DNA from: Gemmatimonadaceae bacterium
GTDB lineage: Bacteria; Gemmatimonadota; Gemmatimonadetes; Gemmatimonadales; Gemmatimonadaceae
Direction of reading: 5' to 3'
Assembly (NCBI GenBank): GCA_052388395.1
Contig: JBQTIF010000011.1
Span: 1,191 to 65,190 of the forward strand
DNA: 64,000 nt
The first letter of the stretch is position 1. Every line of letters begins with the position of its first letter. Both the position numbers and the translations under genes were made by a program. Of the stretch, positions 1 through 64,000 are shown in pieces. The notes beneath the pieces are model-generated. The model did no database searches and was not told where the DNA came from. It worked only from the letters and a program-made list of their open reading frames with translations.

Positions 1-800
1 AACGCAACCGAAAGCTCCCAGCGTTGACGCCGGTTGCCAGCGAAGAGGAGCATTCGCGGCGCCTCAACGCTGCCGTCTCCGAGTACATGAAGTTCCTCGG
101 CGAGCACGAGGTCGTATCGATCCGCGAGTATATGGATGCAGCGCTGCGAGCACGTATTGGCCGCTTTAATACGGCACCAATCAGCGCGCGCGAGTTCTTC
201 ACACATGTCGACTATCGCGAACCCGTCGCGATGCGCACGCATGGCTACCACTGGTTCGATCTGGCGCGCATGGCAAACGAACCGCATGCGAGCCCGATCC
301 GGCGCGTTCCGCTGCTCTACAACATCTTCGACGAGCGGGCCGAAGGACTCGCCACCGGCATGGAAGAAATGATGATGCACGTCGGCCTGTTCGACGGGCG
401 TCCACGAGCGCGCGAATTGATTTGGGTGCTGCTCGCGCAGCGTGCAGCGCGCGCGTTAGGCGATTTGCGTATGCACGCAAACGAGATTTCCATGGACAGC
501 GCCGTCACATTCGCCTCGCAATGGACCCCGCGCGGCTGGCTGCGCCAGGATGGCAATACAGTCCGTGGAGAACAGCACCTCTACCTGCAGCAGCCGAGCT
601 ACGGCACCAGTTACGTCATCGGCAAGGTTCAGATCGAGCAGCTCATCGGCGAGCGCTCGCGGCAACTCGACGACGCCTTTACCCTCAAAGGATTCATGGA
701 CGACCTGAACGCTGCTGGGATGATCCCTGTCACGCTCATACGTTGGGAGCTCACAGGGGATGCCTCAGAAATAAGGCGGCTGGCGCCGCCTCAGCCCTAG
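1..800 (+). CDS. DUF885-like protein, C-terminal fragment (gene starts upstream of window)
   Basis: The frame of ORF 24..800 is open back to base 3. The C-terminal pattern QQPSYGTSYVIGKVQIEQL...FTLKGFMDDLNAAGMIPVTLIRWE resembles DUF885 C-termini (from memory, not searched). Confidence 0.5.
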   Translation, partial: RNRKLPALTPVASEEEHSRRLNAAVSEYMKFLGEHEVVSIREYMDAALRARIGRFNTAPISAREFFTHVDYREPVAMRTHGYHWFDLARMANEPHASPIRRVPLLYNIFDERAEGLATGMEEMMMHVGLFDGRPRARELIWVLLAQRAARALGDLRMHANEISMDSAVTFASQWTPRGWLRQDGNTVRGEQHLYLQQPSYGTSYVIGKVQIEQLIGERSRQLDDAFTLKGFMDDLNAAGMIPVTLIRWELTGDASEIRRLAPPQP

Positions 801-871
801 GTCCGGGCCCTCGCAGCACTCTCGCGGCTTGTGGCATCCAAGTGGTGACGCGACCGGATAGGAGCACACCG

Positions 872-1546
872 ATGACGAAGAGACGCTGGATTCTCACAGT
901 GCCGGGACTGCTTGTCGTTGCAGCCTTCGCGCACAACGCCGCTGGCGGTTGGGCGGTCGTAAGTGTTCAAGACCTTCCCGAATACGCCGTAGCGGGGCAG
1001 CCGCTGACGCTCACCTACGGTGTGCGCCAGCACGGCGAAGAGCCGTTGTATGACCTGAAAGGGACCGTTTCCGCGCGCTCCAGATCGGGAGCGATGGTGA
1101 GTGTCGCTGCGAAACCAACGGTTCAGCGCAGCTCGTATGCGGCGACGCTGACGCTGCCTAACGCGGGCGATTGGACGATTACAATCGAGCCCGGCTTTGG
1201 AAAGACCAAAGGAAAGCTATTGCCGCTGCGCGCCGTGGCAGCCGGCTCGCAAACATTCCCGTCATACTCGCCCGCCGAGCGCGGACAGCGGCTGTTTGTG
1301 GCGAAGGGCTGCGTGACGTGTCATACGCATGGCGATTCGAAATCGGAGATCGGGAGCCCAGCCGTGCCAGATCTCACGGACAGAACGTTCGCCCCTTCCT
1401 ACCTGGCTGACTACCTCGCCAATCCGAAGATCAAACCGCCCGCCAACCAGCAAGGTTGGCAGATGCCGAACATGCAGCTCAAGCAGCCAGAAATCGCTGC
1501 GCTAGTTGCATTCATCAATTCCGACCGTCGCGTCGCTGTGAAGTAG
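872..1546 (+). CDS. Secreted c-type cytochrome (single CxxCH)
   Basis: ATG at 872 preceded by AGGAG. Signal-like N-terminus MTKRRWILTVPGLLVVAAFA. Haem motif CVTCH. The longer ORF 422..1546 overlaps the upstream gene. Confidence 0.7.
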   Translation: MTKRRWILTVPGLLVVAAFAHNAAGGWAVVSVQDLPEYAVAGQPLTLTYGVRQHGEEPLYDLKGTVSARSRSGAMVSVAAKPTVQRSSYAATLTLPNAGDWTITIEPGFGKTKGKLLPLRAVAAGSQTFPSYSPAERGQRLFVAKGCVTCHTHGDSKSEIGSPAVPDLTDRTFAPSYLADYLANPKIKPPANQQGWQMPNMQLKQPEIAALVAFINSDRRVAVK

Positions 1547-1562
1547 GACCTTCAACCACGGA

Positions 1563-1612
1563 GGGACACGGAGGAGACCGAGAGTGTTTTGCAGTTTCTC
1601 TCTCCGTGTCCC
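1563..1612 (+). terminator. Hairpin downstream of the cytochrome gene
   Basis: GGGACACGGAG (1563-1573) pairs with CTCCGTGTCCC (1602-1612), an 11-bp stem with a structured loop. No clear T-tract follows. Confidence 0.4.
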
Positions 1613-1639
1613 CTGCGTCCTCTGGGGTAAAATTGATCG

Positions 1640-1666
1640 TTGCGCAAATGAGCTTTGTGATATAAA
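1640..1666 (+). promoter_or_regulatory. Sigma70-like promoter with extended -10 (TGaTATAAA)
   Basis: TTGCGC at 1640-1645 and TG-a-TATAAA at 1658-1666, in an AT-richer patch about 30 nt upstream of ORF 1697. Confidence 0.35.
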
Positions 1667-1696
1667 GTACTCACTAGATTCGCTCGGGGGTGCGAT

Positions 1697-1966
1697 ATGT
1701 CGATAAAGGCTCTGCATGCGCTGCTCACTTTGATCGTTGGGCTCGGGTTCGGCGTTACATGGCTGCGCGCGTTTTGGAATCGCCCGGGCTCCGTATCCAG
1801 CGTCGTTCTCATAGCACCTCTCGCCGCCGCCTTGTTAGGCCTGGGACACTGGATCGCGTACGACTTCTCCCTGGCTCACTGGGCCGGCGATTTCAGTCTT
1901 TTGCAAGCGCTCTTCAACATCGGCGTGACATTCCTCCTGCTTGCTCGCCGACGACAAATGACATAG
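1697..1966 (+). CDS. Small hypothetical membrane protein (89 aa)
   Basis: ORF track. Two to three hydrophobic helices and a promoter-like element upstream. Confidence 0.4.
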   Translation: MSIKALHALLTLIVGLGFGVTWLRAFWNRPGSVSSVVLIAPLAAALLGLGHWIAYDFSLAHWAGDFSLLQALFNIGVTFLLLARRRQMT

Positions 1967-2075
1967 CCGCGCGGCGTTGCCGGGCGCTTTCGCGCCGTCC
2001 ATACTCCCGCACGCACGGCGCTCGAACCGCGGGAGGCTGCATGCGAAGCTCGCGAATGACGATGGGAGCCGCGAA

Positions 2076-2510
2076 ATGACGGACCCAATCGTTAGGCATT
2101 CCGTTGTGAGCCCCGCGCTGCAGCCGTGGATCCGTAGCGCTGCCCTCGGTACAGTCCTGGGTACTCTCTTTCTCGGCATTGGCGGACGAGCCGCTATGCG
2201 CGCTATTGCCTCCGTGCAGAATGCCGCTTCCGGTTACTCCTTCGGCGGCACGATGACAGTGGTTTTTCTCGGTGCCGCGTCTGGTCTCGCGGCAGGGGTG
2301 ATCTATGCCGCGTGTCGCAGGCTGTTCACGCGCCATGTCTGGTGGGCTCGCGCGCTGTTCGCCGTCATCTTATTGGCAATTACCCTACGTGGTCTCCGCC
2401 CGCTCGACGAGCAGCGGCTCATCATCTTTCTTCCGCTGTTCATAGCGTTCGGCTTCGCATTTGATCGGCTTTGGGACAGCGCTGTTCGACCTTGGACGGT
2501 GGACACCTAG
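2076..2510 (+). CDS. Hypothetical integral membrane protein
   Basis: In-frame ATG at 2076 within ORF 1977..2510. Four hydrophobic segments. Confidence 0.5.
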   Translation: MTDPIVRHSVVSPALQPWIRSAALGTVLGTLFLGIGGRAAMRAIASVQNAASGYSFGGTMTVVFLGAASGLAAGVIYAACRRLFTRHVWWARALFAVILLAITLRGLRPLDEQRLIIFLPLFIAFGFAFDRLWDSAVRPWTVDT

Positions 2511-2588
2511 ACTGCGCCTCGTAGGCTCCAGCACACAAAATCCGACCGGCTTCCGCCGGCGTAGGTTACGGATGTACCAGATGACTGA

Positions 2589-3146
2589 ATGACTAGCTCT
2601 GCTCCAGCGGCTCCTTCTTCTTCGCACGGCGCGGTGGGCGAAGCTCGCCCCTCCACACCGGAGCGAGGCGGGGCTACGCTCGGCGACCTCTATGACCGAT
2701 ATGGCTCGACTGCTTATAGCTTGGCCCTCTTCATTACGAATGACCGCCGCACAGCGGAGCGCATCGTGACGGCGGCTTTTGCGTCCACGTGGCACTCCGA
2801 CCGCGACGCGGGACCCGCCGCGGCGAAAAGCTTCTTCTCTTTGTTAATGGCGACCGTCCGCACGAAGGCCGTCGTCGCCCGGACCGCCCGGTCGACACCA
2901 GTGTCCTTCGATCGCCCGAACGGACATCAGCCAACGAACTCGTTGGGGATGGCTGTAGCAATGGCGTTGCGCGACCTTCCAGAGTCGCAACAGCATGTAC
3001 TCGCCCTCGCGTATTTCGGAGGTCTGGGCGTAGGCGCTATCGCTTCCGAGCTGCGTGAACCCGTGAGCCATGTAAAAGTGAACCTCCACGCTGCGTTGGG
3101 TCATCTGCGGTCAGTGCTGGCTGAACCTCGCGGAAGGGCGCAATGA
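2589..3146 (+). CDS. ECF-type RNA polymerase sigma factor
   Basis: Region 2-like LYDRYGSTAYSLALFITNDRRTAERIV and region 4 HTH ALAYFGGLGVGAIASELREPVSHVKVNLHAAL. The stop overlaps the start of the next gene (ATGA). Confidence 0.75.
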   Translation: MTSSAPAAPSSSHGAVGEARPSTPERGGATLGDLYDRYGSTAYSLALFITNDRRTAERIVTAAFASTWHSDRDAGPAAAKSFFSLLMATVRTKAVVARTARSTPVSFDRPNGHQPTNSLGMAVAMALRDLPESQQHVLALAYFGGLGVGAIASELREPVSHVKVNLHAALGHLRSVLAEPRGRAQ

Positions 3147-3919
3147 GCCACGAACAGTGGACAGGCTCAGCTGCGGCCTATGCGTTAGGCGCGCTCGACG
3201 CTGACGAGCGTGCCGCGTTCGAGGAGCACGTTGCTACGTGCGCCACATGCCGGGCGGAGGCTGACGAGCTACGCGAGACAGCGGCGATGCTGGCGTATGC
3301 CGCACCAGCGCGCGAGGTACCGCCGCCGGCGCTGCGCGAACGGGTACTGCGCGAAGCACGCGAAGTCCGTCCGATTGCGTCAGCGGCTACCGCTCGCCGC
3401 AAAGCTCCTGCATTCCCCTGGCTCGCGGCTGCGGCAAGCCTAACGCTTGCGGTCCTTGCCGGGATGCAATTCCGCTCGGAGCGCTCCGAACGTCAACGAC
3501 TCGCGGTAGCTCTCGACTCGGTTCGCAGCGATCTTGCGGTTCGCGATTCCATGGTGGCTGCGTTCTTCGGTCCCGAAGTCCACGTGGTGTCGTTGAGTCC
3601 TACGGGAGAGAAGCCGTCCATGCGTGTGTTCTGGAATCACACGCGTAACATCTTCATCGTCACGGCGTTCAACGTTCCGCCTGCTCCCCAAGGAAAGACG
3701 TACCAGCTCTGGGCAATCCGAAACGGGAAGGCGCCCCTATCTATGGGAACCTTCAATACCGACGCCACCGGTCGAGCAACCGCGATTTTGGCGGTGGGGA
3801 ATCAGATCAATGACGGCGGCTTCATCGACCTCTGCGGCCTAACGATAGAGCCGGCGGGGGGCTCGCCGCAGCCAACGGAGCAGCCGCGGCTCATGGGCCC
3901 GTGGCGCCACACGGATTAG
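3143..3919 (+). CDS. Anti-sigma factor (zf-HC2 N-terminus, one TM, RskA-like C-terminal domain)
   Basis: HVATCATCRAE motif, a central TM helix, C-terminal KTYQLWAIRNGKAPLSMGTF. Translationally coupled to the sigma gene. Confidence 0.75.
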   Translation: MSHEQWTGSAAAYALGALDADERAAFEEHVATCATCRAEADELRETAAMLAYAAPAREVPPPALRERVLREAREVRPIASAATARRKAPAFPWLAAAASLTLAVLAGMQFRSERSERQRLAVALDSVRSDLAVRDSMVAAFFGPEVHVVSLSPTGEKPSMRVFWNHTRNIFIVTAFNVPPAPQGKTYQLWAIRNGKAPLSMGTFNTDATGRATAILAVGNQINDGGFIDLCGLTIEPAGGSPQPTEQPRLMGPWRHTD

Positions 3920-4051
3920 AGTAATGCTGTAGCAGCCTCAACCGAATCCTGCCGAGCTCGCCAGTCGCTGTCTCTAACGAGCGAGCGTTGACGACCGTAG
4001 CGACGCAGTGTGTGGCCCGGTCGATGCAACTCGTTTGGGGCGGAGGCGTCA

Positions 4052-5029
4052 ATGCCAAAGCTCTACTGGAGCGCGACCCTCGCTCTTCTGCTCGCGAGCG
4101 TATTGAACCTTTCCGCGCAAGCTCGTTTCTCCGCGCGACCGCTGCCGCGTGCTCTCGCGCGGGCCGCCGAGACTGGTGTTGGGCCAGTGGAATCGGAGAT
4201 GCGCAACGTCGACTATCACGTCGACCAAACAGTCGTGCTCAACATCGCCTATTTGCGCGGGACGCTGCGCAGCACTCGGCCGAACGAGGCACCGTGGTTC
4301 GATGATCCGACATCATTCGACATCGTCATAGACTCGGCAGTCGTCGCGATCACACCCGCCAGCCTAACGGCGCTGCTCAATACCTACGTCTTCCATTATC
4401 CGGGCGCCGATATCAAGAAGCTCAATGTGAAGGTGGAAGGGTCCCAGCTCGTGCAGACTGGGGTGCTCGACAAGGCGATCAACCTCCCCTTCACGATCCG
4501 CTCGCAGCTCAGCGTGACGCCTGACGGACGGCTGCGGCTGCATCCGACGTCGGTCAAAGTCGGCGGGATCGGCGTTAGGCGGCTGATGAACGCGTTAGGA
4601 CTCGAGCTGGAGAATTTGGTGAAGGTTCGAGCCGGCAATGGCGTGGAGATCGACAAGGACGATTTCTTGTTGAATCCCGAATTGCTATTGCCGCCACCGC
4701 GCATCAAGAGCCGCGTGACGTCGGTGCAGGTCGTCAATGGTCGGGTCGTGCAGACTCTCGCGAGTCGTTCGCCTCGGACAGTGCCGCGCTTGCTCCCACC
4801 GCAGAAGGCGCGCAACTACATGTTCTATCAGGGGCGTGTCCTGCGCTTTGGCAAACTGACCATGCAAGCGACCGATCTGCAGATCGTAGATGCCGACCAG
4901 AAGGACCCGTTCGACTTCTTTCTGGCGCGACTGAACGACCAGTTGGTCGCTGGTACCAGTCGGAATCTGCCTGATTACGGGCTCGTAACGACGATGCCTG
5001 ATTTCGCCGACTTGAAACCCAAAAAATAG
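4052..5029 (+). CDS. Secreted hypothetical protein
   Basis: ATG at 4052 with GGAGG 6 nt upstream. Signal peptide MPKLYWSATLALLLASVLNLSAQ. Confidence 0.55.
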   Translation: MPKLYWSATLALLLASVLNLSAQARFSARPLPRALARAAETGVGPVESEMRNVDYHVDQTVVLNIAYLRGTLRSTRPNEAPWFDDPTSFDIVIDSAVVAITPASLTALLNTYVFHYPGADIKKLNVKVEGSQLVQTGVLDKAINLPFTIRSQLSVTPDGRLRLHPTSVKVGGIGVRRLMNALGLELENLVKVRAGNGVEIDKDDFLLNPELLLPPPRIKSRVTSVQVVNGRVVQTLASRSPRTVPRLLPPQKARNYMFYQGRVLRFGKLTMQATDLQIVDADQKDPFDFFLARLNDQLVAGTSRNLPDYGLVTTMPDFADLKPKK

Positions 5030-5100
5030 TGGCTAGCGAATAGGTGGATAGGAGGATAGGAGGATCGAACACTGATCCCCCTATCCCCTATTACTACGCA

Positions 5101-5688
5101 CTATTTGAGTTGGTCGTGCGTGCTACGATACGCCGGGAGGTGCCCCTCGACGTGCGTGCGCACTTCCTCCAAGAACGCGCGCACTTCTGGACGCTGTTCG
5201 CGCGTCAGCGCGTCCTTTACTTCATCGAGGACCGTTTCGTGACGTTCGATCTCGTACTGGAGATACGCCGCGTCCCACTCCTTCCCCTTCGGCTTGTTGT
5301 TTAGCGCTTCCGTCCACTTGCGCTGATTTTCGGCCAGACTCTCGTCGGCCGTGGGAACCATCGGCGTTAGGTTGAGCTGCGCCGCCAGATCCTTTGCTTT
5401 CTTATCCAGCGCGGTGTGCCCCTCGATGGCTTTCCCGGCGAGCGCCTTGACTTCGCGGCTTGTGGCGTTCGTCTGCGCCATATTGGCGAGCGCGATCGTC
5501 CCTTCGTTCGCCAGTCCCAGCAGCCCAAGCATCTCAGCTGCCGTGTATTCCTGCGGAAGTGCCGCCATTCCAGCCGCCGTGTCTACTTGTAGCCCAGCGC
5601 TATCATATTCCGAGTCGCGCCCAGCGCATGCCGCCAAGACAGCCGTTAGGCACGCTGCTGTGATGAGTGCGTGTCGCGTGTTCTTCAT
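5101..5688 (-). CDS. DUF4142-like (ferritin-like four-helix) lipoprotein
   Basis: Lipobox LAAC. Repeated helical pattern with GH...L and ERHETV motifs typical of DUF4142 (from memory). Confidence 0.6.
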   Translation of the reverse strand: MKNTRHALITAACLTAVLAACAGRDSEYDSAGLQVDTAAGMAALPQEYTAAEMLGLLGLANEGTIALANMAQTNATSREVKALAGKAIEGHTALDKKAKDLAAQLNLTPMVPTADESLAENQRKWTEALNNKPKGKEWDAAYLQYEIERHETVLDEVKDALTREQRPEVRAFLEEVRTHVEGHLPAYRSTHDQLK

Positions 5689-5772
5689 AGAAATCCTCGC
5701 CTTGATCGGTGATCATCGACTGCGTTGCGCCGCGAGTACTCGCGGCGTTGCGGACCAGCGCTCCCCCGAGCG

Positions 5773-6231
5773 CTACGTTGGGTTTGGAGGGGTCGCTGGC
5801 TCCGAAATACGTTCGATCACGTGCGCAAGATCGCGCTCCGTGACTTCCCTGTTTGTCTTTGTCGCGCGTGCGAGATCCGCCTGCGCGACGATGCCGACGC
5901 AATACCCGTCGTCATCGACGATGACGACACGGCGCACCTGCTTGTCGGCCATAACGCGTTCGACTGCGCTGACTTCGTCGTCAGGCAGACAGCACTCTGC
6001 CTCACGCGTCATCAGTTCGGACACCTTCGTGTGAGGCCCCTTCCCCATGGCGATGCCGCGGATGGCAATATCGCGGTCGGTGATGACACCGAGGACGCGC
6101 CGGTTGTCTCCCGTATCGACAACTGGCACACAACCGCAGTCGTTGTCGGCCATGAGTTGCGCAACTTTTCGAACGTCGTCGTCGGGCGTGACGCACGCGG
6201 GACTCAGCGTCATTAGATCCTGCGCTCGCAT
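5773..6231 (-). CDS. CBS-pair domain protein
   Basis: Two CBS repeats (DLMTLSPACVTPDDDV...VVD...VLGVITDRDI; ELMTREAECCLPDDEV...VVIVDDDGYCVGIVAQADL). AAGGAG 7 nt upstream of the ATG. Confidence 0.8.
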   Translation of the reverse strand: MRAQDLMTLSPACVTPDDDVRKVAQLMADNDCGCVPVVDTGDNRRVLGVITDRDIAIRGIAMGKGPHTKVSELMTREAECCLPDDEVSAVERVMADKQVRRVVIVDDDGYCVGIVAQADLARATKTNREVTERDLAHVIERISEPATPPNPT

Positions 6232-6391
6232 GTGTCGCTCCTTACATCGTGTAGGCTTGTGGAGGCCAACGTGATAGCTCTTGGCTCTTCGCTCTTAGTG
6301 CTTGGCGCTTAGGGGGGCCATGGCCCCCGTCCCTTTGGACGGAAGCCAGAGCCCAGCACCCAAGAGCCAGGACCTAACGAGTATTACCTAA

Positions 6392-6901
6392 CTAGTAGCC
6401 TTCCTCATCCCCGCCCCCGGATGACTCACCAGCGCGCTTTTCGCGATCACGCGGGTCATTCGTACCACCGCGCTGCGTCCCTTCACCAAATCCTTCGTCG
6501 CCCCTCTGCGAGCCGCCCTGACCACTGCCGCCTCGCTGACCCGGTTGTCCTGACTGACCCTGTTGTCCTGACTGACCTTGCTGTCCTGACTGGCCTTGCT
6601 GACCTGACTGGCCCTGTTGTCCCGACTGACCCTGTTGTCCTGACTGGCCCTGTTGACCGCCTTGCTGCGGCCGCGAGCCCTGTCCCTGCGAACCTTGCTC
6701 ACCGCCTCGCTGCGACCCTTCGTCAAAACGCTGACCCCCACCGCCCTGGTTTTGTTGCCCTTCGCCAAACTGCTGACCTGTGCCACCGCCAGCCCCTTGC
6801 CCCTGCGTCGCATGTTCGCGGCGGTTGTGTTGATCGAGTTTGTCGCGCGAGTCAAACTGCGCGCCGCATGCTCGGCAGGTGAAGTCTTTGGTTTCGGCCA
6901 T
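6392..6901 (-). CDS. Small protein with one classical C2H2 zinc finger and a Gly/Gln-rich disordered tail containing (GQQGQS)n
   Basis: FTCRACGAQFDSRDKLDQHNRREH fits F-x-C-x2-C-x3-F-x5-L-x2-H-x4-H. The tail is encoded by 18-nt tandem repeats. Confidence 0.7.
   Translation of the reverse strand: MAETKDFTCRACGAQFDSRDKLDQHNRREHATQGQGAGGGTGQQFGEGQQNQGGGGQRFDEGSQRGGEQGSQGQGSRPQQGGQQGQSGQQGQSGQQGQSGQQGQSGQQGQSGQQGQSGQPGQRGGSGQGGSQRGDEGFGEGTQRGGTNDPRDREKRAGESSGGGDEEGY
6536..6657 (-). repeat. 18-nt coding tandem repeat, about 6.5 copies (CTGACTGRCCYTGYTGWC on the + strand)
   Basis: Units at 6550, 6568, 6586, 6604, 6622 and 6640. They encode GQQGQS on the minus strand. Confidence 0.85.
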
Positions 6902-6902
6902 G

Positions 6903-8345
6903 CTAGTGTACCTCCAACGCGGCCGTTTTCAGTTTCTCCCTAACGAGCGGACCGCGCGTCTCGCTGGGAGCGGATCTGCTGAGGTGCGCGCGTGCAGCGC
7001 CCTCCATTCCTTCTTGCAGTGTCGGGAAAACCCCAACGGTGAGGCCGATCTCATCGAGCGTTCCGTTGTGGCGCATGACGAGCGCAGCATCATAGACGAG
7101 ATCTGCAGCATTTGGACCAATGACGTGACAGCCAATGATCCGTCGCGTTTTGCGTTCGACGACGTATTTGAGAAGGCCTGACGTCTCACCGATGAGTTTG
7201 GCTTTGACGACCTGATCTAGTGTGACAAGCCCGACCGAGGTGTCGATGCCAAGCTCACGCGCGGTGGATTCTGTGTATCCGACGCTGCCAATTTCCGGAT
7301 CGGTGAAAACGGCGTGGGGCAAGGCCTGACGCTCAAGCGTTAGGCGCGCGCCTTCGAACGCGTTGGCATAGGCGACGCGGCCTTCCTCCTGACTCACCCG
7401 TGTGAATGGCTGCTGCCCATTCACGTCACCGACTGCCCAGATACCGCGAACGTTGGTCTCGAGACGACCGTTTACCCGCACGTAACCTTTCGCGTTCACG
7501 ACAACTCCGGCGGCGTCGAGCGCCAGCGTATCCGTGTTGGGCCGGCGGCCAGCGGCGAGAAGAACGTGCGATGCGTCGAGCACGTGCTCGGTGCCAGCTG
7601 CGTTGCGCACCACCATGCGGATCGCGTCAGACCGTTCTTGGAGGCTGACGGCGCGACTCTCGAGCAATACCTGGATCCCCTCAGCTTCGAAACACTGCGT
7701 GAGGATTGTGCTGACGTCGCTCTCCTCGTGGGGCAGCAGTCGGCTAGCGCCCTGCACGATCGTGACGCTGGAGCCGAAGCGACTGTAGGTCTGCCCCAGC
7801 TCGCAGGCGACATACCCGCCGCCTACAACGACCAGGCGTTCCGGCGGAGTCGTTAGGCGCATGATCGTATCGCTGGTATGTACTCGTGACGACTCTGTCG
7901 CGAGGCCTTCAGGAGCGTACGGCCGCATCCCAGTCGCGATGAAGATCCGCGGCGCATACAGGCGCCGATCTCCCGCATCGACAACTTCGCGCGAGTGGAA
8001 TCGCGCGCGCGCCTCGATCAGAGACAGCGTCTTCGCTCGCCGCGCCGCCTCGAGCGCCGCGATACGGTAATCCGCAATCATCGTCTCCATCTCGCTCACC
8101 ATGTCGGCAAGACGGATCCGCTGAATATTGGCGTCGATGTGAAAACGCGCTGCCGTGCGCGTCAAGCGTGCGATGCGCGCGCGATGAATCAAGAACTTGC
8201 TGGGTACACAGCCAGCGTTGAGACAGGTACTGCCGAAGGGCGGCCGATAGATCAGCGCGACGCGATACCCAGCCTGCACTGCTCGGTTCGCTACTTCAGT
8301 TCCTGCTTCACCGGCGCCAATAACGATTGCATCGAACGTGTCCAC
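6903..8345 (-). CDS. Class I pyridine nucleotide-disulfide oxidoreductase (dihydrolipoamide/glutathione/mercuric reductase family)
   Basis: FAD fold IVIGAGEAGTE, redox-active CLNAGCVPSK, second dinucleotide fold VVVGGGYVACE, C-terminal dimerisation domain. Confidence 0.8.
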   Translation of the reverse strand: MDTFDAIVIGAGEAGTEVANRAVQAGYRVALIYRPPFGSTCLNAGCVPSKFLIHRARIARLTRTAARFHIDANIQRIRLADMVSEMETMIADYRIAALEAARRAKTLSLIEARARFHSREVVDAGDRRLYAPRIFIATGMRPYAPEGLATESSRVHTSDTIMRLTTPPERLVVVGGGYVACELGQTYSRFGSSVTIVQGASRLLPHEESDVSTILTQCFEAEGIQVLLESRAVSLQERSDAIRMVVRNAAGTEHVLDASHVLLAAGRRPNTDTLALDAAGVVVNAKGYVRVNGRLETNVRGIWAVGDVNGQQPFTRVSQEEGRVAYANAFEGARLTLERQALPHAVFTDPEIGSVGYTESTARELGIDTSVGLVTLDQVVKAKLIGETSGLLKYVVERKTRRIIGCHVIGPNAADLVYDAALVMRHNGTLDEIGLTVGVFPTLQEGMEGAARAHLSRSAPSETRGPLVREKLKTAALEVH

Positions 8346-8379
8346 GACACGCTCGATGGCAAGACGCGAGCCCCATGGG

Positions 8380-8955
8380 CTACAGATCAGTCGGGCAGCG
8401 CGGCGCGTCGCCTAACGCGCAAATCGGCAGAGCCTGCGCTGCACGCGCATTGGTGGCGAGTCGTCGCACTAGCGTTCGCGCCCGCTCCAGCGCCGCCGCG
8501 GGGCGTGCGCTCCCGTCTGCCCGCTGTTCTCCTCCGCGACCTCCGTCCGGCTCTACTTCTACGACGATGATCTCCTCGGGAAGATCGGCGAGCGCTTTGA
8601 CCGCCAACAGCATATTGTCGAACACGAGGCTGTCAGCGTCCTCAACAGGGCCGCGCGGCTCGCTCTCGTTAGGCTCGCTGCCGTTCCATCGGTACGCGGT
8701 GACTGTCCCCGCGGCGCGCGCGCGGATGACCGCCCCCACGAAGATCACACGCTCGAACTTTGGCCATTCACTATTGAGACGATCGGCGATCTCCACTGCA
8801 TCAGAGCTCCATTCCCCCACGACGACCCGCGCAGCGTTGATGGGAGCATCCGCCGCCAGGCGCTCGCTCACCTGGACACCGATCGAGTGATCGGCCGAAT
8901 CATGCGCAGCGATACCGCCAATGAATGTTCGCATGCTCAGCTCAAGACGCTGCAC
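8380..8955 (-). CDS. Hypothetical protein with weak resemblance to HybD/HyaD-type maturation endopeptidases
   Basis: Length and the patterns FIGGIAAHDSADHSIGVQVSERL ... IIVVEVEP recall that fold, but the metal ligands are not conserved. The start may be the internal M at 8934. Confidence 0.3.
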   Translation of the reverse strand: MQRLELSMRTFIGGIAAHDSADHSIGVQVSERLAADAPINAARVVVGEWSSDAVEIADRLNSEWPKFERVIFVGAVIRARAAGTVTAYRWNGSEPNESEPRGPVEDADSLVFDNMLLAVKALADLPEEIIVVEVEPDGGRGGEQRADGSARPAAALERARTLVRRLATNARAAQALPICALGDAPRCPTDL

Positions 8956-8981
8956 GTTCCCGGGCGTGAATGCAAGGGACG

Positions 8982-9009
8982 AAAAAGGGGGCGCCAGCAG
9001 GCGCCCCCT
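8982..9009 (-). terminator. Rho-independent terminator for gene 9037..9546
   Basis: GGGGGCGCC (8987-8995), loop AGCA, GGCGCCCCC (9000-9008). On the minus strand a TTTTT run follows. Confidence 0.65.
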
Positions 9010-9036
9010 GTTCGTCCTACGACTTAGTCGCTTCGC

Positions 9037-9546
9037 TCAACTACGCGTGACCGCAAATCGACGACGGAGCAAGGGCACTATCGCCAGCGATCCGCCATAA
9101 ATGAGATGTGCGAGTGTGAATGACGTCGTTCCGTTCACCGCTTCGCGCATCACTGGATTCGCGACCGGAAGGACGAACTGCAGCGTGACGAGCATAACGA
9201 TCAGCCCGTAGATGAGACCCGCGATGAGCGCCAAACCCGCAGTAGCTTCACGCGGGAGAATCGCGGCGAAGAGTACTCCCCATGCGACCGACGCGGCGAT
9301 GTACAAAAGGAGACCATATACGATCACACCAATGCCGCCTTCCAGCGCGCCGGCACCGACAAACGTGGCGCCAGTTAGGCGAAATGGTGACAGAATGTCC
9401 GAACCGCCCATGATCGACGTGCCCATGGCGAACAACGCCATGCACGCGCCGCCCACCATGCCACCGCGCGCGCCCGAGACGAGGGTATCGCCAACACCGA
9501 TCTGCTGGACGACGGCGACTTCGCTGCGGATCCCTCGTGCTGCCAT
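9037..9546 (-). CDS. Hypothetical 4-TM membrane protein (paralogue of 9677..10390)
   Basis: Shared pattern F.L.GATF.G...NPV(M/L)REAV with the neighbouring gene. Confidence 0.55.
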   Translation of the reverse strand: MAARGIRSEVAVVQQIGVGDTLVSGARGGMVGGACMALFAMGTSIMGGSDILSPFRLTGATFVGAGALEGGIGVIVYGLLLYIAASVAWGVLFAAILPREATAGLALIAGLIYGLIVMLVTLQFVLPVANPVMREAVNGTTSFTLAHLIYGGSLAIVPLLRRRFAVTRS

Positions 9547-9676
9547 GGTTACTCCAAGCCTCGCGGTCGTCTCACGTTCTCAATGCGCGGTGACAACGCG
9601 CGCATGGGTGCCGCGCGTAGCGAGTGCAACTCGCGCGCCCCGCCCCGATGCGGACTCAGCCGCTAGCCGGTCGTCG

Positions 9677-10390
9677 TTAGGATGCGCCGCGCGGATGCCG
9701 CTGCAGTGACTTAGCCGGTCGGCCGAATAGCTCTGCTCGGCGCAGTACCCTTTTCGCGCGCTTCGTGCGGGGGGCGCTCGCGCCCGAATGCGTGGCTGGT
9801 AGCGTGGCCGGTAGCGTGGCCGGTAGCGTGGCCGGTAGCTGCGGACGCCTAACGACGAGTGCTCGCCGGCTCGCCTGAACAAGGCGCACGCGCACGCTCT
9901 CATCCTGATAGTAGTGCCAGTACACCGGGACAAGGCCAAGCGTTAGGCCGAAAAGCACATGCTGGATGATCCAGGACCGCGGAATGGTATCGACCGCCTC
10001 GCGCAGCACAGGGTTCACAACAGGCGTCACCACGAAAGTCATGGCAAGGAGAACGGCGAGCGCGAAACCGAGCCCCGCCCCTGTCGCGAAGCGGCAGGAG
10101 GAGCAATTCGGAATCAGCGCCGTAAAGAGGATGCCGAGCGTCGCGGCCGTCGTAGCGTGCACGAACAAGCCGTACATCGCGCTTACGAATCCAGCTGGTG
10201 CTAAGTGGTCACCGGTGAACGTCGCGCCGATCAATTCGAACGACGACAGCAGTCCCACTCCATGCCAGACGGACGTGAGAGTGGCCCACAGCGCCATTGC
10301 AAGACCTGCAGTCAAACCGGCTGCTGCCCCGACGATAACGATGTCGCGGTTGCTGGGGGATGGCTGAATGATTACTTCGCTCGTATCCAA
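9677..10390 (-). CDS. Hypothetical 4-TM membrane protein with basic low-complexity tail containing (ATLP)4
   Basis: Paralogue of 9037..9546. Its stop TAA lies inside a CGTTAGG copy (9675-9681). Confidence 0.55.
   Translation of the reverse strand: MDTSEVIIQPSPSNRDIVIVGAAAGLTAGLAMALWATLTSVWHGVGLLSSFELIGATFTGDHLAPAGFVSAMYGLFVHATTAATLGILFTALIPNCSSCRFATGAGLGFALAVLLAMTFVVTPVVNPVLREAVDTIPRSWIIQHVLFGLTLGLVPVYWHYYQDESVRVRLVQASRRALVVRRPQLPATLPATLPATLPATHSGASAPRTKRAKRVLRRAELFGRPAKSLQRHPRGAS
9792..9839 (-). repeat. 12-nt coding tandem repeat x4 (GTGGCCGGTAGC)
   Basis: Copies at 9792, 9804, 9816 and 9828. They encode ATLP repeats on the minus strand. Confidence 0.85.
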
Positions 10391-10473
10391 CGTAGGCCTC
10401 CGAGGGCAGCTTCAGCTCGACAGCGGTCGAGTCGCCTAACGGCAGTGCCCTGCGCGGCTTACAACGCAAACGG

Positions 10474-10506
10474 CGCACCAGTCCCGTTGTTGCAGAGACT
10501 GGTGCG
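10474..10506 (-). terminator. Hairpin downstream of SDR gene 10523..11656
   Basis: CGCACCAGTC (10474-10483) pairs with GACTGGTGCG (10497-10506). 10-bp stem, 13-nt loop. Confidence 0.45.
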
Positions 10507-10522
10507 TACTGCTGAGCGGCAA

Positions 10523-11656
10523 TTATTTGCTACGGGCCTTCCAGGCCTCCAGAACCTGCCGTTCTCGCTCGGCTGTTATGCCGGCACGTAGCGTCGCCTG
10601 CCGTTCAGCCGGCTGAGCGTGGTAGTAGTCAAGCGTGTCCTTCGCGGTCACGGCTAGCGGACGGAACGTGAGCCCTAACGAGATTTCTTTGGTAATGTCG
10701 AAGCGACCGAACCCGGCCGTGCGGCCGCGCGACGGTTGCCAGACGGGCATTTCCCGATACCCTCGCACGTCGTGCATCGTGAGGAAGTCGGTATCGACCC
10801 ATGTGAACACAGCGTCAGAAGTCGTCACTGCTTTGATGCCGTGGAGCAGCTCAGCGAAGGAATAGCCGTTTCTCGGGCCGAGCCCGTTGTAAGTGCCTAC
10901 GACTTCGTTTTCACATAACCTGATCATCCATTCGCAGAGATCGCGCACGTCGATCACCTGAACGCGATCACTACCGTCGCCGGGAGCAAGTATTTCACCA
11001 CCTCGCTCTATGCGAACCGGCCAGTAGGTGTAGCGATCAGTGAGGTCCCCAGGACCTACGATCAAGCTGGGCCTAACGACGAGCGTGCGTCCGGGAAAGT
11101 GTTCGTGAGCTGACTTCTCGGATTCAGCTTTGGCCAAGCCGTATGGCAGGTTCTGGCCAGGCTGCACAGTGCTTGTCTCGCGAGTGAAAACCGGCGCGTC
11201 GACAGTCATCGGCACACGGCTGGTGTCGGCGTACACCGATCGTGTCGACGTGAAGACGTAGCGCTTGACGGATTTCGATAAGAGACCAGCCGTCAGCTCC
11301 ACCCACTTCGGATCGGTTGCGGAATTGTCGATGACAACGTCCCACTCGCGACCTTCGAGCGACTTGAGATCGCCGTTGCGATCGCCGATGAGCTTTTCGA
11401 CGCTGGGAAAGAGCTGTGGGTTCGTGCGTCCTCGATTGAACAACGTGATCGTGTGCCCGCGATCGAGCGCATGCTGCACATGATACGGGCCGATGAAGTT
11501 CGTCCCACCCAGGACGAGGATGCGCAACTTGGCACGCGGCTGGTGCCGCGGGATGTGAATGCCGAAGTTGCCGTGCGGCGTTAGGCTCGGTAAAAGGCCA
11601 AGGCCCAATGCCCCCGTAGCGGCAGAGCGTACAAAGTCACGGCGAGACGTTGTCAT
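10523..11656 (-). CDS. Tat-signal NAD(P)-dependent epimerase/dehydratase-family (SDR) protein
   Basis: Twin-arginine N-terminus MTTSRRDFVRSAATGALG. Rossmann motif ILVLGGTNFIGP. Paralogue of 26127..27293. Confidence 0.75.
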   Translation of the reverse strand: MTTSRRDFVRSAATGALGLGLLPSLTPHGNFGIHIPRHQPRAKLRILVLGGTNFIGPYHVQHALDRGHTITLFNRGRTNPQLFPSVEKLIGDRNGDLKSLEGREWDVVIDNSATDPKWVELTAGLLSKSVKRYVFTSTRSVYADTSRVPMTVDAPVFTRETSTVQPGQNLPYGLAKAESEKSAHEHFPGRTLVVRPSLIVGPGDLTDRYTYWPVRIERGGEILAPGDGSDRVQVIDVRDLCEWMIRLCENEVVGTYNGLGPRNGYSFAELLHGIKAVTTSDAVFTWVDTDFLTMHDVRGYREMPVWQPSRGRTAGFGRFDITKEISLGLTFRPLAVTAKDTLDYYHAQPAERQATLRAGITAERERQVLEAWKARSK

Positions 11657-11713
11657 GGAGGGGGAGAGGAGTGCGACAAGGTCCAGGACGGCCCGGTCGC
11701 TGTCAAATTCCTC

Positions 11714-12330
11714 TTAGCGACCTGGCGCTTTCAGGCTATCGACTCGCCTACGCAGTCCGGCCTGCGATGGTTGGATTGCTAGCGCTTGTTCGTAGTACTC
11801 GATCGCTTTCGCCTTGTCAGAAGGCTCCAAAAGCTTCCCCAACGTCGCCAGGATTGAGACCGATTTGGGGAAGAACTCCAGGTTGAGCTGATAAACGGCG
11901 ATCGCGTCCGGCGTACGCTCCGCAGGGGCCAAACGTTCGGCCCAGAAGGTCATCTCCCACTCTCCAAAGTCATAGGCTCCGGCCATGCCGAGGTTCTCGA
12001 GTAATACGCGGTACCGTGCGACGGCGGCAGTGATGCCGGAGTCTGAACGGACGCGTTGGAGGTTCCGCGTGAGCAGCAGCGGCGGCGCGCGCCGCGATGA
12101 CACGTTTTGCACTCGATCCTAACCGGGTTCGGTCCAACTCCCGGAAGCGTCGGAATAACGACGCGATTAAGGCTATCGACCATCTGAAGCATGAATCGCG
12201 CTTTCACTTTGTCCGGGTCGTCATCCTTCGCGGCACGCGCACCCACTCGCGACGCGTATCGCGTCGCGCATCCCGCTCCGCCGCCGCAGAACGTTATCTG
12301 CTCCTTATAATAGCGCTGCGGTATTGGCAT
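11714..12330 (-). pseudogene. CytoC_RC-like c-type cytochrome with TPR-like C-terminus, split by a 1-nt frame change near 12085-12095
   Basis: ORF 11950..12330 ends ...IECKTCHRGARR. ORF 11714..12112 continues in another frame as PPLLLTRNLQRV... The break lies in a GCGCGCCGCCGC run, so an assembly error is possible. Confidence 0.5.
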
Positions 12331-12333
12331 AGA

Positions 12334-13761
12334 TTAACTCACCGGTACACGAGTGCCCGTTAGGCTTTTCACCAAGCGATACATGAACTCCATCCCCTCA
12401 TAGAACGCGCGCGCGGGAATGCGCTCGTTCATGCCATGGGCGAACGTTTCGGGATAGAAAAAACCGGACACGCCGTACACTGGAATCCCGGCGTTGCGCA
12501 GAAACAGACCGTCGGTTGCCCCCGTGCTCATCGTCGGGATAACGGGAACGCCAGGCCAGAGCTCCTTCGTTAGACGTTCGATCTCCCTCATGAGCTCCGG
12601 CGTCAGCGGTGACGGCGGCGAGTTGCGCGCTGTGGTCTGCGCCGAGACAGTGACTTTGGGGTTCGCGATGACGCGCTCGATCGTCTTCCTTATGTCGTCC
12701 GGCGACTCGTCAGGCAGAATGCGGCAGTTCACGTTCGCGCGCGCCCGTTGCGGCAGTGCATTGCTGGCGTGACCACCTTCCAGCAGCGTTGCCACGCAGG
12801 TCGTGCGCAGCTGGGAATTGTACGCGGGGTCCTCGGCCAGAATCGCCGTGGCCTTTGGGTCATTCGGGTTCTCGACGATCGCACGCATTGCGTCCGCCAG
12901 CTTTCCTTCAGTGATCGCGGCCGAGCGTTTGAAGTACTCGCGCGTGATCTCATTGAGATGTACGGGAAAGTCGAGGGCGCTAAGCTTCACGAGCGCGTCG
13001 GCAAGGTGCGTGATCGCGTTGTCCTTGACTGGGCGCGACGAATGACCACCTGGGTTCGTAGCTTCGAGCTGAAAGTTCTGGAACTTCTTCTCGCTCGCCT
13101 GAATGTCGTGCGACAGCTTCTTCCCTTCGCGCACGCGTCCCCCGCCGCCTTCATTGAATACGTATTCGGCGTCGATGAGCGAACGGTGCTTCTCGAGCAG
13201 GTATTCCACGCCGTTGGCCGGCCCGCCCTCTTCGTCGGCAGTGAGCGCAACCACTATGTCGCGGTCGGGGACGTAGCCCTCGGCTTTGAGCCGCATGAGG
13301 ATCGCGAGGTGCATGGCGCCGTCATCTTTGTCATCGGCGACGCCGCGGCCATAGAAGGTGCTGTCCTGCTCCACGAACTTGAACGGCGGAAGCGTCCAGT
13401 CTTCGGCCTTTGCTTCGACGACGTCCATGTGCGAAAGCAGAAGGATGGGCTTCTTGCCGCTCGCCTTGCCACGCAGCCTAACGAGTAAGTTCCCTTTCTT
13501 GTCGGCGTTATTGATGACGACGACGTCTGAGTCGGCGAAGCCCGCGGATTTGACGCGAGCTGCCATCGCCAGTGCGGCCTGGTGCGTGTCACCGACGCTA
13601 TGCGTCGTGTTGATCTCGACCAGTTCTTTGAAGAGGTCGCGCGCGAGCGTGTCCCACTTGGTTTTCGCGCCGAGTTGGGCGTTTGCGGACGCTGGGAGAA
13701 GCGCCGCAATGATTAGGGCGCCCGAAAGGCCGCGGCGGATTTGCAATGCGTAGTTTGGCAT
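12334..13761 (-). CDS. Secreted M20-family metallopeptidase (ArgE/DapE/CPG2-like)
   Basis: Start at internal ATG 13761 (MPNYALQIRR... signal peptide). Motifs LLSHMDVVEA and GRGVADDKDDGA. Confidence 0.8.
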   Translation of the reverse strand: MPNYALQIRRGLSGALIIAALLPASANAQLGAKTKWDTLARDLFKELVEINTTHSVGDTHQAALAMAARVKSAGFADSDVVVINNADKKGNLLVRLRGKASGKKPILLLSHMDVVEAKAEDWTLPPFKFVEQDSTFYGRGVADDKDDGAMHLAILMRLKAEGYVPDRDIVVALTADEEGGPANGVEYLLEKHRSLIDAEYVFNEGGGGRVREGKKLSHDIQASEKKFQNFQLEATNPGGHSSRPVKDNAITHLADALVKLSALDFPVHLNEITREYFKRSAAITEGKLADAMRAIVENPNDPKATAILAEDPAYNSQLRTTCVATLLEGGHASNALPQRARANVNCRILPDESPDDIRKTIERVIANPKVTVSAQTTARNSPPSPLTPELMREIERLTKELWPGVPVIPTMSTGATDGLFLRNAGIPVYGVSGFFYPETFAHGMNERIPARAFYEGMEFMYRLVKSLTGTRVPVS

Positions 13762-13885
13762 GCCCGAAAATACGCCTCGGCGCAGGAGCGTGCAGTCCTT
13801 TGTCGCGACCCGCGACGTTCCAATTGGCAATGCACTCTTTAACTGCTCGCCGCGAGCTTTTGATCTTGAAGCCGCAGCGAAGTCC

Positions 13886-14727
13886 CTAATTGCGAGCCAT
13901 GCTCGAGTCGACCGAGCGCAAAAACGCGCGCACGGCAGCATTTAGCGCGTCCGGATTGTCCCACGTCGTGATGTGCGCCGCGTTTGGGATCACCACAACA
14001 CGCGCTCCGGGAACCATTAGATGTCCTGATTCGCCGTAGACATCGTGCTGTCCAGGTCAGCCTGCACCGGGCGTAGCCAGACGTATTTGCCGTAGAACTG
14101 CATGAGCGCGGCCCGGTAGTCAGGGGCTGCGAACTTTCCTTCGGCTTCCCGCAGGCGGATGGCACGTTGCGCCGAATCGGATAGTGTCGTCACGAGGCGC
14201 CGTGCGTTCTTCTCCCACGCAGGGATATCGAGCGCCGAGCTGCCTAACGTGAGACTGATGACACGCTGCGGGTGCATGCGATCGTACTCGACCGCGAGAA
14301 TCGTTCCCCAGGAGTGGCCCAACAGGTGCATGCGTTCGTAGCCAAGGTGCGCTCGGAGCGAATCCAGCTCGGTGACAAAGTGCGCGATGTTGAACTTGGA
14401 GGTATCGCTCAAGCGGTCCGATTTGCCGGCGCCCAGTTGATCGTAACGTACGATCGGTCGATCGTCGCCTAACGCCTCGAGTGACTTCAGCTAGAAGCTG
14501 GCGCAACCGGGTCCGCCGTGCAGCAGAATGAGTGGCGCTCCGGTGCCGGTCCCGGAGAGCTTGTACCAAATATTGCCATCCGGAACCGCTACTCGCTTCT
14601 CCCCGGTGGGGAGTGCGGCAGCAGCCGCAGTCGCGCCTAACGTGTCGTCGGTTTGAGCGGTGCGATCGCCGCAAGCAATCGCCGTCAACAGGACCGTGAC
14701 TCGTCGAAAAGCGCTGCTGCGTGTCAT
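13886..14727 (-). pseudogene. Alpha/beta hydrolase (proline iminopeptidase-like) with an in-frame TAG and a downstream frame break or deletion
   Basis: ...LLHGGPGCASF-TAG(14491-14493)-LKSLEALGDDRPIVRYDQLGAGKSD... continues in the same frame into GHSWG. The C-terminal part MVPGARVVVIPNAAHITTWDNP... (to 13886) is in another frame. Confidence 0.6.
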
Positions 14728-14909
14728 AGAGGCCGCGCCACGGGAAAGGTGCCAATCGAGGCGATATTGGCGCGCGCTAGATGTCGCGGCAAGCCCCTCG
14801 CCAATCGTGGAGTGCCGCGCGATGTTACCCGCCCGTCGTGACAGCGCTACCCCACTCACTGGCACATGGACACCTGCGTAGCGCATCCGATCCCCTCTGG
14901 CAGGCATTC

Positions 14910-16400
14910 ATGACCGGGACGCCGGCGCCCAGCGGCCTCACGCGCCAACTAGGTCTGCTCGGCCTAACGGCGACCGGCATCTGCTCGATGATCGGCGCGG
15001 CGATCAACGTCATCCCGTTCATGATCCATCGCACTGTGCCGGGAATCGGCCCGCACGTGCTCACGGCGTTCGTGGTCGCGGCGGTTCCGGCCATCCTCGC
15101 CGCGCTCGCGTACGCGTTGCTTGCCTCCGCCATGCCGCGCGCCGGGGGCAGCTACGTGTATGCCAGTCGCGGCTTGAACCCATACCTCGGCTTCGTCGCC
15201 AGCTTCTCGCAGTGGTTCGGACTCTCGATCGCGATCGGCGTCGTGGCGTATGTCCTGATTTTCTTCCTGCGCGATATCGCCGTCACGTTAGGTTGGCTTG
15301 GCGTGTCGCAGGCGCTGTCATCGCGCTCGGTCCATTTGGCACTCTCGCTCACCATTCTCTGGACGTTCGTGGCGGTCAACCTGCGCGGCCTCAAGCTGTA
15401 CGAGCGCACGCTCGTCCCGCTGATGTTCTTGATGTTCGCACTCGGAGCCATCGTGATCCTCGTCGGATTTCACTCTAATCAAGCGCAGTTCGCCGCCTCC
15501 CTGCTCGCGCGCGAGGGACGCGCCATTCCCCCGCCGGGGGCCGCACCGCTTTCGCTTAGCACACTGCTCGCAGCATCCGCCATCCTGTTTTCCAGCTTCA
15601 TCGGCTTCGATTCCATCGCGCAGGCTGGCGGTGAAGCAAAGCGTCCCGAACGCACACTGCCGCTCGCAATTACGCTCGCGATCGTGATCGTCGGGACGTA
15701 CTACATCACGTTCGTCGCTGCCGTGTACCACACGGTGCCATGGTCTTTCGTCGCGCAGGAGGCACAGGCTCGCGACGTGACCGCGCCGGGGTTGTTAGGC
15801 TACGTCTTGTCTCCGGGCTGGACGGTCTTGATTGTGGCCGGTGCCGCAACAGCACTCACGAACGATCTTCCGGCGATGCTGTTAGCTGTGTCGCGTCTGA
15901 TGTTCGCCTGGGCGGAGGACGGAATTTTCCCGCGCACTGTTGCGAAGGTGCATCCGAAACGCCACACGCCCCACGTCGCCATCCTGCTGAGCGGTTGCAT
16001 GGCCTCGTTAGGTATCCTCGGGTCGCATTTCGCGCGAACGTTTTTCCTCGGCGTCGACATTCTTGTCACTGCCATGCTGGTGAACTTCCTCATCATGTGC
16101 ATAACGGTGCTCACGCTGCCCAGGCGCAACGCAGAGCTTGCGCGAGCTGTGCGCGTCGTGCCACATCGGCCGTCGCAAATCGTCCTCGCCGCCCTAGGTG
16201 TAGCACTGCTTGGAGTATTTCTCGTCGTGCACACCTGGCGCGACCTCACACAGCCTGTCAACGCATGGTACTTCCGCGCCACATGGCTTTGGTTGTTCGT
16301 CATGCTCGTCGGAACGTTGATCTTCGTGCGCGAAAGGCGCGCCCTGCGACGCCGAGGCGTCGACGTCGCCGCGCTTTGCCGCACGCTGCCACCGGAATAG
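14910..16400 (+). CDS. APC-superfamily amino acid permease
   Basis: About 12 TM segments. N-terminal LGLLGLTATGICSMIGAAINVIPF is typical of APC transporters. ATG at 14910. Confidence 0.8.
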   Translation: MTGTPAPSGLTRQLGLLGLTATGICSMIGAAINVIPFMIHRTVPGIGPHVLTAFVVAAVPAILAALAYALLASAMPRAGGSYVYASRGLNPYLGFVASFSQWFGLSIAIGVVAYVLIFFLRDIAVTLGWLGVSQALSSRSVHLALSLTILWTFVAVNLRGLKLYERTLVPLMFLMFALGAIVILVGFHSNQAQFAASLLAREGRAIPPPGAAPLSLSTLLAASAILFSSFIGFDSIAQAGGEAKRPERTLPLAITLAIVIVGTYYITFVAAVYHTVPWSFVAQEAQARDVTAPGLLGYVLSPGWTVLIVAGAATALTNDLPAMLLAVSRLMFAWAEDGIFPRTVAKVHPKRHTPHVAILLSGCMASLGILGSHFARTFFLGVDILVTAMLVNFLIMCITVLTLPRRNAELARAVRVVPHRPSQIVLAALGVALLGVFLVVHTWRDLTQPVNAWYFRATWLWLFVMLVGTLIFVRERRALRRRGVDVAALCRTLPPE

Positions 16401-16407
16401 CTCACAC

Positions 16408-17889
16408 ATGGTTGTGCAGTCCCAGGTAGAACGCCACCGACTTGCGCGCGACCTCGAAATCTCGCGCATTGTCACTGGCCTGTGGCAGGTCGCCGACATG
16501 GAGCGGCACGACGGTCCGCTCGACGTCGACGCAGCAGCCGCGGCCATGCAAGCCTATCTCCAAGCCGGCCTAACGACATTCGACATGGCCGACCATTATG
16601 GCTCGGCTGAGGACATCGCGGGCCGTTGGCGTCAGCGCGACCCACGCCGCGCCAACGAGGCTGCACTCCTCACGAAGTGGGTCCCGGCCCCATTTCTTGA
16701 CGCCGCTCCTGTGTCGCCGAGTGACGTGCGCGATGCGGTGCAGCGATCCCTCGATCGCTTGCATGGCGATCGTATCGATCTGCTGCAGTATCATGCCTGG
16801 CGTTTCGATGACCCGCGCTGGCTCGAGCACCTGTGGGCGCTGCAAGAACTAAAGCGCGAAGGGTGCATCCGCCACATCGGCCTAACGAATTTCGACAGCG
16901 CCCACTTGCGCATCGCGGTGACGAGCGGCGTCGAGATCGTATCCAACCAGGTCTGCTACTCTGTCATCGACCACCGCGCCCAGGGACGCATGAGTGAGTT
17001 CTGCGCGGCGCACAACATCGCGCTGCTCGCCTACGGCACGCTCGCCGGCGGATTCGTTTCGCCCCGTTGGCTGGACCACCCGGAGCCTAACTGGGACGAG
17101 CTCCCGACGTGGTCAGCGATGAAATACGGCCGCTTTATTCGCGCCGCCGGTGGATGGACGCCTTTTCAGGGCGTGCTTCGAGCGCTGCACGCTGTCGCTA
17201 CGCGTCATGGCGTGTCAATGCCTAACGTCGCGTGTCGTTACGTGCTGGATCAGCCTGCCGTCGCTGGCATCATCGTGGGCGCGCGCCTCGGCGAACGCGA
17301 CCACATCGCTGAGAATCTGCGCGTCTTCCAGCTCCGGCTCGACGACAGTGATCGCGCTACGATCACTCAGGCGGTCGCCGCCCTCACCGCCATTCCTGGG
17401 GACTGTGGCGACGAGTACCGGCGCGCGCCTTACCTCACAGCCTCGGGTGACTTGAGCCACCACGTAACGGACTTCGGCGCGCCGTTCGATGTGCAGAAAG
17501 GCGCCGATGGACGCCTCGTCGCGCTGAGCGGGACGTCATGGGAGAAGCTCGCTGGATTCGGCCGAGCGGTGCGCGTCGGCAACCGCATTTTCGTCTCCGG
17601 TACAACTGCCGCTCATCGAGGCACCGCGATCTCGCCAGCTGATCCCGTTGCGCAAACGCACTTCGTCATCGACAAGATCGCAGGCGCACTTCGTTCGCTC
17701 GGCGGACGGCTGGAGGATGTGGTGCGCACTCGGCTCTTTGTGCGCGACCTGACACATTGGGACGCCGCGGCGCGTGTGCACGGCGAGAGGTTCGCGGACA
17801 TACTGCCAGCCAACACGCTCGTTCAGAGCGGGCTCGTCGGTGACGACTTTCTTGTCGAAATGGAAGCTGAAGCGCTCGTCGGTCGCTGA
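16408..17889 (+). CDS. Aldo/keto reductase fused to a C-terminal RidA/YjgF-like domain
   Basis: AKR N-terminal about 330 aa (GLTTFDMADHYG, IGLTNFD). C-terminal about 130 aa VRVGNRIFVSGTTA...RLFVRDL...PANTLVQSGL...VEMEAEA matches the RidA pattern. Confidence 0.7.
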   Translation: MVVQSQVERHRLARDLEISRIVTGLWQVADMERHDGPLDVDAAAAAMQAYLQAGLTTFDMADHYGSAEDIAGRWRQRDPRRANEAALLTKWVPAPFLDAAPVSPSDVRDAVQRSLDRLHGDRIDLLQYHAWRFDDPRWLEHLWALQELKREGCIRHIGLTNFDSAHLRIAVTSGVEIVSNQVCYSVIDHRAQGRMSEFCAAHNIALLAYGTLAGGFVSPRWLDHPEPNWDELPTWSAMKYGRFIRAAGGWTPFQGVLRALHAVATRHGVSMPNVACRYVLDQPAVAGIIVGARLGERDHIAENLRVFQLRLDDSDRATITQAVAALTAIPGDCGDEYRRAPYLTASGDLSHHVTDFGAPFDVQKGADGRLVALSGTSWEKLAGFGRAVRVGNRIFVSGTTAAHRGTAISPADPVAQTHFVIDKIAGALRSLGGRLEDVVRTRLFVRDLTHWDAAARVHGERFADILPANTLVQSGLVGDDFLVEMEAEALVGR

Positions 17890-17976
17890 TCCTCTACAAA
17901 TCGCTTGCGCAGGCCGCTATTCGCGCGCAGCGTAATACAGTCCCTGCGGTACTAGCTCTCGCCGATCGAGCTGACC

Positions 17977-20900
17977 ATGCGCATAACGCGCCGCGAATTC
18001 CTGAGAAACTCGGGACACTCGTCTGCGGGATCCGCTCTAGGCGCGCTCGTCGCGTTCGGCGCCGATCAGGACAGCGTTCGTGCGGCCACGGTGCCGCAGG
18101 CGTGGAAGATCCGAGAGACGAAGGTCGTGCCTTCGGTTTGCCCATACTGCGCGGTTGGGTGCGGGCTACTTCTTCATGTGCGCGACAATCAGCTGGTGAA
18201 CGTCGAAGGGAATCCCGATTCGCCAATAAATCGCGGGAACCTGTGCCCTAAAGGCGCCGCCAGTTTTCAGCTGACTGTAAACCCTGAACGACGCAGAAAG
18301 GCGCTGTACCGCCGTCCGGGGGGCGCTGACTGGGAGCCGATCGAGCTGGAACGCGCCATGGAAATGATCGCTGAGCGCGTCAAGAAAACGCGCGATGCGA
18401 CGTTCAAACGAACGGCGACGATCAACGGTCGCGAGGTGCTCGTCAACCATACGTTAGGCATCGCCTCGTTGGGCGGCGCCACGATGGACAACGAGTGGAA
18501 CTACGTACAGGCCAAGCTCTGGCGCGGGCTCGGCGGCGTCTTCATCGAGAACCAGGCGCGGATATGACACTCGTCCACGGTCCCCGGTCTGGGGGTCACG
18601 TTTGGACGAGGCGGCGCCACGACGTTCCAGCAGGACCTGCAGAACTCGGATTGCATCGTGATCATGGGTTCCAACTTTGCCGAGTGCCATCCGGTGGGTT
18701 TTCGCTGGGTCATGAAGGCGAAGGAGCGCGGAGCCAAGATCATTCATGTCGATCCGCGCTTTACGCGCACGAGCGCGATGGCAGACCTTTACGTCCCGAT
18801 CCGCTCGGGTTCTGACATCGCGTTCCTCGGTGGGCTCGTCAACTACATCATTCAACACGAGGCGTGGTTCAAGGAGTACGTAGCCGCGTACACGAACGCG
18901 TCGACGATCATCAGCGAAGACTTCAAGGACACGGAAGATCTTGCGGGTCTTTTCTCGGGGCTCGACCCAGCGACACGTCGTTACGACAACGCATCATGGG
19001 CATATGCGGGAACACTACCGCCCAAACCCGCTCCGGGACGCCCAGAAGGCAAAGAAGGCGCCGCCGCCATCGACCTGAGCCTAACGCCGCCGCGCACCGA
19101 CGAGTCGCTGCAACACCCGCGCTGTGTCTTTCAGATCCTCAAACGGCACTACTCGCGCTACACGCCGGAGATGGTCTCGCAGGTCTGCGGCTGCAGCGTC
19201 GATCAGTTCGTCGCTGTGGCGCGAGCGCTGGTGGAGAATTCGGGACGCGAGCGCACGTCGGCATTTGCGTATGCGGTCGGCTGGACGCAGCACACCGTTG
19301 GCGTCCAGTACATCCGCACGGCGGGCATCGTCCAAGCGTTGTTAGGCAACATTGGGCGACCAGGTGGCGGGATCATGGCGCTGCGCGGGCACGCCACGAT
19401 TCAGGGCTCGACGGACATCGCGACCCTGTACAACCTCCTCCCGGGGTACCTCCCTGCGCCGAGCGCGCAGTTGCGCGAGCACGACACGCTGACCGAGTAT
19501 CTTGCGCGCGAAATGCCGACGACTGGTTGGTGGGCGAACGGGCGCAAGTACACCGTGTCGTTCCTCAAGGCGTGGTACGGCGATGCGGCGCGCGAGGATA
19601 ACGAGTGGGGGTATCAGTTGTTGCCCAAGAGCGTCGGCGACCACTCGCACATGCCGATGTTCACGGCGATGCACGAGGGCGTGATCAAAGGGTTCATGGC
19701 GTTAGGCCAGAATCCCGCCGTCGGTGGGCAGAACGCCGTGTATCAGCGCGCCGGACTCGCCAAGCTCGAGTGGCTCGTCGTGCGCGACTTATTTTTGACC
19801 GAGACGTCGGAGTTCTGGCGTGCACCGGATATTACGGCGCCTAACGAGATTCAGACCGAGGTGTTCTTTTTGCCGGCAGCGAGCGTGCCGGAGATGGACG
19901 GCTCCTTTACGAATACGCAGCGGTTGGTGCAGTGGCATGAGCGCGCGCTGCAGCCTCCAGAGGACTGTCGCAGCGACATCTGGTTCACGCACCAGCTGGC
20001 GAAGCGGCTGAGACAATTGTATGGCGCACCAGTTGTTGCCCCGGGGGGGCCCCCCCACCGGGAAAATACCGCCGACTCAACGCGTGCACCTAACCAATCG
20101 ACCGCGCCCCCGACCGATCCATTCCTCGCGCTCACCTGGGACTTCGACGAGGACGAGCATGGCGAAGCCCGCGCCGTCTCCATCCTCAAAGAGATCAACG
20201 GCTACACCGTCGCTGATCGCGGACCCATTAAATCATTCGCCGATCTCAAAGACGACGGATCGACAGTCTCTGGGGGCTGGATCTACACCGGCGTCTATCC
20301 GGAAGAAGGCGTCAACAAGGCCGCCGCGCGCGTCGGCGATGACTGGGTCTCCATGGGGTGGGGATTCGCCTGGCCCGCCAATCGCCACATCCTGTACAAC
20401 CGCGCAAGCGCCGACCCCGCCGGCCGTCCATGGTCCGAACGCAAGAAGTACGTCTGGTGGGACGACGCGCAGCGCCAGTGGGTTGGCTTCGACGTGCCGG
20501 ATTTTCCTGTCAGCAAACCGCCTAACGCGCGAGGCACCTGGTCGCGCGGTGGCATCGACGCGCATGACGGCGACGCCCCCTTCATTATGAAGCCGGATGG
20601 CAAGGCGTGGCTCTTTGCTCCCAGTGGACTGATGGATGGCCCGCTGCCGACGCATTACGAACCGTGGGAAGGGCCCATTGCGAATCCGCTCTATCCGCAG
20701 CGACAGAATCCGGTCGCTAAAACGTTCAACGTCGTAGGGAACAAATACATCGATCCGGGGAGCCCGGACTTCCCTATCATCATCTCGACGTACCGCCTAA
20801 CGGAACATCACCTAACGGGAGTTATGAGCCGCTGGGTGCCGTGGCTCGCGGAATTGCAGCCCGAGCTCTTCGTCGAGATCTCGCCGGAGTTGGCGCGGGA

Positions 20901-21339
20901 GCGTGGCGTCGAGAACGCGGGATGGGTCACGGTTTCGACGCCTCGCGGTGCCATAGAATGCAAGGCGCTCGTCACCAAGCGCCTGCGGCCGTTCGATATT
21001 CAAGGGCGCCGCGTACATCAAGTTGGGATGCCGTGGCACTGGGGATACCGCGGCATCGTCACCGGCGAGGTTGTGAACACTATCTCCGCGCTGATCGCGG
21101 ACCCTAACGTCTCGATTCACGAGGCGAAGGCCTTTATGTGTCAGGTCGAGCCGGGGCGTCGAGCATTAGCCGTTAGGCAGCGGCTCACTGATGCGGCGAG
21201 TCCGCACGTGGGCCGTCGCGAACGCCAGGCCGCAGAGGCGCAGATTGATGCGGGAATCGAGCTGGCTTCCGGGGCGCGTTCGCTGGATGAGTTGCTGTAC
21301 GCACCGCTGGATCAGCCGCATGGAGTGTATCATGCCTAA
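17977..21339 (+). CDS. fdnG: Formate dehydrogenase alpha subunit, periplasmic (Tat), selenocysteine at UGA 18565-18567
   Basis: Tat motif TRREFL. FeS motif CPYCAVGCG. ENQARI-U-HSSTVPGLG aligns with E. coli FdnG DNQARV-U-HGPTV. ORFs 17977..18567 and 18658..21339 share one frame. Confidence 0.9.
18565..18610 (+). promoter_or_regulatory. UGA(Sec) codon plus SECIS-like stem-loop
   Basis: CTCGTCCA (18570-18577) pairs with TGGACGAG (18603-18610). An inner CCCC/GGGG stem closes a GGUCU loop (18586-18590), similar to the apex of the E. coli fdhF SECIS. Confidence 0.7.
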
Positions 21340-21343
21340 CCAT

Positions 21344-21425
21344 AGGTCTGAGGTCCGAGGTCTGAGGTCTGAGGTAACGCCCTCCGACGCTCTTGCGCAG
21401 ACCTCGACCCTCAGACCTCGGACCT
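21344..21425 (+). promoter_or_regulatory. Heptamer-repeat inverted structure between fdnG stop and fdnH start
   Basis: AGGTCTG AGGTCCG AGGTCTG AGGTCTG AGGTaac (21344-21378) faces CAGACCT CGACCCT CAGACCT CGGACCT (21398-21425). 16 bp pair perfectly. Confidence 0.6.
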
Positions 21426-21428
21426 AAA

Positions 21429-22250
21429 TTGGCAAAAGGCTTCTACACCGACACGACCGTTTGTATAGGCTGCAAAGCCTGTCAGGTCGCTTGCCATCAA
21501 TGGAACAACCTTCCAGCAGAGCAAGGCGGGAAGCGTGACCTAACGGGTGACTCGTACGACAACACGGGCCACCTCTCCGCGCTCAACTGGCGCCACGTCA
21601 AGTTCATCGAGCAGTTCCCCGACGACCGCCAGCAAGATGGATTCTTGAAAGGCTCGCGCTGGCTCATGATGTCGGACGTGTGCAAACACTGTGTGCGCGC
21701 GCCGTGCCTCGAGGTCTGCCCGACCGGCGCGATCATCCGCACCGAGTTCGATTCGGTGTTCATCCAGCAAGACGTATGTAACGGTTGTCGCGCGTGCGTC
21801 AGTGCGTGCCCGTTTGGTGTCGTCGACATGGGGGACGACGGGAAGGCGCACAAATGCACGTTATGCTACGACCGCTTGCAGCACGGTCAGGAGCCCGCGT
21901 GCGCGCAGGCGTGCCCCACTGACTCGATCCGGTTCGGCGATGTCGACGAACTGATGACCTACGCCGATCAACGTGTCGCCAACCTCCAGGCACAAGGCAT
22001 CAACGCGTATGTCTACGGCAAGGAAGACATACTCGGCGGGCTCAACGCGTTTTACGTCCTGGTTGACGAGCCGCACGTCTACGGCTTGCCAGAGAATCCA
22101 CAGATGGCCTCAGCGAATGTTGCGGACGGGTTCGCCTGGAGCGGGTTAGCGGCGGCAGCGCTCGCAGCCACCGGCGCGGTGGCGTTCCGCAAACAGCGCA
22201 TGGAGCAAGTCGCTGCTGAGGAGCCCAAGAGCGAGGAGCCAAGTGCCTAA
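21429..22250 (+). CDS. fdnH: Formate dehydrogenase FeS (beta) subunit, 4x[4Fe-4S], C-terminal TM anchor
   Basis: CIGCKACQVAC, CKHCVRAPC, CNGCRACVSAC and CTLC motifs. The TTG at 21429 gives MAKGFYTDTTVCIGC, typical of these subunits. The track start at 21393 lies inside the hairpin. Confidence 0.85.
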   Translation: MAKGFYTDTTVCIGCKACQVACHQWNNLPAEQGGKRDLTGDSYDNTGHLSALNWRHVKFIEQFPDDRQQDGFLKGSRWLMMSDVCKHCVRAPCLEVCPTGAIIRTEFDSVFIQQDVCNGCRACVSACPFGVVDMGDDGKAHKCTLCYDRLQHGQEPACAQACPTDSIRFGDVDELMTYADQRVANLQAQGINAYVYGKEDILGGLNAFYVLVDEPHVYGLPENPQMASANVADGFAWSGLAAAALAATGAVAFRKQRMEQVAAEEPKSEEPSA

Positions 22251-23169
22251 CGCGCCGCACTGGGGCTGGTACATCATCCTGTACTTTTACTTGGGCGGGC
22301 TGGCGTCCGGATTGTACTTCATCGGCACGATCGCCAGCCTCGCCGGGGACCCACGTGATCGTGCGATCACACGCTTCTGCTTTCTTGCTGTTTTTCCACT
22401 CGTTGTAGCCTGCGGATTCCTCCTGATCATCGATCTCGGTCAGCCGCTGCGGTTCTGGCACATGCTCATTCAGTCAGAACGTGTGCCGCTGCCAATGTTG
22501 AAATACTGGGTGCCGATGTCGCTCGGGTCGTGGGTGCTGGCGATCTTCGGGCTTTTTGCCGTCACGGCGTTCGTCGCAGCACTCGTCGACAGTGGTCGCC
22601 TAACGAATGGACGCGCGGTTCGTGTTTGGCATTGGGCGCGGTCGCGTCCGCGTGGAGTGCAGGTGGCGTGGCTGATCGTAGGACTTCTCTTCGCTCTCTT
22701 TTTTGGTGGCTACACTGGCGTGCTGCTTGTGGGAACCAACGTCGCGCTCTGGCAGCATGCGCAGCTCCTTGGCGCTCTGTTCCTCTTTTCTGCGGCTTCG
22801 ACGGCCTATGCGCTCCTCATCTTCGTGTTGCGTCGGCGCGGTGAGTCCGAGTCGGCTACCTCTATACTGAAGCTCGAGGCAGCAGATCGCTGGGTCATCA
22901 TCCTCGAGCTCCTGACGATCGTGATCATGTTGATCATGCTTGGCGGCGTCGCTCGCCCGCTCATCACTGGCGGCTTCGGCTTGCTCTTCTGGCTCGGCGT
23001 GGTAGGACTCGGCTTGTTGTTCCCGCTGGCGCTCCCGTATTTGCGATCGAGCGCCTTCGCGCGACGACCGTTGTTAGGCGCGAGTTGCGTCCTCGTTGGT
23101 GGCCTTCTCTTGCGCTTCGTCATCATTATGGCGCCGCAGTGGCCCAACATCGCGTTGTGGCAGTTGTGA
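22243..23169 (+). CDS. NrfD/PsrC-type integral membrane subunit
   Basis: HWGWYIILYFYLGGLASG N-terminus and about 8 TM segments. The GTG start overlaps the fdnH stop inside GTGCCTAACG. Confidence 0.75.
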   Translation: MPNAPHWGWYIILYFYLGGLASGLYFIGTIASLAGDPRDRAITRFCFLAVFPLVVACGFLLIIDLGQPLRFWHMLIQSERVPLPMLKYWVPMSLGSWVLAIFGLFAVTAFVAALVDSGRLTNGRAVRVWHWARSRPRGVQVAWLIVGLLFALFFGGYTGVLLVGTNVALWQHAQLLGALFLFSAASTAYALLIFVLRRRGESESATSILKLEAADRWVIILELLTIVIMLIMLGGVARPLITGGFGLLFWLGVVGLGLLFPLALPYLRSSAFARRPLLGASCVLVGGLLLRFVIIMAPQWPNIALWQL

Positions 23170-23375
23170 GAACTGCAGCAGCCGCGCTCGTCGCGTTACT
23201 CGCCTGCTCTCCGGAGGCGACGCGCACGCGCGACGGCGGGCCTGGCGGGGACATCGGTAACAAACAAGTCGTCGAAGCCGAGCTTCCTAACGCGCAGCCC
23301 GCGGACACGACGCTCATGCCCGGGAAAGCGCCGGCGCCGGTCACGCGTTTCGAGAAGGGGGGGGAGGCGAAGTGA
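23166..23375 (+). CDS. Small lipoprotein (about 69 aa) within the fdh operon
   Basis: The GTG at 23166 overlaps the TGA of the previous gene. Lipobox ALLAC. Its stop overlaps the fdhE GTG (GTGA). Confidence 0.4.
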   Translation: MRTAAAALVALLACSPEATRTRDGGPGGDIGNKQVVEAELPNAQPADTTLMPGKAPAPVTRFEKGGEAK

Positions 23376-24226
23376 CGAGCGCGAAATCCATTGCGGCGCT
23401 CGAGCTGGACGAGACGGTCCCTCGGTCTCTCTCACTGGCGCTACACCGGCTGCGCTCAGTCTACCAAGCCGCGCGCTTTTTCCACTCGGAATTGCCTAAC
23501 GCGCGCGCAGATGTCAAGTGGGCGAGAATACGTCTCGCCGAGGGAATTCCCGCTCTTGCCGGAGAGTGGTTTCTCGAGTGGATGCGGCTCGACAGTATTG
23601 TGTACGCGCTCATTGCCGTATACGAGGCCGGACCTAACGACAGTGCCAGCTCCGCTGTTCGGCGTGATGTGGACTTTTTGGTCAGCGAAGTGGGTGAGCA
23701 GCAGCTCGTTGAAGCGGCGTTCGCCGGGGCGTGGGACGATCTCGCCAACGTACGCACGCCAGAGGGTGCTGAAACGCGTCAGGCAACGCTCAAACTCCTC
23801 GACTATGCGACGCGCCCGTCGCTCCAGTCGGCTGCACGAAGTTTGCGCGACGTGATAGCGGAATCAGGGTGGACGCGCGGCACCTGCCCATGTTGTGGCG
23901 CTCTCCCATTGCTCGCCGAGCTTCACTCGAAGAAAGACGCCCACGCACGCCTGCTCCGTTGCGGCCGCTGCGCGTCGTCGTGGAGCATCGAGCGGCTCGC
24001 TTGTCCCGCCTGCGGCGAGCGCGACCACGCCAAGTTGCGCTACCTCCATGTCGACGGTGAAGTCGAGCATCGCCGTGTCGAGTGTTGTACGACGTGCGGA
24101 TTCTATGTGAAAGCTGTAGCGACGCTCGATGCGTTCAGCGACGAGAAGCTATTCGACGTCGATCTCGAGACGGTCGCGCTCGATGCGATCGCGCTCGAAG
24201 CCGGGTACCACCGGCGGAGTACCTAA
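23372..24226 (+). CDS. fdhE: Formate dehydrogenase accessory protein FdhE
   Basis: Four Cys pairs: CPCCG, CGRCASSW, CPACG, CCTTCGFYVK. GGGAGG upstream. Confidence 0.8.
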   Translation: MTSAKSIAALELDETVPRSLSLALHRLRSVYQAARFFHSELPNARADVKWARIRLAEGIPALAGEWFLEWMRLDSIVYALIAVYEAGPNDSASSAVRRDVDFLVSEVGEQQLVEAAFAGAWDDLANVRTPEGAETRQATLKLLDYATRPSLQSAARSLRDVIAESGWTRGTCPCCGALPLLAELHSKKDAHARLLRCGRCASSWSIERLACPACGERDHAKLRYLHVDGEVEHRRVECCTTCGFYVKAVATLDAFSDEKLFDVDLETVALDAIALEAGYHRRST

Positions 24227-24236
24227 CGCAGCGGCC

Positions 24237-25974
24237 TTAAGGCGTCCGGTTGGACGTGCTGCGAGCGGCGAAGATCTCGCGTCCGCCGACTATCGTCCGC
24301 TCCACGCGAAGCTCGCGAATGCGCACAGGGTCAACCGTTAGGATATCGTCGCTCAGCACTGTGAAGTCGGCCACTTTCCCTGGCTCGATCGTCCCGCGCG
24401 ACGTCTCGTCGAACGTGAAAAACGCCGACTCGATGGTGTGCATGCGCAGCGCCTCGACCACCGTGACAGCCTCGCTCGCGCCGCGCACCTTGTCGTCCCA
24501 CCCGCGACGCGTCACCGCAGCATACATCGCCACGATCGGGCCATCCGATCCATAAGACACGCGGGTCCCGCGCTCGACGAGCGACGTGCTCGGATTCTGC
24601 GTCGCCTCACGCTCGGGAGTCAGCGCCTCCTCCGCATATGCGCCTAACGCGACAGTGAAGCCGGGCTGGCTTGCGACCATGATGCCGTGCCGTCGCATCT
24701 TCTCGAGAGTCGCCGCCGGTGGGAGCACTGATACGTGATGCAGGTAGTGGCGATGATTCGCGCGCGGGCGCTCAGAGAGGATCTTCTCCAGCTCGTCCAC
24801 CACCATCACTGCAGCCGCATCGCCCATCGTATGAATCCCGAGCTGCCAGCCTAACTCGGGCGCTCGCTTAGCCACCGGATAAAACGCAGCGTTAGGAATT
24901 CGTTGTGCGCCAAAGAACCCAGGACGTCCCTTGTGCTCTTTGAGCGACCAGAAGACGGGCGCACTCAAGCCACCATCGATGCTCATCTTGATCGCGCCGA
25001 CCTTGAGCCGATCGTTGCCGAAACCTGTGCGTAGACCCAGTCCCTCCATTAGCGCGATCGACTCGCGTATGCCCCGCTCGTGTCATCATACGTGTCGTGC
25101 CCGGGACTTAGGCGAATCTGCACCGTCATGCGCGGCAACTCTGCGCCATGCCGGTCATACAACTCCTGCAGCACTCGTAAGTCAGCCGGACCGACGCCGG
25201 CGACGTTTGAGACTCGTAATCCCTAACGACGCCATATGACCGAGAAAGGTCTTGTATCGCGCGATCGAACCATCAACACCGCTGCCAGCACCACCGCGCC
25301 GCCCGGCTGAGAGAGCCACGCGCTCGACAAGGCGCCGCGCCGCCTCCAGCACGCGTCCGTTAGGCTCTCCACGCGCGTCGCGAATGATCCATCCGCCTGG
25401 TGGATTCGGGGTGGCGCGCGTGATCTTGGCGAGCGCGAGCGCCTTCGAATTGAGCAGGAGCGTGTGTGGCCCCCGCGCGAGCGCCACTGGATGATTTGGT
25501 GCGGCGGAACCCAGCTGCCAGCGTGTCGGCACTTTCTGGTTAGGCCAGATCTCGCGCGGCAGCGAGCCGCGGATCCACTCGTTAGGTGGCGTCGACTCGG
25601 CGCGTTTGAATTGCAGGTAGCAGCTGCGCCATCGTCTCCACGCCGGTCAACCACTCTGGGACCGCGCCGATCATCCCACCTTTCCACTCCTGTAAATCCT
25701 CGCCGAGGTGCACGTGATTGTCGTAGAATCCCGGGATGACGGTCTTCCCGCCCATGTCGATGACACGCATCCGCGACGCGGCGAGACGGCGGATTTCGGC
25801 AGCCGTGCCGACGGCGATGATGCGGCCGTTGCGCACAGCAACCGCCTGCGCGTTCGTCCCCGCCGCGTTCAGCGTGACGAAGCGCCCGTTCGTATAGATG
25901 GCGTCTTGCGTGAGACCGCTCGCCGCTGGAACGATCTGCCCGAGGGCGAGCAGTAGGGAGCGACGAATCAACAT
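24237..25974 (-). pseudogene. Amidohydrolase (YtcJ-like metal-dependent hydrolase) broken by three frame changes
   Basis: Three ORFs (25582..25974, 25182..25532, 24237..25049) join into one amidohydrolase when frames are switched near 25585, 25212 and 25078: ...VDAT|PNEWIRGSLPREIWPNQKVPTRWQLG..., ...GITS|SNVAGVGPADLRVLQELYDRHG..., ...HDTYDDT|ERGIRESIALMEGLG... Confidence 0.7.
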
Positions 25975-26126
25975 ACCAGCCTCTCAGGCGTGCCCAGTGT
26001 CGACGATACGCTCGGCTGCGACGCCTGTCAAAGTTGGCCGTGTGCGCTCATGGTGTGGCGTGGGGCAGCATCGTAGCTTGAGGCGCTACGAGCTCAGAGC
26101 TAAGGAATAGTTACTAGAGGTGTCGT

Positions 26127-27293
26127 ATGCCTTCCCGCAGAGATTTCGTGAACACAAGCGCCGCTGCGTTCGGCGCTATGACGTTAGGCCCACTGACCCG
26201 GCTCCCGCACCGCAACCCGGCTCATCCCCGCGACGCGACGAGCGATCAGCAAGCGCCGCTCAACATCCTGATTCTTGGCGGCACTGGCTTTACAGGTCCG
26301 CATCAGGTGCGCTACGCGGTCTCACGCGGACACAAAGTCACGGTGTTCAACCGTGGCCGTCGTCAGGCAGATCTTCCAAAACCCGTCGAGCACCTGGTTG
26401 GCGATCGCATGACCGGTGACCTCGCGTCGATTCACAAAGCGAATCGTTCCTGGGATGTCGTCATCGACAACCCGACGACGTTGCCGTTCTGGGTGCGCGA
26501 CGCCGGACAGATCCTCAAGGAGAAGACGAAACACTACATCTTCATTTCGACGATCTCGACGTACGCGCACTATCGCAGCGCCGGGATGGACGAGGACTAC
26601 GAGCTCGCAGGGTACACAGGCACTGAAGATCCCCTAACGATCAAGCAAGCCACCGGCGGCCTGTACGGTCCGCTCAAAGTCTTATCGGAGAAAGAAGCCG
26701 AGAAGTGGTTTCCGGGAAAGGCGACTGTCATTCGTCCTGGACTGATCGTCGGACCAGGAGACGAGACCGACCGCTTCACATATTGGCCGCTGCGCGTCGA
26801 GCGTGGTGGCGAAATCGCCTCACCGGGGTCGCCCGACGACCCCACACAAGTCATAGACGCGCGCGATCTCGCCGAATGGACGATTCGCGTCGCCGAACAG
26901 CGCACGTTAGGCATTTACAATGCGACCGGGCCGCGCTCGCCGCTGAGTATGGCCGAAATGCTGTACGGCATGCGTGCGGTGCTACCGGGAAGCCACGACA
27001 TCAAGTTCACCTGGATCCCCGCCGATTTCCTCACAGAGCAAAAAGTGCGCGGATGGTCGGACATGCCAACGTGGGTTCCCATGCGAGCCGACAACCAGGG
27101 GTGGGGAAGAGTAAGCATCGCTCGCGCGCTCGCGAAGGGCCTAACGTTTCGGCCACTGGCAGACACGACGCGCGACACACTCGCCTGGTTCAAAACGCTT
27201 CCCGCTGAACGCCAGGCAACCTTGCGCGCGGGACTCAAGCCGGAGCGTGAGACGGAAGTCCTCGCGGCCTGGCGTTCGCGGCCGCGCAGTTAG
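26127..27293 (+). CDS. Tat-signal NAD(P)-dependent epimerase/dehydratase-family (SDR) protein
   Basis: MPSRRDFVNTSAAAFG and ILILGGTGFTGP. Collinear with 10523..11656. Confidence 0.75.
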   Translation: MPSRRDFVNTSAAAFGAMTLGPLTRLPHRNPAHPRDATSDQQAPLNILILGGTGFTGPHQVRYAVSRGHKVTVFNRGRRQADLPKPVEHLVGDRMTGDLASIHKANRSWDVVIDNPTTLPFWVRDAGQILKEKTKHYIFISTISTYAHYRSAGMDEDYELAGYTGTEDPLTIKQATGGLYGPLKVLSEKEAEKWFPGKATVIRPGLIVGPGDETDRFTYWPLRVERGGEIASPGSPDDPTQVIDARDLAEWTIRVAEQRTLGIYNATGPRSPLSMAEMLYGMRAVLPGSHDIKFTWIPADFLTEQKVRGWSDMPTWVPMRADNQGWGRVSIARALAKGLTFRPLADTTRDTLAWFKTLPAERQATLRAGLKPERETEVLAAWRSRPRS

Positions 27294-27296
27294 GCG

Positions 27297-28634
27297 ATGC
27301 GCGAAGCGCCGCCAGCCAAGTCCCCGTTTGTCCGAGCCATCCAGCGTGTCGTCGACCTTCGCGAGGAAGAGGCGCGAGCGCTGGCCTGGTCGTGCGCCTA
27401 CTTCTTCTTCGCCCTCTCGAGTTATTACATCATCCGCCCCCTACGCGATGCGATGGGCACCGCGGGCGGCACACGTAACCTGCAGTGGCTCTTCCTCGGC
27501 ACGATGACGGCGATGCTGCTCGTGCATCCGCCATTTGGGGCGCTCGTTGCGAAGCTGCCGCGCCGCAAATTTGTTTCCTACGCCAACCGCTTCTTCATTT
27601 CGAACCTCGCGGTTTTCTACGTGTTGTTGCGCGTCTTGCCGGAGACGCGCCTCGTGTGGGTCGGACGTGCGTTCTTCATCTGGGCAGCGGTCTACAACCT
27701 GTTCGTCATCTCGGTTTTCTGGTCCGTCATGGCGGATTCCTGGTCCACGCCCCAGGGGAAACGCCTCTTCGGGTTCATCGGTGTCGGTGGCACGTTAGGC
27801 GGCATCGTCGGCTCGCTCATCACGACCGTGCTCGCCGAGCGGATTGGCGTGATCAACCTGATCCTCATTTCGGCCGTGCTCCTGGAGCTGAGCACACAAG
27901 CCATGCTGCGGGTCACAGCGGCGGCGGCGGCGGCGGCGGCGGCGCAGTCACAGAGTCCTGCACAGCGAGAAGACAAGGAGCGTGTGATCGGGGGGGGCGT
28001 GTTGGCCGGCATTGCCCACGCGGCTAAATCGCCGTACTTGTTAGGTATTTGCGTGTACATGTTGCTGTACACGTTCGGTTCGACTGTTCTCTACTTCCAG
28101 CAGTCGGGAATCGCGGAATCCACGTTCACCAACTCGGAACTGCGCACGGCATTCTTCGCGCGCATCGATCTAACTGTCAACGTGCTCACCGCGCTGACGC
28201 AGATGTTCCTCACCGGGCGCCTTGTGAAGCTCCTCGGCGTGCCGATCACGCTTACACTACTTCCCGCGCTCTCGGTGATGGGGTTCCTCGCGCTCGCCGC
28301 GTTCCCCGTGCTCGCCGTGTTGGTGACATTCCAGGTGCTGCGTCGCGCCGGCGAATACGCTGTCGCCCGCCCAACGCGCGAGTTGCTCTACATCGTCGTG
28401 CCGCGCGAAGATAAGTACAAGGCGAAGAACCTCATCGACACATTCGTCTATCGCGCTGGTGATCAGCTCGCCGCATGGTCGATGGCACGACTTACAGCGG
28501 TCGGTTTTGCAATGGCCGGCACGGCGCTGGTGGCCGCGCCGCTGGCGTTGGCGTGGCTCGGGATCGGCTGGTGGCTCGGAAAGCAGCAGGAGGCGAAAGC
28601 GAAAGAGCCGGTTCCCATTGCAAAGGCAGCCTAA
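27297..28634 (+). CDS. MFS-like transporter resembling the ATP/ADP-translocase (TLC) family
   Basis: About 11-12 TM segments. The N-terminal FFFALSSYYIIRPLRDAMG pattern recalls TLC/Npt-type carriers (from memory). Confidence 0.5.
   Translation: MREAPPAKSPFVRAIQRVVDLREEEARALAWSCAYFFFALSSYYIIRPLRDAMGTAGGTRNLQWLFLGTMTAMLLVHPPFGALVAKLPRRKFVSYANRFFISNLAVFYVLLRVLPETRLVWVGRAFFIWAAVYNLFVISVFWSVMADSWSTPQGKRLFGFIGVGGTLGGIVGSLITTVLAERIGVINLILISAVLLELSTQAMLRVTAAAAAAAAAQSQSPAQREDKERVIGGGVLAGIAHAAKSPYLLGICVYMLLYTFGSTVLYFQQSGIAESTFTNSELRTAFFARIDLTVNVLTALTQMFLTGRLVKLLGVPITLTLLPALSVMGFLALAAFPVLAVLVTFQVLRRAGEYAVARPTRELLYIVVPREDKYKAKNLIDTFVYRAGDQLAAWSMARLTAVGFAMAGTALVAAPLALAWLGIGWWLGKQQEAKAKEPVPIAKAA
27918..27944 (+). 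repeat. (GCG)9 trinucleotide run encoding poly-Ala
   Basis: Nine in-frame GCG codons by my count, in a loop of the transporter. Confidence 0.8.
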
Positions 28635-28652
28635 CTCCGCACTCTGAGCCCT

Positions 28653-29093
28653 TTGCGCTTAGTGCACGGGATCAATCTCAAACGCGTCGTGCTCGGCGGC
28701 GTCGTGGCCGCGATTGCGCTGTGGCTCCTCGAGTCGGCCGCGAGCAGTCTCTATCTCAACAGGATGCAGTCGGCGCTTGTGTTGCACGGGATCATGCTCG
28801 AGCCGTCGATATGGTTGACAGTCATGAGTGTGGCGATCGCGCTGCTCACCGGCCTAACGATGGTCTTCATGTACGCAGTCGCGCGGTCACGGCTTGGCAC
28901 TGGTGCCAGAACGGCGACGGTCGTGGCCTGCATCTTCTGGCTCGGCGGCTATGTGCCGTCGCTTCTCAGCTATGAGATGATCGGCATCTACCCGCGAACG
29001 ATGCTGTACCAATGGGGCCTTGTGGGTCTTCTGGAGATGATCATCGCGGCGGTCCTGGGGGCCTGGCTCTATCGCGAGCCGGCGGCTGCCTAA
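28653..29093 (+). CDS. Hypothetical membrane protein (146 aa)
   Basis: ORF track. Four hydrophobic helices. The stop TAA lies inside a GCCTAACG copy. Confidence 0.45.
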   Translation: MRLVHGINLKRVVLGGVVAAIALWLLESAASSLYLNRMQSALVLHGIMLEPSIWLTVMSVAIALLTGLTMVFMYAVARSRLGTGARTATVVACIFWLGGYVPSLLSYEMIGIYPRTMLYQWGLVGLLEMIIAAVLGAWLYREPAAA

Positions 29094-29094
29094 C

Positions 29095-29484
29095 GTGCAC
29101 AGACGGCGCGGATGGATCTTGCTGCTGTCGCTTGTTGCCACGTTCGTCGCGATGCGCGCCTCTATGGCGGTCCGGCCAGATGCTGATTTCAACGTGGCAG
29201 GCCATAACATCCACCATCTTTTTACGGGCCTTCTAGTTCTTACCCTCTGCGGCATCCCCCTCGTGCTTGGCGTTAGGCGAGGTCGGCTCGGCGATTGGCT
29301 GACGGCGGGTTTTGGTGTCGGTTTGAGTCTCGCGCTCGATGAATGGGTGTACTTGATCGCGACGGACGGATCCAACGCGTCGTACTTGCTCCCTGTGTCT
29401 TTTTGGGGGGGCGTCATCGTGGTCGGTGCAGCGGTCTTGTACGCGGCAATAATTGCCTTCCGTAGCGCACGCAGCGGCGACTAA
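29095..29484 (+). CDS. Hypothetical membrane protein (129 aa)
   Basis: ORF track. Four hydrophobic helices. It starts 2 nt after the previous stop. Confidence 0.45.
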   Translation: MHRRRGWILLLSLVATFVAMRASMAVRPDADFNVAGHNIHHLFTGLLVLTLCGIPLVLGVRRGRLGDWLTAGFGVGLSLALDEWVYLIATDGSNASYLLPVSFWGGVIVVGAAVLYAAIIAFRSARSGD

Positions 29485-29500
29485 TGTCGCATGATTGCGC

Positions 29501-29516
29501 TTGACCAAATTGGTCA
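29501..29516. promoter_or_regulatory. Perfect 16-bp palindrome TTGACCAATTGGTCAA, likely promoter/operator of the antitoxin gene
   Basis: Lies about 33 nt upstream of the ATG at 29549 and contains a TTGACC -35-like hexamer. Confidence 0.5.
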
Positions 29517-29548
29517 ACGCGGTCAGTTTCCAGTGTCGGGAGGTGTCA

Positions 29549-29839
29549 ATGCCCTATTCCAAGAAGCCTCGCAAAAAGCCGTTGCAAGTTTCCGAGCCCG
29601 TGAGCCTGTACGACGCAAAAACGCATCTGTCTGAGCTCGTCGATCGCGCGGCCGATGGCGCCGAAATTGTGATTGCTAAATCAGGAAAGCCGAAGGCGCG
29701 CCTGGTACCGCTGGCAAAGCGCGACCTCAAGAAGCGGCGCATTCCGGGGAAGGAGAGGGACGAGATTTGGATTGCTGAAGACTTCGACGCGCCGCTGCCG
29801 CCGGAAGAACTCGCCCGCTGGTACGACGACATCAAATGA
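29549..29839 (+). CDS. Phd/YefM-family antitoxin
   Basis: VSLYDAKTHLSELVDRAADGAEIVIAKSGKPKARLVP is the canonical Phd N-terminus. GGGAGG RBS. The stop overlaps the toxin start (ATGA). Confidence 0.75.
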   Translation: MPYSKKPRKKPLQVSEPVSLYDAKTHLSELVDRAADGAEIVIAKSGKPKARLVPLAKRDLKKRRIPGKERDEIWIAEDFDAPLPPEELARWYDDIK

Positions 29840-30204
29840 AGCTGCTTTTTGATTCTGGCGCGCTGCTGCACTGGCGCGCCGGATCTCTGAAACCCGCCGG
29901 GACTAAGGCGGTGCGACGGGCCGAGGAGGTGTACGTCAGCGCCGTCACAGCTGCAGAGATCTCCATCAAGTCAGCGTTAGGCAAACTCCGCTTTGTCCGT
30001 TCCGTCGAGGACGCCATATCACAGTACGGCTTCGTCGAGTTACCTGTCAGCGTCCGGCACGGCGATCGCGTCGGCTACCTCCCGAGGCATCATGGCGACC
30101 CGTTCGATCGTATTCTGATCGCTCAGGCCATTGAAGAGGGTCTCACGATCCTAACGAGCGATCGCGTCTTCGAGCTGTATCAGGTCTCAGTCGAGTGGGT
30201 GTAA
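29836..30204 (+). CDS. vapC: PIN-domain toxin (VapC family)
   Basis: MKLLFDSGALL..., SAVTAAEISIK, HHGDPFDRILIAQAIEEGLTILTSDRVF. Confidence 0.8.
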   Translation: MKLLFDSGALLHWRAGSLKPAGTKAVRRAEEVYVSAVTAAEISIKSALGKLRFVRSVEDAISQYGFVELPVSVRHGDRVGYLPRHHGDPFDRILIAQAIEEGLTILTSDRVFELYQVSVEWV

Positions 30205-30206
30205 GC

Positions 30207-30863
30207 GTGGCTCGCACGCGCGTCAAAATCTGCTGTATGGGATCCATCGACGAGGCGAACATGGCGATCGCCGCCGGCGCGGACGCCATCGGTCTCGTTT
30301 CAGCCATGCCAAGCGGTCCAGGCCCGATCGACGAAGAACTGATCTGCCGGATCGCAGCGTACGTCCCCCGCGCGGTTGGCACATTTCTCCTCACACCGCT
30401 TACCGCAGCGGACGCGATCGTCGCCCAGCACGAGCGCTGCCTAACCAGCACTATCCAGCTCGTCGACTTCCTGGACGACGGCGCGCACCAAGCCATCCGC
30501 CGAGCCCTTCCCGGCGTGCGTCTCGTCCAGGTCATTCACGTTGGCGACGACTCGTCAATCGATGAAGCCAAGGATGTCGCGCCTTTCGTCGACGCCATCT
30601 TGCTCGACTCCGGGAATCCGCAGCTCGCGATCAAAGAGCTCGGTGGAACAGGACGGACGCACAACTGGGAGGTCAGCACCAAGCTTGTGCGTGCAGTCGA
30701 CGTTCCGGTATTCCTCGCGGGTGGTCTCCGTGCCGACAACGTGCAACGTGCGATTGGGCAGGTGCAGCCATACGGCGTCGACGTCTGCTCAGGTGTGCGT
30801 ACTGACGGAAGGCTCGACAAAGCAAAGCTCGACGCCTTCATGGCGGCCGTGCGGTCTGCCTAA
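30207..30863 (+). CDS. trpF: Phosphoribosylanthranilate isomerase
   Basis: RVKICCMGSIDEANMAIAAGADAIGLV ... GGTGRTHNWEV ... VFLAGGLRADNV ... PYGVDVCSGV. No other trp genes nearby. Confidence 0.8.
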   Translation: MARTRVKICCMGSIDEANMAIAAGADAIGLVSAMPSGPGPIDEELICRIAAYVPRAVGTFLLTPLTAADAIVAQHERCLTSTIQLVDFLDDGAHQAIRRALPGVRLVQVIHVGDDSSIDEAKDVAPFVDAILLDSGNPQLAIKELGGTGRTHNWEVSTKLVRAVDVPVFLAGGLRADNVQRAIGQVQPYGVDVCSGVRTDGRLDKAKLDAFMAAVRSA

Positions 30864-31173
30864 CGCGCTTTTATTTGAACCGCTAGCTGTGAACCGCCAC
30901 CACTTCCGGATGTGACAGACAACTGCGGATTGAACGAATTCGATTCCGTCGACGCGCGAAGCTCCGCCTACGAGCCCGGTCTAAGCACCATGTGTTTGAC
31001 GCGTCGACTCCGCTGCCCCCTGCCCCCCTCGGAGCAATGCAACTGGATCCGTTCCATCCGTCTGATCCGGATTGTAGTTGCTCTTGAAGTATTCGCATAA
31101 GGCGAACTCGAGGTCTTGATTATCCAATCGTCGCGCGTAGCGTCTCCGCCAACTCACTTGTTGGGAGGGGCGC

Positions 31174-34100
31174 ATGCCACCGATCAGGCTGCTAGCGATT
31201 GCTGTTCTCGTCTCCGCGCCGTCTGGTGTAGTCGCCCAAGGCGTCACGACATCCGCGTTGCACGGCGTTGTCACTGGCGAAGACGCCGTCGCGATCTCAC
31301 GTGCGAACGTCGTGGCGATGCACGTGCCGAGTGGCACACAGTATCGCGCGTTGACAACGACGTTAGGCGCGTACAACCTTCCCAACCTCCGCGTCGGCGG
31401 TCCATATCGCCTAACCGTAACACTCCTCGGTTACGAGCCGCAGACGCGCGATAGCCTCTTCCTCGAGCTCGGCCAGACACTGCGGCACGACTTTCGCCTC
31501 GTGCGTCGCGCGGTGCAGATCGCGGGTGTGGCAATTACCACAGATCGCGACCCGACGCTCAACGCGGGGCGCACCGGCGCGGCTACTTCCATCGCTCCGG
31601 AGTTGGTGATCGCCGTCCCCTCCATCAAACGCAGCACCCGTGACCTCACGCGCCTCGACCCACGGAGCGACGGAAACTTCTCCTTCGGCGGACGCAACTG
31701 GCTGTACAACAACATCTCGCTCGACGGTTCTTACTTCAACAACCCGTTCGGGCTGGATGACCCCGCACCAGGCGGTCAGACGAACGCGGAACCCGTTCCC
31801 TTTGATGCCGTCGAGCAGGTGCAGGTCTCGCTCGCGCCGTTCGACGTTAGGCAGGGAGGCTTTACAGGGGCGAATATCAATACAGTGACGAAGAGTGGGA
31901 CGAACACGTTCCGCGGCGCCATTTATTCGTTCGTGCGCAATGACGCACTGCAGGGGAACAAGGTGAGCGGCTCGGAAGTCGTCGCGAATCCCGACCTCAA
32001 GTTTCTGCAGTCGGGTTTCTCCCTCGGCGGGCCGCTCGTGCGCAACAAGCTCTTTTTCTATTTGAATGCCGAGATCGAGCGCACCGAGGATCCAGGAACG
32101 AACTTCGTCGCAAGCCGCGGCTCGCCTGGGTTCGGGATCGCACGCGTGCGCGCCTCCACAATGGACTCGATCCGCGCGCGGCTCGCGACATACAACTACG
32201 AGACAGGCCCGTACGAGGGATACATCCACGAGACGAACAACGACAAACTGCTCCTCAAGCTCGACTGGAATGCGAGCGACGCACACACCGCCACGTTCCG
32301 CTTTAACTACCTCGACGCCACGCGGGACCTTCCCCCGCATCCGTTTGTCCTGAGCTTCGCGAACACGGGACGCGGACCTAACGAGGCGAGCTTGCCATTC
32401 TTCAATTCAGGGTATGCCATCAACAACAAGCTTCAATCGTACGCCTTTGAGGTGAATTCGCGCTCCAGCGGTCTCGCTAACCGATTCTTCGCGAGCTACA
32501 ACCGCTTCCGCGATCACCGATCTCCATTTAGCGCGGATTTTCCGACGATCGAGATCGGCGAAGGAGGGGTCACCTACACGACAGCGGGACACGAGCCGTT
32601 TTCGATCCACAATATCCTGGACCAGGATGTCTGGCAGTTCACCGACAACCTCAGCTTCTTCCGCGGGAGTCACGTCTTCACGTTAGGCGCGAACTATGAA
32701 TCGTTCAACTTTTTCAACTCGTTCAACATCTTCCGGCACGGTGTCTTTTTCCTTCCACCAGCTACCGGCATCGGCACGACGTTCTCGTCGCTGAATGAGT
32801 TCTTTACACTGACGAATCCCAACAATCCAAACAGAGTCAATTTCAACTCGCTGATCGGCACGGGACCATTCAAAGGCGAAGTGATCGACGTCAGCCAGCT
32901 GTCGCTGTATGCACAGGATGAATGGCTCACGACGGATCGCCTCAAGCTTACCTATGGCGTCCGCGTCGACTTCCCGATCTACGGGACGGAGCCGATAGAC
33001 AATCCGTTCTCGCGCGGCTTGGAAGCGCTGGACGAGAATCGTCAGACCGAAGTGGTCGACCAGAGCAAACTCCCAGGGTCGACGCCGCTTTTTTCGCCGC
33101 GCGTCGGCTTCAATTGGAATGCGCGCGGCAACCGCGAGACGCAGCTACGCGGTGGTACAGGGATCTTCACTGGACGCGTCCCGTTCGTCTGGGTGGGGAA
33201 TGTCATCTCTAACCCCGGTGCGAATCCGAACCTGTTTCCAACTGGTCCCCAGCGCGCCACACGCAAGGGCTCCACGCTCGCGCAATCGTTCGACCTCAAC
33301 GCGATGGATCCCGACTTCAAGTTCCCGCAAGTTTGGACAACTGACCTCGCCGTCGACAATCAGCTTCCAAGCGGCTGGTTAGGCACCGTTGAGCTCATCT
33401 ACGGCAAGGACATGAACGCCGTCTTCATGCGCAATGCGGATCTCATCGCGCCTGTGCGGACGTTGCCGGACGGGCGCCCGTTCTACGGCGGGTTCGGCAA
33501 CAATGAGCTCAACTCTGACGGTGGTGCCGGCATTTACGTGATCGACAACACCGACGAAGGGTACTCCTTCAACGCGACAGGGCAGTTGCGCGGCACGTTA
33601 GGCGGCTTCGAGACAATGCTCGGCTACAGCTACACCCAAGCGAAGAACAACCTCAAGTCGACTGAGATCGCGAGTGTACTCTGGCAGAATCAGCCCGTGC
33701 AGGGTGACCCGAACAAGCCGGAGCTGAGTTGGTCGGAGTTCGGGCAGCAACACCGCTTCATCGGCAGTGCCACGTATAACAAGTCATGGTCCACCGCGCT
33801 CAGAACACAGGTCGGGCTTGTCTTCGAAATGTCGCAAGGAAATCGTTTCGGCGGCGCCGGCGGAAATCGCTACTCGTTCATTTACTCCGGTGACGTGAAC
33901 GGCGACGGGTCTGGTGGCAACGATCTGATTTACATCCCACGCGATCAGAGCGACATCATCCTGGAGACTTATACAGACGGGGGACGCACGATCACAGCGC
34001 AAGAGCAATGGACTCGCTTGGATGCGTTTATCCGGCAGGACAAGTATCTGAACGATCACCGCGGTACGATCGCCGAGCGGTTCGGTGCTCTCAATCCGTG

Positions 34101-34395
34101 GTACAGCAACCTTGACCTGCGCGTCCTGCAGGACTTTGCTGTGCCCACCGCGGGCACTCGGCACGCGTTCCAATTGACGCTCGACGTGCTGAACGTTGGC
34201 AACTTGATCAACTCTGACTGGGGCGTGCGCAAAGTCGCGAGCCCGGCGGCGACGTCGCCGCTCCGTCTCGTTAGGTTCAACGCCGCCGGTGCACCTGTGT
34301 TCAACTTCACTGGTCCGTCGGCGACGTTCATCGACGATCCGGGGTTGTTCTCTCGTTGGCGCGCGCAGCTTGGTTTGCGCTACTTCTTCAACTAA
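31174..34395 (+). CDS. TonB-dependent outer-membrane receptor with N-terminal carboxypeptidase-regulatory-like domain
   Basis: Signal peptide, GVVTGEDAVAISRANVVAMHVPSGTQY...YNLPNLRVGGPYRLT, plug and barrel, C-terminal LGLRYFFN. Confidence 0.85.
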   Translation: MPPIRLLAIAVLVSAPSGVVAQGVTTSALHGVVTGEDAVAISRANVVAMHVPSGTQYRALTTTLGAYNLPNLRVGGPYRLTVTLLGYEPQTRDSLFLELGQTLRHDFRLVRRAVQIAGVAITTDRDPTLNAGRTGAATSIAPELVIAVPSIKRSTRDLTRLDPRSDGNFSFGGRNWLYNNISLDGSYFNNPFGLDDPAPGGQTNAEPVPFDAVEQVQVSLAPFDVRQGGFTGANINTVTKSGTNTFRGAIYSFVRNDALQGNKVSGSEVVANPDLKFLQSGFSLGGPLVRNKLFFYLNAEIERTEDPGTNFVASRGSPGFGIARVRASTMDSIRARLATYNYETGPYEGYIHETNNDKLLLKLDWNASDAHTATFRFNYLDATRDLPPHPFVLSFANTGRGPNEASLPFFNSGYAINNKLQSYAFEVNSRSSGLANRFFASYNRFRDHRSPFSADFPTIEIGEGGVTYTTAGHEPFSIHNILDQDVWQFTDNLSFFRGSHVFTLGANYESFNFFNSFNIFRHGVFFLPPATGIGTTFSSLNEFFTLTNPNNPNRVNFNSLIGTGPFKGEVIDVSQLSLYAQDEWLTTDRLKLTYGVRVDFPIYGTEPIDNPFSRGLEALDENRQTEVVDQSKLPGSTPLFSPRVGFNWNARGNRETQLRGGTGIFTGRVPFVWVGNVISNPGANPNLFPTGPQRATRKGSTLAQSFDLNAMDPDFKFPQVWTTDLAVDNQLPSGWLGTVELIYGKDMNAVFMRNADLIAPVRTLPDGRPFYGGFGNNELNSDGGAGIYVIDNTDEGYSFNATGQLRGTLGGFETMLGYSYTQAKNNLKSTEIASVLWQNQPVQGDPNKPELSWSEFGQQHRFIGSATYNKSWSTALRTQVGLVFEMSQGNRFGGAGGNRYSFIYSGDVNGDGSGGNDLIYIPRDQSDIILETYTDGGRTITAQEQWTRLDAFIRQDKYLNDHRGTIAERFGALNPWYSNLDLRVLQDFAVPTAGTRHAFQLTLDVLNVGNLINSDWGVRKVASPAATSPLRLVRFNAAGAPVFNFTGPSATFIDDPGLFSRWRAQLGLRYFFN

Positions 34396-34409
34396 GTCGT
34401 CAAGATCAA

Positions 34410-34979
34410 ATGGATGACGCGCACGCGATCGTCTGGCGACGCCAGGACTTGCCCGGTCTCGAATACGCCAAGCTCCTAACGGTCGACGGCGAATGGTACC
34501 TAACGGGAACTGTCATCATCGTGGAGGACGCGGTTCCGTGCGAGTTGCGTTACCGTGTCGTCTGCGGTCAGGACTGGCGCACGCATAGCGCCGACATCCG
34601 CGGCACGTTAGGTGTACAGCCTGTGAGTATTCAGATCGCTAACGATCCGCAGTTGGGTTGGGCGATGAACGGCGGCTTGTGTGCGGGTCTCGATGGGTGC
34701 ATCGACATCGATCTCGCGTTCACCCCAGCGACGAATACGCTCCCTATCCGTCGGCTCGGACTCGCCATCGGACAGAGCGGCGACGTGAGTTGCGCCTGGT
34801 TGCGCTTTCCTGAAATGTCGCTCGAGCGTCTGCACCAGACCTATCATCGCACGGGCGCGTCGACGTATCGCTACGAGAGCGCCGGCGGAACGTTTACGCG
34901 CGACCTGACCGTTAACGACACCGGCATGGTCGTGGACTATCCGGGTTTATGGCGCAGCGTCGCACAACGCGCGGATTGA
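34410..34979 (+). CDS. Putative glycolipid-binding domain protein (DUF1089-like)
   Basis: Pattern ...YRVVCGQDWRTH...DIDLAFTPATNTLPIRRL...VVDYPGLW matches that family from memory. ATG at 34410. Confidence 0.55.
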   Translation: MDDAHAIVWRRQDLPGLEYAKLLTVDGEWYLTGTVIIVEDAVPCELRYRVVCGQDWRTHSADIRGTLGVQPVSIQIANDPQLGWAMNGGLCAGLDGCIDIDLAFTPATNTLPIRRLGLAIGQSGDVSCAWLRFPEMSLERLHQTYHRTGASTYRYESAGGTFTRDLTVNDTGMVVDYPGLWRSVAQRAD

Positions 34980-35115
34980 CCTTGGATCAATTGGGGTCAG
35001 ACTCGCTTGATCCGCTGCTGCGTTCATCGACTCTGACCCCATTGATGTGTTGCTATTGCGAATTAGGATAGACTTGGAAGCTCTTCGTCGAGCTTTGGCC
35101 GGCTACGTCGAAGAC

Positions 35116-35138
35116 CGTTAGGAGTGGATTGCCTAACG
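35116..35138. terminator. Inverted pair of the iterated word (CGTTAGG-9 nt-CCTAACG) between convergent genes
   Basis: 7-bp stem and 9-nt loop. Sits in the 190-bp hairpin-rich spacer 34980-35170. Confidence 0.35.
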
Positions 35139-35170
35139 CGGTCGCTCGTGGCGACGCGAATACTGTGATC

Positions 35171-36793
35171 TTATTGCGTCGGTTGCGCGAAACTTCTCCT
35201 CGCCCGCCCGCATTGAACCCACGAACGTGGCTGCCCGTTGGGCAGCGCCGGCAACGTTGCCTGATCCCGCGGTGTCTTCTCCGGATCCTCTGACGCCGCG
35301 TACATCATCATCGCCGCGATCGTCGCGTTCTGCTTCAAGTCATCGAAGACGATCTTGTCGTACGTGTCGCGGTTCGTGTGCCACGTGTACTGACGATACT
35401 CATCGTAGTGCGACTGAAAGCGAAACGCCGGGGCGGAGCGACAGATGAATGCGGTGTGATCGCTCCCCATGTTGATCTGCCCGCCGGGCACGACGAACTT
35501 CACGCTGTCGGTCAAGTCACCAGGGAGCTGCGCCCACCACTTCGAGAGGTTCACGCCAGCCTTTGCGAATCCGCTCGCCTCGAGATACTCCACGCGCCAC
35601 GTTCCGTTGTCCTGATTAAACAGCGCCTGCAACCCGGCGACGATGTCCGGGTGATCTTCACCGAAGGCGAGCGAGCCGATCAAGCCGAGCTCTTCCCCGC
35701 CCCAGTGTCCGACGAGAATCGTGCGCTTGGGATTCGGATACGCTGCTTTCAGAATGCGCATCGCCTCGAGCATCATGATCGTACCAGTCCCGTTGTCCGT
35801 CGCCCCAGTCGCTGCTCCCCAGCTGTCGAGATGCGCTGAGAGCATCACGTACTCGTTAGGCCTCTCCGTGCCTTTGAGTTCGGCGACGACGTTGAACATC
35901 GGCACTTCCTGCGGCGTCGATTGCGCGTCGGCGGTAAAGCGGATGCGTGGCCCCTGATTGTTCGTCGCGAGACGGTGCAACAGACCGTAATCCTCGCAGG
36001 AGATGTCGAAGGACGGGACACGTTCTGACTGCGCGGCGAAGACTTTGTTGACGCCCCAGCCATTGGACCAGTTGAGCGATCCAATGCCCGCGACGCCCGC
36101 CGAGTCGAGACGAGAGTACGCGGCGCGGAATCCTTGCGGTTGTGGCGTGTTAGGCGGCGCAAGCGCCCGCAACCGCGCGGATGCCTGCGTCACGTTCTCC
36201 GTGCGGCGCTGATTGAGACGCGTGACAGTGGCCGCTCTCGCTAGGCGCTGGAGCTCTTGCGGTGCTCGGCACATGAGCTCGGCGGCTGACGATAGCACGA
36301 ACTTGCCGCGGATTGTGCCAAGCCATTGCCTAACGGCAGCTTCGTCGGCGAGTTGCGGGATGATAACGACTTCAGCGTCGATAGGTCGGTTGTTCGTCCC
36401 AACGCTCCACGAGAGCAGCTCCACGTCGAGGACTTGTGTGCGCGGCGCCGTCAGCGTCATGTGGAAGTCACCCGCGCGCCAACCGCGCCATGTGCCGTAG
36501 CGTTCACGGCGCACCGTGATCCCCAATCCATTATAGGTGCGCTCGAGCCACGCACTCGCGGCCTCAAAGCCCGGTGTCCCCGAGAGGCGCGGGCCGATCG
36601 AATCCATGAGGACTTGGGCGAGCCGCTCGGTGTGAGAGGAGTCCATGCCGAGCCGCCACATGCGGCGGATGACTTGGTCGTCGCTGCGAAAGCTCTGGGA
36701 GTGAGCGACCGTCGGAAGCGTCGCGAGCGCTACGAGCGTCAGACGAAGCACTGAGTTGCGCATGATTCGGTTGGGTAGGTCAGCAGGGAGCAT
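35171..36793 (-). CDS. Secreted M28-family aminopeptidase with PA domain
   Basis: HLDSWGAATGATDNGTG, GHWGGEELGLIGS, GSDHTAF. The start may be the internal M at 36763 (MRNSVLRLTLVALATLPTVAHSQ). Confidence 0.8.
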   Translation of the reverse strand: MLPADLPNRIMRNSVLRLTLVALATLPTVAHSQSFRSDDQVIRRMWRLGMDSSHTERLAQVLMDSIGPRLSGTPGFEAASAWLERTYNGLGITVRRERYGTWRGWRAGDFHMTLTAPRTQVLDVELLSWSVGTNNRPIDAEVVIIPQLADEAAVRQWLGTIRGKFVLSSAAELMCRAPQELQRLARAATVTRLNQRRTENVTQASARLRALAPPNTPQPQGFRAAYSRLDSAGVAGIGSLNWSNGWGVNKVFAAQSERVPSFDISCEDYGLLHRLATNNQGPRIRFTADAQSTPQEVPMFNVVAELKGTERPNEYVMLSAHLDSWGAATGATDNGTGTIMMLEAMRILKAAYPNPKRTILVGHWGGEELGLIGSLAFGEDHPDIVAGLQALFNQDNGTWRVEYLEASGFAKAGVNLSKWWAQLPGDLTDSVKFVVPGGQINMGSDHTAFICRSAPAFRFQSHYDEYRQYTWHTNRDTYDKIVFDDLKQNATIAAMMMYAASEDPEKTPRDQATLPALPNGQPRSWVQCGRARRSFAQPTQ

Positions 36794-36936
36794 ACTTCGA
36801 ATGCAGTCACATGTGAAGTTTGCGTCACCCTACCGCCTACCCGATCCGAAGCCGCAGCTCACCACACTGCCAAGGGCCCCCTGCGGCATTCGGCTCTCCA
36901 ATCGATAGACGTTAGGCTGCGGAGTCGGGCAGCCGC

Positions 36937-37740
36937 TTATGGACGCGGCCGTACGACGAGCCTAACCGGTAATGTCGCGCGGCTGGTTGGAGCATTGCGC
37001 GCTGCCACGTTGTCGTACGCGAAGCTGAAGCGTACCTGCGCCTCATATGTCCCCGGCAGCAACGTGCTCACCCGGAAATTCAGCGCCGCGTACCCGCTGC
37101 CTGCATTGAAGCGGCCGACAATCACAGCTGCCGATCCCTGCTCGAGCGTTCGCGACAGCAGGAAACTGTCGAAGCTTGGCCAGTCGACCCCTGACGTCAT
37201 CTCAACATTCCCGATTACGGCCCACGCGCAGCGATCCGTCACTCGCAGAATTTCCGGACAATTAGGATCGACGAATTTGATCATCCGCCAGTCGGGCGCC
37301 TTCGATCCTTGTACGTAGTCAATCACGACGGCTTCGGGGTTGAGGGCTACCGATGCTGTCGGAGTTTTCGTGATTTCCAGAACAACGGACCATTCCAGGA
37401 CGTTCGAGTTGGGCGATGACGCCGAGACGAAGCCTATGTACCTCCCGACAGGCGAACTCCCAGGGTTTGCAATGACTCTGACCGTTGCGGACGCTGCATT
37501 CGTTCGACTCGGTGAAACCGAAAGCCACTTTCCGCCGCCGTACGTGCGAGTCTTGACGGTGATTGGGGAAGAAGAGCTGACTAGATCGAGCACGTGTGGG
37601 GACGGCATGAAGCGACTCCCCTCCATGTAACCAAAATGGATGTCGCCATAATCGGTTGGGGAAACATCGGGACCGGTTATGTCACTCTCGCAGGCGATCA
37701 CGCTCGCCGCGGCGAGTACCCAGATGGAGTTGTAGCGCAT
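36937..37740 (-). CDS. Hypothetical lipoprotein with two Ig/BACON-like repeats
   Basis: Lipobox VIAC. Repeated ...WLSVSP...ATVRVIANP... style beta-rich segments. Confidence 0.5.
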   Translation of the reverse strand: MRYNSIWVLAAASVIACESDITGPDVSPTDYGDIHFGYMEGSRFMPSPHVLDLVSSSSPITVKTRTYGGGKWLSVSPSRTNAASATVRVIANPGSSPVGRYIGFVSASSPNSNVLEWSVVLEITKTPTASVALNPEAVVIDYVQGSKAPDWRMIKFVDPNCPEILRVTDRCAWAVIGNVEMTSGVDWPSFDSFLLSRTLEQGSAAVIVGRFNAGSGYAALNFRVSTLLPGTYEAQVRFSFAYDNVAARNAPTSRATLPVRLVVRPRP

Positions 37741-37863
37741 GGGGGGCTCCGGAAAGATGCGGCACGCTGCCGCTGCCTAGGTGCGAGGCCCCTTCCGAAT
37801 TCTGACAGCGAAGGATCCATGTAAGGAGATCAACTTCGCGCGATCTGCGACGGACCGATCGCC

Positions 37864-38940
37864 TTACGTGGCGCGGCGGCGCTCCGAGCGCATCGTCTCA
37901 GCGCTGTCCGAGCTGACGCTCCCTAGATCAACCATCTTCTTGGGATTCAGCCTAACGCGGTACGGCTCTTCCACCGCGTAGTAACGGTACTCTGCGAAAG
38001 GCAACCCGCTTGCCGCGAACAAGCAGAACATGTGCGGCTGTCGGTAGAACTCGTCACCAGTAAGGTCGTAGTCGACGATATGGTCGTAAGGCACGCGTCC
38101 AACCTCGAACGCGCGGATCACTTTGTAGCGCTCCGCATCGAACGCGAAGCCTACCGGTATCGGCGCCCACGTCTCCTCCTCTGACAATGCCACGTCGACC
38201 GACGATAGGATGACCTCGATTCCGTCGTGATAGAAGTCGTACGTGCTGACCTCGAACCACCCACGAGCAATGCCTAGCCTCGCTTCTATCTCTGGGTACG
38301 AGTCATCGTCAATCGACCGCAAGATGAGCTTCGCGTGCTTGAACTTTTCGAACGGTCGCGACGCGCTACGCGGTCGGGCGACAGCGGGTTTCACGAAGTC
38401 GCGCGTCATGCGTTGCTTGAGCTGAACGCGGCGGCGGATCCCGCGGACTTTGAGATGCCAGCGCTTGAACGACGAAACCCCGAAGTACGCAAAAAGCAAA
38501 TCGGGTCGCTCTGCGTACAACCGCTTCTCGAGATCAACTCGTGCCCAGACGCTCACGTGATTGATGCCGCGCTGCGTCGCAACATGACGCAGCTCTTCGA
38601 TCGCGGCCTGCGAGACGTCCGACGTCGTAATCATTAGTAGTACGTCGGGTATTCGATCCGGGTCGCCAAGCATCGCGATCGCGGATTGAGCGAGCGAAGC
38701 ACCCCCGCCGTCCTCCGCGTGGTTGATCTTTATCCACCACGTTCGCTGCACGCCTTTGCCAGCGTCTTCGCGCCCTATGAATTCTGGGTCACTCGGGCTG
38801 GACCGCCCGCTCGCACGCCGCAGCGATAACCAAGCGGCGGCCGGAAACACCAAGCTCGCGACTAGATCCGACAGCCTTGTCGAATCGAGCGTGCTGAGTA
38901 GCAAGCGACGCTGCCGGCGGTTGGAGTCAGCCATCCACAA
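37864..38940 (-). CDS. Hypothetical protein with N-terminal restriction-endonuclease-like (Mrr-type) region and an unknown C-terminal domain
   Basis: RTWWIKINH...PDVLLMITTSDVSQAAIEELRHVA...HVSVWARVDLEKRL resembles the Mrr_cat core layout. The similarity is weak and judged only by eye. Confidence 0.35.
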   Translation of the reverse strand: MWMADSNRRQRRLLLSTLDSTRLSDLVASLVFPAAAWLSLRRASGRSSPSDPEFIGREDAGKGVQRTWWIKINHAEDGGGASLAQSAIAMLGDPDRIPDVLLMITTSDVSQAAIEELRHVATQRGINHVSVWARVDLEKRLYAERPDLLFAYFGVSSFKRWHLKVRGIRRRVQLKQRMTRDFVKPAVARPRSASRPFEKFKHAKLILRSIDDDSYPEIEARLGIARGWFEVSTYDFYHDGIEVILSSVDVALSEEETWAPIPVGFAFDAERYKVIRAFEVGRVPYDHIVDYDLTGDEFYRQPHMFCLFAASGLPFAEYRYYAVEEPYRVRLNPKKMVDLGSVSSDSAETMRSERRRAT

Positions 38941-39203
38941 ACCGTGAAATCGTTAGAGATCCTTAACGCGACAGCTGCAAAAACGCAGCGTGAGATAAGG
39001 TATGCCCACTGCGGCGCCCCCCGCCACAACGGTTTTACCTCACAGGGCATACCCGGCCCAACATTGGATGCGTATTATATGCGCCCCGTGTGATCTAGGT
39101 CACCAGGGAGACGGCTGGTAATGGAACACGACGCGCGCACTCACGATTGTAGAGCAGACTGAGCGCTCGCTGTGGTCTGATGAGAAATGTGGGGCGGAGG
39201 AGC

Positions 39204-40961
39204 ATGGCCACCGGGACCCAAACCGGCGCTGACGGTACATCGAGAGTTCGCATCTGTCCGGCGTGCGGCACGCGCTATCCCCCGATGACGCGGTTTTGCG
39301 CGTCCGACGGACAAGTGCTGCGCGACGAGGGGAGCCAAGACGATTGGCTCGTCGGCAAACTCGTTGCCGATCGCTACTACATCGAACGCCAACTCGGCGT
39401 CGGTGGAATGGGCGTGGTTTACCTCGCACAGCAGGTCTACATGTCGCGCCGCTGCGCGCTCAAGGTGCTGCGTCCCGAGTTTTTGAAGAACACCGACGCA
39501 GTGGGACGCTTCGCGCGCGGCGCGCAGAACGCGTCGCGGATTTCGCACCCTAACGTGGCGGCTGTCTACGATTTTGGTGAGATCGAAGGTGAGTCGATGT
39601 ATCTCGCTATGGAGTACGTCGACGGCGAATCGTTAGGCTCCGTGTTGGAGGCTACTGGAAAGCTGCCGATCGCCCGAGTGGCGACGATCATTTCTCAGGT
39701 CGCGTCGGCGCTCAAAGCTGCGCACGAGCTTGGAATCGTTCACCGAGATCTTAAACCCGACAATATCATGATCACGCGATCCGGCGAATCGGCCGATCTC
39801 GTGAAAGTCGTAGACTTCGGCATTGCGCGAGCGATTCTACAGGAATCGCAGGACGTGACGAGCAGCGGCATCTCGATCGGGACGCCTGCGTACATGAGTC
39901 CTGAGCAGATCACCGGCGACAAAGTCGATCCTCGATCAGACGTCTATTCCTTGGCGCTGGTGACGTACGTGATGCTCGCCGGTTCGCTGCCGTTAGGTGC
40001 CGAGCCATTGGATCTCGCGGTGCGCTTCCTGCAAAAGCCGAAACCGCTGCGCGAGCTAGATCCGTTGACCGAGTGGCCGGACGAGCTGCAGGGGGTGCTG
40101 GACCGCGCGCTCGCTTGGGATGCCGCCGATCGGCATGAAAACGTGCAGCAGTTCGCGCGGGAGCTGATCGATGCGCTGCGCAACTGGCAGCCGGCAGACA
40201 TTGCGTCGTCACTCTCCTCGCTCACAATGCTGGGGGCCGACGTCACGAGCGCGTTGCCGCCGGACATGATTGTGCGCTGGGCGACACCGCAGCTGGAGCA
40301 GCCGGCGCTTGCGGCGACGGGAACGCGCAGCGGCAAACGGCGGCGGCTGGTCATGGCCGGGAGTGGTGCTCTTGTAGTCGCCGCGTTAGGTACGATCGCT
40401 GTTCTGACCCTGATGAATCGCGCAGAAACAGCCCGTAAACAGGTAACAGCCGCTGAGCCGACGCCGCTGAAGGTCGACTCGGCCGCTCGCGCACTCAGTG
40501 CTCTCGCGTCTAAGGTCGAAGGGAATGTGCAGGCTGTGGCGCCAGTGGCTGAGCCAGAACGCGGCGCACCGGCCTCGCGCAATTTGACGGCAGCGACGAA
40601 CCGCCCGTCCGCGCGCCAGCTGGCTGAGGCCGGGGTACGGCCGTCAGTAGGTAACGAGTCAGCTCCCGCTGCCGACTCAACGACATCGCACACGAAGGCT
40701 CCAGATAGCGTCGTTGCACCGGCGGTGCTCCCAACAACAGGCGTCATCCGCATTGGAACGCCCGCCATGCTTGGCGCGGCGTTGTACATGAACGGCGAAT
40801 TGGTCGGCGTCCTGGCGGGGCTGCGGAACTTCACAGTCCCTGCGGGACCACTGCGTTTGCGACTGCATCTCGAGCAGTGTCGTGACTGGGATTCAACTGT
40901 GATGGTCGGGCGAGGCGATACCGTCGTTGTCGGTACGCGGCGACCGGCTTGCGCACCTTAG
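39204..40961 (+). CDS. Ser/Thr protein kinase with N-terminal zinc ribbon, one TM and a PEGA-like C-terminal domain
   Basis: RICPACGTRYPPMTRFCASDG. Kinase motifs GVGGMGVVY, ALKVL, HRDLKPDN, DFGIA, YMSPE. GGAGG RBS. Confidence 0.85.
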   Translation: MATGTQTGADGTSRVRICPACGTRYPPMTRFCASDGQVLRDEGSQDDWLVGKLVADRYYIERQLGVGGMGVVYLAQQVYMSRRCALKVLRPEFLKNTDAVGRFARGAQNASRISHPNVAAVYDFGEIEGESMYLAMEYVDGESLGSVLEATGKLPIARVATIISQVASALKAAHELGIVHRDLKPDNIMITRSGESADLVKVVDFGIARAILQESQDVTSSGISIGTPAYMSPEQITGDKVDPRSDVYSLALVTYVMLAGSLPLGAEPLDLAVRFLQKPKPLRELDPLTEWPDELQGVLDRALAWDAADRHENVQQFARELIDALRNWQPADIASSLSSLTMLGADVTSALPPDMIVRWATPQLEQPALAATGTRSGKRRRLVMAGSGALVVAALGTIAVLTLMNRAETARKQVTAAEPTPLKVDSAARALSALASKVEGNVQAVAPVAEPERGAPASRNLTAATNRPSARQLAEAGVRPSVGNESAPAADSTTSHTKAPDSVVAPAVLPTTGVIRIGTPAMLGAALYMNGELVGVLAGLRNFTVPAGPLRLRLHLEQCRDWDSTVMVGRGDTVVVGTRRPACAP

Positions 40962-40970
40962 CCGGAGGGG

Positions 40971-42035
40971 ATGATGCGAGTTGTAGCTGCTGCTAGCGTG
41001 TCGCTTTTTGCGGCGAACGTTGTACTGGCACAATCGGCCGACCGGTCTGCAACGCGCGAGATGTTGGACCGTGGACGCGCAGCGCTGAACGACCTGCGCT
41101 ACCAGCGCGCCGACAGCATCGCCAGAGACGTGCTGTCACTCGGGATGCTTCCGCGACCAGCTCGCGTGGAAGCGTTGCAGCTTATCGCCGCTGCTAATTA
41201 TCCTGAGTTAGCTGTCGAGCAGCGGATTGCACCCGCGCGATCAGCAATCGCACAGCTATTGAGCCTGGACCTGGCCCTAACGATTCCACGCGAGCTGTCA
41301 TGGACGGGGCTCGATTCGCTGTATCGTGATGTGGTGGCAACAACGTATGCGACGTCGGTGCTGGTACGGCGCGAGAACCCAATCGCGGGAATAAACGGCA
41401 CAGCGCTATTGCGCGTGCGCGCAAACCGGCCCTCTTCCTTCGCGCTGCGTGCTCGCACACGGGACGGTATCGAAGCCGTCCTCCTCGACTCTGTTTCGGG
41501 TGCCGTGGATACGACGCTCACGCTCCGAGTCGCGCGAGACGACAAACTGATTCTGCGTGGCGGAGAATACGACTTTATTGTCACCGCCGTAGATGTAGGT
41601 ACCAAAGAGACAGTTGCTAAGACGTTTGATGGGGTGGCGCTCGTGCCGCCACTCGAGGCGCTGGCCGTTCCAGCGCGCGTCGATTCGACCGTGCTGCGGG
41701 CGGAGCGTACACGCCCGGAAAAGACAACGGGCATCGTCGCGGGAGTATTGCTGGGTGTTGCGACGATTGCGTTAGGCAAGGGACTCCGCGCGAGCGATCC
41801 AATTAAGAGCGACGGTGAGACGGACTCACGCTATACCGCGGCTGGTATTGTCATGATTGTCGGCTCGATCGCTGCGGCGTGGTACGACAAAGGGAGAGTG
41901 CTCGACAAAAACCGGGAGGCGAATCGCAAGATGGCGAGCGATGTGCTGACCCGTCAGCGCATCGCACGTGAAGAGAACCTCAGGCGCGCTGCTGAGTACC
42001 GCGCGAGCATCACACTCAATCCGGAGGGACGCTGA
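40971..42035 (+). CDS. Hypothetical secreted/membrane-anchored protein
   Basis: Signal peptide, two C-terminal TM helices, GGAGGGG RBS. Its stop overlaps the next start (TGATG). Confidence 0.55.
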   Translation: MMRVVAAASVSLFAANVVLAQSADRSATREMLDRGRAALNDLRYQRADSIARDVLSLGMLPRPARVEALQLIAAANYPELAVEQRIAPARSAIAQLLSLDLALTIPRELSWTGLDSLYRDVVATTYATSVLVRRENPIAGINGTALLRVRANRPSSFALRARTRDGIEAVLLDSVSGAVDTTLTLRVARDDKLILRGGEYDFIVTAVDVGTKETVAKTFDGVALVPPLEALAVPARVDSTVLRAERTRPEKTTGIVAGVLLGVATIALGKGLRASDPIKSDGETDSRYTAAGIVMIVGSIAAAWYDKGRVLDKNREANRKMASDVLTRQRIAREENLRRAAEYRASITLNPEGR

Positions 42036-42730
42036 TGCGCGCGACTCTATTCTGTTTCGCGGCGCTCTCTCTTATAGCCGCTGCGGCGAGCGCTCAAGGA
42101 GCTGATAGCGCAACGGCGTACACACGCACAGCGGAGTTCAGGTTCGGTGCATTGATGGCATCGACCAAGCGCGCGGCATCGGGGGCGACAGGCGCAGTCG
42201 CGCAAGCGCAGACGTCGCTCAAGGGCGTCGAGTTTCTGGCCCGAGCAACCGGAGGCGCGGCACTCGTTGCCCGGTACGAAACCGGGACACTCCCTGGCTC
42301 CAGCGCAAGCCCCGCCACTGGCAAGTTCGAGATCATTGACGGGCATGTCTTGTTAGGCGATCGCTCCTTGGCCCTCATTGCAGGATACATGCTGCGCACG
42401 TCGGCGCTGTCCGGCGACGACAAGCAGCTCGGACTCGCCCGAGCTGGTCTTCATCTCGCGCGCTTTTTCCCAGGCGCTGGTTTCGAGGTGAGCCTCAACG
42501 GATCGTATGTGCGCACGCCTGTGAAAGACAAAGTCGACTCGCTCATCGCGGATGGTATCGAGGGGCAGACGGCGCTGACTTACATACCTGAACGAGTACC
42601 ACTGTATGTGCAGCTCGCGTATCGCCGCGAAACCTTCAATCTGAAGCGTGACGATCTGTTCATCCGGCGCGAAGAGGTCTCCAAGCTCATACTGACCATC
42701 GGAGTCCAGTACGGGCTGTCAGTGCGATAA
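42035..42730 (+). CDS. Hypothetical secreted protein, possibly an outer-membrane beta-barrel
   Basis: Signal peptide MRATLFCFAALSLIAAAASAQG. Alternating-hydrophobicity strands. The C-terminus ends in GVQYGLSVR. Confidence 0.45.
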   Translation: MRATLFCFAALSLIAAAASAQGADSATAYTRTAEFRFGALMASTKRAASGATGAVAQAQTSLKGVEFLARATGGAALVARYETGTLPGSSASPATGKFEIIDGHVLLGDRSLALIAGYMLRTSALSGDDKQLGLARAGLHLARFFPGAGFEVSLNGSYVRTPVKDKVDSLIADGIEGQTALTYIPERVPLYVQLAYRRETFNLKRDDLFIRREEVSKLILTIGVQYGLSVR

Positions 42731-42741
42731 GCGGTGGCTGC

Positions 42742-43284
42742 ATGAGCGTGGACGTCCATCACGTGCTGGAGGCGTTGCAGCCTCGACTCGTTAGGTTCTT
42801 CGCGGCGCGGCTTACAGATGCGCATCTGCGCGATGATCTCGTTGGCCGCGTCAATGAGCGAGTTCTTCGACGTGCGGCCGAGGGCGCGCCGATCGAGGAT
42901 GTGGAGCGCTTCGCGTTTGGCGTGGCGAAGCACGTGCTGCAGGAGCATTGGCGCGAAGCGTCGCGGAACCGCAGCTCCGAGGTCACGCTGACCGAGACGG
43001 TCGAGAACATTGCGCGCACGCTCACGTCCACCACCGCGGTTACCGGCGCTTTCTCTCGGTCGGCCGCGCTCGAAGCGCTGAAGCACTGTCTTGTAGAGCT
43101 ACCTGACGTGGATCAAACGATCGCGGTGCGCTGCTACGGCGACGGCAAGAGCAAGGACAATCGTGCGGCATTGTCGGAGGAGCTCGCGATGACGCGGAAT
43201 GCCTTGGATGTGCGCATCTCGCGCATTAGGGCCCGGCTCGAGGAATGCGTAAAGAACAGGCTAACCAGTCGCTTAGCGAAGTAA
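42742..43284 (+). CDS. ECF-like sigma-70 family protein
   Basis: Region 2-like FFAARL...DLVGRVNERVL and region 4-like LPDVDQTIAVRCYGDG...LSEELAMTRNALDVRISRIRARL. Confidence 0.55.
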   Translation: MSVDVHHVLEALQPRLVRFFAARLTDAHLRDDLVGRVNERVLRRAAEGAPIEDVERFAFGVAKHVLQEHWREASRNRSSEVTLTETVENIARTLTSTTAVTGAFSRSAALEALKHCLVELPDVDQTIAVRCYGDGKSKDNRAALSEELAMTRNALDVRISRIRARLEECVKNRLTSRLAK

Positions 43285-43392
43285 CCTCCTTGTTCTCGCG
43301 TCCAACCGCACTCATCGAAACAGCGGGCCCTAACGGGTTGGCCCCCGAAAGTACTGCGCCTCAGACAACCGCAGGTCGATCATGCTGGCACG

Positions 43393-43908
43393 TTATCGAC
43401 GACGGAGCGTCGCAGTTACTGTGACGCCCGCCGCGGGTGAGGCCTGTGCAGTAATGGTCGCGCCACTCATGGTGCCAGCAACCAACGGAGCCGTGGCGAA
43501 CTTGCTGAAACCGGAATCGGCGGCGAACACTAGACTTGACCCATTGAGTGTGTAGCGGCCTGAGATCGCGCGGTTGACGTTCTCGGTGTAGTCTCGGCAT
43601 GCTCCACGATAGTTGTACGTCGCTGTAAACCGACCGGCCGTGTTGAACGTGATCGCAGCACCAAGCCCGGTCATCGCGCAACCGCGCACGGTCGGAAGCA
43701 AGACCGGAGGCGGTGAGCCATTCAAAGACATAGCGTCATAAGTGCCTACGACGGCGCTGACATTACCGGATGACGTCGCCGGTGATGCGGCTGGTGGTGC
43801 CGCCGGCGCCGTAGCAGAGGAGGAACAAGCCGCGCCGGCGATTGACAGGCATAGGATGGCTGTCGGAGCCTTTGCGAGGAGAAATGTTGCAGTTGTCAGG
43901 CGACGCAT
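43393..43908 (-). CDS. Hypothetical lipoprotein
   Basis: Lipobox SIAGAAC followed by an Ala/Pro/Ser linker and a beta-rich body. Confidence 0.55.
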   Translation of the reverse strand: MRRLTTATFLLAKAPTAILCLSIAGAACSSSATAPAAPPAASPATSSGNVSAVVGTYDAMSLNGSPPPVLLPTVRGCAMTGLGAAITFNTAGRFTATYNYRGACRDYTENVNRAISGRYTLNGSSLVFAADSGFSKFATAPLVAGTMSGATITAQASPAAGVTVTATLRRR

Positions 43909-44037
43909 GGAAACCTCCGCGTGTGCAGTATGTGGGATGCTGCGCTCACGAGCTCACACATGGTTGTGACGGCGTTGAGGAATCCTGACAGCACCGTGTG
44001 AAAGCGTTGGCGCCTAACGGCGGCCCGAATGCAGACA

Positions 44038-44061
44038 AGGGAGCTCTAAGCCGAGCTCCCT
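44038..44061 (-). terminator. Hairpin downstream of gene 44096..45394
   Basis: AGGGAGCTC (44038-44046), loop TAAGCC, GAGCTCCCT (44053-44061). Confidence 0.45.
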
Positions 44062-44095
44062 CGTTCTACGTTTGGATTTCTAGTGACGCGTCAGC

Positions 44096-45394
44096 TCACG
44101 CGCATTTCTTTGCCGCAGCTTCAGTCATTTCGAGAATTAGTGCGTCGCTCGCGCCCGCCTGCTTGAGGCTGATGAGAGCCGTCGGGGACGTGTCGAACTT
44201 GCAAGGCGAGTTCTTGATCTGATTGATGATGATAGGGTCTGATAGCTTCGCTTTCACGAGCTCCACGATCTCCTTGTTTGTCAGAACGGGAGCTCGCGGC
44301 TTGGTCTGCGTCGCCGTCGATGCGGCCCCAATTTCCACCGCGTTCGCCTCGAGCTGGCTGCGCCGTGCGTTCAGGCTAATCAGCTGTTGCACCGCGGCGA
44401 TCGCTTCGTTGGTGATACCCGTGTTGCGCAAACCTCCCGACTGTTGCAGCGCACGCAATCCGTCATGCGGTTTGCCCGAGTACGTCAGCGCGACGCCAAG
44501 GTTGTAGTATGCCTTTGCCAGGAGGTTCTTGTCGTTAGGGTTGCCGCATGAATTGGTGATCGCGGCCTGGAGCGTTTCCGCAGCGCCTGTGAAGTCGCCA
44601 CTCTTAATCCGTCCAGCGCTCGTGTTGAGGTCGCACTTCTTGTCATCATAGAGAACAACGCTGATCGTCTCCTGCCATGGGTAAATCATTCGCGAAACCT
44701 CCGCGACCGCGCGCTCATAAACTTTGGTCAACACGGCGTCGGCACTCGGCGGCTCCGGATCCCCCTGATACGAGCCAGCCAGCAGCGTGTCGGCCTTTTC
44801 GATCAAGTCGCCGGCAAGCACCTTTCCAGTCGTTAGGTCGATGAGACTGATACGCGCGGTGAGCTGGGCGTTGGTGCGACGCAAGTACGTCCGCACCACG
44901 CGACCTTGACTATCCTGCGTGTCGCGATAGAGCGGCCCCGATTGCTCCACGTGGCAGCGAATGACCCTGCCGGTGAAGAGGGCGGCGGGGCCGACGAGAG
45001 CGCCGATTTTGACGGCAGCGTCTGGGCTGACCGAGCCCGAAGCTTGAAAACCCTGTTCGCGCAGGATGGCGTCGATGCTCGTCCTGTCGATGAGCTCGAA
45101 CTGACTGGAGCGGCCGATCTCCGCCGAGAGGCGCTCTGTGAGCTCGGGCCCGCATCGTCCGGTGCCGGTGAACTCGAGGACCGAGACTCTATTCACACCC
45201 TTGAGCACGACCTGCGGTGGGTGTGTGACGACAATCTTGGAGCGCTGATTCGTTAGGCGCTCCCATAGCTGTGCCTCCGCCCGTGACGAGAGCGGCGCGA
45301 CCACAGCGCACGCCGCCATGATCCCTCCCATCGCGCGCCTTATCGAGGACATCAAGCTCGGTCTGGGGCGCTGCTGCCGAGTCGTTTGTCTCAT
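44096..45394 (-). CDS. CsgG-like periplasmic/outer-membrane protein with C-terminal helical (TPR-like) region
   Basis: SSQFELIDRTSIDAILREQGFQASG is the CsgG-family signature. ATG at 45394 with GGAGG 5 nt upstream. Confidence 0.5.
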   Translation of the reverse strand: MRQTTRQQRPRPSLMSSIRRAMGGIMAACAVVAPLSSRAEAQLWERLTNQRSKIVVTHPPQVVLKGVNRVSVLEFTGTGRCGPELTERLSAEIGRSSQFELIDRTSIDAILREQGFQASGSVSPDAAVKIGALVGPAALFTGRVIRCHVEQSGPLYRDTQDSQGRVVRTYLRRTNAQLTARISLIDLTTGKVLAGDLIEKADTLLAGSYQGDPEPPSADAVLTKVYERAVAEVSRMIYPWQETISVVLYDDKKCDLNTSAGRIKSGDFTGAAETLQAAITNSCGNPNDKNLLAKAYYNLGVALTYSGKPHDGLRALQQSGGLRNTGITNEAIAAVQQLISLNARRSQLEANAVEIGAASTATQTKPRAPVLTNKEIVELVKAKLSDPIIINQIKNSPCKFDTSPTALISLKQAGASDALILEMTEAAAKKCA

Positions 45395-45536
45395 GGACCC
45401 CTCCGACGTTGGTGGAGACCGGTAGACGGCCTCCGTTGTGTCAGCCTCCAGGTTCACACCAAGAAGTGACGGGAGGGCGGGAATCCTGACGCCGAGCTCC
45501 CCGATGCTCGCTTCGTGCGAAAACGTTGTGAGCGGA

Positions 45537-47735
45537 CTAGCGCACCGGGACCGGCGTAAATCTGTTCACGAGGGTTCCATCGCCGAGCTGACCGCTCGCG
45601 TTATATCCCCAACAGTAACTGCGTCCGCCGCTTTGGCTCCCGCACGTGTGGTATTGGCCCGACGTGATTTCCGCGAACAACAGGTTGCCACTCACCGGAA
45701 CCGGTGTCGAACGAAGCGTGCTTGTCGCATCACCAAGCGCGCCAAATTGATTCTGGCCCCAGCAGTACGCGGCGCCCGCGTTAGTTCGCGCACAAGTGTG
45801 ATCACCGCCGGCCGTGAGCCCGACGAAATTGAAGTTGCCAACAACTTGCGTGGGCACGAGGCGGTTTATCGTCGTGCCGTCTCCCAATTGCGAGCTGAGG
45901 TTGTTCCCCCAGCAGTACACAGTGGTGGCGCCCGTGCGGCCGCATGCATGATCGAACCCCGCGGCGATAAGCACGAAGGCGTGTCCCCCGCTCACGGCGA
46001 CCGGCGTTAGGCTCCGGATGCCGCTGCCGTCTCCAAGCTGGCCGGAGGTGTTGTCCCCCCAACACCACGTGGCCCCTGCTGACGTACGTCCGCAGGTGAA
46101 GCTTCTCCCTGCGGTCAGCGCGACGAACGCGATGCCTCCACTCACGAGCGTCGGCGTAAAGCGATTGGTTATTGTACCGTCACCTAACTGTCCGGACGTG
46201 TTATCCCCCCAACAGTACGTGGGGCCCGCGTTAGTCACCCCGCAGGAATGGCCGGTACCGGCTGCAATCGTCCTGAAGCTCAGACCTCCACTCACCGCGG
46301 CGGGTGCAGACTGGTTCCCGGTGGCACCCGTACCAAGGGCTCCGACCAGGTTAAACCCCCAGCAGTAGGCTGCGTCTGACGTTAGGCGCCCGCACGTATG
46401 AGCACCACCGGCAGCGAGTTCGGCGAAGTTGTGGCTGCCGACCACTCGAGCTGGAACGGTGCGCGGAGTCGTTCCGGCATCGCCAAGGCGGCCGTCCGCG
46501 CTCTCACCCCAACAGTATGCGACACCTCCATTCGCTCGGGCGCAGGTGTGAGAAGAACCGGCATCGATTTGGAGGAATGGCGGCGCCGTCGTGACGAGTA
46601 GCGTCACGCTCGCAGCGGTCACGCCTTCACTCGTAGCGCTGATCTGGGTGGCGCCTAACGCCACTGCGGTCACCGTGCCGTTTGCTCCGGTGCCGGTCAC
46701 CGTCGCTACCGAAGGATCACTCGACGTCCACGCCACGGGACGACCGGTAAGTGTGTTCCCTTGCGCGTCGCGCAACGTGGCGATGGCCGTTGTCGTCGCA
46801 CCGAGCCCGACGTGCGCTGCCGTCAGACTCACTGTAAGACTCGCGACTTGCGCGGCGACGGTCAGCACAGCGCTTGCCGTGCGTCCTTCACTGGCTGCCG
46901 AGATGGTAGTCGATCCCGGTGCGACGGCTGTCACGGTCACTTGCTGGCCGCTACCGCTCAGCGTTGCCACGCTCGGACTACTTGACGACCAGGTGATGCT
47001 GCGACCGGTGAGCACATTACCTTGCGCATCGACCAGTGTGGCGGCAGCTGTCGTGGTCTGACCCGGGACGAGCGTGCTCGTTAGGGTGAGGGTTATGCTC
47101 GCGACAGCTGGGATCACCGTTAGGGTAGCCGTCTGGCTGACCCCCTCACTCGTCGCGCTGATCGTCGTTGTTCCGCGGGCAACCGCCGTAATAGTTGCGC
47201 TTCCTCCACTGCCGCTTATCGTCGCCACGGCAGGGTCGCTCGAAGTCCACACGATCGTGCGACCCGCCAGCGCATTCCCCTGTGCATCTCGGAGTGTAGC
47301 CGTTGCCGTCGTAGTCTGTCCGATGCTCACAGTTGGAGCGCCTAACGTTAACTGCAGCGTCGCGATCCGTGCGACGACGTCGAGCGTGGCGCTGCCATTC
47401 CGAGCTTCGCTCGTTGCAGTTATGGTAGCGGTGCCTGGCGCGATTGCCGTGATCGCCACCCTTGGACCACTGCCACTCACCGTAGCGACGGCAAGATCAC
47501 TGGACGACCACGCAATAGCGCGATCGGTGAGAACGCCGCCGCGAGAGTCGGCGAGCACTGCCGTGGCTTCGGTTGTCTGCCCGGCCACGAGCCGCGTCGC
47601 GCTGAGCGTCACCGTGACGGCGGACACCGGCGCTGGACCCGACGAACCGTCTCCCCCAGCGCACGCACTGACACCCAGCTGGGCCATCAGCACAATCACA
47701 AGGAAAATGTCCGGCCTGCACTTTTTGTGACGCAT
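45537..47735 (-). CDS. Surface lipoprotein with about five Big_2 (bacterial Ig-like) domains and C-terminal RCC1/beta-propeller repeats
   Basis: Repeated ...W(T/S)SSDP(S/A)VATVSG(S/T)G...VTAVA.G.T.ISATSEG... units, then seven or more ...HTC(A/G)RT..G..YCWG.N..GQLGDG... repeats. Confidence 0.8.
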   Translation of the reverse strand: MRHKKCRPDIFLVIVLMAQLGVSACAGGDGSSGPAPVSAVTVTLSATRLVAGQTTEATAVLADSRGGVLTDRAIAWSSSDLAVATVSGSGPRVAITAIAPGTATITATSEARNGSATLDVVARIATLQLTLGAPTVSIGQTTTATATLRDAQGNALAGRTIVWTSSDPAVATISGSGGSATITAVARGTTTISATSEGVSQTATLTVIPAVASITLTLTSTLVPGQTTTAAATLVDAQGNVLTGRSITWSSSSPSVATLSGSGQQVTVTAVAPGSTTISAASEGRTASAVLTVAAQVASLTVSLTAAHVGLGATTTAIATLRDAQGNTLTGRPVAWTSSDPSVATVTGTGANGTVTAVALGATQISATSEGVTAASVTLLVTTAPPFLQIDAGSSHTCARANGGVAYCWGESADGRLGDAGTTPRTVPARVVGSHNFAELAAGGAHTCGRLTSDAAYCWGFNLVGALGTGATGNQSAPAAVSGGLSFRTIAAGTGHSCGVTNAGPTYCWGDNTSGQLGDGTITNRFTPTLVSGGIAFVALTAGRSFTCGRTSAGATWCWGDNTSGQLGDGSGIRSLTPVAVSGGHAFVLIAAGFDHACGRTGATTVYCWGNNLSSQLGDGTTINRLVPTQVVGNFNFVGLTAGGDHTCARTNAGAAYCWGQNQFGALGDATSTLRSTPVPVSGNLLFAEITSGQYHTCGSQSGGRSYCWGYNASGQLGDGTLVNRFTPVPVR

Positions 47736-47913
47736 GACACACTCCGGCCTATCCGCATAACGCGTGGGGCTGGATCATGGGTCATGCGCAGCGCGCTAGC
47801 AAGGTGCACTGCTCGCATTGAGCAGCGGAGCAATCGGCCACTGCTCCAGTTACATGGCCCTACAGAGTAATCAGAACGACTTGCCTAACGCGCAGCACCG
47901 TGGCTCGATAGAG

Positions 47914-48995
47914 CTAGCGCTCATCGCGACTCGGCTGCGACGCGGGGACGACTTGGGCCCAGCCAAGCTCCGTCCCATCCAGCTCTTCTTACGCGCTGGA
48001 ACGCCGCGTCGCCGATCGTGCCTTCAGCCCGCAGCGCAACGATACGCTGCCGCTGCGCATCGAGCGTCGCGCGCACGACCGCAGCATCGTTGTCCGTTCC
48101 CACAGCGTCGGACGCACGCCGCAGCGACATCGCCTGCGTCGTTAGGTCACTCGCGCGAGTGGCTTCGGGCACAGCCTCTGTCTCTGCTCGGCGTAGCTGA
48201 AGCTCCTAGCGCTGTCGCACCGGATCCGTCGACGGCGATGGACTTGAGCTGGAACCCGACGAGAATGAACGCCAGCACGTTCAACACGAACCGCCGCTTC
48301 CCACACAGCATACGATGGGATGCGGACGCGCGCAGGGATCAGCTCAGCCGCGCGACGCTCGACCGACATTGCGAAGATCACTTCGTGATGATCCCCGAGA
48401 AGTGCAGCTGCTCCGCGAGGATCCACACGAACAATGTTCCGCCGAACTGGAAGACAACGGCCGTCGCGACATCGCGGATGCGCGCCGTCGTGAGAAGCGT
48501 TAGGCGCCCGACTTCGAGACGGTAGACCAAGAGCGCTCGCGTCGTTGAAGAGACTTTCTCCCTCGAGAATCACCAGCAGCCGGTGCGGCGGGCGCTGCTG
48601 CTTCAGCACCGTTGTGGCTGCTGCCGCGTCAGGCGGTGCGACGGTCGCGCCGCGCGCAATCGCGGCAGACCATGACATGTCTGGCACTAGTGTATGAGCG
48701 ACTATCGCCACCACCACGATCGTGAGTGTGACGGCGCCAAGTGCGAGTCCTGCCACCACACGCCGGTATTCGCGCGCAGTTGCGCGGTGAGGAGTCGAAC
48801 GCTGCGTCGAGCAGCACCGGGGCGACGAAGAGCGCGAGTGCAGCGCCGGCGAGTGCCACGAGCGCTGGGTATGGCGCCCCGATGCGCCGTGCCAGAGGCG
48901 AGCATCGCGCCGCCCCTCAGCATCGCAATGACGACTTCGAAGACTTCCGTTATCTCGCTGAACCGCTCCGCTCGTCGCGGAGCGGAGGCCGCTGA
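47914..48995 (-). pseudogene. Remnant of a CPA1-type Na+/H+ antiporter (NhaP-like), multiply frameshifted and truncated
   Basis: The signature LEGESLFNDASAL lies in ORF 48142..48759. Flanking antiporter-like segments (ALALFVAPVLLDAAFDSSPRN; VFQFGGTLFVWILAEQLHFSG; C-terminal RIVALRAEGTIGDAAFQRV) lie in different frames. The total length is too short for the family. Confidence 0.6.
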
Positions 48996-49032
48996 CTCGT
49001 TAGGTTACTATGGCCCCGCCCCGCCCCCGCTG

Positions 49033-51279
49033 CTACGCGGCCCGGACCACTGCGCCGCGCGGGGAGAGTACCTCGCGCACGCGCGCGGCGAATACCGTTG
49101 CGTCCGTCGCGGTCGTGCATGCCTCGACAGCTCCCAGCTCGAGGCCCCAGGCCAGTAACGCGGAATCCGTCTGCTCGGTATAGATGAACACCGCCGCCTT
49201 GTCACTGTCAACGCGTATGCTCTGCAGCAGACCGAAACCGTCGAGCCGCGGAACCGCCACCTCGGTGACCACCGCGTCGGGGCGTAGCCGTCGTGCATAG
49301 GCCAACGCCGATTCACCGTCCGCAGCTTCAATCACCCCCAGCCCCTGAGCTTCCAGCGCCACGCGCAGCAGCCGTCGTGCGTCGCGGAGCTCATGTACGA
49401 CCAAAACGCGCGATGCGCCGGCATTCGCTGCGTGCCCCCGGGCGAGCTGTCCTGGAGGTGCCACGTTAGGCGTCGAACCGGTCGGCGCTTGCAGCTTCGG
49501 TCCAAGATTGCGCACCAGTTGATCAATAGCGGCCTGCGATGTAGCCGCATCTGCGGTCGGCGCCGAGATGTTGTCGAGAAGCTCGTGCAGCGATGTCTGG
49601 CCGGCCAGCGCGCGGTTGAGACCTGCTACCCATAACGTATGCATGCCGGCCTGGCGGCCGAGATCCTCGAGCTCGGACCGTTCAGCCCGACGCGCGATGG
49701 CGCGCTGAATGTCAGGAGTCACGAGCAGCATCTCCGGCACAACCATCCTCCCGCGATACCCAGTCCCTCGGCACGCCGCGCAGCCGACAGGCTTGCGCAG
49801 CTTGTCCGTCCGCTTGCCTGTCAACAGCATCTGCTGCTCTGCCGGAAGTTCAGTCACTGCGACCGGCACAGAGCATTCGGCACACAAGCGGCGCACGAGT
49901 CGCTGAGCGATGACGCCTTTGAGTGCACCCGACAGAGCGCTCATGTCTGCCCCAATGTCTGCGAGGCGGCCAACTGCGGACGGCGCATCATTGGTGTGCA
50001 GTGTCGACAGCACGAGGTGCCCGGTCATGCTCGCTTTGATCGCGATGCCTGCTGTCTCTGCATCGCGTATCTCGCCAACAAGTACGACGTCAGGATCCTG
50101 CCGCAGAATCGAGCGTAGCGCGGCAGCGAACGTTAGGCCCGCCTTGTCCTGGACCTGAACCTGATTCACTCCTTCCAGACGGTACTCGATCGGATCTTCG
50201 ACGGTGACGAGGTTCGTCTGCGTCGATCTGATCTGGTGTAGCGCTGCATAGAGCGTAGTTGTCTTTCCGGAACCGGTCGGCCCAGTGACAAGCAACATCC
50301 CCTCAGTGAAGCCTAACAACTGGTCGATGCGGTAGCGCTCCGCCGCCGTAAAACCTAACGCGCCGAGGTTGAAGTCTGTCGCGTTCCCATCGAGCACGCG
50401 GATGACGGCTTTTTCAAAGCGATCACCTAACGGGAGCGTCGAGACGCGCAGATCGATGTTGCGTCCGTCGAAGACGGTGGTCGCGCGGCCATCCTGTGGG
50501 CGGCGTCGTTCCGCGATGTCCAACCCCGCGGCGATCTTCAAGCGACTCATGAGCAGCGGCGCGATCGCAGCCGGTACGCGTGTCACTTCGTGAAGGACAC
50601 CATCCACGCGCACGCGTACCATGAGATCGCCATCGCGCGGCTCGAGGTGGATGTCGCTCGCGCGCTGATCGAGGGCGTCCGCGATGATGACGTCGAGTTT
50701 ATCGACGGCCGCACCGCGTGTCGGGGCCGCGGCCGGCTGGCCAGCCGGCTTTACCTCAACCCAGCTCAATCGCGGCTTGCCCGTTAGGTCGATCGATTCA
50801 CCATAGATGCGCTCGTACGCTGCGCGGATGTCTTGAGGGCTAGCCACCGTGACGCGCATGCGCTTGCCGCAGGCAAAGGCGAGGTCGACTTCGAGGTTGT
50901 GGCCAAGCGGGTTCGACGTCGCAATTTCAAGCACAGGGCCTTCCATGCGAACGGCGACCGCTTCATAGCTGCGCGCGAGCGAGGGGCTGAGGAGCTTCGC
51001 GTGCGCTGGCCCGACTCCGGCGAGATCCGCCGGGCGCGATGCGGACAGGGTACAGGCGACTTTGAGGATCTCCTCCGTGGTGGCGCCAGCCGCTTCCAGT
51101 GATTCCCACGCGGTGCGCGCGGGGCGCAGCTGATTGGCGGCTGGGTGGCCGGTCTGCTGGAGGGCCTCCACGAGCCAGCGATCGGCCCACGGCTGTCGCC
51201 GTTCGCGCTTGTCCCCTTGGCCGTCTGGCACGGCCAGCGAGGCGACTGGCGAGCGGGATGTGGGAGTCTTTGTTTGCAT
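49033..51279 (-). CDS. GspE/PilB-family secretion/pilus ATPase with T2SSE_N-like N-terminus and a C-terminal degenerate receiver (REC-like) domain
   Basis: Walker A GPTGSGKTTT, Asp box, Walker B VVLVGEIRD, His box, Zn motif CAEC...CAACRGTGYRGR. The C-terminal 120 aa are CheY-like, but DD is HE, the phospho-Asp position is Glu (VVTEVAVP) and the conserved Lys is missing. Confidence 0.85.
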   Translation of the reverse strand: MQTKTPTSRSPVASLAVPDGQGDKRERRQPWADRWLVEALQQTGHPAANQLRPARTAWESLEAAGATTEEILKVACTLSASRPADLAGVGPAHAKLLSPSLARSYEAVAVRMEGPVLEIATSNPLGHNLEVDLAFACGKRMRVTVASPQDIRAAYERIYGESIDLTGKPRLSWVEVKPAGQPAAAPTRGAAVDKLDVIIADALDQRASDIHLEPRDGDLMVRVRVDGVLHEVTRVPAAIAPLLMSRLKIAAGLDIAERRRPQDGRATTVFDGRNIDLRVSTLPLGDRFEKAVIRVLDGNATDFNLGALGFTAAERYRIDQLLGFTEGMLLVTGPTGSGKTTTLYAALHQIRSTQTNLVTVEDPIEYRLEGVNQVQVQDKAGLTFAAALRSILRQDPDVVLVGEIRDAETAGIAIKASMTGHLVLSTLHTNDAPSAVGRLADIGADMSALSGALKGVIAQRLVRRLCAECSVPVAVTELPAEQQMLLTGKRTDKLRKPVGCAACRGTGYRGRMVVPEMLLVTPDIQRAIARRAERSELEDLGRQAGMHTLWVAGLNRALAGQTSLHELLDNISAPTADAATSQAAIDQLVRNLGPKLQAPTGSTPNVAPPGQLARGHAANAGASRVLVVHELRDARRLLRVALEAQGLGVIEAADGESALAYARRLRPDAVVTEVAVPRLDGFGLLQSIRVDSDKAAVFIYTEQTDSALLAWGLELGAVEACTTATDATVFAARVREVLSPRGAVVRAA

Positions 51280-51416
51280 TATGAGCTGCCACTAAGGATC
51301 CACGTCATTGACGCGTATGACTCAAGTCTCGGCACGTCACTGACCAACTTGAGGGCCCGCGGGGCCGGCACATTATCACGACAACCGCATCCTGCCCGTC
51401 CGAGCAGGAGGCCACC

Positions 51417-52155
51417 ATGAAACGGCGCGACTTCCTTGTCTCCTCCACGTTAGGCTCCGTTGGACTCGGCGTGAGCCGCCGGCCGCTCGCCGGGAAGTTC
51501 ACAGAGCTGAGCCTAACGCCGGATCACGGCATGCGCAGCGAGCGCGCCGCGACGCGCAAGATCCTGATTGCCGGCGGAGGCTTTGGCACGGCCTTCATCC
51601 GTTACATGGCCACGCTCACCGGGAAGAAGCGCCCCAAGCTCCTGTATCTCCCAACCGCGTCGGCCGATCGCCCCGATGGCAGCATCACATGGTTCCGCAA
51701 TTGCGCGCCGCTCGACGTGGAGCCCTCGGTCCAGGAGAGCTTCATCGCCAGCTCGCGGCAGTCCCGCAGTTGGGAAGAAGTGTTTTTGTCTGTCGACGGT
51801 ATTGTGGCATCGGGTGGCAATACGCTCAATCAACAAGCCATCTGGAAGGCGCAGGGGATCGACGTCATCCTCGGAAAAGCGTGGGACCGCGGCATTGTGC
51901 CCGGCGGCTTCCTGAAAAGGGAGTCACTCGCCGCATTACGACCGCGAGGCGGATCGCGGCCGCTCTATCAGAAGCTGATCGGATCAGGGCAGCTAAAACC
52001 CGGGTACGCGTATGACAACGACGCGGGGATTTACTTCGAGGACAATGCGGTGAAGTGCGTTGTGCACACGCGCGCGGACGCCAAGGTGTACCACGTCCGC
52101 GTCGTCAACGGGGAAAGTCGTCGAACGCGTGCTCGAGCCCGAGATGATCGCCTAA
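51417..52155 (+). pseudogene. Peptidase S51 (dipeptidase E/cyanophycinase-like), Tat-like signal, frameshifted with probable internal deletion
   Basis: N-terminal part is intact (ILIAGGGFG...LLYLPTASAD...ASGGNTLNQQAIW). The catalytic-Ser region is missing. SHSPHYDREADR and RPLYQKLI lie in different frames. The end VVERVLEPEMIA-TAA (52153-52155) is reached only after a shift near 52115. The long track ORF to 52544 is a read-through artefact. Confidence 0.55.
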
Positions 52156-52193
52156 CGAGCGACAAGGCGCATGGCACACGGCGCGTGCAGGGA

Positions 52194-52550
52194 TCAACGC
52201 GTTCCTGCGAGAAGCTCCTCCAGCGCGAGTCGCGTCTTCACGGGCACTTGCGCCTCGTCGAAATAGCTCAGCACGACGGCGAGGGCGTCGTCCGCCCGAG
52301 TGATGTTGAGATTGCGAAGCAGGTAGCGCACATCCTCGAGGTCATGGAACTCCTCGCCGAGTCTGAGAGCCATGCACTTCATCGCCAGCAAATACGTCGG
52401 CTGAGCGACGTACACCTGCAAATGCGAATGCTCGACATAACAATCAAAGGACCCTCGCGGACTCAGCCACGCCTTCACGGCATCGTTCAGCCACGTCTCG
52501 GGAACGGCGACATCGCGTGTCGAGGCGCGCGCGTTCAGCGTTAGGCACAT
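52194..52550 (-). CDS. Hypothetical protein (possibly the C-terminal half of a nucleotidyltransferase-type toxin)
   Basis: Taken from the internal ATG at 52550 (MCLTLNARAS...). The pattern YLLAMKCMALRLG...DLEDVRYLL resembles AbiEii/DUF6036-type proteins (from memory). Confidence 0.35.
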   Translation of the reverse strand: MCLTLNARASTRDVAVPETWLNDAVKAWLSPRGSFDCYVEHSHLQVYVAQPTYLLAMKCMALRLGEEFHDLEDVRYLLRNLNITRADDALAVVLSYFDEAQVPVKTRLALEELLAGTR

Positions 52551-52599
52551 CACGGCGCCCCTGTTGCCGCACCAGTGCTCCATGTCGCAGGAGGACGGG

Positions 52600-53115
52600 A
52601 TGGACCATGTAAAGGTCGGCGCTGCGCCGGTCAGACTACGACCCGCGGGTCCCGGCGATCTCGCAGCGATTGGCCGACTTGGCGCGTTACTCGTTAGGAC
52701 GCACCACGACTTCGATCCCCAGCGCTTCATCGCCGCCACGCTGCACACCGAGCAAGGTTACGCGTCATTCCTCGGAGCACAGCTGGAGGAGCCTAACGTG
52801 TTGATCCTCGTCGCCGAGTGGAATGGTGCGGTGATCGGCTACAGTTATGCGGGGGTCGAAAGCTGGGACTACATGTCGTTGCGCGGACCCGCGGGTGTGT
52901 TGCACGACATCGTTGTCGATCAGGCGCACAGCGGGCGTGGGATCGGCAAGATGTTACTGGACGCGACGCTTGAGGCACTGGAGACGCGCGGAGCGCCGCG
53001 CGTGATATTGTGGACGGCCGAGGGAAACGAAGCAGCGCAGACGTTGTTCGCGCGTGCTGGTTTCCGGCGCACGATGGTGGAGATGACGCGCGAACTGCAG
53101 ATTGACGCACAGTAG
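52600..53115 (+). CDS. GNAT-family N-acetyltransferase
   Basis: AcCoA motif VVDQAHSGRGIGKMLLDATLE and ...LFARAGFR. AGGAGG RBS before the ATG at 52600. Confidence 0.8.
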   Translation: MDHVKVGAAPVRLRPAGPGDLAAIGRLGALLVRTHHDFDPQRFIAATLHTEQGYASFLGAQLEEPNVLILVAEWNGAVIGYSYAGVESWDYMSLRGPAGVLHDIVVDQAHSGRGIGKMLLDATLEALETRGAPRVILWTAEGNEAAQTLFARAGFRRTMVEMTRELQIDAQ

Positions 53116-53116
53116 T

Positions 53117-53851
53117 ATGCGAGCTCGCCTGACTGCTCTCATTCCAGTGGCCATCGCCGCGCTCACAGCGCTTATCGGCTCACACTCCTGGCAACGGATC
53201 GCGAACCGTCCCATCAACTTCTATCTCAGTCCGGGGCGTTTCATTTCGCATACGGACGGTAAGGATGTGGTGTTCATCTCGCTCGCGATTGTGCGCTCGC
53301 GTCGCGCACCGTTCCTGCACGAAGCGGCGCACGAGCTTCTCGACCCGGCTGCTCCGTTCTATCCGCTCGACTATCCCGATAGCAGCGCCGCGCAAAGAGC
53401 CGCCGAGCAGTTCCCGCGCTGGCTGGCCGAAGGGCTGCCGGACTATCTGGCGCAGGTCGTCGCAGCACAGGCTGGATTTCATGAAGGCGACGTTTTCGCG
53501 ATCGGTGGCCTAACGAAAGTTGACAGTGTTTGTGCCGCGCGCCTCGCCGCGAGCAAGAGACGCGAGGAGATCGTGTGTCGCGTGGGCCGCCCCGGCCGAC
53601 TCGATGCACTGTTCACGACCGAACGCCCTGAGGTTGTACCTGTGTATTACGCGTGCAGCCAATCATTTACGAAGTGCTTGGTTGGGAAGGTTGGGCTTCC
53701 GGTGGTTGTGGGACTCATTCCACAGATTCCGAGCGCGGCGTGGATCGGCTCTTTGGAGACGGCGGCCGGCCTAACGCTGGATCGCATGCGCGAGACCCTG
53801 GTTGGCGACGCAAGCTCCAACGCCAGCGCAAGACAAATCCTTGCGCACTGA
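53117..53851 (+). CDS. Hypothetical protein with HExxH motif (putative zinc metallopeptidase)
   Basis: N-terminal TM/signal segment and FLHEAAHELL. Confidence 0.45.
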   Translation: MRARLTALIPVAIAALTALIGSHSWQRIANRPINFYLSPGRFISHTDGKDVVFISLAIVRSRRAPFLHEAAHELLDPAAPFYPLDYPDSSAAQRAAEQFPRWLAEGLPDYLAQVVAAQAGFHEGDVFAIGGLTKVDSVCAARLAASKRREEIVCRVGRPGRLDALFTTERPEVVPVYYACSQSFTKCLVGKVGLPVVVGLIPQIPSAAWIGSLETAAGLTLDRMRETLVGDASSNASARQILAH

Positions 53852-53965
53852 ACTTGCGGCCCTCAGCCGACGACGTTAGGCACGCCAAGCATGCGACAGG
53901 CATCTTTGCGCGGGAGAATGTACTAGCAGGACCGAATGCGTTTCTCGTACTTCGCGGAGTCCATC

Positions 53966-54391
53966 ATGCACAGACCGATCGCGGGTGTCGCGCTTTTCGG
54001 GATCCTAGTTGCGTGTGGCGGCGGCAGTAGCGGCGGCAGTAGCGGCGCTTCCGCCGGCGCTGCGCCTGGCCCGCCACAGCAGACGCAACGCAGGGATCCC
54101 AATGTCATTACGCGCGCCGAGATCGAGCAGGCAGTTGGGGCGACGACCGCGAGGGATCTCGTGCAGCGTTTGCGTCCGGCGTACCTACGGGAGTCGGGCC
54201 CAATGACCTTGTCGGGTGCTAATCAGTCCGCGATGGTGCGGGTGAATGATCAAGAGTTCCCTGATCTTCGCCAGCTGCGGCAGATACCGGTCAGTACCGT
54301 GCAAGAGATCCGCTACTACTCGGCCAGCGATGCGACAGCCAAGTTCGGTGGGCGACTCGGCAGGCCGGTTATCGCGGTGACGATCAAGTAG
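53966..54391 (+). CDS. Hypothetical lipoprotein
   Basis: Lipobox LVACGGGSSGGSSG. The C-terminal ...VQEIRYYSASDATAKFGGRLGRPVIAVTIK resembles a plug/TonB-box-like fold. Confidence 0.45.
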   Translation: MHRPIAGVALFGILVACGGGSSGGSSGASAGAAPGPPQQTQRRDPNVITRAEIEQAVGATTARDLVQRLRPAYLRESGPMTLSGANQSAMVRVNDQEFPDLRQLRQIPVSTVQEIRYYSASDATAKFGGRLGRPVIAVTIK

Positions 54392-54573
54392 GCAAAGTCA
54401 TCGCACAATCATGCGTTCGTCGTCGCCTTGTTACATCGGAGACCCTTTGCTTCCCATAGAGGACCGTTTCGTTTCACAGCCACCGTCATATTCGCTTCCC
54501 GCATTGTGACCATCACCGTCGTTCGCCGGCTTGGGGTGCGATGCACTACATGCAGTCGAGGGAGGAAACGCTT

Positions 54574-55995
54574 ATGGCGAAGAAAACTCCAGGTAGATCG
54601 CCGAAAGCACGGGGGAACGGAGGGGATGGTCCCGCACGTGTCTCCTCGAGCGTTGACGAGTTATTGCTCGCGGCGCTCGAGCGCGGTGACGAAACGCTAG
54701 AGACCGGACGTTATCTCGTAACGTTCAAGGAGTCCGCTGTCGAAGAGGGCGTGAAGGAGTTCAGCACGCGCGGCCTGCGCGTAGCCGACGCACGCGACTT
54801 CGACGCTCAAGCCGCCACGATCGAAGCGTTCGGCGATGCCGAGGCGGTCGTGTTTCCCGAGGTCGGCGTTGCGCTCGTCGGAGCTGATACGGCTCAAGCA
54901 CGAAGCATAACGGCAACTGCGGAGATCGCGGCCGATAGCCCGATAGAGGCTATTGAGCCGGAGTATTTCGTTTTTCCGCAAGAAGCTCCGGGTGATATTC
55001 TGCGAAGTGCGCTCGCGCGTGCCGCGCAGACCGGCGCTACGTCGACCGAACCCGTGCGCACTCGCCTAACGAGGAAGGCTCCGGCAGACGTCGCCGAGTA
55101 CCTCCGCGGCTTTGCGCGCGCCGCACAAGCAATCGCCGATGATCTGACCGAAGTCGACAGAGAAGAACGGGAAGCGGAGGAGGAGGCCCTCGTGGCCGGA
55201 GCGACTTGGGGCCTCATCAGGTGCAAAGTTCCACCGAGCCTGAAGAGTGGGGCGGGGATTAAAGTCGCCGTCCTCGATACCGGCATGGATCTGGGCCATC
55301 CGGATTTCGCCGGTCGCGCTTTTGTTACCGCGACTTTTGTGGGTCAGCCTGTACAGGATCTTCACAGTCACGGAACGCACTGCATTGGAACCGCGTGCGG
55401 ACCAAAAGCACCCGCGGCATCCATACCTCGTTACGGGATCGCGCACAAAGCACCGATCTTTGTCGGCAAAGTGCTCTCTAATTCTGGCGCCGGCTCAACG
55501 GCGAGCGTGTTGGCAGGAATGAACTGGGCGATCGCGAACCGGTGCGTCGTGATATCAATGTCCCTCGGTTCGCAGTCTCCGGTGCAGGCGGCGTACACCG
55601 CCGCGGGGAATGCAGCGCTAAGTAAGGGGTGCTTGATCATTGCGGCAGCAGGCAACGAGGCCTCCCAGACGGGCGCTCCAGCGAACTCACCGTCGATTAT
55701 GTCGGTCGCTTCGCTCGATCCCACTCTGACGCCGTCGGCATTCTCGAACTTTGGGAAGATCGAAATCGCGGCACCGGGACGGGATGTCTTTTCGTCCGTT
55801 CCTCGGCCGACGCGGTACGGCATCAAGAACGGAACCAGCATGGCAGCACCGCATGTGGCTGGCTGTGCCGCGCTGTGGGCGGAAACCTCGGCAACTCTCC
55901 GCGGGGTACAGTTATGGCGGAAGCTCCTGGCGACTGCGCGGCCTTTGCCGCTCCCACCGACGCGAGTGGGTGCGGGGCTTGTTCAGGCACCATAG
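54574..55995 (+). CDS. Subtilisin-like serine protease (S8) with N-terminal propeptide-like region
   Basis: Catalytic triad contexts VAVLDTGMD, HGTHCIGT and GTSMAAPHVAG. GGGAGG RBS. Confidence 0.85.
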   Translation: MAKKTPGRSPKARGNGGDGPARVSSSVDELLLAALERGDETLETGRYLVTFKESAVEEGVKEFSTRGLRVADARDFDAQAATIEAFGDAEAVVFPEVGVALVGADTAQARSITATAEIAADSPIEAIEPEYFVFPQEAPGDILRSALARAAQTGATSTEPVRTRLTRKAPADVAEYLRGFARAAQAIADDLTEVDREEREAEEEALVAGATWGLIRCKVPPSLKSGAGIKVAVLDTGMDLGHPDFAGRAFVTATFVGQPVQDLHSHGTHCIGTACGPKAPAASIPRYGIAHKAPIFVGKVLSNSGAGSTASVLAGMNWAIANRCVVISMSLGSQSPVQAAYTAAGNAALSKGCLIIAAAGNEASQTGAPANSPSIMSVASLDPTLTPSAFSNFGKIEIAAPGRDVFSSVPRPTRYGIKNGTSMAAPHVAGCAALWAETSATLRGVQLWRKLLATARPLPLPPTRVGAGLVQAP

Positions 55996-56080
55996 GTAAG
56001 AGCATTGTGTAGAATTGTCGGAGTCGCCGAGTGCACTTGGTGCGGCGCTCGGTGACTCCGCTCTTCTTTCAGAAGGTTCG

Positions 56081-56323
56081 ATGAGCAGCAAATCGAAAGG
56101 ATGGATCGTCACCATCTCTGGTGAACGAACAGCGAAGCAGGTGGCGAAGGAGCTCAAGGCTGCCGGCTTCACCGTGGATCAGGTGTTGGACGACATCGGT
56201 TCCATCACCGGAAAGGCTGACGACAAGGTCGTGGGCAAGGTGCGGTCGATCCGTGGCGTTGCGGATGTTTCCAGCAACGAGCAGATCGACATCGGCCCGC
56301 CGGACTCGCCAACGACCTGGTAG
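56081..56323 (+). CDS. Small protein resembling a stand-alone subtilisin propeptide/inhibitor I9-like domain
   Basis: GWIVTISGERTAKQVAKELKAAGFTVDQVLDDIGSITGKADDKVVGKVRSIRGVADVSSNEQIDI has the beta-alpha-beta-beta-alpha-beta rhythm of I9 domains. Judged by eye. Confidence 0.4.
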   Translation: MSSKSKGWIVTISGERTAKQVAKELKAAGFTVDQVLDDIGSITGKADDKVVGKVRSIRGVADVSSNEQIDIGPPDSPTTW

Positions 56324-56348
56324 CGCCTAACGGGAAATGCGTTAGGCG
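56323..56348. terminator. 9-bp hairpin made of an inverted pair of the iterated word, spanning both stop codons of convergent genes
   Basis: CGCCTAACG (56324-56332), loop GGAAATG, CGTTAGGCG (56340-56348). The TAG of the + gene is at 56321-56323. The TAA of the - gene (56342-56344) lies inside the word. Confidence 0.5.
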
Positions 56349-56716
56349 GCGCTGTCTCGAGGGGGCATCACCCGCAAGTGCTCGTCGCGACACCGTGAGC
56401 ACGCGGTGATCTCGCCCAGGGTATCCGTGAATAAGGGCCAGTCTCGACGCCCTTTTTTATCCGCGTGACACTTGCACGAACATGAGGCGACTTTGCCGCG
56501 CGAGTCGGGCACGCTATCCATCGCCGCCGAAATATCCGCGCGATCGGGGTAGGCGCGGTGCGCCGCGTAAACAACGCGGTTCATTGTCGTGCTTAGGAGT
56601 TGTTGGGCGCGGAGCACGCCGGGGCTATTTGAGCCGGAGTTGGCTAGTTCTTGATAAGCCTCCATCACTGCCTGAACCAGCAACTTGTGCAGCTCCGCGG
56701 GAGTCATGCGTTGCAT
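56342..56716 (-). CDS. Hypothetical Cys-rich protein (124 aa)
   Basis: ORF track. The C-terminal CSCKCH...CSRCRDEH suggests a zinc-binding module. Confidence 0.45.
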   Translation of the reverse strand: MQRMTPAELHKLLVQAVMEAYQELANSGSNSPGVLRAQQLLSTTMNRVVYAAHRAYPDRADISAAMDSVPDSRGKVASCSCKCHADKKGRRDWPLFTDTLGEITACSRCRDEHLRVMPPRDSAA

Positions 56717-57090
56717 CTGTTTTTCAACCGAGCGTTATGCATAACGGACTTCATTGAAGTGCACTGGCGCCGTAGCGGCCTCGAGCAATATGGTTGACGC
56801 GGCAGCCGTCGGGTCCGTCACCAGTTTGAAGCCATAGAGTGGCACACGGCGTGCCGCGAGCCGCAAAACAGGCCGTCTATTGAGGCGGAATCAGGCCCTT
56901 GTTATCCGGTAGCTGAACCAGAATGCGCCGACGCCAAGTACGACGATGCCGATCACACGGAGAGAGCCAGGACCGCTGCGAGGCGGCACTCGAGCTCCCG
57001 AATGTTCTCAGACACTTGATCCTTGTCATCAGCTGGGAAACGCGCAACCTGCGCGGTCCCGTCTGCCGTTACAGACATGCTTGATGTGGT

Positions 57091-58233
57091 CTAACGGCTG
57101 GTCCCGGACAAGTAGATACGCGCTACGTCACGTGCGATCGCCGCTGGCTGCGCGCCGTCAGCGTTCGTCAGTACGATCACCGTAAGGCTGTCGTTAGGAA
57201 AACGCGCCATCTCGGCACGGAATCCCGGCAGCGAACCGCCGTGATGCACGCGCCAGTGTCCGTCGATCGAGTCGAGCGTCCAGCCGAAGCCATAGCCGTA
57301 CGTTTGACCACTGGTTAGGCGGACTGGCGCCCACATCATGTCGCGGCTCTCCTTGGTGAGCACGCGATTCTCGTACAGCGCCGCGTCCCACTTTGCCAGG
57401 TCGAGCACTGTCGAGAGAAACGCGGCGCTCGGTCGCAGCGCGAGAAACTCCGTCGCGTTGACGTATTGGTTCTGCCTCCACGCATAGCCCCGCGCACGAC
57501 GCGGCACGAGATCGCTCGTAGTCGTCGTCCGCGTGGACTGCATCCCCAGAGGGCGAAAGACGCGCTCGGTAAAGAAATCAGGCCACGGCTTTCCCGATGC
57601 GCGCGCGATGATGTCGGCCAAGCTGAAGTAGCACACGTTGCAGTACTGGTACTTCGATCCCGTCGCAAACTCGAGCGGCCGCGCGAAGGCCGAATGAATC
57701 ACGATGCTGTCGGCCTGCAGCTTCAACGCGTCGAACGCCGGTCCTTCGCGTAGCACGCCGGACGTGTGCGTCAGGAAGTGGCGCAGCGTGATGCCGCCCC
57801 ACGATTCCGGCGTACCCGTTAGGTGCTTCCCCACGAGATCGTCGAGCGTTAGGCGGCCGTCCTGCGCGAGCAGCATGATCCCGGCAGCGAGGAACTGCTT
57901 GCTCACAGACCCGATCTTGAACACAGTCTCAGGTGTTACTGGGATGTTGTGTTCGAGATCGGCCATGCCGTACCCCTTCGCCTTGATCACTTTTCCGCCG
58001 CGCACTACCGCGATTGCCACACCGGGAATGTGAGCGCGGGCCATCTCCGCGCTGATCAACTTGTCGACAGTGTCGGGCGGAGCCGTCGCTGCCGTGGACT
58101 GAGCGCCGAGGGAAACATCTTGGACAGCGATTGCAAGGACGAGCGCAAGGATGCGATTGGGCACAAGAACTCTCCGGCGTAAGCCTTTGACCAAAGTATC
58201 AACTGATCGAAGTGTCAAGCCGGTGAGGGCCAC
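57091..58233 (-). CDS. Serine hydrolase of the beta-lactamase/PBP4 (class C-like) family
   Basis: SVSKQF (SxxK), YQYCNVCY (YxN) and HHGGSLPG. Signal-like N-terminus. Confidence 0.8.
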   Translation of the reverse strand: MALTGLTLRSVDTLVKGLRRRVLVPNRILALVLAIAVQDVSLGAQSTAATAPPDTVDKLISAEMARAHIPGVAIAVVRGGKVIKAKGYGMADLEHNIPVTPETVFKIGSVSKQFLAAGIMLLAQDGRLTLDDLVGKHLTGTPESWGGITLRHFLTHTSGVLREGPAFDALKLQADSIVIHSAFARPLEFATGSKYQYCNVCYFSLADIIARASGKPWPDFFTERVFRPLGMQSTRTTTTSDLVPRRARGYAWRQNQYVNATEFLALRPSAAFLSTVLDLAKWDAALYENRVLTKESRDMMWAPVRLTSGQTYGYGFGWTLDSIDGHWRVHHGGSLPGFRAEMARFPNDSLTVIVLTNADGAQPAAIARDVARIYLSGTSR

Positions 58234-58340
58234 CGGCGCCAGGACAGTACGAGCACCCGCGTTTTTGGGTTCCGTTCAGCGCCCAAGATCGTAGCGCGAA
58301 TGGATTTATCGGACGCTGGTTCGCGCAAAATGTGCTTGAT

Positions 58341-58358
58341 CTGACTAGACTGACTAGA
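58341..58358 (+). promoter_or_regulatory. Tandem direct repeat CTGACTAGA x2 just upstream of the antitoxin gene (candidate operator / -10 region)
   Basis: Copies at 58341-58349 and 58350-58358. TAGATT at 58355-58360 is -10-like. The ATG is at 58372. Confidence 0.45.
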
Positions 58359-58371
58359 TTACAGTTCGCTG

Positions 58372-58659
58372 ATGCGCGACGAATACTCCCTGTACGACGC
58401 AAAGGCGAAACTCTCTGCCCTCGTGCGACTTGTCCGCGAAGGCCGCTCCGTGATCATTACGCTGCACGGGAAGCCGGCTGCGGAGCTGCGCGCGATCGAT
58501 GAAAACGTCAGGCCAAAATCTCTGGATGAGCGTCTGGCTGAGCTGGATGCGCGGCGCGCAATCGTTAGGGCCGGGCGCAAACCGAGCGATGCCGCCGCAT
58601 TCCCAATGGGCCCGCGCCGGCCAGGGGCGCTGAAGCGCTTTCTCAAGCAGCGCGATTGA
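58372..58659 (+). CDS. Phd/YefM-family antitoxin
   Basis: YSLYDAKAKLSALVRLVREGRSVIITLHGKPAAEL. Overlaps the toxin start by 4 nt. Confidence 0.75.
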   Translation: MRDEYSLYDAKAKLSALVRLVREGRSVIITLHGKPAAELRAIDENVRPKSLDERLAELDARRAIVRAGRKPSDAAAFPMGPRRPGALKRFLKQRD

Positions 58660-59036
58660 CCGCTGCCTACGTCGACACGTCCTGCATAGTCGCGGCCGCG
58701 TTCGGTGAATCGGCCGCCACCCGAGTTGTCGGGCGCTTGTCGCGCTTCGATCGCGTGCTCTCCTCGCCGCTCCTCGAAGCCGAGTTGTGGAGTGCGCTCG
58801 TTCGCGAGGGACGCGACATCACCGATGCCTACTCGTCTGCCATCGAGCTCGTCGTTGTCGAGAGGCCGCTGAGCGCGGAGGTCCGGCGAGTGCTCGAGGC
58901 AGGCTATGTGCGCGCTGCTGACTGCTGGCACCTGGCAACGGCACTTTACCTAGCCCCAGACCCGACGGACCTCACCTTCCTGACGCTCGACGACGCGCAA
59001 CGCAAGCTTGCGAAGACCCTCGGCTTTCGCACCTAA
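58656..59036 (+). CDS. vapC: PIN-domain toxin (VapC family)
   Basis: AAYVDTSCIVAAAFGE..., ...RAADCWHLATALY..., ...FLTLDDAQRKLA. The stop TAA lies inside a CCTAACG copy. Confidence 0.8.
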   Translation: MTAAYVDTSCIVAAAFGESAATRVVGRLSRFDRVLSSPLLEAELWSALVREGRDITDAYSSAIELVVVERPLSAEVRRVLEAGYVRAADCWHLATALYLAPDPTDLTFLTLDDAQRKLAKTLGFRT

Positions 59037-59208
59037 CGACGCAGCGGGAGTGGGCTGGTCACGTTGTTTTCGGCGCAGCCGCCGACGGAGGAACGCACCG
59101 CGCGGCTGTGAGACCTGGCACGCCGAGGCACTGACAATGCTGTGCGCTGCGCACAAATTGCTGGGGCTAGCCGGCGCTCGTGCTGCTGGCCCTCACCCTA
59201 GCCCTTGT

Positions 59209-61509
59209 ATGCTCGTACGAAAGCCCTCGCACGACCTGCGCCGTCGCACCACGTGTCTCATCGGGTTCCTGTTCTTGGCCGCGCCGGCCCCTGGCGCCGC
59301 CCAGAACTCGATGAGCTTGGGGGCGACTATCGATAGTGTCGACGTGGCACGCGCCATACCGATGCCAATCGCACGCCTAACGGGACAGATCCGGCTGGAC
59401 GGGATCGTGAATGAGCCGGCATGGGAAGTCGCGCAAACGCTTCCGATGTTCATGTTCTCCCCCAGCTTTCTGGCGCCGCTCAGCGAGCGCACGGAAGTCC
59501 GTATCGCGCACGATGACCGTTACCTCTATGTCGCCGGCAAGCTCTACGACTCCGACGTCAGCCAGATCCGCACCAACACGTTCTACCGCGACGCGTACAG
59601 CGGGGATGACCTGCTGGCTATCGTCGTCGACAGCTACAACGACTACGAGACGGCGGTGTGGTTCGTCACCAACCCGGCCAGTGCGCGCAGCGATCGCTCC
59701 GTTTCGAATGACGCCGTGTTCTCCGGCGGTGTCAACGCAATGAACTCGGACTGGAATTCACATTGGGACGTCGCCACATCGCAGAACGAGCATGGCTGGT
59801 ACGCCGAGTTTCGCATCCCCTTTTCTACGTTAGGCTTTCAGGTGAAGGGCGACGAAGTCGCGATGGGCGTGATCGTCTATCGCTTTATTGCGCGCAAGAA
59901 CGAACGGCACACCTTCCCCGCGATCGATCCCAAGTGGGGCGGGCTTGCGTTCGCCAAGCCGTCGCAGGCGCAGCGCGTCGTGTTACGCCAGGTGCGCCAG
60001 TCGAAACCCGTGTACGTGACGCCGTACGTACTCGGCGGCGCGCGCAGGACGCCACAGCTCAACGAACCGGCTGGTGCTGCCGCATTCTGGAGCACTACAG
60101 CGCGCGAGTGGAGCGATGTCGGCGGCGATCTGCGCTACTCGCCGACGTCGAATCTTGCGCTCGATCTCACGATGAACACCGACTTCGCCCAGGTGGAGGC
60201 CGACGACCAGCAGATCAACCTAACGAGATTCCCGCTCTTCTTCCCCGAGAAGCGCCAGTTCTTCCAGGAGCGCGCTTCGACCTTTCAGTTTACGACTGGA
60301 GGCTCATCGGACAGGCTATTCCATAGTCGGCGCATCGGCCTGGCTGAAGGGGAGATCGTCCCCATCTATGGCGGTGTGCGCGCCGTTGGCCGCGTCGGTG
60401 GAATGGATTACGGACTCCTCAGCATGCAGACGACGGCGCACGGCGAACGCTCGTCGGAGAACATGAGCGTGGCGCGGCTGAATCAGCAGATCCTGAATCC
60501 GTATTCGTCCATCGGTGCGATGTTTACATCGCGTTATGGCTCGGCCGGTGAAGACAACCTCGCCTATGGTGTGGATGCCGTGTTGCGCCCGTTAGGCGAC
60601 GAGTGGTTGACGCTGCGATGGGCCCAGACGTTCGACGAGGCAGTCGTCGAACGCTCGGCTGCGTCGGCCGGTCTCCTGCAGGCGCGCTGGGAGCGCGTGC
60701 GCGACGACGGCTTCACGTATTCCGGCGAGTTCAATAGAGTCGGTGAAGACTACATACCGCGGCTCGGTTTCCAGTCGCGGACCGGTGTCCGGTATTTCGG
60801 CGGCCATGCGCAGTACAAGCGCTTCCAGAGCGCCTCGTCTCCGCTGCGCTCAGCGGGCGTTCAGGCCAATTCTGGCCATTTCATACGGTCACTCGACGGC
60901 ACCGCCGATTCGCGCTGGATCGAAGGACAGCTCAACATCGAGCTGAAGAACGGCAGGCAGCTGCAAGTGGCGGGCAGATCGAGTTATGAAGGTGTACTGG
61001 AGGATTTCACTGTGGCGGGGGCGAGCGTCTCCGCCGGCGAGTACTGGTTCCATGACGCGCACGTTAGGCTGGAGCTGGCACGCAGCGCGAACCTTAGAGG
61101 CGACTATTCCGTGACGGCGGGGTCCTTTTACGACGGCACGCGCATCGGTGCCGCGTTCAGCCCTGCGTGGAATCCGTCCAGGTATGTCGAGCTGGGCGGT
61201 GGTTATGAATTGAATCGCCTAACGTTCGATGAGCGCAACGAGCGGGTAACGGCGCATCTTGCGCGACTCAAGCTATAACTGGCGCTCAATACGCACATCT
61301 TTTTCAGTACGTTCGCGCAGTATAGTAATGTCGCGGACCTCGCCACGTTCAACGCGCGCTTCCGCTATCATTTCCGCGAGGGAACGGACCTCTGGCTCGT
61401 GTACAACGAGGGACTCAACACGGGGCGTGACTTGGTGGGGCAGCCGCGGCTGCCACGGTCGTCCGGACGCACATTCATGCTGAAGTACACCCACACGTTC
61501 ATCTGGTAG
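59209..61509 (+). pseudogene. DUF5916 / carbohydrate-binding family 9-like outer-membrane-type protein interrupted by an in-frame TAA at 61276-61278
   Basis: ATG at 59209 with signal peptide. CBM9-like IRLDGIVNEPAWEVAQ...RIAHDDRYLYVAG. After the TAA the same frame continues LALNTHIFFSTFAQYSN...FRYHFREGTDLWLVYNEG...FMLKYTHTFIW-TAG (61507-61509), which is the expected family C-terminus. Confidence 0.6.
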
Positions 61510-61577
61510 AAACGCAGCACATCAGTCGCCCGCGGCATTGTGCTGCCTGTGCACTGTGATCGTGTTACAATGCACAC

Positions 61578-61820
61578 ATGGACAGCACGATCCGTAACCT
61601 TGACCCTAAGGCTTATCGCGCGCTCAAAGCTCGGGCGGCCGCGCTAGGAAAGACTGTCGGCGAGACCATAAACGAGGCCATTCGCGTTTACCTCGCGCGA
61701 CCAGAGAGCAGACCTCGGGAAGGCAGTCTCAGAGATCTTTCGCCAGAACCCTATCCGCCAGGGAACGAGCGCCTCTCGGCGCAAATCGACGCGGTGGCGT
61801 ATGGAGTTGGGCAGAACTGA
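61578..61820 (+). CDS. Ribbon-helix-helix antitoxin (VapB/FitA-like)
   Basis: MDSTIRNLDPKAYRALKARAAALGKTVGETINEAIRVYL is a typical Arc/MetJ-type N-terminus. Confidence 0.65.
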   Translation: MDSTIRNLDPKAYRALKARAAALGKTVGETINEAIRVYLARPESRPREGSLRDLSPEPYPPGNERLSAQIDAVAYGVGQN

Positions 61821-62242
61821 GGGGTTGGCTCTCGAGCGATTGTCCTCGACTCCAGTTTTGTTATCGCGTATCACAACACGCGTGATGCACACCATGCGGC
61901 GGCTGCGCGAGCGATGGTTCACCTCAGCGGCGGACATTGGGGCCAAGCGCTCCTGCTCGAGTATGTGTTCCTGGAAATCGTCACCGTTCTGCGACTGCGT
62001 CGCGATGCCGCCGTCGCCGGCGAAGTGGCCGAGCAGCTACTGCAAGCGCGCGAAGTGGATTTCGTCCCCTGCTCCGATTTCTTCCTGGAGACGCTGAGCA
62101 CATTCCGAGCGGAGGCCGCTCCGCTGAGTTTTGTCGACGCCGCGATTGTGACGCTGGCGCGCCGCGACAGAAAGGGGGCTATGTCGCAACGTTCGATGCG
62201 GATTTCAAGGACGTCGCCGGCATCAAAGTCATCCCAGCCTGA
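61801..62242 (+). pseudogene. PIN-domain toxin (VapC family) with two frame changes
   Basis: The ATG at 61801 overlaps the antitoxin end. IVLDSSFVIAYHN...LLLEYVFLEIV...SFVDAAIVTLARR is one frame from about 61839. The C-terminal GGYVATFDADFKDVAGIKVIPA is another frame after the AAAGGGGG run near 62170. Confidence 0.5.
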
Positions 62243-62338
62243 AGTGGTCACGCGACTGGTCAGCGAGATGTACCGCACCGAATAGCGAGTGGATCGCACT
62301 CACGTTTCTCTGCCGGTGGATTAGGCTTGTGCACAATT

Positions 62339-62372
62339 CCCAAATTGGGTATGATCATTCCCAATATGGGAA
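62339..62372. promoter_or_regulatory. Two related palindromic boxes (CCCAAATTGGG; TTCCCAATATGGGAA) upstream of the wHTH-MNT gene
   Basis: 62339-62349 and 62358-62372. They share ATTCCCAA(W)(W)TGGG and lie immediately upstream of the GGGAAGG RBS and the ATG at 62375. Confidence 0.45.
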
Positions 62373-62374
62373 GG

Positions 62375-62968
62375 ATGGCTTCTACGAGTGGCCTCGCCGA
62401 CGCGCTGTTCACGCCAGTCCAGCAGCGCGTTTTGGGATTGCTCTTCGCGCAGCCAGAGAGGCGCTTCCAGAGTGCAGAGCTGATCAAACTGGCCGACAGC
62501 GGGACCGGTGCCGTTCATCGGCAGCTCGGACGCCTCGCTGACGCCGGGCTCGTAACTGTTACTCGTACAGGGAACCAGAAGCACTACCAAGCGAACCGCG
62601 ACGCGCCTGTGTTCCGTGAATTGCACGGTCTCATTTTGAAGACTGTCGGCATTGTCGAACCGCTGCGTGCTGCATTGGCAGACCTTGCACCACGAATTCG
62701 CGCTGCTTTCGTCTACGGTTCTTCAGCAAAGGGGACCGCGCGCGCGCGCAGCGACATCGATGTTATTGTCGTCTCAGATTCGCTGCAGTACGCGGACATT
62801 TACGGTGCTCTAGGTCCGACCGAGAGAATTCTGGCGCGGGCCGTGAATCCCACGGTGCTTACAACGTCGGACTGGCGCGCGAAGAAGAGACGCGTCGATT
62901 CGTTCGTAGCTAGGGTAGTTAGGCAGCCGCGATTGTTCGTCCTGGGAACCGCCCGTGATCTCGAGTGA
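62375..62968 (+). CDS. Winged-HTH fused to a minimal nucleotidyltransferase (MNT) domain
   Basis: wHTH FTPVQQRVLGLLFAQPERRFQSAELIKLADSGTGAVHRQLGRLADAGLV. NTase motif YGSSAKGTARARSDIDVIVV. Confidence 0.7.
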   Translation: MASTSGLADALFTPVQQRVLGLLFAQPERRFQSAELIKLADSGTGAVHRQLGRLADAGLVTVTRTGNQKHYQANRDAPVFRELHGLILKTVGIVEPLRAALADLAPRIRAAFVYGSSAKGTARARSDIDVIVVSDSLQYADIYGALGPTERILARAVNPTVLTTSDWRAKKRRVDSFVARVVRQPRLFVLGTARDLE

Positions 62969-63371
62969 GCTGGAGAACCTCGTTCGCATCGGTCAGCTCA
63001 AGCGCGAGCCAACCAATCACAGTGAGTTAGAGGGATTGCAGCGCTCCGGCGGCGCACGTTTGCGTGACGCGGCTAACAAGCAGCTGTCGCTCGAGAGTCG
63101 TTTCGACTTGGCGTACAATGCGGCGCACGCGTTTGCCCTTGCAGGCCTGCGACGGCTCGGTTTTCGATCCGACAATCGCTACGTCGTGTTTCAATCGCTA
63201 CCCCACACCCTTGGCGTTGATACGCCGGTTTGGCGCCTGCTTGCCAAATGCCATGGACTTCGGAATCAGGCCGAGTACGAGGGGTTGCTCGAGGTGGATG
63301 AGCGACTCGTTGACGACTTGGTCGATGCGGCTAAGGCCGTACAGAACGCGCTCAAATCCGCGACTACTTAG
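62955..63371 (+). CDS. HEPN-like helical protein, probable partner of the MNT gene
   Basis: Overlaps the MNT gene by 14 nt. All-helical 138 aa. The motif position reads LRNQAEYEG (RNxxxY rather than canonical Rx4-6H), so the call is tentative. Confidence 0.45.
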   Translation: MISSELENLVRIGQLKREPTNHSELEGLQRSGGARLRDAANKQLSLESRFDLAYNAAHAFALAGLRRLGFRSDNRYVVFQSLPHTLGVDTPVWRLLAKCHGLRNQAEYEGLLEVDERLVDDLVDAAKAVQNALKSATT

Positions 63372-63554
63372 CCTTCGTTATCACCGCCGTCTCGTTCAGC
63401 CACGCCCGTAGCGTTTCAGGAAGTATTGGATTGAATACTCCCGGGCGCGTCGTCGGCGTGGGCCGCCAGAGCGGATAACTCTCCTGTTGACACGCGGTGC
63501 GGAAGAAAGAGTGGTCGATCGAATCCAGCCGGTGCTATTCTAGCGCTGCCGCCG

Positions 63555-64000
63555 TCATCGTCCGCGCAGCCAGTCGCTAACAGAGTCATAGAATCCTGGA
63601 ACAACGCGCTGAAGGTTGGGAAGCTCGTCGTCGCTGGCTCTTGTCGCTTCAAGCAGAAGGTGACTGGCATTCGGAAAAACCGTGACTGTGAAGTCCGCTC
63701 CTCTGCGGCTTAGCAGCGCTTGAGTGAATCGCGGCACGACAGCAGCAACGGGCGTCTGGGCATCGAGCTCACCGAACATTCCAAGTACGGGACCTTTGTA
63801 CGCGCGCCACGCCGGGAGCGGATCGAAGCTCACCTCAAGCGCCGTATACCACGCATTGCGGTTGCGCCAGTCGACTTCTGACGACAGAGGAAATATCCAG
63901 GCGCTCAGGACCGAATCTGAACGCGCCGCGCGCACGGCGGCGTCGTACTCGCGCGCATCCGCTCCCTCGCCGCGGCGCAGCATAACGAAAAACCGCTTCT
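63555..64000 (-). CDS. Alpha/beta hydrolase, C-terminal part (gene start beyond window end)
   Basis: ORF 63555..63983 is open to the window edge. The pattern ...PVLGMFGELDAQTP...VFPNASHLLL is typical of dienelactone hydrolase/esterase C-termini. Confidence 0.45.
   Translation of the reverse strand, partial: KRFFVMLRRGEGADAREYDAAVRAARSDSVLSAWIFPLSSEVDWRNRNAWYTALEVSFDPLPAWRAYKGPVLGMFGELDAQTPVAAVVPRFTQALLSRRGADFTVTVFPNASHLLLEATRASDDELPNLQRVVPGFYDSVSDWLRGR

Follow-up and report, generated by a model that had tools for sequence, protein, structure and literature searches.

What would cause one short, asymmetric DNA word to recur 133 times, in both orientations and mostly inside genes, within 64 kb of the genome of a soil bacterium? 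The stretch in question, which was analysed over its whole length of 64,000 nucleotides and is referred to here as the window, comes from a metagenome-assembled genome of Gemmatimonadaceae. To our knowledge, hyper-abundant signature words have not been described beyond very few lineages (Neisseriaceae, Pasteurellaceae and cyanobacteria), and there is still debate over how they arose and what they do. The window would offer an independent case, as its word is both asymmetric and very dense and its clade belongs to uncultured soil Gemmatimonadota. The word, (G)CCTAACG, is regarded as a lineage-specific signature of a group of Gemmatimonadaceae; a role in DNA uptake or self-recognition, of the type served by the DUS of Neisseriaceae and the USS of Pasteurellaceae, is the favoured reading, but it stops somewhat short of being probable, with both the uptake receptor and competence itself being inferred.

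Abundance, shape and spacing of the word

By exact count, the window contains 66 copies of CCTAACG and 67 of CGTTAGG. Eighty-six of these 133 sites extend to the 8-mer (44 as GCCTAACG and 42 as CGTTAGGC), and GCCTAACG, which is not its own reverse complement, is the top-ranking 8-mer of the window by a wide margin. The 7-mer GTTAGGC is found 54 times on the + strand, 12 times without the leading C (20 times if both strands are counted). The counts given in the initial annotation, which had been made without any database search (66, 67, 86, and 12 GTTAGGC without the C), held exactly; its G+C content of about 65% was off, the measured value being 61.9%.

For the 8-mer, 1.9 copies are expected from 100 dinucleotide shuffles (sd 1.4, maximum 7) and 1.7-2.5 from Markov models of orders 0-2, as opposed to the 86 observed. 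The initial annotation had also asked for a codon-aware null. When synonymous codons were shuffled gene by gene, 8.4 ± 2.7 7-mers (maximum 15) and 3.3 ± 1.8 8-mers were expected within genes, where 110 and 72, respectively, are observed; an artefact of codon or dipeptide usage is thereby all but excluded. The maximal-order Markov z-scores, likewise suggested there, were calculated and turned out to be uninformative for GCCTAACG, because the sub-words themselves consist of the word; low-order and masked models were used in their place. An enrichment of 50- to 90-fold is thus shown, and neither composition nor codons account for it.

The sharpness of the motif is shown as well. The core, CCTAAC, is strict and must be flanked by G on one side or both; the hexamer alone is near background (5 observed, 2.2 expected), and it is enriched only with flanking G (15-, 30- and 92-fold). 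One-mismatch variants are, overall, at about background level (226 observed, 209 expected), the only enriched forms being those altered at the final G and CATAACG, and one-base deviations cluster at the first and last position of the word. Depletion of one-mismatch neighbours is not seen in the window. Past one base on either side, the flanks of the copies are unrelated, which is the reason for rejecting a repeat element. A REP/MITE or other mobile repeat is also all but ruled out by the location of 83% of the sites (110/133) within ordinary predicted genes, by the presence of both orientations and by the agreement of independent assemblies.

The copies are placed more evenly than at random, with a coefficient of variation (CV) of the spacing of 0.66 versus 0.99 for random placement (0/5000 simulations) and a widest internal gap between sites of 1598 bp. 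The order of orientations along the window is random (runs test, z = -0.26). The + and - sites repel each other, the merged CV of 0.66 comparing with 0.83 under independent orientations (P = 0.002), and therefore either orientation serves equally, as it does in uptake sequences (PMC1939737). Even spacing that is blind to orientation is thus shown for the window, and even spacing is also seen in the relatives L303, L002 and L038. Orientation skew, proposed earlier as a sign of a polar function, was looked for across the 64 kb and not found (66:67, mixed throughout); across the window, GC skew is too faint for an origin or terminus to be located or a replichore defined. Inverted pairs at gene ends, which had been listed among the traits of uptake sequences, are weakly represented, with only two pairs comprising 4 of the 133 sites. 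An Rfam search of the window gave no match.

The word within genes and between genomes

Nearly all genes contain the word, and all six reading frames are occupied by it. Within genes, the four stop-free frames are used as nnC-CTA-ACG (44 sites), CCT-AAC-G (19), nCG-TTA-GGn (31) and nnC-GTT-AGG (16), while the two stop-containing frames supply real stop codons. Eight stop codons are formed in this way (Table 1), and 7 of the 23 TAA stops of the window fall in the word. The imprint on codon and dipeptide usage is considerable: 42% of the TTA, 33% of the CTA and 23% of the AGG codons fall in the word, as do 28% of the Leu-Thr and 39% of the Pro-Asn dipeptides, the latter showing the highest over-representation (observed/expected 1.8) among dipeptides with at least 30 occurrences. 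The odds of finding the word are similar in coding frames, stop codons and spacers.

The gene fdnG was chosen as anchor of the ortholog comparison and aligned with nine relatives. Its main open reading frame (from 18658) carries eight copies, with all four open frames in use, and its N-terminal part carries one more. Of the two neighbouring direct copies in this gene, the second required a change from Ser to Thr relative to outgroups. That all stop-free frames occur within fdnG alone had been noted in the initial annotation, as had the codons for LLGN (19339-19350) and RLTE (20794-20805); each of these statements held.

In clade comparisons, word sites persist at 45-87%, in contrast to 19-27% for average 7-mers, and the conservation of orthologous word sites exceeds that of matched controls 3- to 4-fold. 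Where the encoded dipeptide is itself conserved, 80% of the word sites (57/71) are retained, whereas the figure for other encodings of the same dipeptides is 24% (39/162). Sites turn over while density is maintained, as exemplified by one loss that is offset by a gain 15 bp away, and new sites typically require at least two substitutions. The earlier claim that the constraint would act on the DNA word and not on the protein is supported by the codon null, by ortholog conservation with the dipeptide control and by related genomes, and the lack of orientation skew agrees with the orientation-neutral word that had been inferred; preservation of the word as DNA, and not as protein code, is shown.

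Table 1. Coordinates of the word field, of stop codons formed by the word, and of further features of the window
Feature	Position	Strand	Remarks
Word field, 133 copies	1..61224		Mean spacing 481 bp; 66 on +, 67 on -
TAA stops in word (starts)	9675, 25580	-	Stop-codon check
TAA stops in word (starts)	22246, 24222, 29089, 30859, 59032	+ (22246 only)	Stop-codon check
TAG stop in reverse word (start)	52539		Stop-codon check
Stop example CC-TAA-CG	22246..22252	+	Word supplies the stop
fdnG, formate dehydrogenase alpha subunit	17977..21339	+	In-frame TGA selenocysteine codon 18565-18567
Two direct copies, 15 bp apart	20795..20817	+	Inside fdnG; encode RLTEHHLTG
Inverted pair CGTTAGG...CCTAACG, 16 bp apart	35116..35138		Between convergent genes
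Inverted pair GCCTAACG-N7-CGTTAGGC	56325..56347		Terminator-like hairpin between convergent genes
Word-free tail, ~2.78 kb	61225..64000		0 sites, ~5.8 expected; G+C 59.6%

Distribution among lineages and in accessory DNA

The word is hyper-abundant in close relatives and in a second lineage of Gemmatimonadaceae with a mild shift of dialect, GCCTAAC being commoner there than CCTAACG. Independent assemblies of related Gemmatimonadaceae show 16-25 sites per 10 kb; taken over several loci, related genomes range from 8 to 25 copies per 10 kb. The clade is represented by metagenome-assembled genomes only. Relic sites in the sister lineages L016 and L018 are decaying. Among the remaining Gemmatimonadales and the other phyla that were sampled, unrelated high-GC genomes included, the word is absent. 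Its restriction to a lineage is thus shown, and the earlier inference of a word iterated in the lineage is supported, since it is neither confined to the window nor present in unrelated high-GC genomes. The second word-bearing lineage was found, through L295, in a metagenome scan for word hairpins; its matches were otherwise mostly chance or unrelated low-GC phage repeats, and viral sequences scanned for the same hairpins were near chance level. A supposed second dialect word in L073, CTCGCAATGAC, proved to be the ends of an intergenic palindromic element of about 100 bp and is not iterated. In the literature searched, the word was met only in primers and constructs and is not described, consistent with the statement of the initial annotation that no such word was known, and neither iterated words nor competence turned up there for Gemmatimonadota.

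Absence of the word from the tail of the window is shown. Its genes code for a FitA-like RHH antitoxin with a weak PIN match and for a nucleotidyltransferase, after which a small protein is encoded. These genes are likely to represent accessory toxin-antitoxin modules, as inferred from sequence alone, and the small protein might be a HEPN partner, for which there is only its position and sequence. In the relative L303, different genes follow the DUF5916 gene. Two phage-type contigs bear the word at 8-10 copies per 10 kb, about a third to half of the host density, the orientation being 9:3 in one of them.

The contrast between two word-bearing lineages and sisters with decaying relics would be suited for phyletic profiling of the responsible gene and could test the origin of the word, be it uptake bias, methylation-linked repair or another process. 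The word further provides a practical marker with which these genomes can be binned, hosts assigned and foreign DNA recognised.

Candidate explanations and known systems

Uptake tag, protein-binding site and footprint of methylation or repair, the candidates named in the initial annotation, are all still standing, and none is singled out by sequence. In the favoured reading, the duplex DNA word would be read by a sequence-specific protein, and selection or drive acting directly on the DNA would uphold about two copies per kb. Within the transformation machinery, a DNA receptor at the cell surface or in the periplasm would favour word-bearing fragments, with the proposed consequence that conspecific DNA would be preferentially taken up and recombined. 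Alleles gaining the word by point mutation would spread through biased uptake, i.e., by molecular drive, whether or not "safe" recombination is also selected for, and saturation would be reached once nearly each fragment of ~0.5-1 kb had one copy in either orientation. If this were true, sequence-biased transformation would be implied in abundant soil bacteria. The uptake reading is supported by enrichment beyond composition and codons, constraint on DNA, conserved sites, their turnover at constant density, orientation-blind even spacing that recurs in relatives, lineage restriction with a dialect, absence from the toxin-antitoxin island and the two inverted pairs between convergent genes. Against it stand the lack of reported competence for Gemmatimonadota in the literature searched, the small share of sites in inverted pairs (4/133), and the nearly all-or-none motif, whose mismatched forms are not over-represented in the graded fashion known from uptake sequences (PMC1939737). 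In addition, deviations at the first and last base resemble HIP1 (PMC4390886), the word in phage-type contigs would be explained only if these were long-resident prophages, and no uptake sequence as short as 7-8 nt is known to us.

A close rival, from which the uptake reading cannot be separated by sequence alone, is a HIP1-like, methylation-linked word, which remains possible. An orphan (or type IIG/III-like) methyltransferase, hypothetical at present, would recognise the asymmetric CCTAAC core, and a methylation-dependent cell process would make and maintain the extended word to saturation at about one per 0.5-1 kb; candidates for this process are strand choice in mismatch repair (Elhai's ratchet model) or a methylation-dependent step of recombination or transformation, such as has now been reported for HIP1. 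In favour are the hexamer core near background unless flanked by G, deviations at the first and last positions as reported by Elhai for HIP1 (PMC4390886), saturating and even spacing, and conservation like that from which Xu et al. argue for selection on HIP1 (PMC5861425). Word copies in phage-type contigs would be expected if the process acted on any DNA replicating in the cell. However, the word is non-palindromic, and methylation of one strand predicts independent spacing of the orientations, since each would serve a different daughter duplex, yet these repel each other (P = 0.002), so that the model needs methylation of both strands. Furthermore, one-mismatch neighbours are not depleted, though a conversion ratchet might predict this, and gains typically take two or more substitutions. 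For HIP1, a link to DNA uptake is now being proposed (bioRxiv 10.64898/2026.06.24.733823; 10.1101/2024.09.10.611283).

Less credible is a binding site of an abundant chromosomal protein, involved in nucleoid organisation, segregation or the like, at regular intervals and in either orientation. Even, orientation-blind spacing, conserved sites and a sharp, protein-like motif with core and flank preference would fit, but absence from the toxin-antitoxin island would be explained only by recent arrival of the latter, and no candidate protein is known; nor is any nucleoid protein known to us that forces rare codons and amino-acid changes on genes by imposing a sharp word of 7-8 bp twice per kb. A bolder reading, only slightly less doubtful, sees in the word the tag of an unknown system for marking self DNA, distinct from classical uptake sequences and without a link to methylation, whose orientation-blind duplex reader (in defence, repair or chromosome handling) would require a tag about every 0.5 kb, with phages having evolved to copy it.

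A Chi-like or polar signal of recombination or translocation (RecBCD/AddAB Chi, FtsK KOPS) marking self DNA is very unlikely. It would be in line with a non-palindromic over-represented 7-8-mer that is missing from the accessory island and present in phage-type contigs, with a 9:3 orientation bias in one of the latter. The orientations are, however, 66:67 and mixed over 64 kb (with n = 133, a skew of at least 60% has P ~0.01 by a rough normal approximation, unless the window straddles an origin or terminus), and + and - sites obey one spacing rule, whereas polar signals act per orientation. The density of the word is about 10-fold that of Chi in E. coli. A functionless by-product of neutral mutational or repair bias is at least as improbable, for although the word appears wherever tolerated (coding frames, stops, spacers) and also in phage-type DNA, continual neutral replenishment predicts neither site conservation nor relic decay in sister lineages nor even spacing.

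Among known systems, the Chi and KOPS/SRS polar motifs are similar in being non-palindromic 5-8-mers that core DNA contains in excess. Their orientation strongly follows that of replication; the Gemmatimonadaceae word, unlike them, has no skew in 64 kb and orientation-blind spacing. Closer is HIP1 (GCGATCGC) with the alternate HIPs of cyanobacteria, octamers that are 15- to 300-fold over-represented, lie within genes and approach one per kb. Their sites are likewise conserved between genomes (PMC5861425), the present values being 80% versus 24% for the matched control, and a stricter inner core with deviations at the first and last position is common to both (PMC4390886). HIPs are, however, palindromes tied to known methyltransferases, whereas GCCTAACG is asymmetric and without a known methyltransferase. 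From DUS and USS, both of Proteobacteria, the word of this Gemmatimonadota clade differs in length (7-8 nt versus 9-12 nt), in being about twice as dense, in having neither an extended flanking consensus nor gradual mismatch enrichment, and in the share of copies in inverted pairs (~3% versus the ~10% reported for uptake sequences). With DUS and USS it has in common the short non-palindromic form at one or more copies per ~1 kb, equal orientations without chromosomal polarity, tolerance in coding frames with an influence on codon and dipeptide use, lineage specificity with dialect-like variation, occasional inverted pairs between convergent genes and absence from the presumed accessory toxin-antitoxin island, although the two phage-type contigs do carry the word.

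Abundance, sharpness, and spacing of the word

Recounting gave 66 copies of CCTAACG and 67 of its reverse complement CGTTAGG in the window, 44 and 42 of which, respectively, are extended to the 8-mer GCCTAACG/CGTTAGGC. The hand counts of the initial annotation (66, 67, and 86) were confirmed exactly, as was the near-equality of the two orientations. At a G+C content of 61.9%, the 86 copies of the 8-mer compare with an expectation of 1.9 from dinucleotide shuffling (maximum of 7 in 100 shuffles) and of 1.7–2.5 under Markov models of orders 0–2. It is the commonest 8-mer within the window, twice as frequent as the next, and the words following in rank overlap with it. The annotation had also called for a codon-shuffled null, which was run within the window on a working gene model (63 genes, 87% of the sequence). 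Shuffling of synonymous codons gene by gene, with protein and codon usage kept, the rare codons of the word itself included, yielded 8.4 ± 2.7 in-gene copies versus 110 observed; neither codons nor peptides can thus account for the excess.

The strict core of the motif is the hexamer CCTAAC, which is near background without any flanking G (5 observed versus 2.2 expected) and is enriched 15-fold with a 5′ G only, 30-fold with a 3′ G only, and 92-fold with both. At position 0 a purine is favored (G 86, A 25, C 12, T 10), and no information was found past one base on either side of the word. With such uninformative flanks, a repeat element was rejected as the source. In 112 kb of DNA from the word-bearing Gemmatimonadaceae clade, the one-mismatch variants of the 7-mer sum to 226 versus 209 expected, and only CCTAACH (36 versus 6.5) and CATAACG (21 versus 6.3) are enriched. 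The motif is thus nearly all-or-none and, as inferred from sequence alone, would resemble a protein recognition site. CATAACG, the sole internal variant enriched in the window and clade loci, appears in orthologs where the word has decayed. On the complementary strand, this change reads as G→T at the 5′ G of the GG doublet; it would fit a hotspot of oxidative damage or a variant that keeps part of the function.

The sites are spaced far more evenly than by chance, with a coefficient of variation (CV) of 0.66 versus 0.99 ± 0.08 for random placement (0 of 5000 simulations) and a largest internal gap of 1598 bp versus a simulated mean of 2606 bp. Even spacing recurs on contigs of relatives (CV 0.40 in L303, 0.64 in L002, and 0.57 in L038). 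The orientations are mixed along the entire window, and their order is random (z = −0.26 in a runs test). Independent placement of plus and minus sites would give a merged CV of 0.83 ± 0.06, against which the observed value has P = 0.002; one spacing rule therefore serves both orientations, and any reader of the word treats both alike. Polar signals such as Chi or KOPS are thereby disfavored, as is any model giving each orientation a different strand.

Lineage distribution, turnover, and effect on proteins

Relatives of FdnG assign the window to Gemmatimonadaceae. At the fdnG locus (formate dehydrogenase alpha subunit), the six closest relatives (81–87% protein identity) carry 20–25 sites per 10 kb. 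Further out, values are 3.6 for L016 and 1.3–2.7 for L018, L039, L006, and L007, and all other loci, whether in Gemmatimonadales or in further phyla, have at most about 1 per 10 kb, mostly zero. The DUF5916 locus agrees, with 15.9 per 10 kb in L303 (87% identical) and 0–0.4 in orthologs at 72%, 69%, and 60% identity, the last from a 4.67-Mb genome. Neither of two outcomes that would have refuted the initial annotation, confinement to the window or one repeat family and equal abundance in unrelated high-GC genomes, was observed. A second Gemmatimonadaceae lineage (L295, L306 on a 954-kb contig, and L307; G+C 66–68%) has 8–12 sites per 10 kb and prefers GCCTAAC over CCTAACG (34 versus 27 in L306, 30 versus 19 in L307), a mild, dialect-like shift in which flank is strict. 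The word is also present in L253, a contig of 74% G+C. Candidate word-bearing members are the 954-kb contig ERZ25039457:contig_54750, GCA_025927495.1, and the MAGs of DATFBW01, CBQVAZ01, DASYRX01, DATBKN01, and JBQTJS01, whereas the genomes to which L302, L304, and L305 belong are among the sisters without the word.

When nine relatives were aligned to 9.3 kb of the window, comparisons within the clade showed 45–87% of word sites preserved versus 19–27% of 7-mers overall. In the outgroups, no site of the window and few of those in the clade as a whole are kept; there, 14–20% of average 7-mers are still identical, and word positions usually hold preferred synonymous codons, CTG/CTC instead of CTA/TTA. 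With the dipeptide held constant, all seven bases are identical in 57 of 71 cases (80%) if they form the word and in 39 of 162 (24%) if they do not, which upholds the earlier inference that the constraint acts on the DNA word and not on the protein. Sites turn over while density stays: in the window, TCGTTAGGC was lost through a synonymous A→G change, and ACGTTAGGC was gained 15 bp upstream through two synonymous changes. Two orthologous sites are common to L016, L018, and clade members; the word must therefore have existed before the clade arose and has mostly been lost by decay from the former two lineages. L039 is counted with them among the relic lineages.

By context, 63 sites are sense, 47 antisense, and 23 intergenic or at gene edges, the latter share (17%) comparing with 13% non-coding sequence. 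The earlier statements that most copies lie within genes (110 of 133) and that all four stop-free frames are used both held; in addition, the two stop-containing frames provide real stop codons in 8 genes. The word accounts for 42% of TTA, 33% of CTA, and 23% of AGG codons, for 7 of 23 TAA stops, and for 28% of Leu-Thr, 39% of Pro-Asn, 18% of Leu-Gly, and 13% of Val-Arg dipeptides. In the window proteins, Pro-Asn has an observed/expected ratio of 1.80, the highest among dipeptides with at least 30 occurrences, and Leu-Thr one of 1.38; it thus seems that the word has changed the proteins themselves. Such a change is directly visible in FdnG, where RLTEHHL(S)G of outgroups has become RLTEHHLTG, creating a second word copy. 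Only two close inverted pairs occur.

Word-free tail, phage-type contigs, and further features

No copy is present in the terminal 2.78 kb of the window, which have a lower G+C and for which about 5.8 are expected; the longest gap elsewhere is 1.6 kb. Two putative gene pairs in this tail look like typical mobile toxin-antitoxin modules, with the reservation that the PIN match of one is weak and that the 138-aa protein of the other, which we take to be a possible HEPN partner from its position only, has no Pfam match. L303 has different genes at this position.

Two phage-type contigs were found only through a word hairpin they contain. L156/L308 (G+C 72%; adaptor, neck, protease, and tape-measure genes) has 12 copies of CCTAACG in 14.3 kb, oriented 9:3, and its relatives at ≤49% identity have almost none. 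L085 (G+C 61%; terminase, portal, protease, and capsid genes) has 12 copies in 12.1 kb, oriented 6:6; nine of these extend as GCCTAACGA, six of the nine as GCCTAACGAAC. These head/packaging modules thus combine host-like G+C with the sharp word at 8–10 per 10 kb, and may be long-resident prophages or reflect a process acting on any DNA in the cell.

Separately, an unrelated repeat of about 45 bp, GACGCCTAACGGCGCCCCTTAATTCAAACGTTAGG, occurs several times per contig in the low-GC viral/metagenome contigs L158, L232, and L282, and related motifs of about 23 bp (CCTAACGyyyGAnnnAAGGGGC) recur in L096, L148, and L179; both look like phage regulatory repeats containing the word by chance. The remaining features are listed in the table. 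The two ORFs at fdnG constitute one gene, since the in-frame TGA lies in a conserved selenocysteine context. In L303, the DUF5916 gene is followed after about 2 kb by the permease and fusion genes, which in the window are 43 kb away from it, implying rearrangement within the clade.

Coordinates of features in the window and in two contigs of other Gemmatimonadales
Feature	Sequence	Position	Remarks
fdnG	window	17977-21339	single selenoprotein gene; ORFs 17977-18567 and 18658-21339
In-frame TGA of fdnG	window	18565-18567	...ENQARI-U-HSSTVPGLG...
Inverted word pair	window	35116/35132	between convergent genes
Inverted word pair	window	56326/56340	between convergent genes
GspE/PilB-type secretion ATPase	window	49033-51279 (-)	fused to C-terminal response-regulator receiver domain; no other pilus or type II secretion genes nearby; neighbors include RCC1-repeat/Big_2 protein and CsgG-like lipoprotein
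First putative toxin-antitoxin pair	window	within 61578-63371	FitA-like RHH antitoxin with weak PIN match
Second putative toxin-antitoxin pair	window	within 61578-63371	HTH-nucleotidyltransferase, then 138-aa protein
Amino-acid permease and aldo-keto-reductase/RidA fusion	window	14838-17889	
Same genes	L303	4762-7656	
REP/MITE-like intergenic palindromic element, ~100 bp	L073 (another Gemmatimonadales MAG)	5773-5860, 12633-12722, 14507-14604	ends GTCATTGCGAG...CTCGCAATGAC; inner pair GAAGCAATC/GATTGCTTC

Comparison with known iterated words

The firm conclusion, and a very likely one, is that the word is real, specific to its lineage, and maintained as DNA. For its role, a DUS/USS-type uptake or self-recognition word is ranked first, with confidence well short of even, the reader of the word being inferred and not shown. 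A methylation-linked, cell-intrinsic mechanism like that of HIP1 remains a possible and close rival. In its favor, three features fit HIP1 better than DUS/USS: the all-or-none sharpness, an asymmetric hexamer that is strict while deviations gather at the two terminal bases of the word, and the occurrence in phage-type DNA (PMC4390886, PMC5861425); against it, both strands would need marking to fit the orientation-blind spacing. Reading by a chromosomal binding protein is unlikely; a Chi-like tag is very unlikely, and a functionless bias even more so. Codon usage and a repeat element are excluded. In the full-text literature searched, the word was found only in primers, and neither an iterated word nor competence was reported for Gemmatimonadota.

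Measured against the properties of uptake sequences summarized in PMC1939737, the word resembles DUS/USS in its orientation neutrality, its tolerance in coding sequence with effects on the proteome, its lineage restriction with a dialect, its even spacing, and its absence from one accessory island, although two phage-type contigs carry it. It differs in lacking graded mismatch enrichment, one of the defining features, and has not been proven to belong to the uptake-sequence family. A role in DNA uptake or transformation is now being proposed for HIP1 itself, so that the uptake and HIP1-like readings may converge. The word, undescribed within the literature searched, belongs with the hyper-abundant lineage-specific signature words.
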